DNA from: a virus | Taxonomy: Duplodnaviria > Caudoviricetes | IMG/VR virus record: IMGVR_UViG_3300005253_000516 | Coordinates: 1-63,443 of that record | Direction: 5' to 3' (one strand) | Length of the DNA: 63,443 bases | Shown: piece by piece, positions 1 to 63,443 of the stretch | Position numbering within the stretch: position 1 is the stretch's first letter | Layout of the letters: each line of letters opens with the position of its first letter | Made by a program: the position numbers and the translations under genes | Notes under the pieces: model-generated | What the model was told of the DNA's origin: nothing | Databases searched by the model: none | Seen by the model: only the letters and a program-made list of their open reading frames with translations

Positions 1-94
1 GTTGTCGTTCGGACTCGCGTTGTGGCTACGCCCGCTTGCAGTCAGCGTCGCGGCTGGGCTCAAGTGGCGGTAGAGATCGGATAGTAGACAAGCC
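1..94. repeat. Terminal direct repeat, left copy (circular overlap)
   Basis: 1-94 is identical to 63350-63443 except C29 vs G63378. Confidence 0.95.
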
Positions 95-124
95 TCTGGT
101 GTGGCACCCAGGGGTAGACAACAA

Positions 125-236
125 GGCTAGAACGGCCCAAGCTCCTGATCTTTGATCGGGGCGGTGCGGTCATTATGCGCTAGCCAGGCGCAGCCGTTCT
201 AGCCGCCGGACTGCCTCGATCAAAGGATAGGAGCTT
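125..236 (+). promoter_or_regulatory. Structured leader (A-B-A'-B') sequestering the RBS of the HNH-AP2 gene
   Basis: GGCTAGAACGGC (125-136) is complementary to GCCGTTCTAGCC (193-204), which lies in the loop of a long hairpin AAGCTCCT..ATCTTTGATCGGGGCGGT / ACTGCCTCGATCAAAGGAT..AGGAGCTT that pairs the AGGAG RBS. Confidence 0.75.
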
Positions 237-241
237 TTTCT

Positions 242-718
242 ATGTCCAAAACGATCCCGCTCACCCAGGGCTATGTCGTTATCGTAGACGATGAGGACTT
301 TGAGAGGCTGGCGCAGCATAAGTGGTACGCACATCGTGGTCACGGAGGCGACTTCTACGCCGTGCGTAAGACGAGAGACACGAATGGCGAGCAGCGCATG
401 GTACGCATGCACCGCATTATTGTAGGTGCTAGCCCGGGTGAGGATGTGGATCATGAGAATCATGATACCCTGGACAATCGTCGGCGCAACATTCGTAGGT
501 GCACACGAGCTCAGAACCAGGCGAATTCGCGCAAGATGCGTGGAACATCGAGCCGATTCAAGGGGGTAAGCTGGCACAAGGGCATGCGCAAGTGGCAAGC
601 GGGAATTGCTCGCAATGGCAAGTCGCGCCACTTGGGCTACTTCGATGATGAGCATGACGCCGGCCGCGCCTATAATGCTGCGGCCATCGGGGAGTTCGCA
701 CTGCTCAACGAGGTATAG
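242..718 (+). CDS. HNH endonuclease with C-terminal AP2 domain
   Basis: MHR..VDHENHDTLDNRRRNIR HNH motif, then SRFKGVSW..HLGYF..A..AYNAAA AP2 motif; AGGAG RBS. Confidence 0.9.
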   Translation: MSKTIPLTQGYVVIVDDEDFERLAQHKWYAHRGHGGDFYAVRKTRDTNGEQRMVRMHRIIVGASPGEDVDHENHDTLDNRRRNIRRCTRAQNQANSRKMRGTSSRFKGVSWHKGMRKWQAGIARNGKSRHLGYFDDEHDAGRAYNAAAIGEFALLNEV

Positions 719-780
719 CCAGCACTACATCATTCCCCTTACGCCGTTCGCTCTTGGTCAGAGAATGAGAGGCTTTTTGT

Positions 781-1287
781 ATGGAGATCACGCATCCTGC
801 TGACTACTACGCTTACATGATCGACGAGCTGTCCAAGCGCCATCCCCGAGAGGATTGGGTGTTTGCCTTTGAGGTGCCGGAAGTATGCTCCTATGACATG
901 CGTTTCATCGATGCGTTCGCATGTGCTGTCCATCCGTCAAAGATGTTTCGACGCATCGCCTACGAGCTCAAGACTGCACGCGGCGACTGGCTCAAGGAGC
1001 TACGCAATCCTGAAAAGCGCGCCCCGTTTGTGGCCCTGTCGAATCAGTTCTGGTTCGTCATCGCCGAAGGCATCGGGTCCAAAGACGACATGCCGCCAGA
1101 TACCGCGGACTGCGGGTTGCTAGAGATCATGGCAACGGGCCGGACGCGAATCAGGACACGTAAAAAGGCGCCTCTCCGTGACGTGGGCGACATCCCGACA
1201 TCGTTCGCAATGGCGATGATGCGGACGGTGAGAGAGCGGCCAATACCGCAGCGCAGCAGGATCTATGTGTCACGACCGGCATGGTGA
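781..1287 (+). CDS. PD-(D/E)XK nuclease, MmcB-like
   Basis: FEV..RFIDAFA..AYELKTARGDW..EL..PEKR..SNQFWFV..GLL pattern. Confidence 0.7.
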   Translation: MEITHPADYYAYMIDELSKRHPREDWVFAFEVPEVCSYDMRFIDAFACAVHPSKMFRRIAYELKTARGDWLKELRNPEKRAPFVALSNQFWFVIAEGIGSKDDMPPDTADCGLLEIMATGRTRIRTRKKAPLRDVGDIPTSFAMAMMRTVRERPIPQRSRIYVSRPAW

Positions 1288-1442
1288 CATCGCCCGATAG
1301 CGGCGCGGGCTTTTGCGTGTCTAGGAGGCAAGCATGATCTCGCAAGAAACTGCGGACCATGTTAGAGAAGTCGTGGCGTTATGGGCCGAGCTGAACGCAT
1401 TGTTCGCAGAATTGCACGCGTTAGGAGAAAAGGCGAGGGACG

Positions 1443-1691
1443 ATGAAAGCTTCAACACCCCGACCTAGCCCGCCAAAGCCAGGACTGACAATCCTAATCG
1501 AGTTCACTGGCCCCATCGCGCGGTTGCCCTATGTCTTCATCAGCCGCACCGGCGTCTTTGCTTTCGGATGGCTCTTTGTGCATGTGGGTTTTATGACGAA
1601 AGACTATCGCGTCGGATTCGACACTATCGCGAGAGAGTTGGCAAAGAAGCATGGCAAGGATCAAGCTAGAGGGCCATCTAGTTTGCGTTGA
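1443..1691 (+). CDS. Small hypothetical protein
   Basis: ORF with GAGGG RBS in a tightly packed operon. Confidence 0.5.
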   Translation: MKASTPRPSPPKPGLTILIEFTGPIARLPYVFISRTGVFAFGWLFVHVGFMTKDYRVGFDTIARELAKKHGKDQARGPSSLR

Positions 1692-1860
1692 GAGTGACCT
1701 CACGTATAAGCATCTAATGCTCGACGGTGAAACTTTGTCGTGGCTGATTGATAGCCTGGAGACCGTGAAAGCGAAAACGTATAGTCCCGACACGGATTAT
1801 GGCCACGTTCGCATCGTGATTGAGCAGGTGGAGGCCAATGAAGCGCAACTGGTTTCATGA
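1651..1860 (+). CDS. Hypothetical protein, paralog of 19487 and 19884
   Basis: Shared I.LEGHL..L.LDG..DYG.VRI.IEQ motif. Confidence 0.7.
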   Translation: MARIKLEGHLVCVESDLTYKHLMLDGETLSWLIDSLETVKAKTYSPDTDYGHVRIVIEQVEANEAQLVS

Positions 1861-1959
1861 ACTATGCGACTCCCTGCGCGCTTTCCGTGACGAGCTGGCG
1901 CAGGTCGGGCTGTTCATCTGGTATTGGCCAAAGCGGCCGCCAGCAAAGTGAGAACCCAG

Positions 1960-2919
1960 ATGAGATCCACAAGACAGCCAGTGCTAAGGCCCTTGGTCGT
2001 TGTTCTGCTTTCTATTGCGCTCTTGCTCTCGGTGCCTGGCATCGCTAGTCTTGCGCAGTCACCAGAAGCCGCGATAGCTAATGTTGCGCCATATGCACTT
2101 GGCTTGATCCCCTCCCCTCCTGGAGACTACCCTCGACTTGAGCTCAAGAGTCAACTAACCTCACTTCCCAGCGCGGTCGATCTGAGCGCAGGTCTGCCTC
2201 CCGTAGGGAGACAGGGAGGCCAGTCCAGTTGCGTGGGCTTTGCTCTCTCATACTATCGTTCGTATCAAGAGGGAGTCGAGAACGGACGCGTGCCACGGGA
2301 GCCTGACGAGATCTTTAGCCCGGCGTTCATCTACAACCAGCGCCTGACATCTGACTGCAGTCGTGACGTAGGCATGAGCTTTGTGGATGGCTTGCGCATC
2401 GCGGTCGAGAATGGCATGGCTACCCTGGCCACGATGCCCTACGATCCGTCCGACTCGTGCGCGCAGCCTTCCGAGGAGGCAATTGCTGAGGCAGCGAGAT
2501 ACCGTTCGGTTGCGTATCTCAACCTATTCGCTGGACAGGGCACCGCCAATCTAGATCTCCTGAAACAGCACCTCGCGTCGGGCGATCCTTTTCTTCTCTC
2601 GGTGCCAATCTATTCCGAGTTCTACCATGTGACCGCATCCAACGCGGTGATCGGCGTCCCTGAAGACGGGTCCCGGTACGACGGTAGGCATGCAATCCTG
2701 ATCGTGGGATACGACGACGCGACCGAGACGTTCGGCTTCGTCAATTCCTGGGGACCGGAGTGGGGCGAAAGCGGATCCGCGTACCTGACCTACGACTTTG
2801 TGTCCGAGCAGGCGAGGGAGGGGTGGATTCTGGAGGGCTCGGACACCACTCCAACCTTGTTTGTCAGCTTACCCCTGGTCCTTCGCAATACGACCTTGCA
2901 CCCGGTGGCAAGTCCATGA
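1960..2919 (+). CDS. Secreted papain-like (C1A) cysteine protease
   Basis: Signal peptide; LPSAVDL..QGGQSSCVGF (catalytic Cys), HAILIVGYD (His), NSWG (Asn); C-terminal LFVSLPLVLR. Confidence 0.9.
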   Translation: MRSTRQPVLRPLVVVLLSIALLLSVPGIASLAQSPEAAIANVAPYALGLIPSPPGDYPRLELKSQLTSLPSAVDLSAGLPPVGRQGGQSSCVGFALSYYRSYQEGVENGRVPREPDEIFSPAFIYNQRLTSDCSRDVGMSFVDGLRIAVENGMATLATMPYDPSDSCAQPSEEAIAEAARYRSVAYLNLFAGQGTANLDLLKQHLASGDPFLLSVPIYSEFYHVTASNAVIGVPEDGSRYDGRHAILIVGYDDATETFGFVNSWGPEWGESGSAYLTYDFVSEQAREGWILEGSDTTPTLFVSLPLVLRNTTLHPVASP

Positions 2920-2940
2920 GCTTGGGCAGGGCTACGAGGT

Positions 2941-2969
2941 TTGACATGGCGCCGAGAATCGCGTATGAT
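2941..2969 (+). promoter_or_regulatory. Sigma70-type promoter of the replication operon
   Basis: TTGACA-17 nt-TATGAT. Confidence 0.8.
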
Positions 2970-2974
2970 GGTGG

Positions 2975-3210
2975 TGTAGGCGTGTGCGGGTAGCCCTCCG
3001 CCACTTTCACGAGTGGCAACCTGTGAGTATCAGGCGGGAACGTAGGGTCCGACGCCTACATGATGAAACTGGGATGACAACCCAGGGAACGCACAACTAG
3101 GTGGGACCACACATGCCTCTTGAATCGATGGTAGAGGCGATGCGGAGGGCGTCTTGTCAACGCCTATGGAGTCCCATCGCCGAATCGCCTTTACCATCGG
3201 CACAGGAGGC
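2975..3210 (+). promoter_or_regulatory. Structured leader: multi-hairpin domain plus RBS-sequestering hairpin
   Basis: TGTAGGCGT/ACGCCTACA closes two internal hairpins (GCCACT/AGTGGC, CCTG/CAGG); GCCTCTTG..CGATGGTAGAGGCGAT pairs with ATCGCCTTTACCATCG..CAGGAGGC, covering the RBS. Confidence 0.65.
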
Positions 3211-3217
3211 TTCTGTT

Positions 3218-3730
3218 ATGGGTTGGATAAAGCTAGACGACCAGTTCCGTAATCATTCCAAGGTGCTGGCCGCCGGTCCTGATGGCGCGTGGCTCTACGT
3301 GTGTGGGCTATGCTACATCTCACAGCATGGCACCGGGGACTTTATTCCGGCGCGGGCTCTCGTAGAGCTGATGGAAAACCCAGACAATGACGTCGTTTGG
3401 CTCCGTCTAATACGCGCCAACTTGTGGCGCAAGGTACAAGATGGGTTCCGAATAGCTGACTGGCTCAACTGCGCGATTATGCCCAACCGCACCACGCAAG
3501 AAGCGCGCAAGTGCCGCGAGTACATCGCCTGGCGCAACGCTGTCAAACTCCGCGACCTGGACGTTTGCCAGGCTTGCGGCGAGTGGCAGGGCGAGTCACA
3601 CGCTCACCACATTTTGCCGTGGGCCTCGTTCCCAAGAGACCGCTTCGACGTTGACAACGGCCTGACGCTATGCGCCGAGTGTCACAAGGCGCTACACCGC
3701 GAAATGAGGGAGCATGCCGAAATGGCGTAA
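3218..3730 (+). CDS. Replication-initiator-like N-terminal domain fused to an HNH endonuclease
   Basis: MGWIKLDD..H.K..G.WLY..LCY N-terminus; RD..CQACG..HAHHI..DNGLTLCAECH HNH; AGGAGG RBS before ATG 3218. Confidence 0.8.
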   Translation: MGWIKLDDQFRNHSKVLAAGPDGAWLYVCGLCYISQHGTGDFIPARALVELMENPDNDVVWLRLIRANLWRKVQDGFRIADWLNCAIMPNRTTQEARKCREYIAWRNAVKLRDLDVCQACGEWQGESHAHHILPWASFPRDRFDVDNGLTLCAECHKALHREMREHAEMA

Positions 3731-4631
3731 GCTACACGTCAAGGCGCTAGAGTCTGAGGACATCCATGACATGCCCGACGATTTTACTCGGCTACTGTGG
3801 GTGCTGCTGCCCCTCGTGTTGGATCGGGAAGGACGCGGTCGGTACAATGACACATGGGTGCGCAGCAAAATCTTCCCTCTCAGAAATGACGTCACCGATG
3901 AGCAAGTCTGTCTGGCTATGGGCTGGCTCTACACTCGCCGCATGATCATCCCATATCAATCTAATGGCCGCTCATACTTCCATGTGCCATCATTCCCCCG
4001 CTACCAGGGAGACACGTCGAAGGAAGCCGAGAGCTACTATCCCCCTCCGCCAGACCTTGACGATGACGACTCGCGCCCTACTCCAGAGTTAGTCGAGAGT
4101 AACTCGGGAGTAGGTCAAGACCTAGTCGCGACTAGGTCCGGATCAGATGCAGATGCAGATGCAGATGCAGATGCAGATGCAGATGCAGATGCAGATGCAG
4201 ATGCAGATGCAGATGCAGATGCAGATGCACCCCCGGCAGCAGCAGCTCCGCTGCCCCCCGAATCGCGTCCTGAGCCAAACGCCGATCCCGTCGTGGCGCA
4301 TCTATTCGGCCTACTCGACAAGGCGGCGGTTATCGTCAACGGGGCTATGCAAGCCGAGGTGTGGACGGACCTATTGGACATCACGAGAGACAAGACACTA
4401 CTCAGCGAGACGTTCGTGGAAGCCGCAAGAACTGGCAAGCATCCCTCGCCTAACTGGTGCCGCAGCGTTTTGGAGCGGTGCATACGGGACAACACGCGGC
4501 CCGGGAAATGGAATGGCGACGGCAGAGCGCGTGACGAGCCCGCTGGCAAACCCTATGCCCGCGACGGGCCTCTACGCACAGTCAAATACGTCGCGTCGGA
4601 TGGCAGCCTCAAAAAGGGGACCGTAGGATGA
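3714..4631 (+). CDS. Phage replication initiator (lambda O/DnaD-like)
   Basis: RLLW..LD.EGRG N-terminus, low-complexity linker with repeats, located directly upstream of DnaB. Confidence 0.7.
   Translation: MPKWRKLHVKALESEDIHDMPDDFTRLLWVLLPLVLDREGRGRYNDTWVRSKIFPLRNDVTDEQVCLAMGWLYTRRMIIPYQSNGRSYFHVPSFPRYQGDTSKEAESYYPPPPDLDDDDSRPTPELVESNSGVGQDLVATRSGSDADADADADADADADADADADADADADAPPAAAAPLPPESRPEPNADPVVAHLFGLLDKAAVIVNGAMQAEVWTDLLDITRDKTLLSETFVEAARTGKHPSPNWCRSVLERCIRDNTRPGKWNGDGRARDEPAGKPYARDGPLRTVKYVASDGSLKKGTVG
4146..4229. repeat. Perfect (GATGCA)14 tandem repeat encoding (DA)14
   Basis: Directly visible; preceded by the 20-bp palindrome GACCTAGTCGCGACTAGGTC (4119-4138). Confidence 0.95.
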
Positions 4632-6022
4632 GCCGCATAGCCGCCGAGCAAGCACAGCTACGCCCGCATAGCATCGAAGCTGAGGAGGCGGTTCTAGGCT
4701 CCATCCTCATCGACCCCGACGCTATCCTTCGGGCTCAGGAGGTGGGCCTCGTGGCCGCTGACTTTTTCCGCGTGGCCAACGGCGCCATCTATGCGGCGGC
4801 CATCACCCTTGCTGAGGCGTACAGCGTCGCAGACTATGTGACCATAGGCGACGTACTTGAGAACCGCACGAACGGTGACGGCTCCCAGCTCCACATGATC
4901 GGTGGTGAGTCGGAGCTAACGCGGCTCATAACTCACACGCCTACATCGATACATGCTGGCCACTACGCCGAGATCGTCCACCGCCTCGCGCAACAGCGCC
5001 AGCTTATTGGCGTTGCGGGCGACATCGCAGCAGCAGCTCATGCGCACGATGGACCTATCGAAACGCTTTACGATGATGTGAGCCGCCAGTTTTTCGATGC
5101 CGTGGACGTGTCCGCGCCAGCGTCACATCTGCGAGGCGATGATAACACACTGTCTGACTACCTGGTCAATCAGCAGGCTATCAAGGAGCGGCTGGACGCC
5201 AACCCCGACGCGCTCATCACCACGGGCTGGGCGGACATCGATCGCTACTTGGGTGACATAGAGGCTGGCATGTTGCACGTTGTGGTGGCGCGGCCATCAG
5301 TGGGCAAGACGATCTATCTCGAGGGCATAGCGGAGCACAACGCGCAAAGGGGGCATCATGTCGCGTTTTACCATTTGGAGCTGTCTCATTCACTCATGCT
5401 TAACCGGCGTATGGCGCGTTACAGTGGGATTCCCATCCAGCAGCTCAGGCGCGGCTACACCGGCCCTAAGCTTGCGAGGGCGCTTGACGATATCCGATCC
5501 TGGCACCAACGCATCACATATATTCATTGTGCGGGGTGGTCTGCTGAGCGCATAGCGGCTGACATGGTACGCCTCTGCGCCAGGGGTGAGTGTGACCTGG
5601 CCATCATCGACTATTTCCAGAAGATGCGCTGGCCAGAGCGCAAGGGCGCGAACGTCTCTGCCCTTATGGGTCTCATGGCGGAGACCTTAAAAAACGCCGC
5701 TGAGAGTTTGTCAATCCCCGTGATCACGGCGGCACAGGTGAACCGCTCGTGGAAGGCAAACGCCAAGGGGCGGCCCCATATTGAGGATCTGCGCAACTCG
5801 GGTGAGATCCATGAGAAATGCAATCAAGCCGTGGTGCTACATAGGCCAAACGACCGCGAGGATAGACGCGGGGGCGGCACTTTGGAGGCCATAGAGGCGG
5901 CGGTGGAAAAGAACACGACGGGCGACGTGGGGAGAGTAGACATGTTCCACGAGGTAGGCCGCTTTCGCCTCGTGGGCGTCACGCGCCAGACGAGGCCCGA
6001 GACAGAGGAACTGCCGTTTTGA
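4628..6022 (+). CDS. dnaB: Replicative DnaB-like helicase
   Basis: PHSIEAEEAVLGSIL N-domain, Walker A ARPSVGKT, IIDYFQ, AQVNR, DLRNSGEI. Confidence 0.93.
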   Translation: MSRIAAEQAQLRPHSIEAEEAVLGSILIDPDAILRAQEVGLVAADFFRVANGAIYAAAITLAEAYSVADYVTIGDVLENRTNGDGSQLHMIGGESELTRLITHTPTSIHAGHYAEIVHRLAQQRQLIGVAGDIAAAAHAHDGPIETLYDDVSRQFFDAVDVSAPASHLRGDDNTLSDYLVNQQAIKERLDANPDALITTGWADIDRYLGDIEAGMLHVVVARPSVGKTIYLEGIAEHNAQRGHHVAFYHLELSHSLMLNRRMARYSGIPIQQLRRGYTGPKLARALDDIRSWHQRITYIHCAGWSAERIAADMVRLCARGECDLAIIDYFQKMRWPERKGANVSALMGLMAETLKNAAESLSIPVITAAQVNRSWKANAKGRPHIEDLRNSGEIHEKCNQAVVLHRPNDREDRRGGGTLEAIEAAVEKNTTGDVGRVDMFHEVGRFRLVGVTRQTRPETEELPF

Positions 6023-6100
6023 CCGCACAACTCGCAGCGCAGCGGGAGCGAGTCGCGGCGAAACGGCTCTGTAGCCGACAGATCGAAGGAGGGTGAGGGG

Positions 6101-6691
6101 ATGAACGACAAGGGCAAGAGGAGCTACACGAAACCGTTGACGCCAGAGGAGCGCGAGCAAAGCGTCTTTTGGGCCACTTGCGCAGCGGAGCAGGGCACAA
6201 TACCCGATGGGGTGCGGCAGGCAAAGGTCTATCTGCGCTGGGACGCCACCTTGCGCCTTCTCGAGGAGGGCCTCGCAGCGGTGACGGCAGAGCGGGACGT
6301 AGAGTGGAACGCGAGGGGTGAAGCAGAGCGGGAAAGAGACGCCTACCGTTGGGTCGTGCTGGAACTGCTAGACGACAAGACGCTGGCAGAGTTCATCGCA
6401 ACCGTGGAGCGATGCGGATGGGGCGAGTTGCGAGAGGGGCGCATACTAGATGCCGTGAGAGGGCTTGGGAGCCTAGTGATTCGCCCACCATCCGGCTCCC
6501 CCGGAGGCTTCGAGGCCGCCGCTGGCATCCTCGCCGACACGTGGGACGGTGAGAAGAGCGAGGTTACGATACGGCGGCTTCGCGAGTACGGCATCGCGCG
6601 GGATGGGACACCGCCGCCAGAGACCACCAAGCCGATCGCCGAGACGCGCATGGGAGAGCCGAACGCTATCGATGCAGAGGAGGAGACGTGA
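6101..6691 (+). CDS. Hypothetical protein
   Basis: ORF with GAGGG RBS, coupled to the next gene. Confidence 0.55.
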   Translation: MNDKGKRSYTKPLTPEEREQSVFWATCAAEQGTIPDGVRQAKVYLRWDATLRLLEEGLAAVTAERDVEWNARGEAERERDAYRWVVLELLDDKTLAEFIATVERCGWGELREGRILDAVRGLGSLVIRPPSGSPGGFEAAAGILADTWDGEKSEVTIRRLREYGIARDGTPPPETTKPIAETRMGEPNAIDAEEET

Positions 6692-6993
6692 GCAAGAAAT
6701 ACCTGCCATACACCGATAAGGAACGAATGGCTTTGCTCGAGACGTGGGAGATCAACGATGGCGAAACCGGCCAGCAGTTCATCCATATGGGGACTAAAGT
6801 TGGTCGCTACGAGGCCACCGTCGGCGCGCTCGAAGCGGAGCGGGACTCACTACGGCGAGGCGCTGACGGCTTGATAGACGCGGGGATGGAGTTCATGAAA
6901 GAGCGGGACGCGGCATTGGCCGAACGCGACGAACTGCGGCGCCATCTCAAAGCCCTGGGCAACGCGGCTGACGCTGTGGCGGCGATGCCATGA
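6688..6993 (+). CDS. Coiled-coil hypothetical protein
   Basis: GTGA overlap; repeated (A)ERD motifs. Confidence 0.6.
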   Translation: MSKKYLPYTDKERMALLETWEINDGETGQQFIHMGTKVGRYEATVGALEAERDSLRRGADGLIDAGMEFMKERDAALAERDELRRHLKALGNAADAVAAMP

Positions 6994-7193
6994 CCATTGA
7001 GGACAGAGCCGTTTCGATTCTGGGCTACGCGCGGAAATCTCTTGTAGAGGGCGCAGGTGGCGACCTGGTGGCGAGCGTTGCGCATGACATAGTCTATCTG
7101 TGTGAGAGGATGCGCAAGGCTGAGGAAAAGCGCGACGAATTGCAGGACGATGTGTGGGACCTGACTTGCCAACTTGAAAACGAGGAACCATGA
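6990..7193 (+). CDS. Hypothetical protein
   Basis: ATGA overlaps at both ends. Confidence 0.6.
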   Translation: MTIEDRAVSILGYARKSLVEGAGGDLVASVAHDIVYLCERMRKAEEKRDELQDDVWDLTCQLENEEP

Positions 7194-7408
7194 CCCCCCT
7201 ATTCGACGGCCTCGACCTCGCCCCCGACGCCGCGTTCCTGCTGTGGTTCGCCGTGGGCATGGTGGCCATCGGCCTCGCTATCGGCGCGTACATGGTGGGG
7301 AGGCGAGCGTGGCGGTGGGTGGGGAGGGCGAGGCGGAGGCGCCGTATCGGCCGGCGAGTGGATCGATTGGTGGAGTTCCTCAAGGATGCTGATATGGGGA
7401 GGGGATGA
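7190..7408 (+). CDS. Small membrane protein
   Basis: One hydrophobic segment followed by an Arg-rich tail. Confidence 0.6.
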   Translation: MTPLFDGLDLAPDAAFLLWFAVGMVAIGLAIGAYMVGRRAWRWVGRARRRRRIGRRVDRLVEFLKDADMGRG

Positions 7409-7800
7409 TGCTAGCGTTCCGCCTCGTGGGCCTCGAAGGACCGATCGTCCCATACGTGCGCATGACCCAGCGTAGCAAGCACGCGGACCCGAGGGCGCGG
7501 CGGTATCTCGCATCACAGCAGGCGCTCAAGATCCAACTGCGACAGCAGATGACCGAAAAGGACGAGTACGAGCCGTTGACGCGTGAGCCGCTAGAGGCGT
7601 TTCTGACGTTTTGGTGGGTGAACCACCGGCAGGATCTCGACAACCTCGTCAAAGCGATCCTAGACGCGGCCTCTGGTATCGTGTGGGCTGATGATAGATG
7701 GGTGGACCGATTCACCGCGTCGCGAGTGCCAAGGCGCGAGCAGACGTGTTTTTTGCAGGTGCGCAGCGTCGACGACGTGGAACGTTTGTTGAGGAGGTGA
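7405..7800 (+). CDS. rusA: RusA-like Holliday junction resolvase
   Basis: DLDNLVKAILDA..GIVWADDRWV signature. Confidence 0.88.
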   Translation: MMLAFRLVGLEGPIVPYVRMTQRSKHADPRARRYLASQQALKIQLRQQMTEKDEYEPLTREPLEAFLTFWWVNHRQDLDNLVKAILDAASGIVWADDRWVDRFTASRVPRREQTCFLQVRSVDDVERLLRR

Positions 7801-7803
7801 GAG

Positions 7804-8022
7804 ATGGCTGCGTTTCCGAAAGGCGCATTGATAGTTGGGCAACCAAGGATGCGTGACGGACAATGCGTCATGTCACTCGAGATAGACAAGCGCAGCAAAG
7901 AATGGCGCAAGTGGGCATGGGGAGTTGTCCGTCGCGAAGTAGCCAAGAACCGCATACCGTTCTGGCGCTGGCCGCAAGTGGCCTGCCTCGTGGGACGGTT
8001 CATGTGGCGAGTCTCGCGGTAA
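7804..8022 (+). CDS. Hypothetical protein, paralog of 20128-20346
   Basis: Near-identical sequence FPKGALIV.QPRMR..IDKR.KEWR..PFWRWPQV. Confidence 0.75.
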   Translation: MAAFPKGALIVGQPRMRDGQCVMSLEIDKRSKEWRKWAWGVVRREVAKNRIPFWRWPQVACLVGRFMWRVSR

Positions 8023-8031
8023 AGGAGCAAG

Positions 8032-8316
8032 ATGGCAACAGGACCGGACGATCTGACTAGCTGGCGGCCGGACGATGGGAGCGAAGAGGAGGCGGAACGG
8101 GTGGCCGCCGATGGAAAGCGGTTTGTCGAGTCTATCGAGGCGGTATTCAGTCTTGGTGAGACATGCGCCAGGTTCATGGAGGCGTGGGATGCGGCGGCAG
8201 CCAACGGCCTAACAATGGAACAGTGGCGTGAGCTGCCGGGACCGCGGCGGGCTATGTTGGTGCAGCGAAGACGGGCCGGGCGTCGGGCTAGACAAACGCG
8301 ACGAAATGCGCGATAA
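8032..8316 (+). CDS. Hypothetical protein
   Basis: AAGGAG RBS. Confidence 0.55.
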   Translation: MATGPDDLTSWRPDDGSEEEAERVAADGKRFVESIEAVFSLGETCARFMEAWDAAAANGLTMEQWRELPGPRRAMLVQRRRAGRRARQTRRNAR

Positions 8317-8334
8317 TGAGTAAGGAGGAACGAA

Positions 8335-8568
8335 ATGACAGCTAGAGGGATCCCGTTGTTCGTGGATAGTCTCATAACGGTGCTTGCCGCCATCGGAGAA
8401 TGGCTGGGATTTGGACAGCCACAGACGCCGCCCCTGCATCCTTGGTATGCTGGCGGAGTATTGTTGCCAGCACACTGGATAGAGAAAGGCGTCAGGGCTT
8501 GTGATTGGTGCGGATCGCCACAAGCAAAAGACCGTCTATCATGTATCAAATGCGGAGGCGCGCCATGA
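8335..8568 (+). CDS. Small zinc-ribbon protein
   Basis: CDWCG..CIKCGGAP; AGGAGG RBS. Confidence 0.65.
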   Translation: MTARGIPLFVDSLITVLAAIGEWLGFGQPQTPPLHPWYAGGVLLPAHWIEKGVRACDWCGSPQAKDRLSCIKCGGAP

Positions 8569-8783
8569 CCCTACAAATCATCGCAGGCATCCTCGGCGGG
8601 GCTATCTTTGGGCTGTTCATCGGCGTGTGGTTGGGATGGGGGGCGCGGACGCTGAATATCACCAAGGCGGGGTATACGATGTTCACGGTAAAGGATCAGC
8701 TCTACATCGTGAGAGCGGCGGACATGGCGGAAGTCCTTGGGCGTGTGAATGCCAAGATGGATCAGCACGAGTTGAGGGAGTGA
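8565..8783 (+). CDS. Small membrane protein
   Basis: ATGA overlap, N-terminal TM helix. Confidence 0.55.
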   Translation: MTLQIIAGILGGAIFGLFIGVWLGWGARTLNITKAGYTMFTVKDQLYIVRAADMAEVLGRVNAKMDQHELRE

Positions 8784-8790
8784 GGATGCT

Positions 8791-9168
8791 ATGAGCCGTT
8801 GGGAAAACGAAACGTGCATACAATTGTATGACACCCTTGGGTCCTTTCAGTTTTTCGACAGGGCGGTGGCCTGTGTCGTCTCTTCTGACCTTGCGGTCTG
8901 TGCAGGCGATGAGTATTGCGAAGCTCTTGTGCGCACGTGGAAAGATGGGCTTTATAGCCTGTTTGGCAGAGAGTTTAGTCACGTGGATTTGGCTGACGAG
9001 CTATGGGTTTCGGTAGCAGACAAGGAACTAAGCTTGATTCTGTTCTGGGGAGAAGACCGCGAGGCATGTATCCAGGTTGCGCATAAAGATGACTACGTGA
9101 TCGCGCTATATGCGTCCAAGGGGCGGCTGCGCGGACTGGTAGAGCGTGCGAAAGAGGAAAGCGTTTGA
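8791..9168 (+). CDS. Hypothetical protein
   Basis: GAGG RBS; last gene of the rightward run. Confidence 0.55.
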   Translation: MSRWENETCIQLYDTLGSFQFFDRAVACVVSSDLAVCAGDEYCEALVRTWKDGLYSLFGREFSHVDLADELWVSVADKELSLILFWGEDREACIQVAHKDDYVIALYASKGRLRGLVERAKEESV

Positions 9169-9192
9169 TGCCCTTGGTGCCAACTTGGATGT

Positions 9193-9459
9193 TCATTGGG
9201 GCTTGCTCCACTGGTAGCGAATGGCGTCGTAGGCGGCCTTGCGAGCGGCGGGGAGCCGAAACTGGCAGGTGCCCATGATCTGTTTGAATTCGGAAAACGG
9301 AGAGCCGTCGCCGTACCATTGCGTAGTTGATTTGACGTACTGCCAGAGACCGTCGCCGACTGGATTTGTGCGGTAGCGAGAGGGTCCAGAGTCGCCTGTG
9401 AGGGCGAACTCCCAGCCGGCGTCACCGTAACGCGTGAGGCGAATCTTGAGCTTTACCAT
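9193..9459 (-). CDS. Hypothetical protein (leftward early operon)
   Basis: GGAGG RBS, overlaps the preceding gene. Confidence 0.65.
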   Translation of the reverse strand: MVKLKIRLTRYGDAGWEFALTGDSGPSRYRTNPVGDGLWQYVKSTTQWYGDGSPFSEFKQIMGTCQFRLPAARKAAYDAIRYQWSKPQ

Positions 9460-9671
9460 GCATCCTCCATACGATCATAGCAATCCGGGCACGAGCTGCC
9501 TGAGCTGGTGGACATCACCAGTTTTCGCAGGTACCAGTGGCCGCAGTCACATTTCATGCGCTCGCCACGTGGCTGCGGCTGCAAATGCTCTGCCTCTAGT
9601 TTGTCGAGGGGCGAGCTCTCCGGCGCTTGCCCCAGTTCGCCGATACCGAACCCGCTCGTTTTGTTCGTCAC
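9453..9671 (-). CDS. Small Zn-finger protein
   Basis: CDCGH..CPDCYD. Confidence 0.65.
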   Translation of the reverse strand: MTNKTSGFGIGELGQAPESSPLDKLEAEHLQPQPRGERMKCDCGHWYLRKLVMSTSSGSSCPDCYDRMEDAW

Positions 9672-10021
9672 TAGCTCATCTCCTCATACTGCTCGATGTG
9701 CATCACCAGGCCGCCTCTGGTGTCGCGGTAGTAGTTCGTGTAGCCTCTGTAGTATCCCAGGTTGTAGGCCGACTCGCTGCGCTCTTCCGAGTAGTCCAGC
9801 TCGCAGGCTGCGTCGAGTCTGCCCTGGCCCATGCCTCGCGCATACTCGGGATCACTCTTCATCGCCGCCAGTGTCGCGTCTCGCATTTTCATGCCCAGGC
9901 GGCGGCCGCTCAGCCCTTTGCTCTTGAGATGCGTGCGGGTGGAGGCAAGGCTGGCCTCGCGCTCTTCGGCTGTTTTCGCCCAGTTCTGATCTTTTTGGCT
10001 GAGTGTGTATCTGAGCCTCAT
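9671..10021 (-). CDS. Hypothetical protein, first gene of the leftward operon
   Basis: AGAGGAG RBS before ATG at 10021; Y..GY..GY repeats. Confidence 0.65.
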   Translation of the reverse strand: MRLRYTLSQKDQNWAKTAEEREASLASTRTHLKSKGLSGRRLGMKMRDATLAAMKSDPEYARGMGQGRLDAACELDYSEERSESAYNLGYYRGYTNYYRDTRGGLVMHIEQYEEMS

Positions 10022-10069
10022 CGTTCTCTCCTCTGCGCGTTCCCGTTTCTCACGTTTTCCACTAACCCC

Positions 10070-10098
10070 AGTGTACACGAGATAGCAGGCAATGTCAA
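10070..10098 (-). promoter_or_regulatory. Leftward sigma70 promoter
   Basis: TTGACA-17 nt-TACACT on the minus strand; spacer contains ATCTCGTG. Confidence 0.75.
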
Positions 10099-10149
10099 GC
10101 GTTTTGGAGACGAGTTTCGGGGTTTTGGGGAAACTCGTATGGTGATGAT

Positions 10150-10749
10150 GTGAGCGATCCCTGGGACCGCCAACGCGACGAGAATGGCGAACTCGAGCCG
10201 TCACTCTGGTGGATCCGTTTCGATGCGTATAGAGCGCAAAGCTCTGGTCGGTCAGTGGCCCAAGGCTATCGGGACTGGCGCGACGCAAAAGGTTATGCAA
10301 AGCTGCGGCATTCGGGCTATCCGAGCTCTTGGGTGCGCGCTTCTAATCGTTGGAACTGGAAAGAGCGCGCCGAAGCCTGGGACGAACACCGGCGCCAGCT
10401 AGATTACATCGCAGAGCAGGCCCAGCATGACGAGATGCGCAAGCGGCATGCCGACATCGGCAAGGCTCTACAGGGCGTTGGGGCGAAGGCGCTGATGCGG
10501 TTTCAGAGAAACGAAAGCGCAGAGCTAGAACCTGCCGACGCCCGCCTCTACCTCAAAGACGGCATCGGCATAGAGCGCACCGCGCGCGGCCTGCCGGTCG
10601 AATTGGTAGCTCTCTACAACATGAGCGACGAGGAACTACAAAAGGAACATGAGTGTATCAATAAGACCCTCACCGGCGTTGCTCCGTCGCAAGATGGCGA
10701 TAGAAGCGATAATGCTGGAGAGGGGCCTGACGCCGACGCCGCCGACTGA
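10150..10749 (+). CDS. Terminase small subunit (putative)
   Basis: PWDRQ..F.AYR..RS..W.W.ERA.AWD motif; immediately upstream of TerL. Confidence 0.7.
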   Translation: MSDPWDRQRDENGELEPSLWWIRFDAYRAQSSGRSVAQGYRDWRDAKGYAKLRHSGYPSSWVRASNRWNWKERAEAWDEHRRQLDYIAEQAQHDEMRKRHADIGKALQGVGAKALMRFQRNESAELEPADARLYLKDGIGIERTARGLPVELVALYNMSDEELQKEHECINKTLTGVAPSQDGDRSDNAGEGPDADAAD

Positions 10750-12250
10750 CCGCTACAGGGAGTGGGCGCTGAGGTACAAAGACGACTTTGCTGGATTCGC
10801 CCGCGACTGTATTCGCTTCCCTCGGGGGCAGTGGTTGGGGGACTATCAGGCCGAGATCTTGGGCGCCTTTACAGATCATGATAAAATCTCGGCACGCGGG
10901 ACACGTGGTCTCGGGAAAACCGCCATTGCGGCGATAGCCGCGCATGCGTTTGCATTGACTCGGGATGGCCTTGGCATACCCTGGAAGATTCCCACAAGCG
11001 CATCAAACGCCCGGCAGCTAATCCGTTATCTTTGGCCAGAGATTCGGTTGTGGGCGCCACGCATTCGCTGGGGCATGGTAGGGCGCAAGTCCTATAATCC
11101 CAGAACCGAGTTGCTGAAAACGAGCTTGAACTTGGAACATGGCCAGGCCTATACGGTCGTTGCGCCTACAAATCGAGAGGAGGGCACTGAGGGCGCGCAC
11201 GCTGAGGAGGTACTGCTAATCTATGACGAAGCGAAAGAAATCTCAGACGCGATGTTTGACGCTTCGGAAGGCATCTTCTCAACTGGCAATGGTAAGTGGT
11301 TCGTCATATCGACACCTGGCGCGCCAGTGGGCCGATTCTACGCTATTCACAGCAAAAAGCCCGGCTACGAGAAATGGTGGACGCGACATGTGAGCTGGCA
11401 AGAAGCTGTCGCCGCTGGTAGAATCAAGCAATCCTGGGTTGACGATATGCGCCTGGCCTGGGGTGAGGATTCTGTGCTATTCAAGCGCCAGGTACTAGGC
11501 GAGTTCGCCGCGCAGTCAGAGGACAGCATCATCCCGCTAGCCTGGGTCGAGGCGGCAATGGACCGATGGGAAGAGGACGACGGGCCTATCACAGCGATCG
11601 GCGTCGACGTGGGCAACGGTGGCGACCTATCGGTGATCGCGTGCGTGCGTGGCAAATGCGTTGCCGAGCTGCAAAAGATCGCCGTCGCGGCGGATCCGGC
11701 AACGTCAACGATGGGGCTCGCTGGCATCGTCGGGGGCCTGATTAACAAGCACAACCGCTTCGACTATAATGATCCGCGCAACCTGGCGAAACGGACGTTC
11801 ATCGATTCGATAGGCATAGGCGCGGGCGTTGTCCACCGGCTGCGTGAGATGGGCTACCCCGTCTCGGCGTTCAACGCTGCGCTGGGCACGACGCTGAAAG
11901 ACGAGGCGGGTCTGCTAGGATTTGCCAACTGGCGGGCGGCCGGATGGTGGACGATGCGTGAGTTGTTGGATCCGGCGCACAAAGTCAACTTAGCGCTGCC
12001 CGACGATGACGACTTGAAAGCGGAGCTCACGGCACCACGGGTGAAACGCATCACGAGTGAGGAGAAACGCCTAGTCGAGAGCAAAGCCGAGCTGCTCAAA
12101 GCCAACAGGTTGGGCCGCTCGACGGACTGCGCCGACGCGGTGATTCACGCGCTAGTGGGGCCGGTGTTGCTGGCTGAGTGGGAGCGCGCCGAGGGGCCGC
12201 CAGAGGAGAGGGTGGTGTACGAACCGTATGAGATGCCGAAGAGGTGGTAG
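10694..12250 (+). CDS. terL: Terminase large subunit
   Basis: Walker A GTRGLGKT, Walker B LIYDEA, ISTP, nuclease IGVDVG..D and RSTDCADA. Confidence 0.92.
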   Translation: MAIEAIMLERGLTPTPPTDRYREWALRYKDDFAGFARDCIRFPRGQWLGDYQAEILGAFTDHDKISARGTRGLGKTAIAAIAAHAFALTRDGLGIPWKIPTSASNARQLIRYLWPEIRLWAPRIRWGMVGRKSYNPRTELLKTSLNLEHGQAYTVVAPTNREEGTEGAHAEEVLLIYDEAKEISDAMFDASEGIFSTGNGKWFVISTPGAPVGRFYAIHSKKPGYEKWWTRHVSWQEAVAAGRIKQSWVDDMRLAWGEDSVLFKRQVLGEFAAQSEDSIIPLAWVEAAMDRWEEDDGPITAIGVDVGNGGDLSVIACVRGKCVAELQKIAVAADPATSTMGLAGIVGGLINKHNRFDYNDPRNLAKRTFIDSIGIGAGVVHRLREMGYPVSAFNAALGTTLKDEAGLLGFANWRAAGWWTMRELLDPAHKVNLALPDDDDLKAELTAPRVKRITSEEKRLVESKAELLKANRLGRSTDCADAVIHALVGPVLLAEWERAEGPPEERVVYEPYEMPKRW

Positions 12251-12456
12251 AGATGGGGAAAGTTTGGGAGACGAAATTCACCCCAGAGGGGGAGCGCCGC
12301 ATGGTGTACCTAGAGGAAAAACTAGGCCTCTCCCGGGGCGACGTGGTAGAGCGAGCGCTAACCTACTATCGCGCCTTGTGGGATGAAAAAGACAAAGGCG
12401 CAACGGTGGTGTTCCATTATGAGGGGAGCGAACTGAGAGAGTTGGTGATTCGCTAG
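12244..12456 (+). CDS. Small RHH-like DNA-binding protein
   Basis: L.EKLGLSRGDVVERAL pattern. Confidence 0.55.
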   Translation: MVEMGKVWETKFTPEGERRMVYLEEKLGLSRGDVVERALTYYRALWDEKDKGATVVFHYEGSELRELVIR

Positions 12457-12477
12457 GCGATGCCGAGGAGGTGGTAA

Positions 12478-12624
12478 GTGGGGATTTTGTGTTTCTTTGG
12501 ATTCCATTGGTGGCGACGTTCGTCGGGCGCATTCCGAGAATATCGCGTTTGCCGGGGCTGTAAGAGAATAGAATGGCGGGAACGACCAAGCAAAATATGG
12601 AAGCCATTGACCCTGTTATGGTGA
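12478..12624 (+). CDS. 48-aa Cys/His protein (DUF1660-like)
   Basis: LCFFGFHWW..VCRGC; GGAGG upstream; below the ORF-track length cutoff. Confidence 0.55.
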   Translation: MGILCFFGFHWWRRSSGAFREYRVCRGCKRIEWRERPSKIWKPLTLLW

Positions 12625-12671
12625 GGCTAGCATTGGCCGGGGTGGTCTATGCAATACCAAGGAGGTGATAG

Positions 12672-13082
12672 GTGAGTGACCGACACATTGAGGCGATTCC
12701 GGAGCGATGGATAACGTATACGTACAGGACGAGTGACGAGAATGAGTTGCAAGTTTGTATGGCAAGGAACCCCAAGTATCTATCGGGTGAGGAGAGAGTG
12801 TTTTGGGAGGCAACACACGACGATGACGATCCCCCGCGCACCCATCCTATTGCGGTATCGCTGATTCATCCTAGATGCCCGGCGCAGGGGCCTATAGCGC
12901 CCGAGGGCCACGTACAGATTGAGTTTCTACTGACCGAGGCCGCCGCCGATGACTTGGTGATTCGGTTAGCCAGAGGACTCCAGATGTGGCGAGGCGAGCT
13001 AACCGTTGAGCAGTCGATAGCTGCTATCCCAGAAGACAGCGCCAAGGCAAAGGCCGCGAGGGAATTGAGAGAGGAGGGGTGA
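12672..13082 (+). CDS. Hypothetical protein
   Basis: AAGGAGGTG RBS. Confidence 0.6.
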   Translation: MSDRHIEAIPERWITYTYRTSDENELQVCMARNPKYLSGEERVFWEATHDDDDPPRTHPIAVSLIHPRCPAQGPIAPEGHVQIEFLLTEAAADDLVIRLARGLQMWRGELTVEQSIAAIPEDSAKAKAARELREEG

Positions 13083-13273
13083 TGACTGAGACAGAGGTAA
13101 CTATAAACGCCTCCGACGTGGCGGTATCCGTGACAACGCACGCGCGGCTTGGGGCGAGCGAATGGCAAGTGCGTCTCTGGCTAGGTTGGCAGTTTGTGAT
13201 GCTAGCGGCGCGTATTCTGGCGCATGGTGTTACCCTCGGCTTTGGCGAGGATGAAGGGAGGACCGATGTCTGA
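13079..13273 (+). CDS. Hypothetical protein
   Basis: Coupled ORF with GGAGG RBS. Confidence 0.55.
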   Translation: MMTETEVTINASDVAVSVTTHARLGASEWQVRLWLGWQFVMLAARILAHGVTLGFGEDEGRTDV

Positions 13274-13616
13274 GACAGAGGCCACGTACAAGACAGAGGA
13301 GTGCCTGCCCGAGTGCGAGACGGGCAGCGTTGAGAGGATGCTAGAGGCGGCGATGGCGTGGAATCGGGGCATTGCCAGCGACATGGTATTCGATATGGCG
13401 CCGCATGATGTACGGCTGCTGAGAGACAGGCAGGATAGCCAGACGAAGCTCTTGCGCAACATCCTGGCGAAGATACGCGGTAGCGTTAAGGCATCCGTTG
13501 TTGCTCGCGGAGAACATGAGCAGAGATGTCCGCAATGCAATGCTGATATTGGCGTATTGACGCAACTCTATAATCTGGAGCTGAAATACATACCGGAGCA
13601 CACAACACACGGGTAG
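13266..13616 (+). CDS. Hypothetical protein
   Basis: GGAGG RBS, CPQC motif. Confidence 0.55.
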   Translation: MSETEATYKTEECLPECETGSVERMLEAAMAWNRGIASDMVFDMAPHDVRLLRDRQDSQTKLLRNILAKIRGSVKASVVARGEHEQRCPQCNADIGVLTQLYNLELKYIPEHTTHG

Positions 13617-13630
13617 CAGAAAGAGGCTAA

Positions 13631-15283
13631 ATGCCGAGCTTAAAAGAGAACGTCCGAAACCTATTCCCTGGCCCGAGGATGCGCAGCGCGTTTGAGCAAG
13701 CGCGTCAACGCGCTGAGGACATCGCTGGCGTGCTAGATGACGTGTTCACGCACCGCGCCTACTATCTCACCGGCGAGCAGGACATGAAAGCCGAGGAGCT
13801 GGACTCACGGGCCCTTGCCAACCTGCGACGGCGTAGCCAATGGATCCCCATCACGGGGGGCCAGGCCGACGATCAAGACGAGGCCTTGCGCCGCGATGAA
13901 ATCGTGCCCATCTCTCGCAGAATGCAGCGTTGGGACCCCCTCACCAAGCGCATCGTCGCTACCTGGACCGACTTCGGCTTTGGCCAGGACGTTCTCATAA
14001 TGCCGGAGGCCGACGACGTAAAAAAGTGGTGGTCCGAGTACTGGACGGCCCTGCGCAATAGGCCGATTCTTGGCGCGCGCGAGCTGCACAAGCTGTCGGA
14101 CAAAACGTTAGTCGACGGTGAGTTCTTTTTCGTCTATTTCACTGATCGGAACACCGGTCAGGTGACGACGCGCACTATCGATACGCTAGAGATCACTGAG
14201 TTCATCACTCTGCCAAGCGATAATCAGACCGTGCTATACTACAAGCGCCAGTGGCAAGAGGGCGACCTTGCGAAACAGAAGACGGTCTACTACCCCCACT
14301 GGCTAGCGACAGACGAGCAGCTAGCCAAGGCGGACTTGCCCAAAGATGCCGCGCTTGCCCAAGAGCAAGATAACGGCATTGACAAAGAAGATGACACCAT
14401 CGACGTAGACATGATGCAGGTCGCGCTCACCTCGCAGACAAAGCGTGGCTGGCCTTTAATGGCCGCGAGTCAGGACTGGAACCGGGCATACATCGACTTT
14501 TTGCAGAACCGCGCTGCCGTCGCGCGCTCCGTGGCTACCTACGTGGACCGCGTGAGCGTGGACGGCGGGTCTCGGGCAGTAACTTCATTCACGAATCTCT
14601 TGCAGTCAAGCCTAGTGACCGATCCCGACTCAGGGGAAACGAACCCTGTGCCAGCGGCGGCCTCTATGGCTATCACGAATAAGGCGGTCAAGTGGGACCG
14701 TTTCAATATGAGCAGCGGGGCGCAGGACGCCAAGGCGGATGGGGCAATGCTGTTCAACATGGTGGGCATCGGGGCCGGGCTGTTCCCGCACTGGCTTGGG
14801 ATGGGGGAAAGCTTCCGGTTGGCTACCGCTAGCGCTATGGAAACCCCGACTCTCCGCAACTTTGAGCGGTATCAGCGCTTCTGGCAATCCGTCTGGCAAG
14901 ACATGTACGACCACGTGCTAGCCATGGCGGAGAAGCACGGCGGTCAGAACTTCCAGGAAAAGGGCGTCGAGATCGCGCTGGATCCGCTACTGCAGACGAA
15001 CCTTTCTGAGTTGGCAACGGCCATCGAACAAGTGAAGGACGTCCCCGAGATTGCGTTGCCCCCGAAAGAGCTCACCAGGCTATTCCTGCAGGCGCTCAAG
15101 ATCGAGGACGTGGAAGATTTCATCGCCAAAGAGTTCCCCGAGGATGACGCCGGCCAGGAACGCGCCGCGGTGAAAGTGGCAGATCTGGCGGCGATGCGAG
15201 AGCTAATAGCAGAGGCGGCGAATGGGGGCGGCCCCGAAGCGTTGCGGATGGTAGGCGAGGCGTTCTTGGATTCGCTGGGGTAG
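13631..15283 (+). CDS. Portal protein
   Basis: 550 aa downstream of TerL; DPL..RIV..DF.FG, LVDGEFF, RGWP, P.HWLG..LATA..ME.P. Confidence 0.85.
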   Translation: MPSLKENVRNLFPGPRMRSAFEQARQRAEDIAGVLDDVFTHRAYYLTGEQDMKAEELDSRALANLRRRSQWIPITGGQADDQDEALRRDEIVPISRRMQRWDPLTKRIVATWTDFGFGQDVLIMPEADDVKKWWSEYWTALRNRPILGARELHKLSDKTLVDGEFFFVYFTDRNTGQVTTRTIDTLEITEFITLPSDNQTVLYYKRQWQEGDLAKQKTVYYPHWLATDEQLAKADLPKDAALAQEQDNGIDKEDDTIDVDMMQVALTSQTKRGWPLMAASQDWNRAYIDFLQNRAAVARSVATYVDRVSVDGGSRAVTSFTNLLQSSLVTDPDSGETNPVPAAASMAITNKAVKWDRFNMSSGAQDAKADGAMLFNMVGIGAGLFPHWLGMGESFRLATASAMETPTLRNFERYQRFWQSVWQDMYDHVLAMAEKHGGQNFQEKGVEIALDPLLQTNLSELATAIEQVKDVPEIALPPKELTRLFLQALKIEDVEDFIAKEFPEDDAGQERAAVKVADLAAMRELIAEAANGGGPEALRMVGEAFLDSLG

Positions 15284-15291
15284 GAGGGGAG

Positions 15292-15486
15292 ATGGTTCGT
15301 CGATTCTTTCGCTGGCTTTGGTGCCAGATAGCAGGGCATCATCTGTTTGGCTCCTCAGAGTGGCGTACTGATGGCATACACTGCCGCTATTGTGATTGGA
15401 CCAGGAGCGCTGCCAAGTGCGACGCGATACTGCATCGCCCTCCTGGGACTTGGGCGTGGTTCATTGAACGGCGGAATAATGCCTAG
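15292..15486 (+). CDS. Small Cys/His protein (DUF1660-like)
   Basis: WLWCQIAGH..HCRYC. Confidence 0.6.
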   Translation: MVRRFFRWLWCQIAGHHLFGSSEWRTDGIHCRYCDWTRSAAKCDAILHRPPGTWAWFIERRNNA

Positions 15487-15746
15487 CATCTCTCCCGTAG
15501 ACACGGCTGTATTCGCCCGCGTCGCGCCTGAGTTCGCCGAGGCCGTCGCGCGGTGCCAGAAGGATCGGTTGTTGAGCGGCATCAAAGTTCGCCGCATGGC
15601 CACGCAGATTCAAACGTATTTCGACATGGCGGGGATCAAAGACGGCGACATTTACTCCTTGCACTGGGACGGGATCGTGTTGGTCATGGGTGCGATGTAC
15701 ACGCTGGGAATCGAGAAGGGGCGGAGGAGCAAGGGGAGGAGAAAGC

Positions 15747-16292
15747 GTGGCTAAAACGATAGCCTACTCATGCGATAGCCGACGATGCGGCAACCGTTGC
15801 GAGAACGGCGACGATGGGTGGCACGAGTGGACATGGCGCGTGTTGCTGGAAGGGCAGGAAGTAGAAGCGACCGTCCACTTTTGCTCTCTTGGCTGTTTCA
15901 AGGCTTACATGGACAACTCGGGCTTTGTGGCTTGCAATGACGGAGAGAAACACTGGCAAACTTGGGTGTGGGATGCGCTGGACACCAATTGCAGAATGCG
16001 CGAGAGGGATCGTTGGTACACAGAGAACGAGTACGACGTGGTGTTGCTAGAGGTCGGGCCGAATCGAATCCAGGTAATGAAAGCGGTGAGGGACTTAACT
16101 GGCGCAGGATTGCGAGAGACGAAAGAAATGGTGGAGAACACGCCGTCAAAGATTATCGAAGCTGCCCAGCTCGTCCAAGCAGGCATGGCAGTGCATCGCA
16201 TTGCCGCACAAGGCGGCATCGCCACCCTGCTCACGTATCCGATGCGCTGGACGGCTGTGACAAGAGATGATCTGCCGATAGCATACGCGTAG
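15747..16292 (+). CDS. Zn-finger fused to a ribosomal protein bL12 (L7/L12) C-terminal-like domain
   Basis: CD..C..HFCSLGC, then YDVVLLEVGPNRIQVMKAVRDLTGAGLRETKEMVENTP. Confidence 0.8.
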   Translation: MAKTIAYSCDSRRCGNRCENGDDGWHEWTWRVLLEGQEVEATVHFCSLGCFKAYMDNSGFVACNDGEKHWQTWVWDALDTNCRMRERDRWYTENEYDVVLLEVGPNRIQVMKAVRDLTGAGLRETKEMVENTPSKIIEAAQLVQAGMAVHRIAAQGGIATLLTYPMRWTAVTRDDLPIAYA

Positions 16293-16301
16293 GGGGAAGA
16301 G

Positions 16302-16529
16302 GTGACAGTCTGTGAAACATTCACTTGCGACAGGGCGGGATGCGGAGCCACGAAACAGGAACCGCTACGGTCGCCCGATGTAGCCATGGGGCAATCGTTG
16401 CCAGTAGGTTGGATATGTTGGCCTCATACCGACCCGGACTTGCACTTTTGCTCAATGGCGTGTTTGGAATTGTTCCAGGACTATACCGAATATGCTGAGG
16501 AGAGTATGGCGCGGTCAAAGCAGCTATGA
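16302..16529 (+). CDS. Small Zn-finger protein (TRASH/MYM-like)
   Basis: FTCDRAGC..HFCSMAC. Confidence 0.65.
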   Translation: MTVCETFTCDRAGCGATKQEPLRSPDVAMGQSLPVGWICWPHTDPDLHFCSMACLELFQDYTEYAEESMARSKQL

Positions 16530-16873
16530 CAATCCGGCAAGAGTTCATCTGTGATCGGAAGGGCTGCCCATCTCGAAAGGAGACAAAAAGCAGCGAGGAA
16601 ATCTGGCTTGAACTTGGGGCCTATGACGGAGCTCATCAATTCTGCTCTGTGCTGTGCCTCTCTGCATGGCTGGACGCTATGCCGCCAGCCGCAGACCCTT
16701 CGCTAGGCGTCGTGTTCACGTGTGACCAATGCGAGAAAGCGATTCTGCTAAAGCCCGGCGAGGAATGGCCAGTGTGGGTAGAGATCAAAGTTGCGGCTGC
16801 GCCATTCCGCAAAGGCTTTTGCTCGAAGGGGTGTCTAGGCAAATACCTAGACTGGCTGCGATCAGATGAATAG
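16526..16873 (+). CDS. Tandem Zn-finger protein
   Basis: Two CD..C / FCS..C units. Confidence 0.65.
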   Translation: MTIRQEFICDRKGCPSRKETKSSEEIWLELGAYDGAHQFCSVLCLSAWLDAMPPAADPSLGVVFTCDQCEKAILLKPGEEWPVWVEIKVAAAPFRKGFCSKGCLGKYLDWLRSDE

Positions 16874-17693
16874 CCCCCTCCGCGCCGCCGTGCGCTACGC
16901 CTGGCTGGGTTGGCGCAATGACCTCGTCGACACGCTGACGGGCTATGGCGTAGACGAGCACCGGGCCGCCGCGCTGGCGAGCTGGGTGGCGCTCAACACG
17001 CAAGAGCACGGCGGGAAACTGAGCGAGTGCCTGCGGGAATGCAACGACCTGGTGGCGTTTGGCGGCGGTACGCATGTGGAGTTTGCCGAGGCGCAGCTAG
17101 AGGAGCAGTCTAGGCGGAGAGCAGATTTCCGTCTCAGTTTGCGAGCCGCAGCGCGAGGAATCTGGACCGGGCAACTTTCTGCGAATGCTGCGCGAAATAC
17201 AATGCTCCTGGCCATTCACCGTCGCTATACCAATGCCTGGCACGAAGGGATGCGACGGGTAGGATTAAAACCAGAGGACATGACTGTAGTAGAAGCGATG
17301 GCCCTGAATACCGCTATTCTGTCTGCGGGTAGGCATGTAACGCGTTTCGTGGCATGGGCGGAAATGAGAACGCGCGCGGACGGCGTGTTGCTTAGGACTC
17401 TCTGGCCGCGAGTTGAGACATGGATAAATGGCTATGATGCTGTCGTGAATCGGGCGACGGCGATGGCGGGGAAGGATGAGAAGCTAGAATGGAGGCTGGG
17501 TGTTGCTGAGCATTGTTCGAGTTGTTTGCGGTTGAATGGCAAAGTTAAGCGGGCTTCATGGTGGGCCAGTAATGGTATATTGCCGAGGCAACCCAATGCT
17601 AGTTATCTGGTGTGCCGTGGATTCAACTGCAAGTGTGTTTTATTGTCAACTGAAAAGCCGCTCAGCAGGGGGCGAATGCCTAAGCTGCCGTAG
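16866..17693 (+). CDS. Minor head morphogenesis protein (Mu gpF-like)
   Basis: C-terminal W.LG..EHC..C..LNG..C.G.NC.C. Confidence 0.7.
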   Translation: MNSPLRAAVRYAWLGWRNDLVDTLTGYGVDEHRAAALASWVALNTQEHGGKLSECLRECNDLVAFGGGTHVEFAEAQLEEQSRRRADFRLSLRAAARGIWTGQLSANAARNTMLLAIHRRYTNAWHEGMRRVGLKPEDMTVVEAMALNTAILSAGRHVTRFVAWAEMRTRADGVLLRTLWPRVETWINGYDAVVNRATAMAGKDEKLEWRLGVAEHCSSCLRLNGKVKRASWWASNGILPRQPNASYLVCRGFNCKCVLLSTEKPLSRGRMPKLP

Positions 17694-18459
17694 GAGTTGG
17701 ACAAGGAACGGAGCCCTTCTCTACTAGTCTGTGACATGTTCTGCACAGCGCAATGAGGTTAGACAGTTGATTCGCAGATTCCCAATCGCCGCCAAGATCC
17801 TTTACCTTGCGGATATGATGAATGTCCAGAATCGTGTCACCGCCAGAACGGTAGCCGCAGACTTGGCAAGCATGTCCATCGCGACGAACGGCCTTGCGCC
17901 GTTGGCTATGCCAATTGGGGCCATAGTCAATCAGGGTGGCAGTGCCCCCTGTCCAGTGAGGATTGTTGGAGCCGCGGATGTCAATAGAACGCTGAGCTCC
18001 CCGGCACACATTAGAGCAAAAGCGAGTGTTGCGTTTCTCAACGAATATCTTGTGGACGGTGTAGGCTTTGCTGCAATAGTCGCATGGCTTTGTGATGTAG
18101 CTCTCCGGGCGGCGAGCGCTCGGCTTGGGCTGAATGGCCGCGAACTTGTTGGCACAATGCTGGCAGCAAAAACGACGCTTGCGATAGGTGTAATGGTCAA
18201 ACTGTGTTTCGCACCATTCACAAACGAAGATGGAATGCTTGGTGGGGTCGCGATCGATCCAGCCGTGCGCAAGCCGACAAGCCTTGGAACAGAAACGGCG
18301 CCCGGGGTAGTTCTCGATAAATGGAGCGCCGCACTCTTCACAGGGCTTGGATCGCTTCTTGGTTTTGCGAGCGCTCTCATAGCAAGCTCGGTTACAATAT
18401 TTCTGCCGCTTGTCTTCTGTCTCATATTCAACGCCACAGCGCACGCATGTCTTTTGCAC
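17680..18459 (-). CDS. HNH endonuclease with multiple Zn-ribbon repeats, antisense to the structural genes
   Basis: Repeated C..C..(Y/F)C...C; RDGHACQVCG..IHHI..NLIALCRTCH; GGAGGG RBS before GTG 18459. Confidence 0.88.
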   Translation of the reverse strand: MQKTCVRCGVEYETEDKRQKYCNRACYESARKTKKRSKPCEECGAPFIENYPGRRFCSKACRLAHGWIDRDPTKHSIFVCEWCETQFDHYTYRKRRFCCQHCANKFAAIQPKPSARRPESYITKPCDYCSKAYTVHKIFVEKRNTRFCSNVCRGAQRSIDIRGSNNPHWTGGTATLIDYGPNWHSQRRKAVRRDGHACQVCGYRSGGDTILDIHHIRKVKDLGGDWESANQLSNLIALCRTCHRLVEKGSVPCPTPTAA

Positions 18460-18476
18460 CGGTCCCTCCAAACAGA

Positions 18477-18607
18477 ACACCCCGTTGGCCGTCTCCGCTC
18501 TGTTGTCGAGGCAGCGCGGTGGCCAACGGGATGAACGTCAGATTATAAGAGCTTTGGATGCGCCGCCTCGACAATGGTAGTATAGCATAGTGACGATTGG
18601 TTCGCAA
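18477..18607 (-). promoter_or_regulatory. Promoter plus A-B-A'-B' leader of the leftward HNH gene
   Basis: TTGCGA-17-TATACT (extended TG); 15-nt complementarity between 18560-18574 and 18503-18517 crosses the hairpin 18521-18530/18481-18490. Confidence 0.7.
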
Positions 18608-18884
18608 GATGCGACAGGAGGAAACATAATGATGCGGTTTCGGTGTTGGCTAATCCGGTTGTTGGCGGGCAAGGACTTGATAATGCTCAACGCGTCGCGG
18701 AAAGAAGATGGCTCAATCTCGGCGGCCAATCCAGGCACAGGCGGTGACATCATAATGGGATGTGTCTTCCACGCAATGGGGTCCTGCTTTGAGGTAGTGG
18801 ATGGGGAGCTGGCATTGGTAGCGCTTCGTCCGAACGACGCCCCCAGCCCTGGCCTGACGCCTAGCTCGTCATAGAGAGGAGACA

Positions 18885-19265
18885 ATGAATCAGCGATCAC
18901 GAATCAACGCGTTTTCGGGCGCCGACGATGGGTTCTTGGATTTGAGCAACCCGCCAATGGCATTCACCGCCGTTACCAAGTCCGGAGAGGAGCCTCCAAT
19001 GCCCAACGCTCCCGACTACACCGACTTCGGCGGCGCCCAGGCCCGCGTCACCAACGGCGTGCTCTACATCACGTGGACGGCACCCAACACCGGGGTCGCG
19101 AACCTCACCATCACGCCGCTATCACAGATCATGCAGGTGGACTGGACCGAAACCGAAGCCGGTGTGGTGCTTTACCTGCGGGGCTACAATCCCTATGTCT
19201 ACTGCAAGAAAAGCCGCGAACTCGCTGAGTTCATCGGGCGACATCTCGAGGATGCGAATGGCTGA
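18885..19265 (+). CDS. Hypothetical protein
   Basis: AGAGGAG RBS. Confidence 0.55.
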   Translation: MNQRSRINAFSGADDGFLDLSNPPMAFTAVTKSGEEPPMPNAPDYTDFGGAQARVTNGVLYITWTAPNTGVANLTITPLSQIMQVDWTETEAGVVLYLRGYNPYVYCKKSRELAEFIGRHLEDANG

Positions 19266-19500
19266 GCCGAACAAAGACCGCGCCAACTGGGACAACCTGT
19301 TCCTGCGCCTACGCTCAGTAGCCTACAAAGAAGGCAGGGGCCGCGCCGTCACGATCATGAAATGCGTCTGTTGGCTCGAGAACGGCGAGCTTGTATACTG
19401 GTCTGAGCCGACGTGTACGCACCTGGAGCCGTCGGCCAACAAGGACGGGTTGGGCAGGCTGGCGGCAGCGCTAGAGGAGAAGACGAATGGCGACGATTGA
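19258..19500 (+). CDS. Hypothetical protein
   Basis: GAGG RBS; W..P..LEP motif. Confidence 0.55.
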   Translation: MAEPNKDRANWDNLFLRLRSVAYKEGRGRAVTIMKCVCWLENGELVYWSEPTCTHLEPSANKDGLGRLAAALEEKTNGDD

Positions 19501-19897
19501 GCTTGAGGGGCATTTGCGCAAAGCGGGTGACGGTTACGAATGTTCGAATCTGTACCTTGACGGGGACGCTTTGATGGAGGCCATAGACTTGCCTCTCGTT
19601 GGTGTTGTGTTGGCCAAAGGCCATAACTGGATCGGCGATTTCGTCTTTCCACCAGAAGATCCCGATACCCCTGTGGGGGGTGGTAATCGCATAGACTTGC
19701 AGGCTGACTATGGCCGCGTGCGCATCACGATTGAACAGCTAGCCCCGCCAGAAGAAGAGGCGAAACAGCAAGAGATAAGCCGCTTGCGTGCCGCACTTGC
19801 AAGCGCAGGAGATCGAAGAGACTGGGACGGGGCAAACGAGGCAGAGCGGCAGTTGAATGAGCTGCTAGGGAGAGGGGAGACTGATGACGAAGATTGA
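19487..19897 (+). CDS. Hypothetical protein, paralog of 1651
   Basis: IELEGHL..LYLDG..DYGRVRITIEQ. Confidence 0.7.
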   Translation: MATIELEGHLRKAGDGYECSNLYLDGDALMEAIDLPLVGVVLAKGHNWIGDFVFPPEDPDTPVGGGNRIDLQADYGRVRITIEQLAPPEEEAKQQEISRLRAALASAGDRRDWDGANEAERQLNELLGRGETDDED

Positions 19898-20135
19898 ACT
19901 AGGGGGGCGCTTGTGGGTTTGCGAGGATCACTGGGGCAACGAACACCTATATCTGAATACGCAGAGATTGGTTGACGTTCTCCCTCATTGCAACTTGTCG
20001 ATTGATGGACCCGCGAGGCATGTGCCTGAGCATCTGCATCTGTTGGTAAACTATGGCCCTGTCGGAATAACGATAGATCAGCCGGACACGCCAGAGGAGG
20101 AAGCATTGACTATGCTGGAGGAGCACGATGGCTAG
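19884..20135 (+). CDS. Hypothetical protein, paralog of 1651
   Basis: IELGGRL..HLYL..NYGPVGITIDQ. Confidence 0.7.
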   Translation: MTKIELGGRLWVCEDHWGNEHLYLNTQRLVDVLPHCNLSIDGPARHVPEHLHLLVNYGPVGITIDQPDTPEEEALTMLEEHDG

Positions 20136-20346
20136 ATTTCCCAAAGGCGCGCTCATAGTTGAGCAGCCTAGAATGCGGGGCGGAGAGTGCGTTGTTTCTT
20201 TCAGAATCGATAAGCGGCACAAGGAGTGGCGGGCGTGGACGTGGGGAATCGTCCGAGCGGAAATAGCAAAGTACCGCGTTCCGTTCTGGCGCTGGCCACA
20301 AGTGGGATGGCTCGTCGCGCGGTTCATGTGGTCGATCACGCACTAG
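20128..20346 (+). CDS. Hypothetical protein, paralog of 7804
   Basis: High identity to 7804-8022. Confidence 0.75.
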   Translation: MARFPKGALIVEQPRMRGGECVVSFRIDKRHKEWRAWTWGIVRAEIAKYRVPFWRWPQVGWLVARFMWSITH

Positions 20347-20364
20347 AGGGAAAGAGGAGGAGAC

Positions 20365-20592
20365 ATGAGTCAACACACGCATACGATTTGCGATGGCTGC
20401 GGCGAACAAATGGACCTTCGGCATGTTGGAGTGCCCATACATGGGCATCTAGGTGTTTGGGGCGGTGCGCCAGAGGATGTGCATTTCCACAATGTGGGAT
20501 GTATGGCCGCATACATGGAAGCGTGGCACAACAAGCGTTCTGACAAAGTGCGCATCGTAGTTGAGGACCTGGAGGAGAGCGATGAATCGTAG
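20365..20592 (+). CDS. Small Zn-finger protein
   Basis: CDGCG..HFHNVGC. Confidence 0.6.
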   Translation: MSQHTHTICDGCGEQMDLRHVGVPIHGHLGVWGGAPEDVHFHNVGCMAAYMEAWHNKRSDKVRIVVEDLEESDES

Positions 20593-21073
20593 AGGGTTTC
20601 TGCGCGCAGCATTGGCTACGGGGATAACGGCGGTAGCGGCAAATGCCGGGCTGTCCAAAGCAGCCGACGGCGGCATAGAGTTCTTGCTCGGCGAGATGAC
20701 AAAGGGCGCGCGGCGGGAAGCGCCCGTACTGATGAAAAACATTGGCATCAGTTGGAACAGTGCGGCGATGGATAGCGTTAGCCTCAGTTGGACTGAGACG
20801 GAAGTGGGGCGGGCTGAGCGGTTCGCGCAACAGGCACGAAACATCTGCGACGCAATCAAGCCCGCTATAGATGCTTTGGCAGAGCTGGAAGAATTCGAGG
20901 CCTCCAAGATTGGGCGCGTGTGGTATGTAGGCCCTGGCGGAGACGATGCGAACGACGGGCTGACGCCAGAGTCGTGCCTGTTGTCATTCGAGGAGGGAAT
21001 GAAGCGGGCGGGGCGAGAAGACGAATTGCCAATGTCGGTATGGGACATGACTATAGAGGGATGGAACGTATGA
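20582..21073 (+). CDS. Protein with a twin-arginine (Tat-like) signal
   Basis: MNRRGFLRAALA..; C-terminal WYVGPGGDDANDGLTP motif. Confidence 0.65.
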   Translation: MNRRGFLRAALATGITAVAANAGLSKAADGGIEFLLGEMTKGARREAPVLMKNIGISWNSAAMDSVSLSWTETEVGRAERFAQQARNICDAIKPAIDALAELEEFEASKIGRVWYVGPGGDDANDGLTPESCLLSFEEGMKRAGREDELPMSVWDMTIEGWNV

Positions 21074-21384
21074 CCAAGAAAGCACGCATCGCTGAGTTGG
21101 AACGCAAAGTTGCAGAGCTGGAGCGCAAGGCACGAGAGCCTATCATCATCAAAGTGGCGCCCGTCATTGTGCCGGTCGCGGTGCCCGAGCCTGCCCCGCT
21201 ATGGCCGTGGCCGCCGTATCCGTATGAGCCGTGCCGACGGTGGCGTCCGTATGATTACATAACAACTGGCGACCCGGTGCCACAATACCACTACACTACA
21301 GCAGGCGACACCGCCGGCCCGCTAAATCTCGGCTTCCCCAGCGTGGCAGGGCCGGAAGGAACGATCATATCGCTGATCGGGTGA
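21070..21384 (+). CDS. Pro/Tyr-rich hypothetical protein
   Basis: RIAELERKVAELE coiled coil, then a P-rich tail. Confidence 0.6.
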   Translation: MTKKARIAELERKVAELERKAREPIIIKVAPVIVPVAVPEPAPLWPWPPYPYEPCRRWRPYDYITTGDPVPQYHYTTAGDTAGPLNLGFPSVAGPEGTIISLIG

Positions 21385-21386
21385 AT

Positions 21387-21458
21387 GGGCCGATAGCTCA
21401 AGGTAGAGCACGACTCTTAATAAGGTCGTGGTTGGCGGTTCAAGTCCGCCTCGGCCTA
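21387..21458 (+). tRNA. tRNA with an atypical 8-nt anticodon loop (Ile-like body; anticodon AAT or TAAT)
   Basis: Acceptor GGGCCGA/TCGGCCT+A73; D arm GCTC/GAGC; anticodon stem CGACT/GGTCG with loop CTTAATAA; T arm GGCGG-TTCAAGT-CCGCC; no encoded CCA. Confidence 0.85.
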
Positions 21459-21471
21459 TTGGTCGCAACGC

Positions 21472-21500
21472 TTGACATCACGCCACCAGTAGTGTATTAT
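21472..21500 (+). promoter_or_regulatory. Sigma70 promoter upstream of the main structural operon
   Basis: TTGACA-17 nt-TATTAT. Confidence 0.8.
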
Positions 21501-21577
21501 GTAAGCGGGAGACCCCAGCGGCGCTGAGCTCGGCGCTGCTGGCTATCCAGAATCGAATACGACCGTAGTGCCAGACT

Positions 21578-21615
21578 AAGGCGCAGCCTTCGTAATTGAA
21601 GGTCTGCGCCTTTTT
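21578..21615 (+). terminator. Intrinsic terminator in the late-operon leader
   Basis: AAGGCGCAG-CCTTC..GAAGG-T-CTGCGCCTT followed by a T run. Confidence 0.8.
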
Positions 21616-21633
21616 GCGTTCACCGGAGGCTGA

Positions 21634-22110
21634 ATGGCCGATAGGCGAATCTATAACCCCAACTTCATCCCCCTGCTAGTCAACGCCCGAGCCAACGCGG
21701 CCTTGGGCGCTGCAGGCGCTTGGGATGCGGCCCCGATAGAGTTCCCGGTAGCGGGCATGGCCGAGATGACAGCGCATGTTACCTATGACGAGGCCCCCGC
21801 GGGGCCGGGCGGCTCCGTGGACTTTCAGATCCAGGTGAGCCCCTATGCTGTCGTGGCCCAAGTCCCCGCTGGCGGCATTGAGTGGGAAAGCATGTCCCTC
21901 TACCAGACAGGCGCAGTAGTAGGCGGGGCAGATAGCGCGAGCCTCCTACAGCATGAAATCATCACGTTTGACCCGACCGTTGCAACGGCTCAGACCATAG
22001 CGTTTGGGCCGCTGGCCTTGAATGGCGCAGAGCGCGTGAGGATTCGCGCTCGTGAAAGCGGCGCAGTAGCGAACCCTGGCAACTGTCAGATCGAGGTGAC
22101 GCTGCGATGA
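21634..22110 (+). CDS. Putative virion beta-sandwich protein
   Basis: First ORF after the late leader; Ala/Gly-rich, alternating beta-strand pattern. Confidence 0.6.
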   Translation: MADRRIYNPNFIPLLVNARANAALGAAGAWDAAPIEFPVAGMAEMTAHVTYDEAPAGPGGSVDFQIQVSPYAVVAQVPAGGIEWESMSLYQTGAVVGGADSASLLQHEIITFDPTVATAQTIAFGPLALNGAERVRIRARESGAVANPGNCQIEVTLR

Positions 22111-22544
22111 TGGGAATCACGACGCGACAAGCACTCCTCGGCGGCGAGGCCGGGCTGGACATAGACGCGCTCGTCGAGCTTGCCGCCGCAGAGCTCACGC
22201 TACAAGAGACGGGCGGACTGCTCACGGCAACGGGCGCTGAGGACACCGTCTACATCAATGGCGACCCGCTGGGGACGTTTAACCCCCGCGTGCTGATCGT
22301 TGACCTCGACAACATGCAGGGCGGCGACACCACGGTTTTACGCGTTTACTATCGCATCACGGCGGGCGGAGGCTTGCAACTAGAGGACTACCAGGCATAC
22401 GTCGGAGCCGACGGTGGTTTGGCGAATAGCATCAAGCTCGTGACGATTGCGCTGAATCCCAATCGATTTGGGATACAACTCACGCTCGAACAGACAGCCG
22501 GCGTCAACCGCACGTATCGCTGGGAATACTTCGAGGAGGCATAG
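22107..22544 (+). CDS. Putative virion protein
   Basis: Coupled ORF with a beta-rich pattern. Confidence 0.6.
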   Translation: MMGITTRQALLGGEAGLDIDALVELAAAELTLQETGGLLTATGAEDTVYINGDPLGTFNPRVLIVDLDNMQGGDTTVLRVYYRITAGGGLQLEDYQAYVGADGGLANSIKLVTIALNPNRFGIQLTLEQTAGVNRTYRWEYFEEA

Positions 22545-23228
22545 GTGAGAGGTTACGACCAGCTACAGGCTAACCAACAACTGCTCCTCGACCTGCAATT
22601 GAAAGAAGCGACGGGCACGAACACTCAGGACTTTGCCAAGCTCCATCACGTTTGCACCCTCATCGGCACACCGACCTGGCAGGATCTCGACAACGGGCTT
22701 AGCTACCTCGACTTTGTGCCGGGCAACCCCGACTACATTCGCGCCCTCCAGGCCGCGACAACGGATCTCGACTTTACGTCGGGCGACTATTCCGCAGCGG
22801 TGTGGATCCGCCCCGACGCCCTCGGCAATCGCAACTTTATGACACGCGGCGTGGCCGCGACGGACGGTTGGGACTGGTGGATGGACGTCAACGGCGCCCA
22901 GAACGTGTCCACATTTCAGGCAGCCGCTTCGCAATTTACCCTCAGCGCCGCCGCCGACATAGTGGTCGGTACGTGGGGAATGATAGGTTTCTCACGCACG
23001 GGCGCGGCGATACGGACCTACAAAAACGGGCGGGACACCACGGCTACTGCGGCTACGCACATCGACCCGTTGACCGCGAACCGAAACCTTTACATCGGCG
23101 TGAACAACTTAGCCGCTGCTGGCTGGTACGACGGCGATATGTTTCGCCCGCGCATCTGGGGCAAACTCATGACGCCGCCAGAGTTCCGGTTGCTGTTTGA
23201 GATGGAGCGGGGGTTGTTCGGCCTATGA
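22545..23228 (+). CDS. LamG/concanavalin A-like virion protein
   Basis: SAAVWIRP..GTW..Y.NG..LYIG..G....RIW. Confidence 0.75.
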   Translation: MRGYDQLQANQQLLLDLQLKEATGTNTQDFAKLHHVCTLIGTPTWQDLDNGLSYLDFVPGNPDYIRALQAATTDLDFTSGDYSAAVWIRPDALGNRNFMTRGVAATDGWDWWMDVNGAQNVSTFQAAASQFTLSAAADIVVGTWGMIGFSRTGAAIRTYKNGRDTTATAATHIDPLTANRNLYIGVNNLAAAGWYDGDMFRPRIWGKLMTPPEFRLLFEMERGLFGL

Positions 23229-24697
23229 CGATTGATCTCGCCGGGCGACTGGCACGATTACGGGCCGCAATGCTAGCGATACCCGCATTCACGGGTGATA
23301 TTTGGTATATCGACGGGACTGATGGCGATGATGCCAACAGCGGACGGACACCCAGCCAGGCATATGTCACGATTGGCCAGGGTCTCATCTCCGCTGTAGC
23401 GGGGGATGCTATAGCCGTCAAAGCCGGAAACTATGACGAGATAGGACTTGATCTTGCATTAGATGGGCTAGAGCTCTGGTGCGAAATCGGTGTGCATATT
23501 GAGGATAGCACGCCAGGGACAGCTCTAGTTGTTTCCGGCGATCATTGCCGAGTCCAGGGAGCGCATTTCGAAGGGCCTGGGGCGATTGCTATTCAGGTAA
23601 CGGGCGATCACTGTTCCCTAGCAACATTGTTCGCAGAGAACGTCACCGTTGGATACGATATCGATGGCACCGATACCCTTATAGATCATACGATCAGCGC
23701 GGCACATACGGTCACAGGATATGATATTAGTGGACCCCAGACTATCATTCAGCATGCAGTTGCAAATGGGGTTGGTGGAGCGACGCGAGGATTCTATCTA
23801 TCAAATGCGGCAGCGGATTATTGCCTTTTAGAGGATTGCTCTTCGCTTGAGAATGCAACAGCGGGATATGAATGTGTAGTGGGAACCGCTGGCAATATGC
23901 TCCGTGAGTGTGTGAGCGGAGTTGGTGACGGAGATCGAATCGACCTCGATCCTAACAATTTCTGGGCGAACTATGTGCAGGAGATGGAGACAGAGCATAA
24001 CGAGCATGTATATCCGGTCCCAGATGGCGAAGGCACGGCAGGTGCAGCCGTCGAAGTCAATGCCGACGCTGAAGACGAAACACATGGCGCCGCAACGACG
24101 CAAAACTATTGGGGCGAGCCAACAGTGGTGCTACAGCCAGCAATACTCACATTGGCGTGGACATGGATTGGCATGAATATCTTTGCGACAACGACAGGCA
24201 AGGAGTTTCGGAGTCTCGCTTACAAGATTGATTATTCGCGGCGCTCTGCTCGCAATGCCGGCAACGCGTGGGACGAAGGCGAAACCGATTTGACGGTAGC
24301 CGATGGGTCAATATTCCAAACGGACGATCTGGTCTGGGTTTACTCGACCTACAAAACCGACGGTGAGATCGTCAAAGTGTCAAGTGTAGCAGGCCCAATC
24401 GTGACGGTTGTTCGCGAGACATCGCAATTCGGCGCGCCGAACACTGGATTACGCTGGAATCATACAATCAATGCCGCGGGCACCGAGATAATGTACCTGG
24501 TGCGGCGCGCCGGCGAGCAGATGTCAGAAGGCTACTTTTTCGATTTTGGTGCAGCCGGCGCACGCGACATGATCATAATGCGCTGGCATGAAGCCAAGCG
24601 GATGGACGGTAGTGATGGCGTACTTGTGCGAACGATCAATGGGTCGGATAGCGTGAACAATGGCCGTTTTGATTGTGCGCTAATCTACGGGGAATAG
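23225..24697 (+). CDS. Pectin-lyase-like beta-helix virion protein
   Basis: IWYIDGTDGDDANSGRTP..TI..GD.I.V..G.Y.E followed by beta-helix repeats. Confidence 0.75.
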   Translation: MTIDLAGRLARLRAAMLAIPAFTGDIWYIDGTDGDDANSGRTPSQAYVTIGQGLISAVAGDAIAVKAGNYDEIGLDLALDGLELWCEIGVHIEDSTPGTALVVSGDHCRVQGAHFEGPGAIAIQVTGDHCSLATLFAENVTVGYDIDGTDTLIDHTISAAHTVTGYDISGPQTIIQHAVANGVGGATRGFYLSNAAADYCLLEDCSSLENATAGYECVVGTAGNMLRECVSGVGDGDRIDLDPNNFWANYVQEMETEHNEHVYPVPDGEGTAGAAVEVNADAEDETHGAATTQNYWGEPTVVLQPAILTLAWTWIGMNIFATTTGKEFRSLAYKIDYSRRSARNAGNAWDEGETDLTVADGSIFQTDDLVWVYSTYKTDGEIVKVSSVAGPIVTVVRETSQFGAPNTGLRWNHTINAAGTEIMYLVRRAGEQMSEGYFFDFGAAGARDMIIMRWHEAKRMDGSDGVLVRTINGSDSVNNGRFDCALIYGE

Positions 24698-24699
24698 CG

Positions 24700-26220
24700 A
24701 TGCCCTGGAAGGCATTCAAGCGCGGCGACGAATGGTGCGTGTTCAAGATTGACGCAGACGATGCAGCGACAGGTGATAGTCTGGGGTGCCATGACACAAG
24801 AGCAAAGGCAAATAGCCAGGTGGCAGCGTTGAACGCAAATGTAAAAGAGGGCGCTGTGCCTGTACTCATAGAGCAAAACGAACTAGGCGGCCTTGAATGG
24901 ATAAAGCAGCAAGGTGAAAAGCAGATGAACGATACCATGCTGGAAAGCACGACGCTCGAGATCGACGGGCACCAGGTGACAATGGCGGATCTGGTGAGCG
25001 AGTATCAAGAGGCGCACCACCACGAGTGGAATGGCGGGGAAGACATTGCGTCGATGCCGGTGGGGTCGTGGTCTGCTATGAGCTTTGCCGACATCAAAGC
25101 GGCGCGCGAGGCGGAAGAGCTCGCGGCCACCGTCGAGCAGCGCACCGACGAGTTCCAGCGCATCTTTCGGAACATCATGTTCGACAGTGAGACCACCGAC
25201 AAGCGCGCGGCGCTTCTGGCCCTGGTGGATGAGTTCGTCACCGAGATCGAGGCGATTGAGGTAGAAGAGGCCGCCGAGGGGCTTACCGAACTAGCGGAGA
25301 ACGACGGGCTGAGCATCCTTGAAATACTGGAAGTTCAGGAACAGGAAGAGGACGCAGAGCCACGGCATACCATCATCCGCGTGGCGCTGATTGAACCGGG
25401 CCTCGGGAACATGCGCGACAAGCACTATTACCCGCGCGAGATGCTAGAAAGGGACGCCCACATATTCCAGGGCGTCAAGATGTACGCGACGGAGCACAAC
25501 GACAAAGAACGATCGGTGCGCACAGAGGTCTCGCAGATTCTCCGCTGCCCGGTGGGGTTCTCGGAGACGGGCGCGCCGCTGGCAGACGTGGCGATATACG
25601 ACAGAGAGTTTGATCACAACGTGAGAGAACGCGACCATCACGGTACGCTTTCGGACCTCCACTGCTCCATTCTAGCAAGCGGCCGGGTCAAAAAGGGCGT
25701 CGAGATGGATGGCGAGAAGGTGAATGTGGTAGAGGCTATCACAGAAGCCAGGGCAGTAGACTGGGTGACGAGAGCTGGTGCGGGCGGGCGCGCGCTCAGC
25801 CTTGTCGAGAATGATGCAATGCCGGAGGGCAACATGACAGAAAAGATCGTCCTCGACGAGGGACAGAGCGGCGAGGAAGACACTGAGAATCACGAGACTG
25901 TCGAAGAGCAGTTGCACGAGCAGGACGAACAGCAGGAACAGGAGCAGCTAGAGCCGCTTACGGTGGTCGAGGCATTAGCCCTCCTGCTAGAGTCTGGCCT
26001 TTCCGCTAAGCAGCAGAAGCGGCTCGCAGCCAAGGGCTTCGAGACCGCGGGCGAACTGGAAGGCGCAATCGCTGAGGTGAAAGACATCCTGAGCGAATCA
26101 AGAACGAGCACAGTACTGGACATGGGCAAGAGCAAGCCCAAGCAAGCGAAACCAGAAACCACCAAGTCGCTGGTAGAGCGCGAGAGCGCTGTGCTTAAGC
26201 GGCATGGGATCGGGAGGTAA
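24700..26220 (+). CDS. Prohead protease/scaffold protein
   Basis: IEPG.GN..HYYP..L..F.G.KMY..H..SI..VDWVT..GAGG protease-like core, acidic scaffold tail. Confidence 0.75.
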   Translation: MPWKAFKRGDEWCVFKIDADDAATGDSLGCHDTRAKANSQVAALNANVKEGAVPVLIEQNELGGLEWIKQQGEKQMNDTMLESTTLEIDGHQVTMADLVSEYQEAHHHEWNGGEDIASMPVGSWSAMSFADIKAAREAEELAATVEQRTDEFQRIFRNIMFDSETTDKRAALLALVDEFVTEIEAIEVEEAAEGLTELAENDGLSILEILEVQEQEEDAEPRHTIIRVALIEPGLGNMRDKHYYPREMLERDAHIFQGVKMYATEHNDKERSVRTEVSQILRCPVGFSETGAPLADVAIYDREFDHNVRERDHHGTLSDLHCSILASGRVKKGVEMDGEKVNVVEAITEARAVDWVTRAGAGGRALSLVENDAMPEGNMTEKIVLDEGQSGEEDTENHETVEEQLHEQDEQQEQEQLEPLTVVEALALLLESGLSAKQQKRLAAKGFETAGELEGAIAEVKDILSESRTSTVLDMGKSKPKQAKPETTKSLVERESAVLKRHGIGR

Positions 26221-26223
26221 CAG

Positions 26224-26736
26224 ATGGTTACGAGAGATACGACTGCAGGATACGAACAGTCCAGTGAGTCTGGGCGCGAGCGGATGCTAAAGATCCCGTG
26301 GTCGCGGCAGACGGATGTAACGCCAACGCTCCACGACCCCGTGCAACAGACGGGGCTTCTGCCTGGGGCGCAAATGACGGGCACGTCGATCACGCAGAAT
26401 GCCGTCTACGAGACGTCCATAGTCAACGTCGCGGCAGGCGCAGTGTACCGCCACAATGTACGCACGGTGCTGACCTACAACGGCGGGAACGCAGAGGCCA
26501 CATGGGGCGCCATCAACATCGGCGACCCGGTGTACTATGACCTAACGGCTGATGCCAACCATGGCGTGAAGCTCAGCACGAGTCCGCTGCAGGGCGATGC
26601 AGCAACCGCCAATGCGCGGTTCGGCACGATCGAGACGATGCAGAGCGAAGACGAGGATGATTTCCCAAAGGCCGCCGGTGCGTCTGGCAACACGCACTTG
26701 TGTGCTGTGGCGCAAGCCGGAATCGTGGAGAGTTAA
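26224..26736 (+). CDS. Head decoration/cement protein (putative)
   Basis: Between scaffold and capsid genes; AINIGDPVYYD motif. Confidence 0.65.
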   Translation: MVTRDTTAGYEQSSESGRERMLKIPWSRQTDVTPTLHDPVQQTGLLPGAQMTGTSITQNAVYETSIVNVAAGAVYRHNVRTVLTYNGGNAEATWGAINIGDPVYYDLTADANHGVKLSTSPLQGDAATANARFGTIETMQSEDEDDFPKAAGASGNTHLCAVAQAGIVES

Positions 26737-26738
26737 AT

Positions 26739-27851
26739 ATGAGACGCCTAATTGAGACCATCCGAGACATGGCCCTCGAGCACAACGCTCAGGATAACGC
26801 GCGGTGTGAGCTGATCCAAGAAGCCTATCCGTATCTGGATGCCTTTATCGACAATCGCCACCAGGACATCCATAGCTCGACGCTGCGGGAGGCCCTGGTA
26901 GTCGGCGACTTTCCGCTCTACTTCAACCGCGTGCTGAGCCGGGCGGTGTATAACCGCTACGAGTTCCAGCGCGGGACATGGCGCGACTACACGCTGCGCG
27001 AGGATCTGCCGGACTATACCACGGCAGAGCGCTTTCGCTTTGACGAGCCCGAGCGATTGGAGCGGCGAGACGAGAAAGAGGAAGCCTACGCGACCTATTT
27101 CACCGAGACCCGCGTGCAGATCGCACTGGATGACTACGCCAAGCAGATGGACTTCTCGCGGCGTATCTTCATTAACGATGACTTGGGCGCCTTCAACAAC
27201 ATCGCTATGAAGCTGGGCGATAGCGCAGCGATGTTCGAGGACTTTTTCGTGTCAGCGCTGTACGACAACGCGCTTTCACAGGCGGCCATGATAGCCCTGG
27301 GCGCGAACTATGCAGGCACCGGGCGGCTGACTACGGCCAACCTGGCTATCGCGTGGAATGCGTTCACGCAGCGCCAGGACGGACGCGGCAATCCGCTGGC
27401 GATTCGGCCTGTCTTTCTAGTGATCCCGCCGATCCTTGAGCTGACGGCAGAGGCGATTCTGGAAAGCACACACATCGCGGAGTTGGCGACGAACAGCAAG
27501 AACGTGTTGCAGGGACGAGTCCAGATCAAGATCGATCCCTACATCGCCTTCACCGTTCCGAACGTGCCATGGTATCTGTTCGCGGAACCCTTCTCGGTTC
27601 CAGGTGTGTCGGTGACGCGGTGGACTGGTCGCCCGAACGGGCCAGAGCTCTCCGCGCTGGCACCGGATAAGGTCCCGATGACGCGGACGATGGGTCTTGG
27701 TACGCCGAGTCTGTTGAACGGTTCGTTCCTCACGGGCGATATCGAGATCCAGGTAGAGACGACCATCGGCGGCCGGACGGATGACCTGGGGACCTTGGTG
27801 GGTATTACGGATCCCAATGGGCTATACTTTAGCTCGGGTACCACGCCATAA
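26739..27851 (+). CDS. Major capsid protein (Mu gpT-like)
   Basis: LREA..DFP..YAK..FSRR.FINDDLGAF..Q.D..G.PL.I.P..LVIPP.LE..A..PWYLFA. Confidence 0.88.
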   Translation: MRRLIETIRDMALEHNAQDNARCELIQEAYPYLDAFIDNRHQDIHSSTLREALVVGDFPLYFNRVLSRAVYNRYEFQRGTWRDYTLREDLPDYTTAERFRFDEPERLERRDEKEEAYATYFTETRVQIALDDYAKQMDFSRRIFINDDLGAFNNIAMKLGDSAAMFEDFFVSALYDNALSQAAMIALGANYAGTGRLTTANLAIAWNAFTQRQDGRGNPLAIRPVFLVIPPILELTAEAILESTHIAELATNSKNVLQGRVQIKIDPYIAFTVPNVPWYLFAEPFSVPGVSVTRWTGRPNGPELSALAPDKVPMTRTMGLGTPSLLNGSFLTGDIEIQVETTIGGRTDDLGTLVGITDPNGLYFSSGTTP

Positions 27852-27867
27852 CCATAGGGAACAGTAA

Positions 27868-28626
27868 ATGGCTCTCATTGGCCAGGATGGGCATAAGCGC
27901 TGCTCGAAATGCAAGACGGTAAAAGACCGCGCTGCATTTGGAGTCTCGCGTGCATGTACGGATGGCCTGACGTGTTGGTGCAAGTCGTGCAAGAATGCCA
28001 AAGGCAAAGAGCGATACCATTCGGGCGATGGGAGCCGTGAGCACAAATTGAAACAGGCGAGCGAACGCAGGGCCAATGATCCAGGGGTTCGGGAAGAAAG
28101 GGCCGTTAAGAATGCTGCATGGTATGCAGAGCGAAAAGCAACAGACCCGGCATTCATGCAGACACGGCAGAAAAGAGATCAGGTTTGGCGTAAAAGGCAT
28201 CCTGAATCAGTAAAAGCCAAAGCCCAGAAGCAATGGGAGCATATCAGCTCTAGCCCGGAGCGTTTGGCCAAAAACAATAAGCGCCAACGTGAATATGGCC
28301 GCAACCGTTATGCGAATGATCCCGAATATCGTCAATGGCATCGCGACTACTATGCCCGCCGTCGCGCAACCAAACGTTCCAACGGCGGCACTTACGAACT
28401 AGAAGACTGGCAGACGATGTGTATGCTGGCCGACAATCGATGCGTAGCCTGTGGCAAAAAGCGCAAACTCACAGTGGATCACGTCTTGCCCATCATCATG
28501 GGCGGAGATAGCTATCTGACGAACTTGCAGCCACTATGTGATTCATGCAACAAGAGCAAGGGCCCTAAACACATCGACTATCGACCGGCCCGCATTCACC
28601 AATGGTTAGATGTCCTTACGGATTAG
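27868..28626 (+). CDS. HNH endonuclease
   Basis: KRCSKC..DGL..CKSC N-terminus; CVACG..LTVDHVLP..GG..NLQPLC.SCN.SK. Confidence 0.9.
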   Translation: MALIGQDGHKRCSKCKTVKDRAAFGVSRACTDGLTCWCKSCKNAKGKERYHSGDGSREHKLKQASERRANDPGVREERAVKNAAWYAERKATDPAFMQTRQKRDQVWRKRHPESVKAKAQKQWEHISSSPERLAKNNKRQREYGRNRYANDPEYRQWHRDYYARRRATKRSNGGTYELEDWQTMCMLADNRCVACGKKRKLTVDHVLPIIMGGDSYLTNLQPLCDSCNKSKGPKHIDYRPARIHQWLDVLTD

Positions 28627-28640
28627 AAAGGTAAAAAACA

Positions 28641-28916
28641 ATGGCACCACGAAAGAAACGCCACTATACATTCGAAGAGTGCGCCAAGGACCGGCCAGAC
28701 TATGTCGAGCACGGCAGCGAACAGCATGCCAACAGCATCGGTTTGGTGGAGGGCGTTGACTTTGAGCCCAAAGAGGAAGCGAAGCTGCGCGCGCAGCTCG
28801 TCGAGCCGCCTGTCGCCGCGACGCGCATGCCAATCCCCCGCCGTAGCCATCGGGCGCGGACGCGTAGGAATCCGGGCACGCCGATCATCGACGGCTGGGT
28901 GCGGCAAGGGAGATAG
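28641..28916 (+). CDS. Hypothetical protein
   Basis: AAGG RBS; follows the capsid region. Confidence 0.55.
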   Translation: MAPRKKRHYTFEECAKDRPDYVEHGSEQHANSIGLVEGVDFEPKEEAKLRAQLVEPPVAATRMPIPRRSHRARTRRNPGTPIIDGWVRQGR

Positions 28917-28918
28917 AG

Positions 28919-29914
28919 ATGAACCCATACCAAGTCACGCGGCTCAAGCCGTTTTTCCCTCCGCAGTTGGGCATCGCGGGCAGCGATAACTCTTTGGGGC
29001 TGCGGACCACACCCGTCGGCATCGTCCTCTACGTGGATGATAGCCACGCTGATGCGAAAGACGCTCACGACGGAACAGATCCCGAGCACCCAAAGGCTAC
29101 GGTGCAGAGCGCTATCGGCAGTGCCTTTCTCGTCGAGAACAGTCTGATCATCATCGGCGGCGCTACGACGCTCACAGAGAGTGTGATCATCCCCAACAGT
29201 GCCCCCGAGCAGTGTACGATCATGGGCTTTGGCAATGAGCAATGGGGACCGACGTGGGCTAGTGGGGCCGCGGACGAAGACGCTTTGACGATTCGACAGT
29301 CCGGCTGGACAATCGCCAACATTCGCTTCCTTCCGAACACCGCAGCATCGGGCATTCTGCTAGAGCATGACGGCGGCGCGACAACGAATAGCGACAGGAC
29401 GCGGATCATAAACTGCGACTTTGACGCTATGTGGTCAGGGCTCTATGGCATCCATGGCACGGGCTCGCCCGACCAGGTGTTTATCGAGGGGTGCCGGTTC
29501 CACGAGTTCGACAGTGGCGGAGCGGCCAACAACGCGGCGGCAATCCTGCTGGGTCTGACAGCGTTCGCATCGCCCTATCTGTGGGTGATTCGCAACAACA
29601 TCTTCCAGGACAACGATCGGCACATTGCGCAGCCCGACGCGCTGCGCGGCGGGAATGGCTGCTTGATCGAGGGCAACCGCTTTATGGGCCCGGTCAACCA
29701 GGCCAACGGCACGGCAGTCTACATCGACATGCGCGGTGGCACGTTGGGCTTGAACACAGTAACGGGCAACTACTTTGCAGGCGACTATTCCAACGCAGGT
29801 GGCTACTGGGCCAATGCCGCGGCGCCTGGCAGTTGGGTGGGCAACGTGGCAGATGATATCCTGGAGCCAGAAGTTAGCGCCAGCGGCTTCACCGTAGCGG
29901 TTCCGGCAGCTTAG
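28919..29914 (+). CDS. Beta-helix virion protein
   Basis: LYVD..DGTDPEHPKATVQSA, then right-handed beta-helix repeats (I.NC.F, I.NN.F, IEGN.F). Confidence 0.75.
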   Translation: MNPYQVTRLKPFFPPQLGIAGSDNSLGLRTTPVGIVLYVDDSHADAKDAHDGTDPEHPKATVQSAIGSAFLVENSLIIIGGATTLTESVIIPNSAPEQCTIMGFGNEQWGPTWASGAADEDALTIRQSGWTIANIRFLPNTAASGILLEHDGGATTNSDRTRIINCDFDAMWSGLYGIHGTGSPDQVFIEGCRFHEFDSGGAANNAAAILLGLTAFASPYLWVIRNNIFQDNDRHIAQPDALRGGNGCLIEGNRFMGPVNQANGTAVYIDMRGGTLGLNTVTGNYFAGDYSNAGGYWANAAAPGSWVGNVADDILEPEVSASGFTVAVPAA

Positions 29915-29922
29915 GAGGAACT

Positions 29923-30825
29923 ATGGCAGGGACGAATGTTCAAAGCAAGGCACCTCCGTACTATACGGGAGGGCTTTCACAAGTACTGCGGCCTGGGGCG
30001 AACCAGGGCGACGTGTTCTATGTAGATGGCACGGGTGGAGCCGGGAATGATGGCCGAACGCCACTCCGGCCCTTGGCCACCATCACGTCGGCTATCGCTC
30101 TTTGCACGAATCAGCGGAATGACACCATAGTCATTCTCGACTATTTCGCGGCTGGCGGCGAGGCCTGGCCTATCGTTTGCGACAAGGAAATGGTATCCAT
30201 CATCGGCGTGCCGGGCGCTGGGGCCATGTGGCCACAGGTCAATCCGGTAGGTGACAACCCGTCCTTTTCGGTCACCGCGCTGGGAGTTGAGATCTGCAAC
30301 CTGGCATGCCACGGTGGCGCGACGGCTGGGGCTATCCAGGTTGACGCTACGGTGTGGGGAACCGAGATTCACCACTGCTGGTTCGGAGAGACTGGGACTG
30401 CGCAGGATGGTATCCGTGTTCCCGCAGGCGGTGACGCAGTGTACCTGAAGATCTGGGGTTGCCGGTTCGGCATTGGCTTGACACGCGATGGCGTGCGGAT
30501 CGATCACAATGCTACTCGCGGCATGATTGGATGCCCTGGTTTGGAGCCCAATTGGTTCCGCGGTGTAGGTGGGATTGCCATCAACTGCAACAACCAGTTC
30601 GCTCAAGGCGGCATCTTTGACAATCGAATCTCTATGCTCGCAGACACGGCAGGTGGTGCAATCACTATCGCTGGGACCAACTCGGGAATCCATATCGACG
30701 GGAACAGCGCCACATTCGGGGAGACTGCCGCAGCGCACAATAACCCATATCTCGATAATGCCGGGGCGGACGCGAACGAGTGGGGCTACAACCGTTGGAG
30801 TGAGACGATCACCGTACCCGGATAA
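29923..30825 (+). CDS. Beta-helix virion protein
   Basis: VFYVDG..GNDGRTP..PLATI..A..C...RND.I. Confidence 0.75.
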   Translation: MAGTNVQSKAPPYYTGGLSQVLRPGANQGDVFYVDGTGGAGNDGRTPLRPLATITSAIALCTNQRNDTIVILDYFAAGGEAWPIVCDKEMVSIIGVPGAGAMWPQVNPVGDNPSFSVTALGVEICNLACHGGATAGAIQVDATVWGTEIHHCWFGETGTAQDGIRVPAGGDAVYLKIWGCRFGIGLTRDGVRIDHNATRGMIGCPGLEPNWFRGVGGIAINCNNQFAQGGIFDNRISMLADTAGGAITIAGTNSGIHIDGNSATFGETAAAHNNPYLDNAGADANEWGYNRWSETITVPG

Positions 30826-30838
30826 GAGAGGGTCTATA

Positions 30839-31834
30839 ATGCCAGCAACTAGGGGCCGATCTATCTGGCCCGTCACGCGCACGCCTACGATCACGCCGCC
30901 GCAGTTTGGTGTCTCGGGGACCGGGCGGGCAACGGGCCTCAGGAACTCCGCTGAGGCCCAGGTATTTTATGTAAATCCGAACTTCCCCGGTGCCGTAGAC
31001 AACAGGGACGGCACTGAGCCGACGGCGCCCTTTGCGACTGTAGCCGCTGCCCTTGCAGCCTGCCAGGACTTTCGCGGCGACATCATCGTCGTGGCGCCTA
31101 ACGATGCGTGGCAGTACGGGCCGCTGACCACAACGCAGAACACGGCGATCCTGGAAAGCGTGACCGTCACGGTTCACGGCGTCTCCATTATCGGCACGGC
31201 GTCGTCGAGCTCGATCGGTGTGAGCTGGGGGCCTGCCGCGGACGATGGGACGTGCATCACGGTGCACGCCTCGGACGTGTTGATCGAGGGCTTTGTGTTT
31301 TCTGGTCAGATCGGCGCACTAACGGGAGCTGATGGCATCTTTGTCGAATGGGACGGCGTGACGCTCTGGGGCGACACCTGTACCATTCAGCACTGCACGT
31401 TTGATGATGCCATAGATACAGCGATTCAGTTCGAGTTCTCGTGGCACAGCAACGTCATTGACTGCTACTTCGACCAGTGCGACGACTATGGCGTCTTTGT
31501 CGATACCGCTGGCTCGGGTGCGGCGAACCTACAGATTCTCGACTGCACGTTCCTGAATGTCGGCACTGGCGCCATGACGTTGGAAGACACCGACTTGTCA
31601 GTGGTGCAGGGATGCAAGGTCTACAACGGCGCTGCGCAGGGCGGAGGCGCGGCTACAGACGAAGGGATCATAACCACAGGGGGTTCCGAGAACCAGATCC
31701 TCGACAACTATTTCAGTTGCTTGCTGCCAGGGCCAGGGGCGGGAGACCTAGACGATCTCTGCACTGGTGCAGCGAGCGACGCCTGGATTTCCAACCACTG
31801 TCTCGATGGTTTAGTTGTAGCAACGCCTGCTTAG
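30839..31834 (+). CDS. Beta-helix virion protein
   Basis: VFYVNP..DGTEPTAPFATVAAAL..C...RGD.I; I.DC.F repeats. Confidence 0.75.
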   Translation: MPATRGRSIWPVTRTPTITPPQFGVSGTGRATGLRNSAEAQVFYVNPNFPGAVDNRDGTEPTAPFATVAAALAACQDFRGDIIVVAPNDAWQYGPLTTTQNTAILESVTVTVHGVSIIGTASSSSIGVSWGPAADDGTCITVHASDVLIEGFVFSGQIGALTGADGIFVEWDGVTLWGDTCTIQHCTFDDAIDTAIQFEFSWHSNVIDCYFDQCDDYGVFVDTAGSGAANLQILDCTFLNVGTGAMTLEDTDLSVVQGCKVYNGAAQGGGAATDEGIITTGGSENQILDNYFSCLLPGPGAGDLDDLCTGAASDAWISNHCLDGLVVATPA

Positions 31835-31844
31835 AGGAGGGCTC

Positions 31845-32054
31845 ATGCCACGTCCCGTATCGATTAGAGACCGAAAGGGCAACGTGATAGCGAGGCGCGG
31901 CGGAATCCCCCGTCCTGTAGCCGACAGGCTCATGGACGCCGGGTTCGGCATTGCGCGCGAGATTCGGGCAGCCAGCGATGAAGAGCTGCTGGCGGTGCAA
32001 GGCATCGGGCCAGGGATGCTGGACAAGCTGCGCGCGTGGGTGAGCAATGGCTGA
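31845..32054 (+). CDS. Small helix-hairpin-helix protein
   Basis: ASDEELLAVQGIGPGMLDKL. Confidence 0.75.
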   Translation: MPRPVSIRDRKGNVIARRGGIPRPVADRLMDAGFGIAREIRAASDEELLAVQGIGPGMLDKLRAWVSNG

Positions 32055-32400
32055 CTATCACATTCTCGGCGTCAACAGGTACGGCACGGCTGCCCAAGTC
32101 GTGATGCACTTTGCCGTGCCTGACGCAAACAACGACGCCGGCGTGAACTATCGCGTTGCATTGGTAGAGATGCTGGGCGGCACAGCTAGCGCGGTGCCGG
32201 GGCTAGACGCTGGCGAGCAGACACAACTGGACACCGGCGAGTTCTGTGAGCATTCGCTGACGTTCCACACGCACAGCGGCGAATCGTTGGTACAGAAACG
32301 CGCGCGCCTCGATGCCAGATGGACGGTACTGGGCGCAAGCGTGATTGCGGAGCTTGCGATTCGCCTCAGTGTGTGGGGCTATGAGAGGATCGTACCATAA
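32047..32400 (+). CDS. Putative virion protein
   Basis: Coupled ORF in the structural operon. Confidence 0.6.
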   Translation: MADYHILGVNRYGTAAQVVMHFAVPDANNDAGVNYRVALVEMLGGTASAVPGLDAGEQTQLDTGEFCEHSLTFHTHSGESLVQKRARLDARWTVLGASVIAELAIRLSVWGYERIVP

Positions 32401-32882
32401 TGGCAAATGAGATCCTGCAGAAACCGTCAACGCAAATTAACTGGGGTCCAGGTGGCGCGACCTACGCCATGACGCTGCTCAACATGCTTAACAACGTTGG
32501 GCGTATGGGCGTCAAGCATGACAATGGAGCCGTCCACGCGACGCGGTGGCGATGGTATTACACGGTGCGTTTCCAAATTGCGCCCACATTCGGGAATGTG
32601 GTCGAGATTCACATAGCCTATTCACACGACAATACGCTCTTCGATGGTGAGCATACTGGCACAGATGCGGCCATGGCTAGCGCGGAACAGCTTCCGAATA
32701 TGCAATGGATCGGCAATCATATATGTCGCAATAACGCAGTTGCCCAGTGGTCTGGTGGAATCTTCCACATGCAAACACGGTATTGCGCGCCACTGGTTTA
32801 CAACATCAGCGGCCAGCAATTCACGAATGCCGCAGCGGAGCATGAACTTATTCTTGAGCCGATTATCGATGAGATACAGTAA
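32400..32882 (+). CDS. Putative virion beta-sandwich protein
   Basis: TAATG coupling; beta-rich pattern. Confidence 0.6.
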   Translation: MANEILQKPSTQINWGPGGATYAMTLLNMLNNVGRMGVKHDNGAVHATRWRWYYTVRFQIAPTFGNVVEIHIAYSHDNTLFDGEHTGTDAAMASAEQLPNMQWIGNHICRNNAVAQWSGGIFHMQTRYCAPLVYNISGQQFTNAAAEHELILEPIIDEIQ

Positions 32883-33724
32883 TGCCGAGACCGATCCCGC
32901 ACTTTGGGCCACCAACAGTTCACTTTGATCTAAATACTGAATCGTCACAAGCGACGGACCTGATCGGATGGTGGCCGCCTTTAGCAAGTCGCGGAATGAA
33001 CACGCTTCGAGACCGCAGTTCCATGAGCATACATGGAGCTTTTGTCGGCAATCCGACGTGGCAAGCGATCCAACAGCAGGGATGGTGTCTGGATTTCAAC
33101 GGGGCAGCGGATTATATCAACTGTAGCGATTCGCCACAATGGGATGCATCAGATGACCTTACCGTGGCACTCTGGGTGCATCCCGATGCTAGGGTGGGAT
33201 TTGAAACAGTGGCGGGGCGTTGGGATGAGCCCCCAAATCCGAACAATCGGGTATGGGCTATCACTTTCACTAACCTTGATGCTATCCGCTTTGATACAAG
33301 TGACACCGGGCTTTTTATAGGCGGTAATGCTGCCGTCACCGGAAACAATGTTCTCACAAACGGCGTATGGAATCACATCGTTTGTGTGCATGATTCTGGG
33401 GCTACAACGAACACAGTGTATGTGAATGGCATTAGCCAGGCTATAGCCGCTGGGGCTACAGCAGGGTTATTAGATACTGATATTCCGTTACATCTGGCAC
33501 ATTCTATTCTATTTGGAGGATTCGCCACATTCTACGACGGCCGCCTTGGAGATGTGCGAATTTCAAATAGGCCCTTCGCATTTCCAGAGGTATTAGATCT
33601 ATTGAAACAACCTTGGGATCTCTACAAGACGCCGATGGTCCCGCGAGCACGGTCTCCGCTAGCCTTTCTCGCCGAGCGTGGCGTGCTCCGTGGCGCTTGG
33701 CGCGGGATTATGAGAGGGATGTAG
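32882..33724 (+). CDS. LamG domain virion protein
   Basis: LIGWWP..CLDFNG..DY..LTVALWV..WNHIVCV..VYVNG..G.LGDVRI.NR. Confidence 0.85.
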   Translation: MPRPIPHFGPPTVHFDLNTESSQATDLIGWWPPLASRGMNTLRDRSSMSIHGAFVGNPTWQAIQQQGWCLDFNGAADYINCSDSPQWDASDDLTVALWVHPDARVGFETVAGRWDEPPNPNNRVWAITFTNLDAIRFDTSDTGLFIGGNAAVTGNNVLTNGVWNHIVCVHDSGATTNTVYVNGISQAIAAGATAGLLDTDIPLHLAHSILFGGFATFYDGRLGDVRISNRPFAFPEVLDLLKQPWDLYKTPMVPRARSPLAFLAERGVLRGAWRGIMRGM

Positions 33725-35479
33725 ATGGAAGTCCTGCGCAAGTACAACGTACAGAAAACGATCTATTTCCCGCTGATTGAGACGGGTGGTGAGGATTATA
33801 CGGGCGCCGCGGTGCATGTCGCTGGCGACTCGCAGCGATCCTTTGACGGGGCGGCTCCCAACAACTCGACCAACGCCTTCGCCCATGTTGCCAACGGCAT
33901 CTATAGCCTCGCGCTGACGGCCGCGGAGCATCAGGCCGAGATCATCGTCATCACGATCATCGATCAGACAGGGCCGAAAGTTTGGCAGGATCAGACGATC
34001 ATTGTCCAGACCTATGGCAATCCGGCGGCGAGCTTTGCATTTGATCTTGATACTGCAACGGTGGTGGCAAGCTCAGTGGCGGCTGGCGGAATAACCGCCG
34101 CGAGCTTCGCCGCAGGCGCCATCGACGCGGCGGCGATTGCCACAGATGCTATTGATGCGGATGCCATCGCTGCAAACGCCATTGGTGCCGCCGAAATCGC
34201 GACAGACGCAATAGATGCGGACGCGATAGCGGCCAATGCCATCGGGACGAGCGAGATAGCTGACAATGCCATCACCGCCGCAAAGATCGCCGCCAATGCG
34301 ATAGGCGCAAGCGAGCTGGCCACAGACGCGATAGGGGCGGACCAGATTGCAGCCAACGCCATAGGGGCCTCAGAGCTTGCAACTGACGCGATCGGCGCAG
34401 CTCAAATCGCGGCGAATGCTATCGGGGCTGCTGAAATCGCCAACGGCGCAATTGATGCGGCTACATTCGCAGCCGGCGCCATTGATGCAGCAGCGATTGC
34501 CAACGCCGCCATCGATGCCGCCACCTTCGCGGCTGGAGCTATAGACGCTGCTGCGATAGCTGCGAATGCGATTGGCGCGAGTGAACTAGCAACGGATGCC
34601 ATAGGGGCAGCGCAAATAGCGGCCAACGCAATTGGGGCTGCGGAAATTGCAGACGGGGCCATCGATGCCGCGACTTTTGCCGCAGGGGCCATCGACGCAA
34701 CGGCTATCGCAGCAAACGCCATAGGGGCCAGTGAGATAGCCGACAACGCTATTACAGCGGCAAAGATTGCTGCCGACGCAATAGGCGCCAGCGAGATAGC
34801 TACAGACGCTATTGATGCGGATGCGATTGCAGCGAACGCTATAGGCGCATCGGAGATTGCCAATGATGCAATCACGGCTGCTAAAATCGCGACCGGGGCT
34901 ATTGATGCTGACGCAATAGCTGCAGACGCAATCACGGCGGCGAAGGTTGCGAATGGCACCATTGATGCTGCCACGTTTGCGGCTGGGGCCATCGACGCGA
35001 CAGCGATAGCCGCCAATGCTATCGGAGCATCTGAACTCGCTGACAACGCCATCACTGCTGCAAAGATAGCAGCGAACGCCATCGGAGCATCAGAACTCGC
35101 GACTGATGCCATTGGGGCTGATCAGATCGCAGCGAATGCGATTGGGGCAGCAGAGATTGCAACGGGAGCCATCGACGCGGATGCGATAGCCGCAGATGCT
35201 ATAACAGCAGCCAAGATAGCCACGGACGCGATTGGCGCGGACGAACTAGCGGCGAGCGCCGTCACAGAAATTGCAGACGGGGTGCTTGACGAAGTCTATG
35301 AAGGCACAGAGACATTCCGGCAATATCTCAGACTGACGCGCTCGGCGTTGGTAGGTCTGCTCTCGCGTCTTGGCAACATCTTGCGTTTCCGAGATCTCGC
35401 CGACAGCAAAGACCGCATCGTCGAAACGACAAACGTTGACGAGGAGCGCGTGATCGTTGTGACGGACGTGACACCGTGA
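33725..35479 (+). CDS. Virion fibre-like protein with a long Ala/Ile 5-residue periodic repeat
   Basis: About 390 aa of AANAI/GASEI/ATDAI/DAATF-type pentamers. Confidence 0.85.
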   Translation: MEVLRKYNVQKTIYFPLIETGGEDYTGAAVHVAGDSQRSFDGAAPNNSTNAFAHVANGIYSLALTAAEHQAEIIVITIIDQTGPKVWQDQTIIVQTYGNPAASFAFDLDTATVVASSVAAGGITAASFAAGAIDAAAIATDAIDADAIAANAIGAAEIATDAIDADAIAANAIGTSEIADNAITAAKIAANAIGASELATDAIGADQIAANAIGASELATDAIGAAQIAANAIGAAEIANGAIDAATFAAGAIDAAAIANAAIDAATFAAGAIDAAAIAANAIGASELATDAIGAAQIAANAIGAAEIADGAIDAATFAAGAIDATAIAANAIGASEIADNAITAAKIAADAIGASEIATDAIDADAIAANAIGASEIANDAITAAKIATGAIDADAIAADAITAAKVANGTIDAATFAAGAIDATAIAANAIGASELADNAITAAKIAANAIGASELATDAIGADQIAANAIGAAEIATGAIDADAIAADAITAAKIATDAIGADELAASAVTEIADGVLDEVYEGTETFRQYLRLTRSALVGLLSRLGNILRFRDLADSKDRIVETTNVDEERVIVVTDVTP

Positions 35480-35667
35480 ACCATTGGGCCGGCGCGCATT
35501 GGGCAAGGGCGCACTGGGCGGCCGCCCACTGGACGGTTCCTGGACCGGCGGCGCTTATTTGCCTCACCGCGATAGTCATGGATGCGTTTGGCGGATATGG
35601 CATGGCCTTAGCGGATGCGTTTGGCGGCTACGCAATCACGGTGAGTGATGCGAGCTTCTGCCCGTGA
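35476..35667 (+). CDS. Small protein with HW repeats
   Basis: NHWAGAHWARAHWAAAHW; GTGA overlaps. Confidence 0.6.
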   Translation: MNHWAGAHWARAHWAAAHWTVPGPAALICLTAIVMDAFGGYGMALADAFGGYAITVSDASFCP

Positions 35668-35978
35668 CAGCCGGGCATGTCAACACCTACGTACTTGGCG
35701 ACATAGTGGTGCTCAGCGTAGCGTTCCGGGACCCAACGACGGGGGCGCTAACCGACCCGCCGGGGGTGAACGTGCTAATTCTATTGCCAGGCGTGCGGCC
35801 GGCTCTCGAGTTTGTGTTCGGCGTTGACGTGGAAGTGGTGAATGACGCGGTCGGATTGTATCACATGAACTATACGACAGAGCGCGAGCGCAATCATCGC
35901 TATCGTTGGGAAGGCACGGGGGCCATAGGCGCGGCAATGGAAGGTTCGTTCATCGTTTGCGACTCGGACTTTTTCTAG
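35664..35978 (+). CDS. Ig-like virion protein
   Basis: GD.V.L...F.DP..G...DP..G.Y....T......YRWEG.G. Confidence 0.65.
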   Translation: MTAGHVNTYVLGDIVVLSVAFRDPTTGALTDPPGVNVLILLPGVRPALEFVFGVDVEVVNDAVGLYHMNYTTERERNHRYRWEGTGAIGAAMEGSFIVCDSDFF

Positions 35979-35985
35979 GAGTGAA

Positions 35986-36438
35986 ATGACCTGTAGCGGA
36001 GCATACGCAATGGCAGAGGAATACGCCCTGTTTTGGTGCCTGGACTGGCCCCCAGACGATTGCGCCGTTCAAGAGCGCATCGAACTGGCCTTGCGCGTCA
36101 CGGCTGGCCGCATCCATGTAGCCAGGTCCTCGGTAGGCGCTTGCGATTGCAGCCTCTCGACGGAGAGCCTGCAGATGCTCAAAGAAATGAACATGCAGCT
36201 TGCGGCCATCCTCTACAACTGTCCGTGCGGGGCGGCCAGAGGGCGGCTATCGGATGACATGAAGCAATCCCTGCTGCTCAACATCACCGAAATGCTCAAC
36301 ATGATTTCAGACGGTAGCTGGGAAGTCTGCGACGGTGAGACGGGCGCGAACTTTCCAGTGATGGCTACCGCCGAACGCGGCCTGACGGAGTGGAACGAAG
36401 CGCAGATCATCATCAATCGAGAATTGAGGGACGGGTAA
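35986..36438 (+). CDS. Head-tail connector (putative)
   Basis: YA..EY N-terminus, helical, typical position. Confidence 0.55.
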   Translation: MTCSGAYAMAEEYALFWCLDWPPDDCAVQERIELALRVTAGRIHVARSSVGACDCSLSTESLQMLKEMNMQLAAILYNCPCGAARGRLSDDMKQSLLLNITEMLNMISDGSWEVCDGETGANFPVMATAERGLTEWNEAQIIINRELRDG

Positions 36439-36632
36439 TGCCAGAATGGACCAGCGCCGAGGAGACCACCCCACAGGATGGCCAGCTTGTCTACGTGTTC
36501 AACGAGGGCATAGGCGTCCAAAAAGGACGCTACGAAGAGAATGACCGGGGGAACATTTGGTCCCCCGACGGAAGCCTCGTTACACATTGGATGCCACGCA
36601 AACCAGATCCAGACGAAGGGGAAGCGGACTAG
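36438..36632 (+). CDS. DUF551-like small protein
   Basis: W.S....P..GQ.V.V..VTHWMP. Confidence 0.7.
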   Translation: MPEWTSAEETTPQDGQLVYVFNEGIGVQKGRYEENDRGNIWSPDGSLVTHWMPRKPDPDEGEAD

Positions 36633-36938
36633 ATGGGTTGAGGCGGGGGAGGCGGCAGTCGCCGCAGGCGGGCCGGTGTGGCTCGCGCAGTGGAATCAGG
36701 CCCGATCTTTGGCATGTACGGGCTGTCGAAGATCGAATATCTGGGAAGCCTAAAGGGTACGTGGAAGGGCTCCGAGACGTGCCATCCCTACCCGTTCGGG
36801 CCTGAGAAGCGTGTGAGTTGGGTCGATCCGCGCGACCAGGATGTGCTGCTAGAGCAGAAAGACGAGGCCGGGGACCCGTGGTTCAGATTGTTGAGCGAGC
36901 CGGAGGATTGGCGTGGTCGTACTCGTAAAGGCTATTAA
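36633..36938 (+). CDS. Structural-operon protein with in-frame UGA at codon 3 (selenocysteine candidate)
   Basis: TAG-ATG coupling, then ATG GGT TGA GGC GGG GGA.., in frame with ORF 36678-36938; hairpin GCGGC-AGTC-GCCGC starts 10 nt after the TGA. Confidence 0.6.
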
Positions 36939-37440
36939 AGCGCCGCGCTTGCGCGACGATGCTATGCGCCTCGTGCTACTCAACGCCATGCGCAAGGCCG
37001 GGCGATTTCTGGTCAAGACCGATTTCAAGAAGACGACCAAGACGTGGAAACATCAGCCAAAGTTCGAAACGCTCATCAGCCTAAAGCCGCCAGGCCCGAC
37101 GATCCTGATTGGGACGGATGACCAGGTGTGGAACTGGCTCAACGAGGGCACGCGGCCACACGCGATATTCGCCGGGATCTTTACGGGCAAGAGCAACAAA
37201 AAGGCGCTAGCTTTTCCGAGTCGATTCAAACCAAAGACGAGAGTAAAGAGTCTCAAATCACAAGCAGGCTCAAGCGGCGGCCCGACAGTCGTTGTGCCGT
37301 TCGTACAACATCCTGGCACGGAGGCTAGAGAATGGGGTCAACTGATCGCGACGAAACGGCAACGGTGGTTTCAAAAGCAGATGGAGCGAGCGATGGCGGA
37401 CGCAGCCCACGCAAGCGGGCACGGCCAAAGGTCGCCGTAA
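36913..37440 (+). CDS. Neck/tail completion protein (HK97 gp10-like)
   Basis: LNEGTRPH.I..KALAF..V.HPGT.AR. Confidence 0.75.
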   Translation: MVVLVKAIKAPRLRDDAMRLVLLNAMRKAGRFLVKTDFKKTTKTWKHQPKFETLISLKPPGPTILIGTDDQVWNWLNEGTRPHAIFAGIFTGKSNKKALAFPSRFKPKTRVKSLKSQAGSSGGPTVVVPFVQHPGTEAREWGQLIATKRQRWFQKQMERAMADAAHASGHGQRSP

Positions 37441-37754
37441 AAGTCATATCGAAACGGACGGGCGGGGCGGCGTTGGTCGAATGGGACCACAAACGCGCCT
37501 ATGTCCCGACTGAGGAGGTGTCAAACGGCAAAGTGAGCGCGGACGCGTTAGAAGCGGCTGTGCCTGATAGTCTAGCCTGGGAAGAGCTGATCGAGATAAC
37601 CGTCACGCCCGCGATGGTTGCCGAGGGACTCTACCGGCGCAACATCTACAGGTACAGCGAACTATCACATCAAGCGGTAAGGGCGGCGTTCCTGGAGGCG
37701 CTTTCAGCAGATGCCACTGCCTTATTCGCGAAAGCTAAAGAGGTATCGAGATGA
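37332..37754 (+). CDS. Hypothetical protein (start uncertain)
   Basis: ORF ending in an ATGA overlap with the tail gene. Confidence 0.55.
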   Translation: MGSTDRDETATVVSKADGASDGGRSPRKRARPKVAVKVISKRTGGAALVEWDHKRAYVPTEEVSNGKVSADALEAAVPDSLAWEELIEITVTPAMVAEGLYRRNIYRYSELSHQAVRAAFLEALSADATALFAKAKEVSR

Positions 37755-39304
37755 GTAGAGGTGTTACGGGAATTTTTGACGCATCTGGCGGCGCGCTGTT
37801 CACGCAGGTGGACGGTCCGCCAAGCGATTTGCAGTATCTTGGGTGCCACGATCTGGGTGATACCACCCAGCCGAAGGGCGACATCACGAGGCGGTTTTGC
37901 CCAGACCCTAACCGTCGCGGCCACTACCTGGTGTCTAGCCGCACGCAGGGTGCGGCGGGAGAGATCACCGGCGATATCAGCACGCCGCTGGGCAAGACGG
38001 CTGACTGGCTAGAAACACTAAACCGAACGAAATGCCGTTTTCCGCTGTATGTGCCGATGGCAGAATGCACGAGGCCGAACCAGTTCGTCCCGAACGAACG
38101 CGGCTACATCTATACGGATGTGGCCATCACAAACGTTACGCGCTCCAACAACGTCACGCGGAACGTCGATGGCGGCGCAGTTGAGGAGGCGGGCAAGACG
38201 TTTGCATGGTCCGCGGCGGACATCCTCGAGTGGCATGACACGGTGCTGACGCGGCGCACGACGGCCGAGGTAGAAGAGGCGCGCGACATCGTGTTTTGCA
38301 ACGAACAAGCGTGCCAGGGTATTTGTGGGCCAGCGGAAGCCGTATGCACGGACGGCGTAGTCGTTTATGACGCGATAAACCTTGGCATCGCGGAGGTACA
38401 GTATACAGCCGATGGCGGCATCACCTGGACGAATACCGCGGCGCAGCCGGCTATAGCCGATGAGGACTTGAGCTCTGTGGTCTGTATCCCGAGCGGTGTC
38501 GAGGGCATCACGCGGTGGCTGGTTTCTGTCGGGACCACGAACGCTGGTACTCCAGCGCAGATCTTCTACACAGACGATCTGGGCGCTAACTGGACGCTAG
38601 GAACCGCTGGCGCAGGTAACGCTGGGTTTATCCCCTGGAACGGCGGCCTCTTTGCCTGGGACCGGATGAATCTGTGGTGCTGCACTGACACCGGCGCTGG
38701 CGCGGCTGGCGATATCTTCAAGAGCACCGACGGCGGTGTGACGTGGGTATTGCAGCTCTCCACCGCGAGCGATGCCCTCAACTGCATCCGCTTTGCAAGC
38801 GCAGATGTAGGTCTTTGCGTTGGCGATACCAACGAGATCCAGTTCACCGACGATTCTGGCGCTCACTGGACCACGATCGTCGGCCCGGCGGCTCAGGCCG
38901 CTGTCGATGCGCTGACATGCGCGATCATCAACGAGAATAGTTGGTACGTCGGGTATGCTGACGGCGAGCTTTGGTACACCGCAGATGGTGGCGCCAACTG
39001 GAGCCAGCTCGCGCTGGGCATCCCTGCGGCAGGGCATACGATCACCGCTATCAACGACATGGGGCACGTCGGCGAGCACGTGATTTGGTTGGCCATCCAT
39101 GGCAATGACGGCGCGAATGAGGTCGGCTTTGTGGCCCGCTCAGTAACGGGCGGCGCAACCGGGCATTGGGAATACTCGCAGGCGCCGACTGACTTCGGGT
39201 CTGGCAACGGCTTCTCGGCCATCCATGTATGCGGCATCAATCAGGCGTTTGTGGCTGGTGGCGTCGAGACCACATCGTACATCGTGGAAGTCGCCGAGAC
39301 CTAA
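37751..39304 (+). CDS. Putative major tail protein with a C-terminal Asp-box (BNR) beta-propeller
   Basis: Position before chaperone and TMP; five T.D.G..W Asp-boxes. Confidence 0.65.
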   Translation: MSRGVTGIFDASGGALFTQVDGPPSDLQYLGCHDLGDTTQPKGDITRRFCPDPNRRGHYLVSSRTQGAAGEITGDISTPLGKTADWLETLNRTKCRFPLYVPMAECTRPNQFVPNERGYIYTDVAITNVTRSNNVTRNVDGGAVEEAGKTFAWSAADILEWHDTVLTRRTTAEVEEARDIVFCNEQACQGICGPAEAVCTDGVVVYDAINLGIAEVQYTADGGITWTNTAAQPAIADEDLSSVVCIPSGVEGITRWLVSVGTTNAGTPAQIFYTDDLGANWTLGTAGAGNAGFIPWNGGLFAWDRMNLWCCTDTGAGAAGDIFKSTDGGVTWVLQLSTASDALNCIRFASADVGLCVGDTNEIQFTDDSGAHWTTIVGPAAQAAVDALTCAIINENSWYVGYADGELWYTADGGANWSQLALGIPAAGHTITAINDMGHVGEHVIWLAIHGNDGANEVGFVARSVTGGATGHWEYSQAPTDFGSGNGFSAIHVCGINQAFVAGGVETTSYIVEVAET

Positions 39305-39323
39305 ACCGCATGAGAATCGCAAA

Positions 39324-39409
39324 ACGGGTTGCACTGTTTTGGCTAACGCGCGCTCGCCTTGGGGTATGCAACCCGTCCCCGTGGCGGGCGCGTTGTAGCG
39401 TAACACAGT
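39324..39409 (+). promoter_or_regulatory. A-B-A'-B' structured intergenic element before the tail chaperone
   Basis: ACGGGTTGCA (39324-33) is complementary to TGCAACCCGT (39367-76), the loop of the hairpin GCTA..GCTCGCC.GGGG / CCCC.GGCGGGC..TAGC. Confidence 0.7.
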
Positions 39410-39420
39410 AAGGGAGAGTC

Positions 39421-40119
39421 ATGATCGAAACATATACGACTGAAGACGGCTTGGTGCTCAAGCTCAAGCGGGTTACTCAAGTTCTGCTGAATGCCGTATC
39501 AGAACGCGTGAAGCAGGAATGGGCTAAGAATAATGAGCCAGTAGAAATTCCAACTTTCACAGTCGATGAAGGGAAGGCGGATGCGCAGAGATTCCAGCAT
39601 CGCGTCACGGAAAAGGGCAACACCCTTGATATCAAGGATGATCCCAAGCAGACGCGAATCAATCGTATCATGTGGGATGCACACAAAGACGCCTTGGAAC
39701 GGCTTGCTTCCGCGCAGCAAGAGGCGCAGGCACAAGCTATGTTTATGTTTGGGATCGTCTGCGACTTCCCGGAAGAGGGGGAATGGACTGCCCAACTGAA
39801 ATTCGCGGGGCTCGAAGTTCCTGAAGATCCTATAGAGAAACGGTTTGCGTACTTGTGGTACTACGCCCTCTCTGTCTACGACAAAAAGATGCTCATATCA
39901 ATCCTAGAGGTACTCAGCCTCGGCAAGATGGTCAAGCCGGAACAGATGTCACTCTTTCGTCGCCGGGCTGCAAGTGCAATGGACGGAATCGCGGAAGGGA
40001 TCTTCGACGAGGCTTTTGACGCCCTTGACGAAGCTGCCGATTCCCGCAGGGAGCTGGACGGTGAGCCTGAGCTTTCTGGAGGGGAGGACGGCGAAGGCGT
40101 GGAAGATACCGTGGGGTGA
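39421..40119 (+). CDS. Tail assembly chaperone
   Basis: Position directly upstream of the tape measure gene, with an overlapping second frame. Confidence 0.7.
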   Translation: MIETYTTEDGLVLKLKRVTQVLLNAVSERVKQEWAKNNEPVEIPTFTVDEGKADAQRFQHRVTEKGNTLDIKDDPKQTRINRIMWDAHKDALERLASAQQEAQAQAMFMFGIVCDFPEEGEWTAQLKFAGLEVPEDPIEKRFAYLWYYALSVYDKKMLISILEVLSLGKMVKPEQMSLFRRRAASAMDGIAEGIFDEAFDALDEAADSRRELDGEPELSGGEDGEGVEDTVG

Positions 40120-40228
40120 ATGGGAAGAAATGGACCCAAACGACAAAACTATGATGATGGCCGTTGACATAGCCGAGTCGAAGATGGAATCCTGGGAGAC
40201 GATAGTAGCCGAGAGGAACCGTAAGTAG
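39974..40228 (+). CDS. Tail assembly chaperone extension (likely reached by frameshift)
   Basis: +1 frame is open from CTC TTT CG (39952-59) to the TMP start; AKAWKIPWGEWEEM motif. Confidence 0.6.
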   Translation: MQWTESRKGSSTRLLTPLTKLPIPAGSWTVSLSFLEGRTAKAWKIPWGEWEEMDPNDKTMMMAVDIAESKMESWETIVAERNRK

Positions 40229-43200
40229 TGGCATTCCCGAGCATCGGTCTCGCCGCCATAATGGACGTGAAGGATTTTACCAAGGGCGAGCAGCTCTACA
40301 CGTCTGGCCTGGCCAATATGAACACGAAAACAGAGTCAACCGCCAAGCGCATCGCCCGCGCCCTGGGCAGCATCACAAAAGTCGCCCTCGGCGTTGGTGT
40401 TTCTGCGGGGGCGGCCCTAGTCGGATTAGGCGCTGTGTTCCTAAAGCTAGCGGCTGATGCGGCGCCTGTGCCTGCCATCGCTCAGTCGTTCGTTGCTCTC
40501 GGCGGATCCATCGAGGCCATGCGCAAGGGGAGCTTGGGCCTCATCACCGACGTCGAGCTGATGAAATCGTTCAACGTAGCTGCATCGCTCGTCTCGCGCG
40601 ACTTTGCCCAAAAGTTACCTGACGCAATGTTGGCTCTTGGCAAAGTCGCCGCGTCCACCGGGCAGGACATGGGGTTCCTGCTCAACTCCCTGACGACTGG
40701 CGTTGGGCGCCTCTCTCCGATGATCCTCGACAACCTGGCTATCCAGGTGAGCCTGACAGACGCCTACGAGGACTTTGCTTCCGCCAATGGCCTGGTCGCA
40801 ACAGAGCTCTCAAAGACAGAGCAGCAAGCCGCCTTGATGGCTCAGGTGATGGCAAAGCTAAACGCAAACACCGCCGATCTGCCAGACATCGCAGGAAACG
40901 CCTCGACGCAGCTCGGTTCTATGTCCGTTATGTTCAAGAATCTGAAAACGGATATGGGCGTGGCGTTTCTGCCCGTCCTGCAGGCGGTGCTAGAGCCATT
41001 GATTGCGTTGTCAAGATGGATATTGCCCTCAATTGTCTTTGAGGTTAAGCGCCTAGCTGCTTTCCTGCTGCGGACAGTCGTTCCCTCTTTCACTGCGGTG
41101 ATCAAAACGGCCATTCGTTTTTTATCAGTTTGGTTAGAAGGCCGCGGCTTCCTCGCCGCAACCACGGAGCTTTTGCGCCGCCTTATACCGGAAGAGACGA
41201 TAGCGAATGCTATGAGGCTGGCCAGCGCCATTGAAACGACCTTTGCGCGCATTCGGGTCGCCATCACATCCGCCATGGCGGTTATTCGGGCCGTGGTAAG
41301 CAATGTCGGCGGCCGTGTTAGCGCGGGCAGATCGTGGCTTGTTGACGCGCTGGGCCTGGCGCCAGACATGTTGCAGCAAATCAGAACGGCCTTCTCTTCC
41401 CTAGTAGCTAGGCTTCGGGCGGGCTTCGCCGAGGTAAAGCGCGTCGTGTTGGGCGTCTTCCAAGAGTTCAGCACGGGGGGGCTCCGCGGCGGATTCAAGA
41501 CAGCGCTAGCCAAGGTGCTGGAAGTTGCCCCGACGATTCTAGCGTTCCGTCAAAAGCTCATCACCAAACTGTTCGAGGTTGGGCGAACACTCCTCACGGC
41601 CCTGGGTGATATGTTTCCCTCTATCAAGCCGCTCATCGACGAGTTCCTGATTCCCATTCTCAACATCGGTGAACGCGTTGTGAGCACGTTTACACAGATG
41701 AAAACGGACGTCCGCCGCGTGCTGCTCTCTATGCTCGGGCTCGTCAAAGAGCCGCTGGAAGAGATCGGTCGCACGTTCATGTCGGTCATGGGCAATATCC
41801 TGCGCATCGTCGAAAGGGTCTGGCCCAGCGTATTGGCAACCATTCAGCGCGTCGTGCCTGCCGCGCTCACGATCATCTCGGGCATCATGCCTATCGTGCG
41901 CGCCGTGGGCAATGTGCTAGAGACCGTGCTGGGTGATGCGATACCGTTCGTGCTTGATCTGTTCGCAGAGATGGCAGAGTTCATCGCTGACAAGATGCCG
42001 CAGATTCAGCGCGTCATCACCAAGGCGCTGGATGTGATCAAGATAGTTTGGAGCGCGGTGTGGCCCATTCTGCAAAAAGTCGTTGGCGTGGCCTGGGGCG
42101 CGATTCAGAAGATGATCACGACAGTCATCAATGTCGTCGAGGGTGTCATCGACGTGTTCCTCTCGGCGCTGGAAGGCGACTGGGAAGCAACGTGGGACGG
42201 CGTCAAAGAGATCCTGGCCACGTGGGTAACGGACATCCTCGACCTGGTGGAAGGCGTTGTCAACGACATTGCCAAGGCATTGGGCGTCAAGAACTTTGAC
42301 ATCGGCAAGATAGTCAAAGAATGGATCGGGATTGGGAAAGACATGATCGACGGTTTGCTAAAGGGCGTGAATGATACGCTGGGCGGCATCAAGGGAATCT
42401 TTGACAAAGCGATTGGCCAGTTGCCCAAGTGGGCGCGGAATATCCTGGGTGCAACATCGCCCTCGCGCGTCTTTGCCGAGCTCGGCATCGATATGATGAT
42501 CGGCCTCGGCAAAGGCATCGACGAGGGCCAGGCCCAAGTGATCAAAAAACTCACCAAGGCCATCGGCAGGATCGTCAACGCATTCTCGCAGCTCCTAGAG
42601 ATACAGCGAGAGTTCGGCCTGGAGGGCGGCGGACTCCCGGACATAGGGAACTTCCTAGACCAATTCGAGGCGGCCATCGTCGCGGTGCTAGAGCGGCTGG
42701 ATTCGATCATCGAGCGCATTGGCGAGAAACGCATTAAAAAGATTCGCAAATCGGCGAAGCGGCTCCGCGAGATCCTAGACGCAGTGATGATCGACCTGTC
42801 GAAGATAGCCACGGCCACGTTGCCCGACCTAGGCCGGTGGCGCGACCAGGTCATCGACGTGACGCGTGCAGTGCTGGAGGTGCTTGGGCATCTGGCATTC
42901 GAGTTCGGCACGCAGGCCATAGAGGATGCGGCGGAGTGGGCCGGGGCGGTATCTGATCTGGTAAGCATCGTGGGCTCTGCTGTCGATGCACTGGCGGCCC
43001 TAACGGAGTTCAAGGCGGTAGCCAATCTGCCGAAACTCGCGGAAACATTCGCGAACCAACTCCTGACGATAGTAAGCAAGTTCACGCTTGTGCGCCAGCA
43101 ATACGGCATCACGTTCACGGATGACGTCAACGCGTGGTGGGCGAGCGCCAAGACAATCATCGACGTAGTTACGGGCGGCGTTCAGGCACTCGCTGCGATG

Positions 43201-45054
43201 ACTGAGCTCAAGATCGTCACGAACATGGGCCTGGTCGCCGGGATATTTGCGGACCAACTGCTGATGCTAGTACGGGAGTTCAAGCGCGCGAAGGACCGCT
43301 ACGGGCTCGAGTTCGCAGAGGACGCCTCCGATTGGTGGGCAAACGTCCAGTCGATCATCGGGATCATCTCGGGCGGAGTCGAGGCGCTGGCAGCCATGCT
43401 AGAACTCAAAATCGTCACCAATATGCAACTCGTAGCGGGGATATTCGCAGACCAACTCATCACCCTCGTGGATGAGTTCAAGAAGGTCAAGGATCGATTC
43501 AAGATCGACTTTGCGGAAGATGCCAGCGCATGGTGGTCCACGGCGCAGTCAGTTATCGGCATCGTCAAGCCGGGTATCGAGGCGCTGGCGAGCATGCTGG
43601 ACTTTGCACGCGTAGAAAACATAGCAGGCAAGGCCCGCGATTTCGCCGACGACTTGGCCTCTGTGGTTTCCGAGCTGGCGCGAGTCGCCATGGGGTTTGT
43701 CTCCGTTGGCGAAGATGGGGCGGTTAGCGGGCTAGAGGCCGCCGAGAGATTCGGAGCCGCCGCCGCGACCATCGTTGGCGCGGTAGGGCCTGGAATCTCT
43801 GCCTTGGCTGGGCTTATGGATTTCACGCAAGTTGAGGACATCGCAGCCAGGGCGCGCGACTTTGCAGACGACCTTGCCATAGTGGTTACGGAACTGGCCC
43901 GCGTGGCGACAACTTTCATAACTGTCGGAGAGGACGGTGCGCTCAGTGGCCTAGAAGCTGGCGAGCGGTTCGCAACTGCGGCAACAGCCATCGTAGGCAT
44001 GGTCGAGCCAGGCATCAAGGCCCTCGCGGCCCTCATGGGATTCACGAGGGTCCAGGGCATCGCTCAGAAAGCTGCCGACTTTGGGGCCGACCTGGCCATC
44101 GTCGTGCGAGAGCTCGCAGACGTCGCCAGCGAGTTCGTGGTCATCGGCGAGGATGGCTCGGCCAGTGGCCTAGAAGCAGCAGAGCGATTCGCATCGGCGG
44201 CGGGCAAGATCGTCGGGTTCATCGAGCCCGCAATCAAAGCCCTGGCAGCTCTGGGGACGCTCACCGCAACGGAGAATCTGACTGGTAAAATCGCCCTATT
44301 CCGGCGGCAGATCGGCGAGGTTTTGACCGCTATCCAGGCCATAGGGGAATCATTCGCGCGAGGTGGCGGCAGAGCGCAGTTCCCGGGCGCTGGACGTGGG
44401 GGCGACGCCCCAGGCACTAGCGGACTAGAAGCGGCAGAGCTGTTCGCAAGCGCAGTGGCTACTATCTCGACGGGAATCAAGGGCGCGATCGATCTGATTG
44501 ACGGATTCATGACGTACAAGGGCCGCGTGATAGCTGGCGGCCTCGCGACGTTCGCGCAGAACATGCTGCAGTTGCGGATACTCCTAATCGAGCAGGCCGA
44601 CGCAATGGAGACGGCAGTGCCAGCCGCACAACGATTCGGCGCTGCGCTAGCGATAATCAGCGCAGCTATCAAGGCGGGCTTGGATCTCTTGGTAGGACTC
44701 CCGACCGTCGGGACCGGATTGCTGGCAGGGCTGGGGGCGAGAATCCGTGACGCCCTTGCCGAGGTCACGGCGGCCTTTACGTCAGAGACCAGCTCGGCGG
44801 CGGCAGCGGCCTACGCCTATGGGTTCACGGTTGGCAGAGGCGCGAGCTTTGGATTCCGCGACGGCTTTGCTAGTATCCCCACACCGACGTTCACGGTTGG
44901 CGCTCCCGCTGGCGGAACCGGCGGTTCGGACACGCCCCCGCGGGGGGCGACAACCGTGAACATCACTATCTCAGGCACGACGATCAATAGCGGCATAGAC
45001 GCGGCTACATTCAACGCCAGTGTAACACAAGCAGTGAAGGAAGCCATACGGTGA
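40228..45054 (+). CDS. Tape measure protein
   Basis: 1608 aa, Ala-rich helical; TGVGRLSPMILDNL, Trp-spaced repeats, SPSRVF motif. Confidence 0.92.
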   Translation: MAFPSIGLAAIMDVKDFTKGEQLYTSGLANMNTKTESTAKRIARALGSITKVALGVGVSAGAALVGLGAVFLKLAADAAPVPAIAQSFVALGGSIEAMRKGSLGLITDVELMKSFNVAASLVSRDFAQKLPDAMLALGKVAASTGQDMGFLLNSLTTGVGRLSPMILDNLAIQVSLTDAYEDFASANGLVATELSKTEQQAALMAQVMAKLNANTADLPDIAGNASTQLGSMSVMFKNLKTDMGVAFLPVLQAVLEPLIALSRWILPSIVFEVKRLAAFLLRTVVPSFTAVIKTAIRFLSVWLEGRGFLAATTELLRRLIPEETIANAMRLASAIETTFARIRVAITSAMAVIRAVVSNVGGRVSAGRSWLVDALGLAPDMLQQIRTAFSSLVARLRAGFAEVKRVVLGVFQEFSTGGLRGGFKTALAKVLEVAPTILAFRQKLITKLFEVGRTLLTALGDMFPSIKPLIDEFLIPILNIGERVVSTFTQMKTDVRRVLLSMLGLVKEPLEEIGRTFMSVMGNILRIVERVWPSVLATIQRVVPAALTIISGIMPIVRAVGNVLETVLGDAIPFVLDLFAEMAEFIADKMPQIQRVITKALDVIKIVWSAVWPILQKVVGVAWGAIQKMITTVINVVEGVIDVFLSALEGDWEATWDGVKEILATWVTDILDLVEGVVNDIAKALGVKNFDIGKIVKEWIGIGKDMIDGLLKGVNDTLGGIKGIFDKAIGQLPKWARNILGATSPSRVFAELGIDMMIGLGKGIDEGQAQVIKKLTKAIGRIVNAFSQLLEIQREFGLEGGGLPDIGNFLDQFEAAIVAVLERLDSIIERIGEKRIKKIRKSAKRLREILDAVMIDLSKIATATLPDLGRWRDQVIDVTRAVLEVLGHLAFEFGTQAIEDAAEWAGAVSDLVSIVGSAVDALAALTEFKAVANLPKLAETFANQLLTIVSKFTLVRQQYGITFTDDVNAWWASAKTIIDVVTGGVQALAAMTELKIVTNMGLVAGIFADQLLMLVREFKRAKDRYGLEFAEDASDWWANVQSIIGIISGGVEALAAMLELKIVTNMQLVAGIFADQLITLVDEFKKVKDRFKIDFAEDASAWWSTAQSVIGIVKPGIEALASMLDFARVENIAGKARDFADDLASVVSELARVAMGFVSVGEDGAVSGLEAAERFGAAAATIVGAVGPGISALAGLMDFTQVEDIAARARDFADDLAIVVTELARVATTFITVGEDGALSGLEAGERFATAATAIVGMVEPGIKALAALMGFTRVQGIAQKAADFGADLAIVVRELADVASEFVVIGEDGSASGLEAAERFASAAGKIVGFIEPAIKALAALGTLTATENLTGKIALFRRQIGEVLTAIQAIGESFARGGGRAQFPGAGRGGDAPGTSGLEAAELFASAVATISTGIKGAIDLIDGFMTYKGRVIAGGLATFAQNMLQLRILLIEQADAMETAVPAAQRFGAALAIISAAIKAGLDLLVGLPTVGTGLLAGLGARIRDALAEVTAAFTSETSSAAAAAYAYGFTVGRGASFGFRDGFASIPTPTFTVGAPAGGTGGSDTPPRGATTVNITISGTTINSGIDAATFNASVTQAVKEAIR

Positions 45055-47105
45055 GTAACGCGATTCTGGCGATAACAGACGGTACGCTGCGCTATTCGCT
45101 CATCACGCGGCCCTGGCAGCTCGAGGACTGGATACCACAGGATCCACTTCTCAAAGGCGGCGGGATCCGCCGTGGGTCGCCGCTAAGTGACGGCACTCGC
45201 CTCATAGACTTTAGCTACGCCAACACGATCGACACGTTCATGCTCAAAGTTATGCACGGCGAGCAGGACGGCGCGATTCGGAATCTTCAGGATATGAAGC
45301 GGCTACTCGAAAAAGGACGCCGCTACTGGACGGACGATTGGGCGACTGAGCCCGTCTGGATCGAAGCGCGGGGCTCTGACGAAACCAATATCCGATATGC
45401 GATTATCAAAAACTGGTCGTTGCCGCAAGGGTCAAACCCATACGCGCAGCCGTTCTTCCCGCAACAGCAGGAAGCCGTGATGGAGGGCCTCGTTCTGACG
45501 CTGGAGCATGACTTCTGGCAGGCGGACGAGCCAGGGACGGGGACAGCCACGGAGATCTCGGCGCAGCAGGAATACGCCGCGGTCACTTATGGGCGCGGCC
45601 AAACGACCGCCGAAGAGGTCTATGTTGCCAACCGCCACAACGAGGCAAACATCACGCACATCTTCACCTGGACATCACCTGCCGGGCCGTTTGGTGGCAA
45701 CCTGATTGGCGCCGGCCTGCCATTCGACATCTTTGCAGGAGGTGCCGCCGGGCCAGCAAATGGCGACATCACGTACTTCGGGATCAATACGGCGCTTGCT
45801 GATTCGGGACCGTTCGCCAGTCTAGTATTCGACATTGGCTCAGCAGCAGCTTATGGGGCTGGGGATTCTGTTACATGGGAATACTGGAATGGGGCGTGGG
45901 TTGGGCTGACCATTGTTGACAATTCGACGGGACTGCCTTGCGCTGAAGACGCATCCTTCACAAGACCCTTCGTCAATTCCATCCATTGGGAGCAGCCTAG
46001 CGATTGGGCAACTGTAGCAGTGAATGCCATTACGGGCTATTGGGTGCGTTTGGTAATCACAGAAGCGACAGGCATCCTGAGAGCTCAACAGAGGAATCGA
46101 GATATATACTCCATCGTGTGGCCATTTGTAGAACTCGACGAAGCGGACGTTCTCGGAGATCTTCCAGCCCTGGTACGCATACGAGCGCAGGCCGTGAGTG
46201 AGTGTCGATATGATGCCACTAACATAGACGGCTATGTCAATCGCATCATGATCGGATTGCGTTCGCTAGCACGCGATGTTTCTGCGCCAGCATTCCGGTC
46301 CTTCGTCAATCTATCAGATGAGCAAAACCCGGCGACTGTGAGCATCAGCGTTCATGGGACCGCCGTTTTCGCTACGGATACTGAGACGCCAAGCGGCCGG
46401 AGAATCACATGGTCCCCAGCGGGAATAGAGGTCATGGCTGATAGAGCCCAGTGCAACTGGACGTCGCCGCGGTCCTGGTATGGGGAGTATCATCTGTTTG
46501 TGCGCTATCAGGTGACAAGTGGCAGCGACGGCGATTTGCGAATGAGAGCGATTACCAGCTTTTTCATCGGTGATCCGCAGTTTACCACCGATACGGTGGA
46601 TCTGACGGCCGGCACCGAATGGCACGTCGCAGATCTGGGCCGTATCACATTGCCGCCTGGAGGGCCTAGCAACATCTCGGAAGTAGCCAATATGACGCTG
46701 CATATCGAGGCGCAGAACACTGTTGCTGCGGCGCGTGTTTTGCATCTATACGATTTCATCCTCATGCCGGTTGACGAGTGGTTTGCTGACGTCCAGGAAA
46801 ACGTAACGCCGAGCACGCCCTTCGGGTTTCCCATTGATAATCTTCATCATCTGGACCTGGATCCATTATCAGAGCCGAAGAGACTAACCGCTCATGTTCA
46901 GGCAGGCATACTGCAGCGCGCCATATACATTCCGTACACAGCCGGGCTTCCGATTCTGCAAGCAAACGCTGATCAAAAGCTACACTTCTTTATGATGCGC
47001 AATCCCAGCAGAACCACGATCCCGCGCGTATCAGAACCCTACCTCGCGCTACGTGTTTGGCTGGAGAGGGTTGACCGCTATCAGTCTATGAGAGGCGCCA
47101 GGTGA
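45051..47105 (+). CDS. Distal tail/baseplate protein
   Basis: Immediately after TMP, 684 aa, beta-rich. Confidence 0.65.
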   Translation: MSNAILAITDGTLRYSLITRPWQLEDWIPQDPLLKGGGIRRGSPLSDGTRLIDFSYANTIDTFMLKVMHGEQDGAIRNLQDMKRLLEKGRRYWTDDWATEPVWIEARGSDETNIRYAIIKNWSLPQGSNPYAQPFFPQQQEAVMEGLVLTLEHDFWQADEPGTGTATEISAQQEYAAVTYGRGQTTAEEVYVANRHNEANITHIFTWTSPAGPFGGNLIGAGLPFDIFAGGAAGPANGDITYFGINTALADSGPFASLVFDIGSAAAYGAGDSVTWEYWNGAWVGLTIVDNSTGLPCAEDASFTRPFVNSIHWEQPSDWATVAVNAITGYWVRLVITEATGILRAQQRNRDIYSIVWPFVELDEADVLGDLPALVRIRAQAVSECRYDATNIDGYVNRIMIGLRSLARDVSAPAFRSFVNLSDEQNPATVSISVHGTAVFATDTETPSGRRITWSPAGIEVMADRAQCNWTSPRSWYGEYHLFVRYQVTSGSDGDLRMRAITSFFIGDPQFTTDTVDLTAGTEWHVADLGRITLPPGGPSNISEVANMTLHIEAQNTVAAARVLHLYDFILMPVDEWFADVQENVTPSTPFGFPIDNLHHLDLDPLSEPKRLTAHVQAGILQRAIYIPYTAGLPILQANADQKLHFFMMRNPSRTTIPRVSEPYLALRVWLERVDRYQSMRGAR

Positions 47106-48304
47106 CGACGCCGACCTTTCATCAAACGACTGGACTCTCTATCAATGTGTTCCAGCCTACTATTGCACTCACAGAAGCAACGGAGAACAGCGCTGTTTAT
47201 GTTCCCGAAGGAACGCTCTTTGAAACGCTGACAAATGTAATTTCCGCCTACGGCCACATCCTCACAGCAGTCGGCGGCTTTTGGGAAGCCAAGATCACGA
47301 TGCTGGGATCACAGCTCACCCTAGAGCGCTGGCTGCAACAGGGCCTCGGCAAGCACATCGTCGTCAAAGACGAGGGCGCGAATACAGTATGGGAGGGTTA
47401 TGTCGACAAAGTGACGATCAATGCAGCGGGGCTCTCTACCGTCGTGGGCGGCCTCCGTGACATGGCGAACCGGGCTAGCGTGATCTACTCTACAACAGAC
47501 ACAAGCGTCGATCCCCCGCAGGTAGGTATCCGGGATGAGACGCCAATCTCTGAGGATGCCGACAGCCAGCGACGCTATGGTATCCTAATGCAGGTGCTCA
47601 GCACTGGCGGCGTCACAGCAACAGCGGCGCTACAGATTCGGGACATGTACGTTGCGGAGAGATCCAAGCCGGCGATGACAAAGCAGCTCGATCTCTCGGG
47701 AACGTCTGGCCAGCAGAGCATCACGCTGGATTGCCTTGGGTATCATGCGTGGCTCAGCTACATCTTTCGGAGCACGACGACGGGCTTGCAGAATGCCTCT
47801 GCGAAGCTAGCGGCGGTGCTGGATGCTGATGTCAACTCGTTATTCTCCTCGGCGAATGCGAGCATCGCCACGAATACTGAGCAGGTCAAGGCATTCGAGA
47901 CGCGCAACGAAACGGCCTGGGCGCATGTGAAGGACATCGTGGGGCGCGGCGACGCGAGCGACGATAGGCAACTATTCGGCATCGGGCCGGGGCGCTTCGT
48001 GACATACGGGCCAGCGCCGACAGAGGTCGAGTACCATCAATACATCACGGGCGAGAGCCAACAGGTTACTACGGTCTATGGTGCGCCTGTAAAGCCCTGG
48101 CAGGTGAGGCCCGGCAAATGGCTACGCTTCCCCGATCTGTTGGCGGGGCATACGTTCCCGACGGACTTGAGGGATAGCCCGCGCAGCATGTTTATCGAGC
48201 GGGTGATTTACACGGCGCCCTACGGATTGCAACTAGAGGGAGGGCCGACCGATCGGATTCCACAGCTCATCGCAGGGATGGGGCTGTCAGGCATAGGAGG
48301 CTAA
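47102..48304 (+). CDS. Tail tip/hub protein
   Basis: VWEGYV, DADS..RYG, PWQVRPG motifs; position. Confidence 0.65.
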   Translation: MTTPTFHQTTGLSINVFQPTIALTEATENSAVYVPEGTLFETLTNVISAYGHILTAVGGFWEAKITMLGSQLTLERWLQQGLGKHIVVKDEGANTVWEGYVDKVTINAAGLSTVVGGLRDMANRASVIYSTTDTSVDPPQVGIRDETPISEDADSQRRYGILMQVLSTGGVTATAALQIRDMYVAERSKPAMTKQLDLSGTSGQQSITLDCLGYHAWLSYIFRSTTTGLQNASAKLAAVLDADVNSLFSSANASIATNTEQVKAFETRNETAWAHVKDIVGRGDASDDRQLFGIGPGRFVTYGPAPTEVEYHQYITGESQQVTTVYGAPVKPWQVRPGKWLRFPDLLAGHTFPTDLRDSPRSMFIERVIYTAPYGLQLEGGPTDRIPQLIAGMGLSGIGG

Positions 48305-49311
48305 TGGGTTCAGTCCAGATCCACAACGCGGAACGCGACGCACTGCAGATACCAGACCGCCAAGCCTACGAGCACTACCACGAGCCGCTCGGCGACTTTG
48401 GGATATTCAACGGCCAGTTAGAGCAGGGGCTTGCTGGGCGATACGCCAACGATCTGGCGCAGGGCATAGAGGGATGGACGCTAGAGCCATTTGCTGGCGG
48501 CACGATAGATAGAGTTACGGGAGGACTCGCCGGCAACTGGCGCTTGCGTGGCGGCCAGGCAGGAATGGGCCAGGGCGGTCTTGCCATATCGTGGAAGTAC
48601 ATCCCGGTCGATGAGGACCGAGACTATTATGCCAGCGCCGCTTTCATTGCCAACGACGCAGCGGCGACGGTATTCCTGCAGGCGTTTTGTTATACCGCCG
48701 CGAAGGTCTTCATCGCGGCAGCAAACATAGTTAATAACGCCACCCCCGGTACGTCGTGGGTGAGATACCAGCGAAACATCGGCCCGAATGGCGACGTGGC
48801 TTGGCCTGCGAATACACGCTATGTGCGAATCCGCGTTGTCCTACAATTCAACGGTGCGCTGACGGGAGCGTTCGCCTATGTCGATGACGTGCAGTTCCAG
48901 CAACTCAAAAAGACATACTCGCCGCTGATCCGGCTCGTAAGCGACCGCATTTCAAGTGATGCTACGCGGACGTTCAACGCGGGCGCAGCCCTGCTCTGGG
49001 CGGGAAGCCCAATCACGTTGACGCTCGAGGAGCTGGGCTATATCTGGTATGAGTACAACGGCGTCGTGTGGGGGGACACTATAAACGTGATGGCATGGGA
49101 TATAGAAGTGTTCATAGACGGCGTGTCCGATAATCTCATTGTCGGCGGAGTTCCGGTAGTGAGTAACAGAACGCCGTTTTCGATGAACCAACGCAGCACA
49201 CTGAGCTATGCAGCGGGACCGCACACGCTAGATGTGCGCGTTACCGATAACGTCGGGATAGTGCAGGGAGCCCTCATTCGTGGCAGCGCATTCTATGTGA
49301 GGGTTAATTGA
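48304..49311 (+). CDS. Tail fibre/receptor-binding protein with a carbohydrate-binding-like domain
   Basis: NG..E..GW..IPVD...Y..W.RY..P.NTRYVRI..YVDDVQF. Confidence 0.65.
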   Translation: MGSVQIHNAERDALQIPDRQAYEHYHEPLGDFGIFNGQLEQGLAGRYANDLAQGIEGWTLEPFAGGTIDRVTGGLAGNWRLRGGQAGMGQGGLAISWKYIPVDEDRDYYASAAFIANDAAATVFLQAFCYTAAKVFIAAANIVNNATPGTSWVRYQRNIGPNGDVAWPANTRYVRIRVVLQFNGALTGAFAYVDDVQFQQLKKTYSPLIRLVSDRISSDATRTFNAGAALLWAGSPITLTLEELGYIWYEYNGVVWGDTINVMAWDIEVFIDGVSDNLIVGGVPVVSNRTPFSMNQRSTLSYAAGPHTLDVRVTDNVGIVQGALIRGSAFYVRVN

Positions 49312-50144
49312 TGCGCGACTGGAAATGGGCGCTGCTGGCGCTGCTGGTTTTGGGAATGGCTTTGGTGCTATTTGCCAACGGCATGGATGTTTCTGCACAG
49401 GGTGCATGGGTCCACGGGCTAATCGACGCCGACAATCGCGCAGGCTACAAAGTCCGCCTGGAACGCTGGGCTGGTGGTTGGGAACGACGCGGCTGGAGTA
49501 GGACGAATATCAGCGGCGCCTGGGGAATCGGCGCACCAATGGCGGGGTGGTATCGGGTGAGACTGGAAGAGATGCCCGCTGGCGCGAAGATGATCGGGGC
49601 GCGCTATCCAGGTGGAATCAATGGCCGAATGGACGCGGCAAATCGGGCGGTAGAGTTTAACGTCCCGGCTACCGGGTTGGTTGGTGACATCGTGTTCATC
49701 ATCGCATCGGCGCCCACGGCGACAGCAACCGCTACGCTTTCTCCGCCAACCGCTACGCTTTATGTGCCCACAGAAACACTTTATGTACCCACGACGCTCT
49801 ACCCGCCGACGGTGGATCCAACCGCGACGGCGACGCGAACACCGCGCCCGACAGCGACAGCGAACCCAGCGGTCAGCTATATCGAAATCTCGCCACATAT
49901 CCAGGGCACGCTTATGGCCTATACGGATTTGATGCTGCAAGAGTTCACACCGGCGTCATGTTTCGAGATTGCCGCTGCTGAGAAGGGCTGCCCATTGGCG
50001 GTGACACAATCGTGGGTTGCGCAGGTTGACGGGGAGTGCTGGAAGTTCCGACCATTCTCATGCCCTGGCAGCGACGGAATCGAGCTCGCGGCGCGCTGCG
50101 CGGCACCCTGCGAGGTGGCGGTTATAGAGGACGGCTATTGGTAG
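49308..50144 (+). CDS. Exported protein with a Pro/Thr linker, located at the usual endolysin position
   Basis: Signal peptide/TM, beta domain, PTATAT/TLYVP repeats, Cys-rich C-terminus. Confidence 0.7.
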   Translation: MMRDWKWALLALLVLGMALVLFANGMDVSAQGAWVHGLIDADNRAGYKVRLERWAGGWERRGWSRTNISGAWGIGAPMAGWYRVRLEEMPAGAKMIGARYPGGINGRMDAANRAVEFNVPATGLVGDIVFIIASAPTATATATLSPPTATLYVPTETLYVPTTLYPPTVDPTATATRTPRPTATANPAVSYIEISPHIQGTLMAYTDLMLQEFTPASCFEIAAAEKGCPLAVTQSWVAQVDGECWKFRPFSCPGSDGIELAARCAAPCEVAVIEDGYW

Positions 50145-50188
50145 TTCGTCGCGATGCTAGAAAGGCACACACAAGACAGGACGGATCA

Positions 50189-50506
50189 ATGAGCGAGAAA
50201 AGCGAAGCGGCTACCCCGAACAAGGGCAACGCAGCGCTGACAGATACGTTGGTGCGCTGGCTCAAGCTCATAGCCATACTGCTGACGCTGATAGGTTTCA
50301 TCGTGGCCACGTCGGCGGCGTGGACGACGATGGAAGCGCGGGCCACGGCGCTTGAACGCTCAGACGAGGTGTTTATGGAGCGTGTCCTACGCATAGAGTC
50401 AGAACAGGCCCAGATGCGGGACGTGTTGGTGGTGCTACAACAGGGCCAGGCGGGCATGGATGCGAAGCTCGACATCCTGGTTGGGGACAGGCGCAAAGCG
50501 CCGTAG
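50189..50506 (+). CDS. Single-TM coiled-coil protein (holin/hemolysin-like)
   Basis: TM helix followed by a coiled coil ending MDAKLD. Confidence 0.6.
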   Translation: MSEKSEAATPNKGNAALTDTLVRWLKLIAILLTLIGFIVATSAAWTTMEARATALERSDEVFMERVLRIESEQAQMRDVLVVLQQGQAGMDAKLDILVGDRRKAP

Positions 50507-50514
50507 GAGGAACC

Positions 50515-50880
50515 ATGACACTCGAGCAAGCATTGATCTGGGTTGCATCTGGGGGCGGGGCAGGCATAATCGCCTTCCTCATCATAGAGCGCTGGGCATG
50601 GGGCCTGTCTCTCGATCCTAAGCCTCGCCAGCTTTTGGCGTGGGTTATCTCTGGGCTGTGCGGGCTTGTGGCCCTTGGCGGAGGCCTTGCACTTGGCTAT
50701 CAGGCGATGCCGGCGACTGGCGAAGCCTGGGCCTCGATTATTTGGTTGGCCATCTCAACAGCGATCGGTGGTGCGAAACTTGCGCACACGTTCGCAGTGC
50801 TAGGCAAGTTCACCCGTGACCCCTATGGTAGCCGCATCGAAAAGCCGCCGCCATATCGACCACCATATCATCCACACTGA
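50515..50880 (+). CDS. Holin-like membrane protein
   Basis: Three hydrophobic segments; last gene of the late operon. Confidence 0.65.
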   Translation: MTLEQALIWVASGGGAGIIAFLIIERWAWGLSLDPKPRQLLAWVISGLCGLVALGGGLALGYQAMPATGEAWASIIWLAISTAIGGAKLAHTFAVLGKFTRDPYGSRIEKPPPYRPPYHPH

Positions 50881-50974
50881 CATGCCCGCCCGCCGCCCGG
50901 TTCCCCTTGCCGGGTCGCGGCCTCCTTTCCTCCTTGGGTACCTGACGCCTAACGGCTGAGGGTGCCCAGGTTGC

Positions 50975-51104
50975 TTGACATACGGCCCAGCATCGTGTAC
51001 GATATGGGTGCTGGCGTGTGTCCTCTGCAATAATCCCATAGTGAGAACGGCCCGAGCGGGGCGACACATGCCAGCACGTGTGATCAAAGCCGCTCGGGCT
51101 TCTC
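50975..51104 (+). promoter_or_regulatory. Promoter plus A-B-A'-B' leader of the second HNH-AP2 gene
   Basis: TTGACA-17-TACGAT; GTGCTGGCGTGTGTC (51008-22) pairs with GACACATGCCAGCAC (51063-77) in the loop of GCCCGAGCGG/CCGCTCGGGC. Confidence 0.75.
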
Positions 51105-51122
51105 TGCGTCTTGGAGGCAATC

Positions 51123-51605
51123 ATGAAAGAGATACCGCTGTCGAAGGGATACGTTGCCCTTGTTGACGATGAAGACTATGAGGAGTTGATGCGATACAAG
51201 TGGCATGTGGGTAGCTATGGACCACGCCCACATGCCATGAGGAAGGTGCGGCCGGCGGAGGGGGAAACCGTCACGCGCATAGCTATGCACCGTCAAATCA
51301 CGGGCGCGCCAAAAGGCATGGACGTGGATCATATCAATCATCAGACGCTAGACAACCAACGCGCCAATCTGAGAGTCTGCACGCGCAGCCAGAACATGAT
51401 GAACATGCGCAAGCGCCCCGGATGCTCTAGTCGGTTCAAAGGGGTTTGCTGGAACAAGGCCAATGACAACTGGATAGCTTACATCATGGTGAACTATTGC
51501 CAAAAGACGATAGGCTACTTTGATGACGAAGTAGACGCTGCCTGCGCATACAACGCAGAGGCTCGCGTCAAGTTCCGCGAGTTCGCGTTGCTGAATGATG
51601 TGTAG
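51123..51605 (+). CDS. HNH endonuclease with AP2 domain (paralog of 242-718)
   Basis: MKEIPLSKG..VDHINHQTLDNQRANLR..SSRFKGV..GYF..AYN. Confidence 0.9.
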   Translation: MKEIPLSKGYVALVDDEDYEELMRYKWHVGSYGPRPHAMRKVRPAEGETVTRIAMHRQITGAPKGMDVDHINHQTLDNQRANLRVCTRSQNMMNMRKRPGCSSRFKGVCWNKANDNWIAYIMVNYCQKTIGYFDDEVDAACAYNAEARVKFREFALLNDV

Positions 51606-51644
51606 CGAGTTTTGCCACAATCCGATTATGTACTGTCAAACCCC

Positions 51645-51673
51645 TTGACATCTCGTGTCATCTCGTGTATAAT
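51645..51673 (+). promoter_or_regulatory. Consensus sigma70 early promoter
   Basis: TTGACA-17-TATAAT with extended TG; the spacer is a tandem CATCTCGTGT repeat. Confidence 0.9.
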
Positions 51674-51718
51674 CATGGTAGAGTTGAGTGGGACAGGGGA
51701 CACACGAGGAGCAGAGAG

Positions 51719-51925
51719 ATGGCAGAGCAAGTAACGATCAAGGGTCAGAAATACACAATCATACAGCATCACACCTGGGGAATCCTCCCGGCCCTTGACA
51801 AAGATATGACCGCCCGCAATCTCAGCGACAGCCTCGGAATGGTCAAGGCCGGTGGCGGCAAGGTTCTCTTCCATGTCCATGTTGGCAACAGCGGCAACTA
51901 TAGCAAAGTCACCCGACTCGGCTAA
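51719..51925 (+). CDS. Small early protein
   Basis: GAGGAG RBS after the strong promoter. Confidence 0.65.
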   Translation: MAEQVTIKGQKYTIIQHHTWGILPALDKDMTARNLSDSLGMVKAGGGKVLFHVHVGNSGNYSKVTRLG

Positions 51926-51980
51926 CCCTTCACCCCGAGACGCCCGCCCGGAGCACGACTCCGGGCAAGGAGAGCAACCG

Positions 51981-52229
51981 ATGGAAACAACGAGATACAC
52001 GATCAGCGCAGACCCGGTAGACTATGGTGAGGATTGCAAGGACGGCCAGGCATGCGCCGAGGCAATGCGAACACACCTGCGACAGAACGCAGAAACCTTC
52101 GGGATGAATGTAGACTTTGCCATCGTGCCAGAAACCAGCAGCCGCGACAACCGATCGACAGGCGACGCCGCCATCATCTCAGAACTAGACCATATGCTGT
52201 ATAGGCACTGGATCGCCTGGCTTCCCTAG
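51981..52229 (+). CDS. Small early protein
   Basis: AAGGAG RBS. Confidence 0.65.
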   Translation: METTRYTISADPVDYGEDCKDGQACAEAMRTHLRQNAETFGMNVDFAIVPETSSRDNRSTGDAAIISELDHMLYRHWIAWLP

Positions 52230-52292
52230 ACGAAACGCCCCGGCGGCTCCGGAGCCGAGGGGCGTCTGTGGCAAGAGCCGCACTGATGAGTC
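52229..52292 (+). ncRNA. Type II hammerhead ribozyme
   Basis: GAC-GAAAC-GCCCC..GGGGC-GTC(cleavage)-TGTGGC-AAGA-GCCGCA-CTGATGA-GTC: complete core plus stems I, II and III. Confidence 0.9.
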
Positions 52293-52311
52293 AAACACAG
52301 AGGAGGGTAAC

Positions 52312-52548
52312 GTGGACAAACAAATCACGATCATCGCCGCGCAACCGATCCAGTACATGGCCCCGCTTTGGCAGGTTGACCTGCTCGGCCCAAAACTGAA
52401 TGTCGAGTCTCTCGAATGGCTCAACGAACAGCCAATCTCTATTGTCGCCAGCAACGTTCAAGGCTGGCCCCCCTTCAGCCATCTTGTCGAGGTTGAGGTC
52501 GAGATAGAGGGCACATGGCAATACCTGGCACTGGCTCAGGGAGCCTAG
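52312..52548 (+). CDS. Small early protein
   Basis: GAGGAGG RBS just 3' of the ribozyme. Confidence 0.6.
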   Translation: MDKQITIIAAQPIQYMAPLWQVDLLGPKLNVESLEWLNEQPISIVASNVQGWPPFSHLVEVEVEIEGTWQYLALAQGA

Positions 52549-52608
52549 TACACCGCCCCGCTGGCGGGCATAGCTGCCTGAGTATACTCAGGACAGAAAG
52601 AGGAGACC

Positions 52609-52845
52609 ATGGGACCAAAACGGCGACGACGAGGGGTCGGCGGTGCGCCACTGACGCCGATCCGCTACATCAATGTGAACTTTCCGCCGAGTGACCGCGA
52701 GCTGCACGAGTGGGTCAAGGCGAAAGCAAAGGAACGCCGACAGGGAGCGTCGCAATTTCTGCGGTGCCTGGCGGATGACGCGAAGGCGGCGGAAGAGGCG
52801 GAGCTGGCGCTAGAGGCGGAGGCGAGCGATGGATCCGCAGACTGA
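52609..52845 (+). CDS. Arc/RHH-like DNA-binding protein
   Basis: INVNFP..ELHEWVK.KA......SQFLR. Confidence 0.6.
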   Translation: MGPKRRRRGVGGAPLTPIRYINVNFPPSDRELHEWVKAKAKERRQGASQFLRCLADDAKAAEEAELALEAEASDGSAD

Positions 52846-53053
52846 CCAAATCGCCGCGATTGAAACGAATCAGAGGGAGTTGTTTAGAGCCGGACGCGCA
52901 GCCGCAGAGGCTGGGGTGATGGCCGCTGAGCTAGGCGCAGCGCTAGAACGAAGGGTTGCCCTCAACACCGCCAGCATCGAGAGCTTTGAGCGCACCATCA
53001 CCGACATGCAAGCGCAGATCGACAAGCTGACGCGGGAGGCGAGCGATGGATAA
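52829..53053 (+). CDS. Coiled-coil hypothetical protein
   Basis: GGAGG RBS; heptad pattern. Confidence 0.6.
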   Translation: MDPQTDQIAAIETNQRELFRAGRAAAEAGVMAAELGAALERRVALNTASIESFERTITDMQAQIDKLTREASDG

Positions 53054-53792
53054 CGCCAGGAACACGGACGGGACGCCGTATCTAGGTCACGGCGGCGGCG
53101 GCGCAGCAATGGGCGACCGGGGGACGGATGGCAAGACGCCCTGGTATGACGAACGCATCACGCCCGAGATCCCGCTAGAGCAGATCGACCGTGAGGCCAT
53201 ACCCGACTATGCGCTCGTCGACAGTCGCATGCGCGAGCAGCGAGCCGCTGACGGACAGGGCCGCACGCCAGAGCAGCGGGCAGCGGGCGAGTACGTCGCG
53301 ATCGACACCATGGACCCAGAGGTCCGCGGCGCCATCGACGCGCAGGACAACGCCATCGAGGAGCAGGATGCCACAATCGACAAGCCGCGCAAAGACGTTG
53401 ATCGATGGATGGATGATCTCGAAAAGCGGGGCGATGAGACATCAGACAACGAGGCGGCTATCAAAGCCCTCCAGGCAACCCTCGCCGAGCAGTCCGCCCT
53501 CATCACCGGCCAGCGCGCCGCTATCGAGGCGTTGCGCGTGGTGTTTGAGGAGGTGGCGCAGGGCGCGAGGCATCTGGCGGGGAGGATTGACAAGCTCGAA
53601 TGGTGGCGCGATCGACAGCACACCATCAACCAGGACATCTATCGGCAGATGCAGAGCGGGTGCGATAAGCTAACCCTGGACCGCATGAACGGTGATGACG
53701 CGCTGGACCAGAGGATACGGGCACGCGCGATTGAGTTGGAACACAGGATCGACGCACTAGAAAAGCAGGCAAAGGAGGGCAACCGTGAGTGA
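53046..53792 (+). CDS. Coiled-coil hypothetical protein
   Basis: GGAGG RBS; long heptad region. Confidence 0.65.
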   Translation: MDNARNTDGTPYLGHGGGGAAMGDRGTDGKTPWYDERITPEIPLEQIDREAIPDYALVDSRMREQRAADGQGRTPEQRAAGEYVAIDTMDPEVRGAIDAQDNAIEEQDATIDKPRKDVDRWMDDLEKRGDETSDNEAAIKALQATLAEQSALITGQRAAIEALRVVFEEVAQGARHLAGRIDKLEWWRDRQHTINQDIYRQMQSGCDKLTLDRMNGDDALDQRIRARAIELEHRIDALEKQAKEGNRE

Positions 53793-54249
53793 CTCTATTG
53801 CCGTCGACCAGGTGCTTGCCGACCTGGAGCACATTCGTGACGAGATCGAGCAGGCGGCGTGCGAGTTGGCCAAAGTCGAAAAGAAACAGGCCCATATGGG
53901 CCATGTCTTGCAACAGTCAAAAGATGAGCACGAGCTAATGATCGTCACGGCCACGATGGAGGCATACGCTGAGGATGTGGTCAACGGAAAGAATCAAAAG
54001 ATGCGGGATGCCCAACTCAGCGCCTACATTGGCACGCACAAAGGCATAGAGCTTACTATGCGTCAATACCGACGCGCGGAAACGGAGGTCGCTATTCTCG
54101 AGACAGAAGCAACGCTACACCGCCGCAACTACACCGTCGCAACCAACCGCCTTTGGGCTCTGCGCGCTATGGCAGAGCTGCATTCAGCGCGACTCAATTC
54201 CATGGCAGGTGTCGAGTACCACACAGAGAGAGGAGAGCGAGTAGGATGA
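53785..54249 (+). CDS. Helical protein (UvsY-like pattern, uncertain)
   Basis: GKNQKMRDAQL motif inside a coiled coil. Confidence 0.55.
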   Translation: MSDSIAVDQVLADLEHIRDEIEQAACELAKVEKKQAHMGHVLQQSKDEHELMIVTATMEAYAEDVVNGKNQKMRDAQLSAYIGTHKGIELTMRQYRRAETEVAILETEATLHRRNYTVATNRLWALRAMAELHSARLNSMAGVEYHTERGERVG

Positions 54250-55043
54250 CGACCACAATGGACCTGATGGACAGGGCGCAGATGGAGGCCGTGCAAGCCG
54301 ATGAACTGAAGGTTGGCAAGGACGCCCTTGCCACCACCTCGCAGAACGTCCCGGCGACAATCCCCGAGATCCCCGCCGAACTCAGCATGGAAGGCATGGA
54401 AGGCATCGAGCAGTCCGACCTGATGGTCCCACGGATGCGGGTTTTGCAGCCCACATCGAAGCTCGATGGGACCACGGGCGAGTTCCATTTCAACCTGACC
54501 GGCGAGACAAAAAAGACGGTCGTCGCTGTGTTGCTACGCGTCCAGAAAGGCCGCGTGATGTGGAACCCTGATGACCTGGGGGCTGCCCCGGTGTGCGCCA
54601 GCGACGATGATAAGATGCCAAGGTCGGGCGGGACCTACGCAAACCCCTGCGCTGATTGCCCAATGAGCAAATGGGGCGCAGAAAACACCCCGCCCGCCTG
54701 CTCGGCGACCTACAACTTTTTGGCCGCCGACACAGAGGACGATAACGCGCCGTTTATGCTGAGTCTGAGCAAAACCAGCCTCAAGCACGCCAAGCGCATC
54801 ATCAGCGTTTTTGTCCTCAAGCACAAGCCACTCTGGTCAGGCCCGGTGCGCATCATGTCGATACTCGTCACAGGCGACAAGGGGAAGTGGTACGAAGTGA
54901 CCTTCACCCCCGCGCCCCCCAAGGGCTTCGACTGGCGCCCCTATCGCGAGATGTATCTGGGCATGAAAGCTATGGAACTGCGCACCGATACAGAGCCTAC
55001 GCCGCCAGAGGGCGGGCTTGATGAGGAAGAATTGCCGTTCTAA
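54246..55043 (+). CDS. Phage ssDNA-binding/annealing protein (putative)
   Basis: PR..VLQ.TS..G.F..C.S.D..CA.CP..WG..PAC; acidic DEEELPF tail. Confidence 0.65.
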   Translation: MTTTMDLMDRAQMEAVQADELKVGKDALATTSQNVPATIPEIPAELSMEGMEGIEQSDLMVPRMRVLQPTSKLDGTTGEFHFNLTGETKKTVVAVLLRVQKGRVMWNPDDLGAAPVCASDDDKMPRSGGTYANPCADCPMSKWGAENTPPACSATYNFLAADTEDDNAPFMLSLSKTSLKHAKRIISVFVLKHKPLWSGPVRIMSILVTGDKGKWYEVTFTPAPPKGFDWRPYREMYLGMKAMELRTDTEPTPPEGGLDEEELPF

Positions 55044-55560
55044 ACGATGTCCCAATAGACGGGGCAGAGGCGCAACGACAACGTGACGAAGCGCCGCCAG
55101 CACACAACCCGCGTAGGAGCAGAGCGAGGTTGTTCGGATAGCAACGCGGCGCGGGGTAGTCGGTGCCCATCGGGAGTCGAGTCCCGACCGCGCCATGGGC
55201 AACCGGGGCAACTTGCCCCTCCCTTAACTGGACGCGCCGTTGTTCCGGTTGCCTTCATCCGCAGACAGAGAGGAGGCCGCCGATGCGCTAGTGGGAGCCC
55301 AGGTAGAGGGCGCTTGCAGCAATAGATGACCGCAAAAGGGTGGAAGGCCGCAGCCCGGCAAACGAGCGGCCACTCTCGGCAGGGGCAACAAGTGAGCGAA
55401 GCCCCCGCCACGTATCCGCCACGACGTAGCTAGCAAAGGAGGCCACCGATGCGGGCAACTGAATCACGCGAGCGCTGCCCCCCAAGACACGAGAATTAAC
55501 ACTGCCGTTTGGGGGCCGCGACGGATTAGAGCGGCCCGCCGCTGGAAGCATAGAGAGGAG
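55044..55560 (+). ncRNA. Putative structured ncRNA region with a mini tRNA-like domain
   Basis: About 520 nt without a credible ORF; multiple hairpins (see findings). Confidence 0.45.
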
Positions 55561-55566
55561 AGAGAC

Positions 55567-55773
55567 GTGTCTTATCAATGTGGTCGCTGCGGGACCGAGA
55601 TCAAGTCGGGCCTTGACGGCGTGTTGCAACAAAAGGACTATGATGCACTCTGCTGGGCATGCTACGATGTCACCATCACAGAGGAGCGCGAGGCCGCCCA
55701 GATCGAGGAGGCGAACCGCGAGGCAGCCAAGCAAGAGGGGATGCGGGAAGAGGACGCGGAAGCCGAAGCATAG
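55567..55773 (+). CDS. Small Zn-finger protein
   Basis: CGRCG..LCWACY. Confidence 0.6.
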   Translation: MSYQCGRCGTEIKSGLDGVLQQKDYDALCWACYDVTITEEREAAQIEEANREAAKQEGMREEDAEAEA

Positions 55774-56671
55774 AGAGGAGAGCGTCATGCCACAGGGCCT
55801 AAAGCACTACAACGTCTTTTTCCGTGAGACGCGGCGACATAGGTGGTACTGGCTGCCTAAAGAGTCGCGGTGGGCAACTGCGAATGGCCTGCGGGACCTG
55901 CGCGAGAATCTACGGGCGCGGTTGGACAAGCTCCCCCGAGAGCAGGGCAAAACGCCGGGATACGCTATTGTGCGGGATGACTCCGGCATCGTGCTGATGT
56001 CAATGTCGAAAGCTACGTGGCGGCGGATACCGAAAAGCGAAAAGGCATTGGTAGAGAGGAGGGAGACGTGAGCGGCTACATGACCGCCACCGCTGCCCGC
56101 GCCCTCTACGACCGCGCACAGCGGCCTCGCCCGTCGCGCGTGACGCCCGAGCGCAACGCTGCCTTGGCCGCGATGCTTGCTGACGAGATCCGCGTAGCAC
56201 GCGCGTCCGGGGCGGTCATGGCAGCGCAGGGGCATAACGGGCCGGCGGCGTATGTGTTCTCTGAGGTGCGACGGATGACGGAGTTGCGGGGGTTTTACGC
56301 AGGGGAGAGAAGCGAAGCATGGTAACGATCTGCGTGGTATGTTTGTGCGTGATCTCAGGCAATCCAGATGACGCACTTGATGGTGAGATTGAGCAGGGAC
56401 TATGTAGTCCGGAATGCAGAGACGCATGGGATAAAGAACAGTTTGGCAAGGAGGCCGACGATGGCGAGTGACTTTATTCAGATCGGCGACGTGGCTATTG
56501 GCGTAAAAGCCATAGCGTGGATCGACTTCGCAGACGCAGACGTTGTGACGCTGGCAACGGTAGACATGCGGGAGGGCGAGCATTGGACATTCAAGGGTCC
56601 CCAGTCCGCCGCCTTTCGCACCTGGTGGGAGACCAAGGCGTCGGTCAACGTGCTGTATACGGAGCCCGACG

Positions 56672-56917
56672 ATGTGTAAATGTCTAACGAGCTTAACAGA
56701 CCAGGGCTGGCCCTTCCCATTCGAGCAGCGGCTATCCTTTAACATCGAGACCATGGGAAACCTGTCCGCGCCTTGGGGCGTCGCCTTGCAACACGCGACG
56801 AAAACGGGGAAACGCAGCAGCAGAGGCAGCAAGTTCCTGCTGCTCAACTATTGCCCCATCTGTGGCAAGGATCTGAGGGAAAAGAGCGAGGAGGCCGACG
56901 ATGAATCGCCAACGTGA
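56672..56917 (+). CDS. Small Cys-rich protein
   Basis: MCKC..LNYCPICGK.L. Confidence 0.65.
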   Translation: MCKCLTSLTDQGWPFPFEQRLSFNIETMGNLSAPWGVALQHATKTGKRSSRGSKFLLLNYCPICGKDLREKSEEADDESPT

Positions 56918-57136
56918 CGCCGACCGCCGCGAGGATGAGGGCCGCATGTCGGTGTTTGTGACGGCCCTCGCGTTGGTGGCAATGGTCGCAGTAGCGGCTG
57001 CCCTGGCCTACTACCTCAACACCGCGCCGTGGGCGCAAGGGTTTTGGGAGGCGGTGCGGTAAGATGATAGACGCGCTAGCCGGCCGCAAGTGGGCGGTGC
57101 TGCAGGGCGATTGCCGCGAGCTGAGAGGAGACTAGA

Positions 57137-58730
57137 ATGAAGGAGGGCCAATCGGTAGGGATTGGCGCTGTACTTTCAGGTGAGCGCAAGTGGACAGTGG
57201 CGCAGGGGGATTGCCGAGAGCTATTGCGCGCCATGCCTGCTGAGAGCTGCCACCTGGTTTGTACGTCGCCACCCTACTGGTGATCACTGAGGACTTCGTG
57301 ACTATTCCCTCCCTCCGCTCGTGTGGGGCGGCTCGGATTCGTGCGAGCATGAGTGGGGAGAGGAGCAGATAGCGCGCGAGGAGGCGGGCTGGCAACGATG
57401 GAAGCCGAATGATGGGCGCAAGCACAATACCGTTGCGATAAGAACGAACGCCGATAGCAAGCCGTCCCAGGGCGCCTTCTGCCGCTACTGCCACGCCTGG
57501 CGCGGCTCCCTGGGCCTTGAGCCGACGCCCGAGCTCTACATCGCACACATGGCCGAGGTGTTCCGCGAGGTCAAGCGGGTACTGAGGAGCGACGGCACGT
57601 GCTGGGTGAATATGGGGGATAGCTACGCGGGAAGTGGCCCTAGCGGGGCATCCTACCAAAGCAAGACGACAATCGCTCGCGCTGGCAAAAAGCAGGACGG
57701 GGCATTCAGAATCAGTAAGAGGCTTGGCGAGCGTGGCCTAACCTATGCCAACAAGAAGCCTATCGCGCCTCCCGGCCTCAAGCCCAAGGATCTCTGCGGG
57801 ATGCCCTGGCGCCTCGCGTTCGCGCTGCAGGCCGATGGGTGGTGGCTGCGCAGCGAGATCATCTGGCACAAGCCCAACCCCATGCCCGAGAGCGTCCGCG
57901 ACCGGCCGACCAAGGCACACGAGACGGTGTTCCTGCTGACGAAGGCGGCGAGATACTACTATGATGCGGACGCGGTGCGGGAGTCCTACAAACCAGAATC
58001 GGCAGAGCGCTATCGGTATGCCTTGCAAGACACATGCAATACCTATGGGCAGCATAAGCCAGGATTCAAGGCTCGCGAGAAAACGACCAAGACGCGGCCG
58101 CCCAACCCCGCCGGCCGCAACCGCCGCACCGTGTGGACGATTCCCACTGCCGCGTTCCCCGGCTCACACTTTGCGACATTTCCACCCGCCCTCATCGAGC
58201 CCATGATCCTCACGTCGCCGACCAAGTGCTGCGCGGTGTGTGGGGCGGGGTGGGAACGCGTCACAGAGAAGCGCGAAACTGACGAGAAGCATCGACTTGG
58301 GGCCGGTTGGGCCACGCATGATGGTGGTCACGGCAGCATACATCGGGAGGGACGCGAGCAAGAGGTGACATATCAGCCAGTGATTGCGACCACCACCCTC
58401 GGCTTTCGCCCCGCCTGCGACTGTCTCTTTCCCGCCTGGGTGCCGACGCCGCGTCAGGGCAAAGATGAGACCGACGCCGCCTATGCACTGAGAATCTTTC
58501 CTGTGCTAGTGGAGCAATGCCAACTCATGGCCATCTATGAGAGCGCCGAGCCAGAGGACACAGTGCCCGCGGTGGTTCTGGATCCCTTCGTCGGCTCGGG
58601 GACCACTATCATGGTTGCCCTGCGCCATGGCCGTAACGCGATCGGTTTGGAGCTGTCAGAAGAGTACGCCGAAATGGCGCGCCGGCGCATCGTGGCTGAC
58701 AGTCCGCTATTCAATCACACTGGAGGATGA
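57137..58730 (+). CDS. N6A/N4C DNA methyltransferase (beta class) interrupted by a 10-nt insertion
   Basis: QGDCRELL..TSPPYW [TGATCACTGA] GLRDY..IIWHKPNPMPESVRDRPT..HFATFP..VLDPFVGSGTT. Confidence 0.85.
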
Positions 58731-58731
58731 C

Positions 58732-59031
58732 ATGACCGACCATGATGAGTTGTCGAGCTACCCGTGTCCGCGGTGGTCGCCCTACCAACGGCATGGGTGC
58801 GAGCCTGGCCCGGCCTGCCGTGAGTATGAGGAACACTGCGACTATGAAAAAACCTACCGCGCCCACATCAAGCTGCGCGACGACATACGCACACTGCGCG
58901 CCGCCGTGTTGGGGGATATGACGCCAGCGGAGGCGGAAGCGATGTATCGCACTGCGTCTAAACGCGAGTCCGGATATGTGAACTCACAGGGTCGCTTCAA
59001 CGCCCTGGCCGACGTGGTGGTGGAGCTGTGA
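58732..59031 (+). CDS. Cys-rich hypothetical protein
   Basis: GGAGG RBS; YPC..C..C..C. Confidence 0.6.
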   Translation: MTDHDELSSYPCPRWSPYQRHGCEPGPACREYEEHCDYEKTYRAHIKLRDDIRTLRAAVLGDMTPAEAEAMYRTASKRESGYVNSQGRFNALADVVVEL

Positions 59032-59498
59032 TGGTTGACAGCGAGCAAACCAAAGAATTGCGGCATATCGCGAAACGTCTAAAGTCGCATGTCGAAGAAA
59101 TTGACACTTTCATCGACCGCGTCGAGGCAGAGAGGCCAAGGGGGCTGCTACCCACGCTGAACGACCAGACGATCTACTGCCTGAAAGACATGATCAACGA
59201 ACATCCGCTTCTCTACAACATAACTGGCTATGAGTGCGTGCAGCATGACCGTGATGGTTTCGGGCATATTTGCAAGTGGGAGACGTTTATCGAGCTTTTG
59301 GCGCACAGGCTTATAGTCGGGGTCGACATAGACGGGGCCGATTTCCGCACGGTTGTCTACACTATCAGCGACGAAGGCCGCAAGGTCGTGAGGGAATGGA
59401 GCAAGCTGTATTGCGCCAGGGCAGACAAGCGCATGGCCGAGTTGACAGAGAGGCGGCGACAAGAGCTGGCCGACGTGGTGGCGAAGCTAGATGCTTGA
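59028..59498 (+). CDS. Winged-helix-like protein
   Basis: ELLAHRLI..YTISDEGR. Confidence 0.55.
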   Translation: MMVDSEQTKELRHIAKRLKSHVEEIDTFIDRVEAERPRGLLPTLNDQTIYCLKDMINEHPLLYNITGYECVQHDRDGFGHICKWETFIELLAHRLIVGVDIDGADFRTVVYTISDEGRKVVREWSKLYCARADKRMAELTERRRQELADVVAKLDA

Positions 59499-59625
59499 CA
59501 TGCGCCGCGAAATCGCTTATGATGTGGGTGCGAGCACACACGGACACAATAGCACGGCATTCAGCCCGCCAAGGGACAAAGTCCGGTGTGCTCGCACATA
59601 CCGACGGTAGGACCCAAGGCGGGCT
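59495..59625 (+). promoter_or_regulatory. Promoter plus A-B-A'-B' leader
   Basis: TTGACA-17-TATGAT; GTGCGAGCACAC-A-CGGAC (59528-45) pairs with GTCCGGTGTGCTCGCAC (59581-97) inside AGCCCGCC/GGCGGGCT. Confidence 0.75.
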
Positions 59626-59893
59626 TTGCGTTGTGGAGGAAAGACGATGACCGATGACACCAAAGAGAGTATGGCCGACATCGACCTTGCCGACTACGCG
59701 CAGGGCCTTGTTGACGGGGATACGTCAGAAGCGGGACGGCCGACGGCTGACACAAACCGCGACCCCGCGCTGGCTAGCATGCTCCTATTCGGCGACATCT
59801 TCCAGGATCTGCCCAAGCTGACAAACGAGCACTTGCGCTTGCTCGGGATACAAATCATCGTGCTGCTCAAGACGCCGCTAGAGGAGAGGACAG

Positions 59894-60628
59894 ATGAAGC
59901 GTAGCAAGATTCCCTACTGCGATTACAGCAGCAGTGACCTAAATGTGGTGACGGGCTGCACATCTGTCTCGTCCGGTTGCAAGAACTGCTGGGCGCGGGC
60001 AATCTATGAGCGCTTCGGACGCGACTTCTCCACTGTGAAGACGCATCCCGACAAGCTACAGCGATTGCGGCGCAAACGATTTCCGATGGATGACAACAAG
60101 CGTGGCCCGCATAGCAAGCCGATCTGTTTCGTGTGCGATACGGGCGATTTGTTTCACGAGGATGTTCCAGAGAACTTTATCGTCCAGGCCATAGATGTAA
60201 TGGCGAACCGAACCGATGTGACTTGGCTGGTACTGACGAAACGAGCGGACTGGCTCTATGGCTTCACGGAAGCGCATGCGCTTTGGCTAGATGACATAGC
60301 ACATATCTGGTTTGGGGTTACTGGCGAGACGCAGCAACTATTATCGGATCGGTGGTCCTGGCTTGACAACGCATCGGTCGAGACGCGCTGGATCTCTGTC
60401 GAGCCCATGCTCGGACCTATCGACCTTGGCGACGCCAGGCCCGACTGGGTCGTATGCGGCGCCGAGAGCGGCCCGAACCGCCGGCCGTTTGACAAGGCGT
60501 GGGCCATCGATTTGAAAAGCCAGTGCGATGAGCGGGACATCCCGTACTTTTTCAAACAGTCGAGCGGTCTCTACCCAGGCACGGACCCGACACTCGACGG
60601 GCGTGAGTGGAAATCGTGGCCGCGGTGA
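59894..60628 (+). CDS. DUF5131 (phage Gp37/Gp68, radical-SAM-like) protein
   Basis: TGCT.VS.GCKNCWA..FV....DLFH..LTKR..SVEPMLG..WVV.GAESG..FFKQ. Confidence 0.88.
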   Translation: MKRSKIPYCDYSSSDLNVVTGCTSVSSGCKNCWARAIYERFGRDFSTVKTHPDKLQRLRRKRFPMDDNKRGPHSKPICFVCDTGDLFHEDVPENFIVQAIDVMANRTDVTWLVLTKRADWLYGFTEAHALWLDDIAHIWFGVTGETQQLLSDRWSWLDNASVETRWISVEPMLGPIDLGDARPDWVVCGAESGPNRRPFDKAWAIDLKSQCDERDIPYFFKQSSGLYPGTDPTLDGREWKSWPR

Positions 60629-60647
60629 CGAGAGAGAGGAGAGCGAC

Positions 60648-61001
60648 GTGAGCCTATGGCATACCATTCGCGGGCGAGAGACGATGGAACATTTCCCCTG
60701 CGTGCCAGAGGGTATTGATGTTGGCATGAATGCAATCAGCTACTTTTGCTCGTCAGAGGAAATGCCTGAGTGCAAAATCGCCGATCTCTGCCCCCTGCGC
60801 CCCATCTATGAGGAGTACGAGGCGATGCGGACAGTGGTGATAGCGGAGCTTGCCGGGGCGACGCCGCAAGGATTGGCGTCGAGGTATCGCACGTTTTCTA
60901 TGGCAACGCTCTTACCGAAATGGCAAAAGGGGCGCGCTATCAAACGCGCCGACGCCTGGGAGGGCTTGGCTGAGAAGCTGGAAGCGATCGAGGCAGAATA
61001 G
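60648..61001 (+). CDS. Cys-rich hypothetical protein
   Basis: AGAGGAG RBS; FPC..C..C..C. Confidence 0.55.
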   Translation: MSLWHTIRGRETMEHFPCVPEGIDVGMNAISYFCSSEEMPECKIADLCPLRPIYEEYEAMRTVVIAELAGATPQGLASRYRTFSMATLLPKWQKGRAIKRADAWEGLAEKLEAIEAE

Positions 61002-61015
61002 CAGAGGAGGGAACG

Positions 61016-61519
61016 ATGCGGAAATTGACGTACACGACCGAGTTCGGCGGTGGCTATGGCGAGGTGAGTATAAACTTGCTCGAAGAGGAATCCGAGAAGA
61101 TACTCGGAATCAAAATCGGCCTGATGGGTCCTTTCCATTTGCGCAACGACGACATCGACGAGTTGCACGACAAGATCCACGAGTGCATAGAGGCCCGCGA
61201 GACGTTCGCCAAGCTGGCGGCGCAAGGAATGGGCGGCTGGAATGACCAGCCCGACCCAGAGGCCGCCGAGACGGAGAGCATCTCAGATTCCGCGCTCGGT
61301 ATGCTACGCATGATGGGCAAGGGATCCCTGGTACATGACAACGTAGAGGGTGGAAGATGCCGCTACGCAGAAGCCGTCGCCACCTTGCCGGAGGAACACC
61401 TCGAGGAGCTCCGTAGCCACCGTTTGGTGGAAATAGTAGGGCACGATGAGCTCAACTCCCGTTGCACTTGGGGCATCAGTACCGAAGGCGCTGCCTATCT
61501 CGCAGAACAGGAGGGCTAA
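61016..61519 (+). CDS. Protein with a C-terminal winged-helix-like domain
   Basis: LEELRSHRLV..WGISTEGAAYL. Confidence 0.6.
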   Translation: MRKLTYTTEFGGGYGEVSINLLEEESEKILGIKIGLMGPFHLRNDDIDELHDKIHECIEARETFAKLAAQGMGGWNDQPDPEAAETESISDSALGMLRMMGKGSLVHDNVEGGRCRYAEAVATLPEEHLEELRSHRLVEIVGHDELNSRCTWGISTEGAAYLAEQEG

Positions 61520-61521
61520 CG

Positions 61522-62439
61522 ATGCGACGCGAACAAGACAGCAGGATCTATTTCGGACACGCTGAGGAGTGGAGCCTAGCGCGTGAGATGGTGCTGGCAC
61601 AGGAAACGCTAGGTGATGATGGCGTCGAGGACATCTTCAGTGAACAGTACTGCTTTGCCCTCAACGATGACCGCATGCTCATGGCGCCCGGTGAGCTTGC
61701 CGAGCTCCACGAGGCCATCCACGAGATGCTGCGCATGGCAGAGCAGCACCGGGACGCGCTGACGGATGGGGCAGAGCAACAGATACCCCAGCCAGCTCAC
61801 TGGGGTGACCCGTTTAAAGAAGGGCGTCTGTGCGGAGAGATGGCGACCAACATGGCGACGCCCTCAGCCGCCGCGTTGACGGATGGGGCGGGGGAGCCCG
61901 ACCCCGCGCCCGATGAGGCGGAGCTACGCGGGCTGGATCTTGCCATCTTGCGCGGCTTGGATGAGCAAGGCGAGGCCCTCCTGAGTATTGGCGACGATCC
62001 TGGCTTTGTGTGGGAATCCAACGACAACCGCGCGCCCTACACTCACCATACGCTGAACACCTTGGCTGAACGAGGTCTAGTGATGTTCTCCTCGACATTT
62101 CCAAGCAGCGCGCCAAATTACAAACAGCGCTACCGCATCACGTCAGCAGGCCGCGCCCGCCTCGACGCGCAAACGCCAGAGGCGGAGAGCGAGAAACCGC
62201 TTTCGGGTACTGCGCTAGACATATTGCGCGGGATGGCTGGCGGCCGCCGGCTCCTAGACGCCATCGGGAGCGCGTTTGTCACGTATGAGGCAAGCGGCAC
62301 ATCGTTCTCCCGCGAGCCATTTGTCGAATTGCGGAAGCGTGGCCTAGTCTGTGTAGCGCAGGATGCCGGAGACGGCTTCTGCTACTACGCCATCTCTGCC
62401 GAGGGCGAGGACTTTCTCGCAGATCAGGCGCCGTCGTGA
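61522..62439 (+). CDS. Protein with two winged-helix-like domains
   Basis: LAERGLV..YRITSAGR and LRKRGLV..YAISAEG. Confidence 0.65.
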   Translation: MRREQDSRIYFGHAEEWSLAREMVLAQETLGDDGVEDIFSEQYCFALNDDRMLMAPGELAELHEAIHEMLRMAEQHRDALTDGAEQQIPQPAHWGDPFKEGRLCGEMATNMATPSAAALTDGAGEPDPAPDEAELRGLDLAILRGLDEQGEALLSIGDDPGFVWESNDNRAPYTHHTLNTLAERGLVMFSSTFPSSAPNYKQRYRITSAGRARLDAQTPEAESEKPLSGTALDILRGMAGGRRLLDAIGSAFVTYEASGTSFSREPFVELRKRGLVCVAQDAGDGFCYYAISAEGEDFLADQAPS

Positions 62440-62786
62440 GCGGCGAGGCGAAGCGCAAACCGCCCACTCTCGACGCCTATCCCTGTCCCGTCGGCATCGG
62501 GCTCATGTGCAACGCCGAATGCAGGGACGCGATAGACAGGTGCGAGGCCACCATATGTCTCTGGCTGCCCATGTACCGGCAGGCCGTCGCGGATCACAAG
62601 TGCGCGCGGCTGTTGCGCACTTTCGAGGTCAATCTAGGCACCACTTTCGAGCGTTCGCTTGCCGATGTTATTTCGCGAATCTACCGCTATGGGTGGCCAG
62701 GTCTAAAGGAATGGCGGCGAACTCTCTGGCAGTTTACAAGGTTACGCCGCTACATTCGTGACGCCCTCCGCGAGGCGGGGCTGTGA
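62436..62786 (+). CDS. Cys-rich hypothetical protein
   Basis: YPC..C..C..C..C; GTGA overlaps. Confidence 0.55.
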   Translation: MSGEAKRKPPTLDAYPCPVGIGLMCNAECRDAIDRCEATICLWLPMYRQAVADHKCARLLRTFEVNLGTTFERSLADVISRIYRYGWPGLKEWRRTLWQFTRLRRYIRDALREAGL

Positions 62787-63232
62787 CGTCCCCCGACCCT
62801 CGCGCGCAACGGGCCTACAAGCTCTACATCGAGGAGAGCTTGTCGCTGCGGGCTGTGCGAGACATCGTGCGTGCCGATCGCAACAACGTACGCCGCTGGA
62901 TCGTCGAGCTTGGCGGTACGATTCGGTCTCACAGGTCTCGGGGCGTCAGCGCCACGCCTCGGGCAAAGACATTCCCGAATCCAGTCTGTAGCATCGGGCA
63001 CTATGAACGGCAAAACCCTGCTGCGCTGGGCGGTGGCTGGTATTGCGCCAGGCATTGCGACCCCGACCTCCCGCCATGCAAGGAAGAGGCGACAGCGGAG
63101 AACTTGGCGGCATTCGAGAGACTTGGTAAAGCGCGCGAGGCTGACCACGAGCTCATCGCAGAGCGCAAGGCGAAGAAGCTGTCGGGGCGCGCGCTGTGGC
63201 AAGGGGCGCGGGTGAGGGGTAAGTGGAGATGA
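62783..63232 (+). CDS. HTH DNA-binding protein
   Basis: LYIEESLSLRAVRDIV..VRRWI..G..IR. Confidence 0.65.
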   Translation: MTSPDPRAQRAYKLYIEESLSLRAVRDIVRADRNNVRRWIVELGGTIRSHRSRGVSATPRAKTFPNPVCSIGHYERQNPAALGGGWYCARHCDPDLPPCKEEATAENLAAFERLGKAREADHELIAERKAKKLSGRALWQGARVRGKWR

Positions 63233-63243
63233 GGGGAAAGCCC

Positions 63244-63272
63244 TTGACATTCGCGCCGCCGTGGTGTATGAT
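63244..63272 (+). promoter_or_regulatory. Sigma70 promoter
   Basis: TTGACA-17-TATGAT. Confidence 0.8.
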
Positions 63273-63332
63273 GGTATTGGTTATCAATCGGCTGCCGTTC
63301 GACTGATTCAAGTTTACCAGGAAGGAGGGAAG

Positions 63333-63422
63333 ATGAAGCGAATCGTTCTGTTGTCGTTCGGACTCGCGTTGTGGCTAGGCCCGCTTGCAGTCAGCGTCGC
63401 GGCTGGGCTCAAGTGGCGGTAG
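63333..63422 (+). CDS. 29-aa hydrophobic peptide MKRIVLLSFGLALWLGPLAVSVAAGLKWR
   Basis: AAGGAGG RBS; first ORF after the promoter at 63244. Confidence 0.55.
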   Translation: MKRIVLLSFGLALWLGPLAVSVAAGLKWR

Positions 63423-63443
63423 AGATCGGATAGTAGACAAGCC
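63350..63443. repeat. Terminal direct repeat, right copy
   Basis: Matches 1-94 with one mismatch. Confidence 0.95.

Follow-up and report, generated by a model that had tools for sequence, protein, structure and literature searches.

The P4 CI RNA and the P1/P7 c4 RNAs derive from leaders in which an upstream segment complements a loop of a structured RNA that the leader encodes further downstream, and in which this pairing leads to premature termination; the RNAs, which make up a family conserved in sequence, are released from the leader by processing and act in trans at two target sites. In pseudoknot riboswitches of the preQ1-I type a hairpin loop crosses with a single-stranded tail, which decides the fate of a terminator, and the helices are short, ligand-binding and conserved in sequence. 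The countertranscript-driven attenuators of the plasmids pT181 and pIP501, in the cited part of their description, consist of a leader behind a constitutive promoter with a terminator-like stem-loop directly before the start codon; pairing of an early 5' 'pre-emptor' prevents the terminator, and the arrangement doses a protein that is harmful in excess (PMC5703833). Endonuclease genes of the T4 type, both free-standing and intron-borne, are held low by hairpins that hide the ribosome binding site (RBS) and have promoters of their own; terminators also restrain the expression of mobE and segF, and seg43(25) carries a very stable hairpin just upstream that leaves its RBS free (PMC2988022, in the part cited). 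The DUF3800 motifs, as far as the cited portion of their description goes, comprise 11 mutually dissimilar structures with one genomic association, several of them with terminators after them (PMC5737381, Weinberg et al. 2017).

The window analysed here (the whole stretch of DNA, 63,443 nucleotides) covers in full a phage record that is complete at 63.4 kb. Two strong interleaved helices in the order A-B-A'-B' occur in each of five intergenic leaders (R1-R5), a helix being contiguous Watson-Crick plus G.U pairing and its strength the sum of stacking energies. An earlier note, made from the letters alone, had singled out these five leaders as clear cases and a sixth (R6) as possible, and all five are present where it placed them. 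The features are as follows (energies in kcal/mol).

125-136 / 193-204, plus strand: R1 helix A/A', 12 perfect bp, -26.8
139-170 / 205-236, plus strand: R1 helix B/B', about 30 bp, crosses A/A'
242-718, plus strand: HNH_3 + AP2 endonuclease gene downstream of R1
2941-3065, plus strand: promoter (2941-2969), then at once an Rfam DUF3800-VII RNA (2975-3065)
3125-3200, plus strand: R6 hairpin, its 3' side reaching the RBS of the HNH-containing gene 3218-3730
18607-18579, minus strand: R2 promoter-like site TTGCGA-17-TATACT with TG extension; A begins 5 nt past it
18574-18560 / 18517-18503, minus strand: R2 helix A/A', 15 bp, one G.U, -33.9
18533-18521 / 18490-18478, minus strand: R2 helix B/B', 13 bp, -29.2, crosses A/A'
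18462-17680, minus strand: HNH (PF01844) endonuclease gene downstream of R2
39324-39333 / 39367-39376, plus strand: R3 helix A/A', 10 perfect bp, -21.9
39334-39409, plus strand: R3 long hairpin B/B', crossed by A/A', with A' at its apex
50975-51003, plus strand: R4 promoter TTGACA-17-TACGAT
51008-51022 / 51063-51077, plus strand: R4 helix A/A', 15 bp, one G.U, -32.4
51049-51059 / 51090-51100, plus strand: R4 helix B/B', 11 bp, -28.1, crosses A/A'
51123-51605, plus strand: HNH_3 endonuclease gene with AP2-like C-terminus, downstream of R4
59495-59523, plus strand: R5 promoter TTGACA-17-TATGAT
59528-59545 / 59581-59597, plus strand: R5 helix A/A', 12 + 5 bp, one mismatch between
59563-59570 / 59618-59625, plus strand: R5 helix B/B', 8 G+C-rich bp, -21.2, crosses A/A'
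59647-60628, plus strand: two genes downstream of R5, an 85-aa ORF without family match and DUF5131

The helix B/B' closes a large-loop hairpin, after which come a U-rich tract, a Shine-Dalgarno sequence and the start codon. This succession (B', U-rich tract, GGAGG, start) is found in R1, R2, R4 and R5 and likewise in the IMG/VR examples considered below, with individual variations: the Shine-Dalgarno sequence of R1 (229-233) lies inside the B' arm, with T5 and the ATG at 242 after B'; a U-rich tract and GGAGGG follow B' in R2, a U-rich tract, GGAGG and the ATG at 51123 in R4, and a U-rich tract, GGAGG and the ATG at 59647 in R5, whose B/B' becomes longer when internal loops are allowed. The R2 gene probably starts at GTG 18462, judging from the Shine-Dalgarno spacing; its ORF is open from 18480. 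R3 is the weakest of the set, without promoter and without U-tract; its hairpin ends 2-3 nt ahead of the Shine-Dalgarno sequence of ORF 39421-40119. Apart from the promoters, sequence comparison found the primary sequences of the leaders mutually unrelated, as the earlier note had it, and its description of them as topologically identical is too strong, since the loops show at least two kinds of geometry. In R1, A abuts B (L1 = 2) and A' abuts B' (L3 = 0), and since both contacts are contiguous the complete helices look mutually exclusive at any one time. R2 and R4 have loops L1 26, L2 3 and L3 12, and across R2, R4 and R5 the linkers measure 17-26 nt (L1) and 12-20 nt (L3). Throughout, A' adjoins an arm of B/B', with L2 = 3 in R2 and R4.

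Promoters of sigma-70 type precede R2, R4 and R5, and in these three leaders A does start 5 nt past the -10 box, as had been noticed; a promoter scan found no promoter-like site at R1 or R3. The L1 loop of R2 also contains, as read by eye, a TATAAT-like hexamer without a -35 box at usable spacing. HNH genes lie downstream of R1, R2, R4 and the partial case R6, in agreement with the earlier reading, and the R1 gene (242-718) is 53% identical to the gene at 51123. Downstream of R3 comes ORF 39421-40119, which has no family match, and beyond it the tape-measure gene. Contigs of related phages appear to be without the two genes at 59647-60628, with the R5 leader kept. The DUF3800-VII match (47.5 bits, gathering score 36.2) has a nested fold, not a crossing one. 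The leader of the promoter at 21472 has a canonical terminator at the same position as B/B'.

The design is beyond chance. For each region the best crossing pair, scored by its weaker helix, was compared with 200 dinucleotide shuffles, a check that the earlier note had proposed, and the observed pair was reached in none of them for R1, R2, R3 and R4 and in one for R5. The possible sixth case did not hold up, as the crossing pair in 3102-3210 was reached by 14 of 200 shuffles, and by 7 of 60 in a second test. A scan of both strands of the genome for crossing pairs in which neither helix is weaker than -21 kcal/mol returned 10 pairs at 7 distinct loci, compared with 2.4 on average and at most 7 in 40 block shuffles. 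The intergenic members of these seven loci are exactly R1-R5, and the other two (58125-58260, plus strand; 44965-44834, minus strand) lie within coding sequence, intergenic and coding being called here from the ORF map without a gene caller. On the antisense strand the helices are weaker in R1, R2, R3 and R4, and of the 13 IMG/VR leaders that were significant, 11 have the stronger helices on the sense strand, one is equal on both strands and one is weaker on the sense strand. Since it is G.U pairs that make the sense strand more stable, the helices are placed in RNA of that strand, and the claim of a repeated design at the RNA level is thus borne out. It could be objected that the interleaved inverted repeats arose by chance or are features of the DNA without a role in RNA, such as protein-binding sites, recombination sites or scars of cassette insertion, given that about two crossing loci of such strength are expected genome-wide, that R3 and R5 are the weakest, and that the helices of R5, and partly those of R2, are equally good on either strand. 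Besides the shuffles and the G.U pairs, however, the fixed position between promoter and RBS, the U-tract on the sense strand and the recurrence of the design with unrelated sequences all speak against this explanation, which is already disfavoured and which we regard as extremely improbable.

No alignable homologues of the window's own leaders were found; the design itself does recur in other phages. Homologous HNH-AP2 genes were examined at 71 distinct IMG/VR loci, and 12 of these have a crossing pair at z <= -3 in the 160 nt ahead of the start, compared with 2 of 284 control windows (inside the ORF 0/71, two downstream windows 1/71 and 0/71, far upstream 1/71). None reached z <= -3 among the 24 HNH loci of a second, independent set (best values -2.9 and -2.5), and a helix model relaxed to allow up to two interruptions lost discrimination in G+C-rich genomes. 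Most cultured phages pack the HNH gene against its neighbour and have no leader, so the design is confined to a minority of cassettes. An unrelated contig, G006, has four cassettes that each contain a crossing pair reached by none of 200 shuffles. Between these cassettes identity is 68-81% for the promoters, 48-90% for the tails and 50-72% for the opening 73-90 nt of coding sequence, whereas the cores from A to B' are 50-58% identical, compared with 46-50% for shuffled cores. Promoters and tails are thus conserved, and the helix sequences are randomised and yet complementary: the structure outlasts the sequence. A' tends to sit tightly against B', with L3 <= 1 nt in 9 of the 12 IMG/VR leaders and L3 = 0, 0, 1 and 0 in G006. 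Because it recurs in unrelated phages, the design probably represents a genuine expression switch of an undescribed kind.

A' is made before B', so that A/A' should fold first in the nascent RNA, and in transcripts truncated before B' the helix A/A' is the minimum-energy fold in R1, R2, R4, R5 and a further leader, L008; it is not favoured in the nascent fold of R3. In the complete leaders the B state surpasses the A state in stability by 0.6-27 kcal/mol in all 12 IMG/VR leaders and also prevails in L008, R1 and R2; R4 and R5 lean slightly towards the A state. We therefore propose, with a probability of roughly 45%, a cis-acting attenuator-type switch in which two interleaved helices without common bases compete, A/A' forming first and hindering the terminator or RBS hairpin. 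The hairpin B/B' with its U-rich tract resembles an intrinsic terminator placed 5-21 nt ahead of the start codon and would terminate transcription; in R1 its B' arm additionally contains the Shine-Dalgarno sequence. A, with which the transcripts of R2, R4 and R5 begin according to the predicted start, would pair with A' inside the large loop of the hairpin, adjoining one arm, and would turn this loop into a stiff helix, so that closure of the base of B/B' would be hindered or delayed. With closure blocked, the polymerase would read through and the gene would be expressed; with A not free, B/B' would fold and the molecule would be terminated or silenced. The two helices would thus be antagonists, some factor presumably deciding between them, and their balance may keep the dose low and buffered for the gene that comes first after a consensus promoter, most often that of a free-standing HNH homing endonuclease. 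A terminator scan limited to loops of 3-8 nt did not call the leader hairpins, whose loops measure 30-47 nt. In Bacillus phage Stahl a terminator annotated by the depositors stands directly ahead of the RBS of an HNH-AP2 gene; its loop, by our own reading of the sequence, measures about 21 nt.

The earlier note had left the choice between a co-transcriptional switch and a pseudoknot, and both readings remain live. The two helices may coexist in a static structure, with end-to-end stacking or side-by-side packing, that would bury the transcript 5' end beside the terminator stem and keep 5'-end-dependent RNases off the mRNA or off a terminated leader of about 95-110 nt. The helices have no common bases, so the sequence forces no choice; the linkers of R2, R4 and R5 seem long enough for an H-type pseudoknot with both helices together and no switching; A' abuts an arm of B/B', which allows coaxial stacking; in several IMG/VR leaders L2 measures 7-10 nt and the adjoining helices 11-14 bp, as in a groove-crossing loop; and A lies at the predicted transcript start in R2, R4, R5, L008 and most IMG/VR examples. 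Coexistence is nevertheless unlikely, since in R1, R3 and the IMG/VR leaders with L1 of 2-5 and L3 of 0-3 two fully formed helices look sterically impossible by loop-length reasoning, a protective 5' hairpin need not reach into a terminator loop, and the terminator-like hairpin with its U-tract before the RBS would be left unexplained.

Alternatively, the input might be the leader itself. Terminated leaders in the B state would display A' in the hairpin loop and A as a free 5' tail, could pair in trans with nascent A or A', and by preventing the cis pairing would enforce termination, so that rising promoter activity or a higher genome copy number would lead a cassette to cap its output; this would be the logic of pT181 or P4 CI RNA without a separate antisense gene. 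The layout resembles antisense-controlled attenuators, with an early 5' pre-emptor and a terminator before the start codon (PMC5703833, in the part cited). Like antisense recognition sites, A' sits in a loop; A precedes A' by 40-60 nt, which gives time for capture, the two states are balanced in energy, and cassette-specific randomised cores beside similar flanks would fit private specificity under selection. Such feedback is, however, a scheme that we infer throughout and consider distinctly unlikely: trans pairing normally loses to cis pairing, R4 and R5 are more stable in the A state, and the cores may also have diverged through age and compensatory drift or through selection against recombination between repeats. 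More improbable still is the suggestion of the earlier note that the leaders sense whether a transcript starts locally or is read through or processed, A being free, or paired, in one case only. A begins at the predicted transcript start in R2, R4 and R5, which would fit this reading; a 7-bp upstream complement to A in R4 (6 of 300 shuffles) and the bypass of T4-type RBS-hiding hairpins by an internal late promoter (PMC2988022, in the part cited) would also fit. But because A lies downstream of the start, local and read-through transcripts both carry it; an upstream segment that could sequester A as an input signal was found in only one of 17 leaders, which is the chance level; R1 and R3 have no promoter; and no promoter-like site was called inside the leaders of R2, R4 and R5.

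The attenuator-type switch that we favour resembles pT181 and pIP501, as described in the cited part of PMC5703833, with which the leaders share a 5' segment, a terminator-like hairpin before the start and a presumed control of dose. In pT181 it is the terminator's 5' arm that the pre-emptor pairs with, giving nested alternatives with shared bases, whereas A pairs with the loop and, except for a weak extension of 4-6 nt in R4, shares no bases of the terminator arms. The signal in pT181 comes from an antisense RNA that is encoded separately and transcribed from a promoter of its own; in the leaders of R2, R4 and R5 we found no antisense gene, and no convincing antisense promoter. The T4-type elements, in the cited part of PMC2988022, are single hairpins switched by a late promoter inside the hairpin, instead of interleaved helices; their terminators have 4-nt loops and lie within the coding region, unlike the terminator-like hairpins of our leaders, and pairing of a 5' segment with a hairpin loop is not described in that part.

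The order of elements (A, stem, A' in the loop, stem) is the same as in P4 CI and P1/P7 c4; unlike that sequence family, the leaders of the window match no Rfam family at E values up to 10, the Rfam check being another that had been proposed. With H-type pseudoknots and preQ1-I riboswitches they have the crossing topology in common, but their helices are 8-30 bp long, the leaders showed no conserved unpaired bases, and the tail corresponds to the transcript's 5' end.

The DUF3800 motifs are defined by a neighbouring DUF3800 gene (PMC5737381, in the part cited), and none was found in this phage. Its DUF3800-VII RNA matches a nested consensus, whereas R1-R5 are crossing; a promoter of their type immediately precedes it, and an HNH gene lies downstream. 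In the cited part of their description (PMC5737381) the DUF3800 motifs pose the same kind of puzzle as our leaders: dissimilar structures in a common genomic context.

The earlier note had described, in five intergenic leaders of this phage, two interleaved helices in the order A-B-A'-B', with the arm A' lying inside the loop of the hairpin B/B'. All five are present in the sequence as described, and our data confirm the observation and extend it beyond the genome of the window. The leaders, together with a sixth region put forward as a possible case, are:

125-236, leader R1
18481-18574, minus strand, leader R2
39324-39409, leader R3
51008-51104, leader R4
59528-59625, leader R5
3102-3210, possible case

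For each region, the energy of the weaker helix in the best crossing pair was compared with 200 dinucleotide shuffles. The concern that crossing complementarities might arise readily in shuffled sequence is not borne out for the five leaders, whose observed pair was reached by 0/200 shuffles in R1, R2, R3 and R4 and by 1/200 in R5; the possible case at 3102-3210 is not significant, its pair being reached by 14/200. Neither the region of the DUF3800-VII RNA nor the leader of the promoter at 21472 possesses a crossing pair by this score (104/200 and 94/200 shuffles reach the value). Genome-wide and on both strands, 10 crossing pairs at 7 loci have both contiguous helices at or below -21 kcal/mol, against 2.4 on average and at most 7 in 40 block shuffles, so that about two loci of such strength are expected by chance; at a threshold of -20 the excess is smaller (11 pairs, shuffle mean 5.5, maximum 15). 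R3 and R5 are the weakest of the five leaders, and two of the seven loci fall in coding sequence. A helix model with unlimited interruptions yielded long spurious 'helices' in coding sequence and was dropped. The two helices of the leaders follow one another in the crossing order of an H-type pseudoknot, and G.U pairs strengthen the sense-strand helices in R1, R2, R3 and R4, which favours RNA and argues against a feature at the DNA level.

The 63,443-base IMG/VR record is complete according to the CheckV estimate and has a G+C content of 58.6%; no near relative was found among deposited phages. Six plus-strand consensus promoters of the form TTGACA-N17-TAnnAT (2941, 21472, 50975, 51645, 59495 and 63244) compare with 0.18 predicted by shuffles. 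Further features of the genome are:

1-94 and 63350-63443, direct repeat at the termini, about 94 bases long with a single mismatch
63333-63422, 29-codon ORF, apparently hydrophobic, spanning the terminal repeat
18607-18579, minus strand, weaker seventh promoter-like site

A was said to begin at the 5' end of the transcript in three cases, and in R2, R4 and R5 it does start 5 nt past the -10 hexamer, where transcription is expected to begin. No promoter-like site was found at R1 and R3; R1 sits behind the 29-codon ORF, which is served by the promoter at 63244 across the terminal repeat. Behind B', a U-rich tract, GGAGG and a start codon follow in this order in R1, R2, R4 and R5, the Shine-Dalgarno sequence of R1 lying within B'. 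R2 and R4 have a common geometry (A/A' 15 bp, B/B' 11-13 bp, and loops or linkers between the arms of 26 nt for L1, 3 nt for L2 and 12 nt for L3). The arms of R1 are packed more closely, A adjoining B and A' adjoining B', and in R3 A adjoins B and a long hairpin has A' at its apex.

The B/B' hairpins have the G+C-rich stem and U-tract of an intrinsic terminator: the R1 stem is followed by T5, and stems of 8-13 G+C-rich bp in R2, R4 and R5 by interrupted U-rich tracts; R3 is without a U-tract. Their loops measure 30-47 nt, which is why a consensus terminator scan with loops of 3-8 nt called no hairpin in R1-R5. As in pT181-type attenuators, the terminator-like hairpin of R2, R4 and R5 stands right before the start codon, behind a leader promoter, with 15-21 nt between the end of B' and the start codon. 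An alternative helix sharing bases with a terminator arm was not found in the leaders: A' lies in the loop, beside the arm without overlap, the sole exception being R4, in which A/A' extends weakly into 4-6 nt of B. We class the leaders as attenuator or pseudoknot control, in a variant defined by structure and position. None of the RNA sequencing runs searched carries this phage.

The mechanism that we infer starts from B/B' as a terminator-like hairpin, or in R1 as a hairpin masking the ribosome-binding site (RBS). A/A' would be its antagonist and would form first, because A' is transcribed before B'. Lying against an arm, A/A' would turn a flexible loop into a stiff helix, and with short linkers elsewhere this would keep the base of B/B' from closing. 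Loop lengths suggest a mutual antagonism of the two helices. Reasoning from coordinates, the formation of both at once is implausible in R1 (L1 2, L3 0) and R3 (L1 0) and plausible in R2, R4 and R5 (L1 17-26, L3 12-20), where both may coexist as a pseudoknot. Considering nested folds only, RNA truncated just before B' folds into A/A' in R1, R2, R4 and R5, and not in R3. For the whole leader, likewise as nested folds only, the B/B' state is ahead of the A/A' state in R1 (-60.7 versus -43.0 kcal/mol) and R2 (-40.0 versus -34.8 kcal/mol), and the A/A' state is narrowly ahead in R4 (-43.2 versus -40.8 kcal/mol) and R5 (-42.8 versus -40.1 kcal/mol).

The same design is found in other phages. When the four leader-adjacent proteins were queried in IMG/VR, no close relatives were found for three of them (the DUF5131 query gave relatives at 28-43% identity only); the fourth, an HNH nuclease, led at 56% identity to locus L008 on a 14.8-kb contig that has only this gene in common with our phage. 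There, a promoter is followed by a leader that starts with A (12 bp), carries A' in the top of a hairpin resembling a terminator and runs through a U-rich tail to an RBS. Our first generic statistic missed it (130/200 shuffles reach the value), because its B/B' is interrupted more than once and overlaps A' by 1-2 nt; with as many as two interruptions permitted and a tolerance of 2 nt, its z against shuffles is -5.5. Since the statistic was loosened after this leader had been seen, L008 alone is weak evidence. We fetched 80 loci with HNH-AP2 homologues and analysed 78 (two with short flanks were dropped), from which 7 duplicates were removed, leaving 71 distinct loci. A crossing pair at z <= -3 occurs within 160 nt before the start in 12/71, compared with 0/71 inside the ORF, 1/71 and 0/71 in two downstream windows, 1/71 far upstream and 4/71 on the antisense of the upstream region. 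The clear cases have a promoter 4-9 nt ahead of A, an A' adjoining B', and then a U-tract and RBS; L3 is 1 nt or less in 9/12 significant leaders, and the B/B' state is the more stable one in 12/12. A second set comprised 53 loci, 28 of them usable and 4 of these duplicates; none of the 24 new loci reached z <= -3 (best -2.9 and -2.5), and several, e.g. L120, show the same layout as the interleaved leaders.

A small alignable family of HNH-gene leaders (L110:200-310, L135:200-310, L071:400-510) has a different design. By eye, compensatory changes are seen in both its outer helix and its inner hairpin. The loop of this hairpin is complementary to two sites, one just past the outer helix and one in the Shine-Dalgarno region, and in L071 the loop and both complementary sites change together, again as read by eye. 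The leaders of about 130 loci are otherwise not alignable with one another. Homologous HNH genes were retrieved from eight cultured phages; in six of these no spacer precedes the gene, and in one there is a spacer of 59 nt. The eighth, Bacillus phage Stahl (L157:332-394), has a depositor-annotated terminator directly before the RBS of its HNH-AP2 gene, whose loop of about 21 nt, read from the sequence, is unusually large, as in the R leaders, but it offers only a weak A+T-rich complement.

A contig-wide scan of five other contigs under a looser helix model exceeded shuffles only in G006 (7 strand-loci versus 0-1 in six shuffles), there being no excess in G002, G003, G004 and G005. G006, which offers the clearest test of the design, is a 31-kb contig (40% G+C) of an unrelated phage, and it carries four promoter-leader cassettes of the interleaved design on one strand (loci L173/L174):

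about 73-230, minus strand, promoter-leader cassette
4598-4698, minus strand, promoter-leader cassette
7666-7749, minus strand, promoter-leader cassette
10613-10696, minus strand, promoter-leader cassette

Three serve HNH-AP2 genes and one an HTH_36 gene. In every cassette the promoter reads TTGACA-N17-TATACT or TATAGT, A lies at the start, and a U-tract and an RBS are present; L3 is 0, 0, 1 and 0, and each crossing pair is reached by 0/200 shuffles. Identity between the cassettes is 68-81% in promoters, 48-90% in tails and 50-72% in the first coding bases, and from A to B' the cores share 50-58% identity, compared with 46-50% for shuffled cores. In these paralogous cassettes both helices persist although their sequences are unrelated: pairing is retained and sequence lost, which gives indirect support to covariation and is the nearest approach to it that the data allow. 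No close homologue of the G006 nuclease was found among cultured phages.

Alignable homologues of R1-R5 themselves were not found among deposited phages, through IMG/VR protein queries or in one metagenome scan, which gave three short contigs of 70-75% amino-acid identity not extending to any leader. Related phages are present in coded DNA runs, and contigs of four runs were compared with 43444-63443. The differences listed in these low-identity metagenome contigs include one insertion behind 59554, in loop L1 of R5, and some joints, related contigs joining about 59604-59644 to about 60632 or 59903. These low-identity contigs suggest that some relatives retain the R5 leader without the genes at 59647-60628. 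The 85-aa ORF and the DUF5131 gene may hence be an insertion/deletion polymorphism just past the terminator-like hairpin of R5, a suggestion that is tentative because depth and identity are low.

What the leaders respond to can be read in several ways. They had been proposed to sense whether a transcript starts at the local promoter or arrives by read-through or processing, and we looked for an upstream segment complementary to A that could act as a competitor; it is present in only 1/17 leaders, and we rejected the competitor, a result that likewise counts against the sensor. As to an antisense RNA, there are no opposite-strand promoter-like sites inside the leaders and no convincing antisense promoter in R2, R4 and R5, and one opposite-strand 9/12 match, in an HNH ORF (51355-51328, minus strand), is at chance level. 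Alternatively, each leader might be a self-contained, self-antisense autoregulator, in which terminated leaders capture nascent transcripts of the same cassette and drive their termination, a reading that we consider unlikely (roughly 0.15). A terminated leader RNA would then expose A' in the loop of its terminator, leave A as a free tail at the 5' end, and act in trans through the exposed A' loop. This would account for the location within a loop, for the early placing of A and for cores specific to each cassette. If this were true, every mobile HNH cassette would have a private, copy-number-compensating shut-off that needs no regulator gene, and the fast turnover of helix sequences with pairing kept would reflect selection for orthogonality between cassettes sharing a genome.

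The phage has five HNH nuclease genes (242-718, 3218-3730, 17680-18462 on the minus strand, 27868-28626 and 51123-51605), those at 242 and 51123 being paralogues with 53% identity. The gene at 27868-28626 (plus strand; PF01844/HNH_5) follows the major capsid gene by 16 nt and has no leader, so the design is not used by every HNH gene of this phage. The promoter at 21472, directly after a tRNA gene (21387-21458, plus strand), has a 133-nt leader with a strong 5' hairpin, a canonical small-loop terminator (21578-21612) with T-tract, and a tail as in the R leaders; this phage thus seems to place terminators in its leaders habitually. Promoter and leader (21472-21633, plus strand) precede a structural gene block of about 30 kb, and the arrangement, with a leader terminator downstream of a constitutive promoter, is reminiscent of the antitermination control of the lambda late genes. 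Elsewhere, an ORF at 15690-16292 (plus strand) encodes a ribosomal protein L7/L12 C-terminal domain (E 1.5e-13). Downstream of the promoter at 51645, between ORFs, the stretch 52228-52300 (plus strand) resembles the type II hammerhead ribozyme, scoring 34.4 bits, just below the gathering score of 37 (E 0.0034), and the alignment contains both conserved core motifs.

The suggested search of Rfam gave nothing for the leaders: R1-R5 match no Rfam 15 family at E up to 10, nor do the leaders of 13 IMG/VR loci at E up to 1. A DUF3800-VII RNA (Rfam 15, 47.5 bits) lies at 2975-3065 (plus strand), right after the promoter at 2941 and upstream of the HNH gene at 3218, and no DUF3800 protein was found in this phage. 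Just downstream of an HNH gene in locus L041 there is a DUF3800-VIII-like match of 39.1 bits, against a gathering score of 40.2. DUF3800 motifs may go with phage leaders close to promoters, and not with the DUF3800 genes themselves.

If real, the leaders would represent a regulatory RNA class set by topology and position (transcript 5' end, terminator loop, RBS) and not by sequence. Such a class would escape searches that depend on covariance-model homology, and this may explain its absence from Rfam. Selfish homing-endonuclease cassettes would then carry a compact promoter-leader module capping their own expression. The underlying principle of RNA switching would be an antiterminator that stiffens the terminator loop, or forms a pseudoknot, without competing for terminator bases, and the hypervariable yet complementary cores could yield many orthogonal parts for synthetic biology.

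A limited search of the open-access literature found no description of the interleaved design. Among the systems closest to it are the P4 CI and P1 c4 RNAs and the pseudoknot riboswitches. The pT181/pIP501 attenuators (PMC5703833) and the hairpin and terminator controls of T4-type homing-endonuclease genes (PMC2988022) are likewise among the closest. Set against all of these, no separate regulator is evident in our leaders, and the competing helix targets the loop of the terminator and not its arm.

Follow-up and report, generated by a model that had tools for sequence, protein, structure and literature searches.

The window, as we call the whole 63,443-nucleotide stretch of DNA analysed here, is a complete-looking 63.4-kb virus record with a GC content of 58.6% that carries genes for DnaB, an HK97/Mu-type capsid protein and tail-fibre-like proteins, together with a 1608-aa tape-measure gene. 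The locus of interest lies amid small genes without an assigned function, with the tail-fibre-like genes on one side and the tape-measure gene on the other, and the term head-tail block, which the first-pass annotation had applied to it, describes this setting only loosely. That annotation had proposed that an in-frame TGA at this locus is read as selenocysteine (Sec) in a phage protein. The sequence features on which the proposal was built (the ATG-GGT-TGA, the open frame behind it, a possible ribosome-binding site and the stem GCGGC-AGUC-GCCGC) were all found exactly where it had placed them. The features of the locus are as follows.

36438..36632, + strand: upstream gene, 64 aa, weakly DUF551-like; its TAG (36630-36632) abuts ATG 36633
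36616..36624, + strand: Shine-Dalgarno-like purine run AAGGGGAAG, 8 nt 5' of ATG 36633
36633..36938, + strand: proposed full gene of 101 codons, encoding Met-Gly-UGA(Sec), a Gly-rich stretch, four Arg and a conserved core domain
36639..36641, + strand: codon 3 of the gene, an in-frame TGA and candidate Sec codon; identical in the window and in the related loci L002-L006
36652..36665, + strand: hairpin 1, with a 5-bp stem GCGGC/GCCGC and loop AGUC, starting 10 nt after the UGA
36668..36686, + strand: hairpin 2, from folding, with a 7-bp stem GCGGGCC/GGCUCGC and loop GGUGU (GGUAU in relatives)
36678..36680, + strand: codon 16, GTG in the window and L002 and ATG in L003-L006; the gene-finder start and a possible internal start
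36902..36915, + strand: GGAGG and the GTG with which the next gene (36913-37440) begins, inside the 3' end of the UGA gene

The ATG (36633-36635), GGT (36636-36638) and TGA (36639-36641) are in frame with ORF 36678-36938, and the frame is open from the TGA to the TAA at 36936-36938, giving 101 codons when the TGA is translated as U. The start chosen by the gene finder, GTG 36678, is located 15 codons downstream of ATG 36633 and yields a short product of 86 residues; between the TGA and codon 16 there are zero ATG, GTG, TTG or CTG codons in frame. Motifs similar to the purine run at 36616..36624 occur at the same distance from other genes of the window phage, and at the related loci a GGGG, GAGG or GGAG run is found 5-15 nt 5' of the same ATG, whatever gene lies upstream. 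Contigs of other sequencing runs (with loose ends) also keep one of these three runs shortly 5' of the ATG. GTG 36678 had been described as lacking a clear ribosome-binding site, and indeed just AGGCGGG precedes it; codon 16 has no Shine-Dalgarno motif in L003, L005 and L006 and is buried in a hairpin of -11.9 kcal/mol. Judged by these motifs, ATG 36633 has the better ribosome-binding motif of the two, and the gene most likely starts there rather than at GTG 36678.

The upstream gene matches PF04448 with 21.0 bits (E 6e-4), which is under the Pfam gathering cutoff of 22, and also matches phrog_924 (E 2.3e-6). On the other side, the N-terminus of the next gene is kept in every locus in its own frame, and codons 90-96 of the UGA gene are invariant because the start of the next gene overlaps them. 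Near the UGA gene there is no promoter-like site and no + strand terminator-like site. TGA is the commonest ordinary stop of the window phage, ending 20 of the 48 ORFs of at least 150 aa and 37 of the 90 ORFs in a greedy non-overlapping set; the earlier statement that UGA is a normal stop elsewhere in this phage thus stands, and global recoding of TGA is ruled out. Searches of the window phage with the tRNA-Sec model RF01852 and the selB model TIGR00475 returned 0 hits each. The one tRNA it encodes has an unusual anticodon loop of 8 nt that lacks UCA, which rules this tRNA out as a reader of the UGA.

Conservation of the ATG-GGT-TGA unit in close relatives

A protein search returned close relatives of 86 aa (three) and 62 aa (one, whose cluster includes a member of 86 aa); in every one of them the call starts at codon 16 or further downstream. 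A metagenome scan gave six loci, five of which (L002-L006) cover the ATG-TGA site, and the sixth (L007) begins inside the ORF. The first-pass annotation had suggested looking in homologues for either a Cys or a conserved TGA at codon 3, and both were found. The ATG-GGT-TGA is kept in 6/6 sequences that cover the site (the window and L002-L006), with no other stop and no indel; the Cys belongs to more distant relatives, which are described below.

Relatives are 77-91% identical to the window across codons 17-101. In the 45 nt that run from the ATG to codon 16, they agree with the window at 41-45 of 45 positions, and the four variable sites of this stretch comprise two synonymous changes, one Gly/Ser and one Arg/Lys exchange. 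Variation touches 4/36 sites in codons 4-15 as opposed to 78/219 in codons 17-89 (Fisher p 0.0034), and the same holds for third positions taken separately (2/12 versus 44/73, p 0.0099). These comparisons indicate that the 12 codons 3' of the TGA are under purifying selection. It should be noted that, while the 45-nt stretch beginning at 36631-36633 is the most invariant in the alignment of about 1000 columns (41/45), blocks in the next gene reach 40/45 invariant positions, and the conservation of the spacer is hence that of a well-conserved coding block and no outlier. On the 5' side of the UGA there is just Met-Gly, which is invariant and which also begins two of the Cys-bearing relatives; two codons barely allow a two-sided test.

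The runs listed with the stretch all derive from marine sediment or a marine metagenome and belong to three studies, with no RNA data set among them. Among the matches listed (40 of 88 rows, from four other runs), there are no variants of the TGA at 36639-36641. Variants between 36633 and 36678 among these listed matches (40 of 88) are a G to A at 36667 and a G to A at 36678; the latter, which turns codon 16 into ATG, is dominant in two other runs among the matches listed.

The position at which homology begins is informative as to the extent of the unit. L003 and L004 have a different upstream gene, which ends in another frame, and they are homologous to the window from 36629 onwards; the upstream gene of L005 likewise ends in another frame. 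In contigs of three more marine-sediment runs, similarity to the window is lost 5' of 36629 or 36633, where at least three further contexts take over. These breaks at 36629/36633 place the start of the mobile unit at the ATG and not at codon 16. The upstream gene 36438-36632 stands outside the unit, relatives having another gene, another frame or no gene in its place. Two further candidates were rejected on the same comparison, namely a read-through fusion with the DUF551-like upstream gene, for which the frame relation is not kept in L003, L004 and L005, and coding in either of the other two frames, where L003 and L005 carry stops.

Within the window genome alone, the combination of ATG-GGT-TGA and hairpin does not go beyond chance. 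The nearest upstream in-frame stop is TGA in 44/90 ORFs, and 6/90 ORFs have an in-frame ATG at most 10 codons before such a TGA, the UGA gene being the only one at a distance of 2 codons. The background pass rate for a bacterial SECIS (bSECIS) is about 5% (53/990 TGA triplets on the + strand and 44/853 on the - strand), and the fold of 68 nt gives a z of 0.26 against shuffles, 117/200 of which are at least as stable. It is the comparison with relatives that raises the pattern above chance.

Distant relatives and the protein core

Searching 1.84 billion representatives with a profile gave 56 distant relatives at E 0.001 or better, mostly of 55-97 aa and without Pfam or PHROG families; a second protein search for homologues gave no additional relatives. 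No usable match was obtained when viral contigs were scanned for the relatives' DNA. The sole viral-contig match (L009) was discarded as spurious, being a stretch of 18 residues antisense to a 333-aa gene, and one genome-contig match of 16 residues lies in a Spirochaetia MAG (L008). The cultured-phage database has no match to the UGA-gene protein or to the relative P0059.

Relatives were compared in an alignment (A5) of 55 sequences. Of 53 other rows in A5, 6 have at least 22 residues before an anchor Gly and 47 are shorter. All six relatives with a long N-terminus (22-28 residues before the anchor Gly) carry a Cys pair within residues 3-6, followed by Lys/Arg, and in 5/6 a Cys is residue 3, the position of the UGA in the window. 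Their starts include M-G-C-C-G-G, M-G-C-C-G-K, M-A-C-G-C-S, M-P-C-Y-W-C, M-A-C-S-T-C and M-P-G-C-C-G. Among the rows with a short N-terminus, Cys occurs in the first eight residues in 0/47. The long reading of the window has 26 residues before the anchor Gly, inside the 22-28 of the Cys relatives, with the UGA as residue 3 and four Arg right after the Gly/Ser stretch. The window's segment RRRR-A-G-V, whose codons lie 5' of the GTG and extend across it, has a counterpart in M-RRRR-V-A-G-V of P0013 and in the [A/R]-G-V starts of eight other relatives, codon 16 being aligned with the Val of this motif. The partner of the Cys pair is Gly in the window (U-G-G-G), and the candidate Sec stands alone. 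This alignment argues that the N-terminal extension is at the least derived from a coding Cys-type N-terminus; as it is intact and invariant throughout the clade, continued translation is the simplest view.

For the product of 36678-36938, no Pfam or PHROGs family was found. The same searches with twelve relatives yielded no family besides glycosyltransferase domains in fused forms; two hits lay below threshold (ComX for P0053 and phrog_10689 for P0049). Two relatives have a GT2 glycosyltransferase ORF that continues in frame into the start Met-Cys-Cys, and one further relative has two core domains behind a glycosyltransferase-like region. The protein atlas places the UGA-gene protein with viral hypothetical clusters only. 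A PDB profile search pointed to the designed repeat proteins 'Cake' and 'Scone'; with no single significant stretch, these were judged uninformative. AlphaFold predicts a compact core of four strands, a helix and a strand (residues 30-90, pLDDT 83-89) and a Gly/Arg-rich tail of low confidence (pLDDT 57-61) that is predicted to be disordered. Foldseek returned no match to the AlphaFold model at E of 0.001 or better, and the best VIA-align Z was 4.9, in tied weak rows that are all below the tool's stated noise level and include B. subtilis YqbF and the C-terminal domain of lambda gpFI. According to the model, a small beta-rich core domain without an assigned function would follow the N-terminal tail. 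The sequences define an undescribed family of small phage proteins with an N-terminal Cys pair and a basic tail.

Hairpins downstream of the UGA

Hairpin 1, the stem recognized in the first-pass annotation, is predicted in both single-sequence and consensus folds. The only change in it among the sequences is a C to U at 36665, with which a G-U pair is retained. Its loop has a G at position 2, and the spacing from the UGA to the loop is 15 nt, which we take to resemble that of E. coli fdhF. Hairpin 2 holds codon 16 (GTG/ATG) at its loop-stem junction; three of its pairs show one-sided changes that keep pairing (4 sequence-instances), and no pair is broken. In both hairpins, variants retain pairing through G-U.

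The bSECIS consensus, as stated in the relevant portion of a 2026 review of prokaryotic selenoproteomes (PMC13188914), comprises an apical loop of 3-9 nt, a stem of 4-16 bp, a G within the first two loop positions, an MFE of -7.5 kcal/mol or lower and 16-37 nt from the UGA to the loop. These published rules were applied with our own ungapped-stem implementation and not with bSECISearch. The claim of a SECIS-like hairpin was sustained in part, in that hairpin 1 is present but its spacing falls one base below the 16-37 nt range; hairpin 2, which the annotation had not mentioned, agrees with the bSECIS criteria in 4/4 respects (5-nt loop, early loop G, 33-nt spacing and -11.9 kcal/mol). Comparison of the relatives' sequences gave no compensatory change in hairpin 1 or hairpin 2, and hence a SECIS structure is compatible with the data but unproven. 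No match to 36600-36740 was obtained from Rfam, whose families include those for SECIS elements.

Readings of the in-frame UGA

The reading we favour, to which we give about an even chance of being correct, is that a 101-residue protein is made from ATG 36633 with Sec at residue 3, inserted by way of host SelB and one hairpin. Host ribosomes would load at the Shine-Dalgarno-like run 5' of ATG 36633, and when the UGA at codon 3 reached the A site, host SelB with Sec-tRNA(Sec) would be held in place by one of the two downstream hairpins within the ORF. Sec would then be inserted and translation would proceed through the hairpins. The tail so produced would consist of Met-Gly-Sec, a Gly-rich stretch and four Arg, with Met-x-Cys..Cys and Lys/Arg as its counterpart in the distant relatives. 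We infer all three elements of this reading, that is, that the UGA is decoded, that Sec rather than another residue is inserted, and that the host provides selA/selB/selC/selD. As to the Sec/Cys tail itself, our guess would be a role in redox reactions, metal binding or cross-linking. The prior for the Sec reading is low because the literature searched reports no phage selenoprotein; the full texts searched contain no selenoprotein of a virus of bacteria, and the viral cases found are poxvirus GPx.

A true stop at the UGA is the main alternative, one that we take seriously, though we would not expect it to hold. A Cys codon (TGC/TGT) in an ancestral Met-Gly-Cys N-terminus would have mutated to TGA, the 86-residue protein would start at codon 16, and the ribosome-binding site with ATG-GGT-TGA would form a two-codon mini-ORF followed by re-initiation 36 nt on, the hairpins serving as a controlling leader. 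Two-codon minigenes exist in phage lambda (bar loci), and several observations agree with such an arrangement. Codon 16 is ATG in 4/6 sequences and, among the matches listed, in most contigs of two other runs, though the family has Val at this position, which suggests possible use as a start; hairpin 2 contains this codon, as a hairpin for translational control would. The phage itself has neither tRNA-Sec (RF01852) nor selB (TIGR00475), and Sec capacity of the host is a supposition. Gene finders start all close relatives at codon 16, and the short N-termini of 47/53 other A5 rows imply that the core alone is viable. Homologues starting downstream had been named beforehand as evidence against a selenoprotein, and the close relatives and these 47 rows are indeed called shorter; these are calls by gene finders, for which a TGA always ends the frame. 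On the other hand, a spacer that serves re-initiation could take any sequence and any frame, yet 32/36 positions are invariant, six diverged sequences show no indel or stop there, and the changes that do occur are the two synonymous ones, the Gly/Ser and the Arg/Lys. The spacer also still reads as the RRRR-A-G-V segment of the family, codon 16 has no Shine-Dalgarno motif in 3/6 sequences and is buried in a stable hairpin, and a gap of 36 nt is long for translational coupling.

The same evidence for a translated N-terminal extension applies equally if the UGA is decoded as something other than Sec, which we consider quite unlikely. Decoding could take the form of low-level near-cognate read-through, as at the leaky UGA that gives the A1 protein of RNA phage Q-beta, or of Cys being delivered with SelB on a tRNA(Cys) whose anticodon is UCA, a route reported in some bacteria; a minor long and a major short form would result, a two-product design that a usable internal start would suit. 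However, the aligned residue of the relatives is Cys, classically the one that Sec replaces, a hairpin that fits the bSECIS lies at the right distance from the UGA, and invariant hairpins are not needed for read-through alone. The only tRNA of the phage, given its anticodon loop, is likewise no UGA reader. A hop of the type known from T4 gene 60 is highly improbable in our view. Peptidyl-tRNA(Gly) would move from GGU 36636-36638 to GGU 36675-36677, skipping 36 nt (12 codons), and the matched GGU codons, the stop right after the take-off codon and a hairpin in the gap are all present and invariant. Bypassing in T4 gene 60 requires a nascent-peptide signal, however, and the nascent chain here has just two residues; the take-off codon is outside hairpin 1, and the skipped stretch, unlike a non-coding gap, is homologous to the relatives at the protein level.

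An extension of the favoured Sec reading, which we regard as rather unlikely, would make the gene a selenium-dependent switch, with the 101-residue selenoprotein formed when Sec-tRNA is available and, when it is not, Met-Gly released and the 86-residue form made by re-initiation. Ribosomes would melt hairpin 2 when Sec is inserted, and the AUG/GUG used for re-initiation would be held in the loop of that same hairpin. If this were true, a single RNA element would serve as both SECIS and internal start, and further Sec forms may lie behind the many gene calls of the family that look truncated.

The bacterial genes that depend on SelB and a SECIS, with E. coli fdhF as the prototype, share several properties with the present locus. 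The UGA is conserved in orthologues and replaced by Cys in distant homologues, synonymous change is suppressed 3' of the UGA, and a stem-loop with a loop G is present, here at 33 nt. Unlike those genes, this one is borne by a phage without Sec machinery, its UGA is at codon 3 after Met-Gly, and the candidate Sec would lie in a Gly/Arg-rich tail predicted to be disordered rather than in the active site of an enzyme or thioredoxin-like protein. There is no partner Cys, and the candidate SECIS encloses what may be an internal start. The minigenes of the lambda bar loci resemble the locus in that, on a phage genome, a Shine-Dalgarno is followed by an AUG, a single sense codon and a stop. In contrast to them, the sequence after the stop is in frame here, is subject to purifying selection and has its homologue in the N-terminus of the relatives.

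Among viruses, the portion of a recoding review (PMC8310308) that treats them names the GPx of the poxviruses molluscum contagiosum and fowlpox as selenoproteins, and places the SECIS of fowlpox GPx within the coding region. The present gene would resemble them in that machinery of the host decodes a viral UGA as Sec; the poxvirus genes are captured cellular genes that use a eukaryotic SECIS and SBP2, whereas here the family is small and phage-specific and the hairpin is of bacterial type. The 2026 review already cited (PMC13188914) contains 0 occurrences of 'phage', 'virus' or 'viral'.

Clues to the host are few. The cultured-phage database has no match to the window DNA or to the terminase-like ORF 23225-24694. 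The capsid protein gives no host call because its matches in cultured phages are just 24-27% identical and their hosts belong to many phyla. A protein-atlas look-up of DnaB gave viral and Pseudomonadota clusters, which is a lead only. Sec-using bacteria are common in marine sediment.

On the evidence of sequence comparison, the locus would probably place the known Sec recoding mechanism of bacteria in a carrier new to it (a phage) and at a position new to it (codon 3 of a Cys-pair tail). If the Sec reading is true, this would be one of the earliest proposals of a selenium protein in a bacterial virus. Its confirmation would mean that phages exploit the Sec recoding of their hosts, that Sec can be inserted two codons after the start, and that gene finders systematically truncate such genes. 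The elements concerned form a compact cassette of 100 nt, in which a ribosome-binding site is followed by an AUG, a UGA, two hairpins and an internal start within 70 nt.

Gene starts and junctions of the small-protein family

N-terminal call positions were counted in alignment A5, which places the proposed 101-codon gene product (36633-36938) beside its 54 relatives (P0005-P0060). In 14 of the 54, the call begins within the core domain, with zero residues before the first conserved Gly, and several others are called exactly from the basic stretch. Judged by these start positions, many family members seem to have been called too short, possibly owing to TGA codons hidden upstream.

Both junctions around the candidate, at 36438 and 36913, are tight in the window. 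The stop TAA (36436-36438) overlaps the ATG at 36438 of the upstream gene. On the other side, GTG 36913, the start codon of the next gene, lies within the candidate ORF (36678-36938) and is preceded by GGAGG at 36902-36906. Codons 90-96 of the candidate gene are invariant because the GGAGG and GTG of the next gene overlap its ORF.

Glycosyltransferase fusions

Three relatives of the family bear glycosyltransferase regions:

P0042, 606 aa
P0063, 560 aa
P0019, 479 aa

In two of them a GT2 glycosyltransferase ORF continues in frame into the Met-Cys-Cys N-terminus and the core domain; in the remaining one, two core domains lie behind a glycosyltransferase-like region. This arrangement hints that the small-protein family may be functionally linked to glycosylation.

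Translation-related features, an RNA motif and HNH endonuclease ORFs of the phage

21386-21459, + strand, sole tRNA gene of the phage (Rfam tRNA, 58.3 bits)
15690-16292, + strand, 200-aa ORF with the C-terminal domain of ribosomal protein L7/L12 (PF00542, E 1.5e-13)
2975-3065, + strand, DUF3800-VII RNA motif (RF02967, 47.5 bits, above the gathering score)
3101-3730, 27868-28626 and 51111-51605, + strand, three HNH endonuclease ORFs

The tRNA has an anticodon loop of 8 nt, in which ARAGORN reports a four-base anticodon with no amino acid assigned. It is not a tRNA-Sec; it could serve in frameshift- or stop-related decoding. Within the ribosome stalk, the L7/L12 C-terminal domain serves to recruit translational GTPases.

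The DUF3800-VII motif lies closely 5' of the first HNH endonuclease ORF. The three HNH ORFs are scattered over the phage genome, one of them immediately 3' of the major capsid gene.
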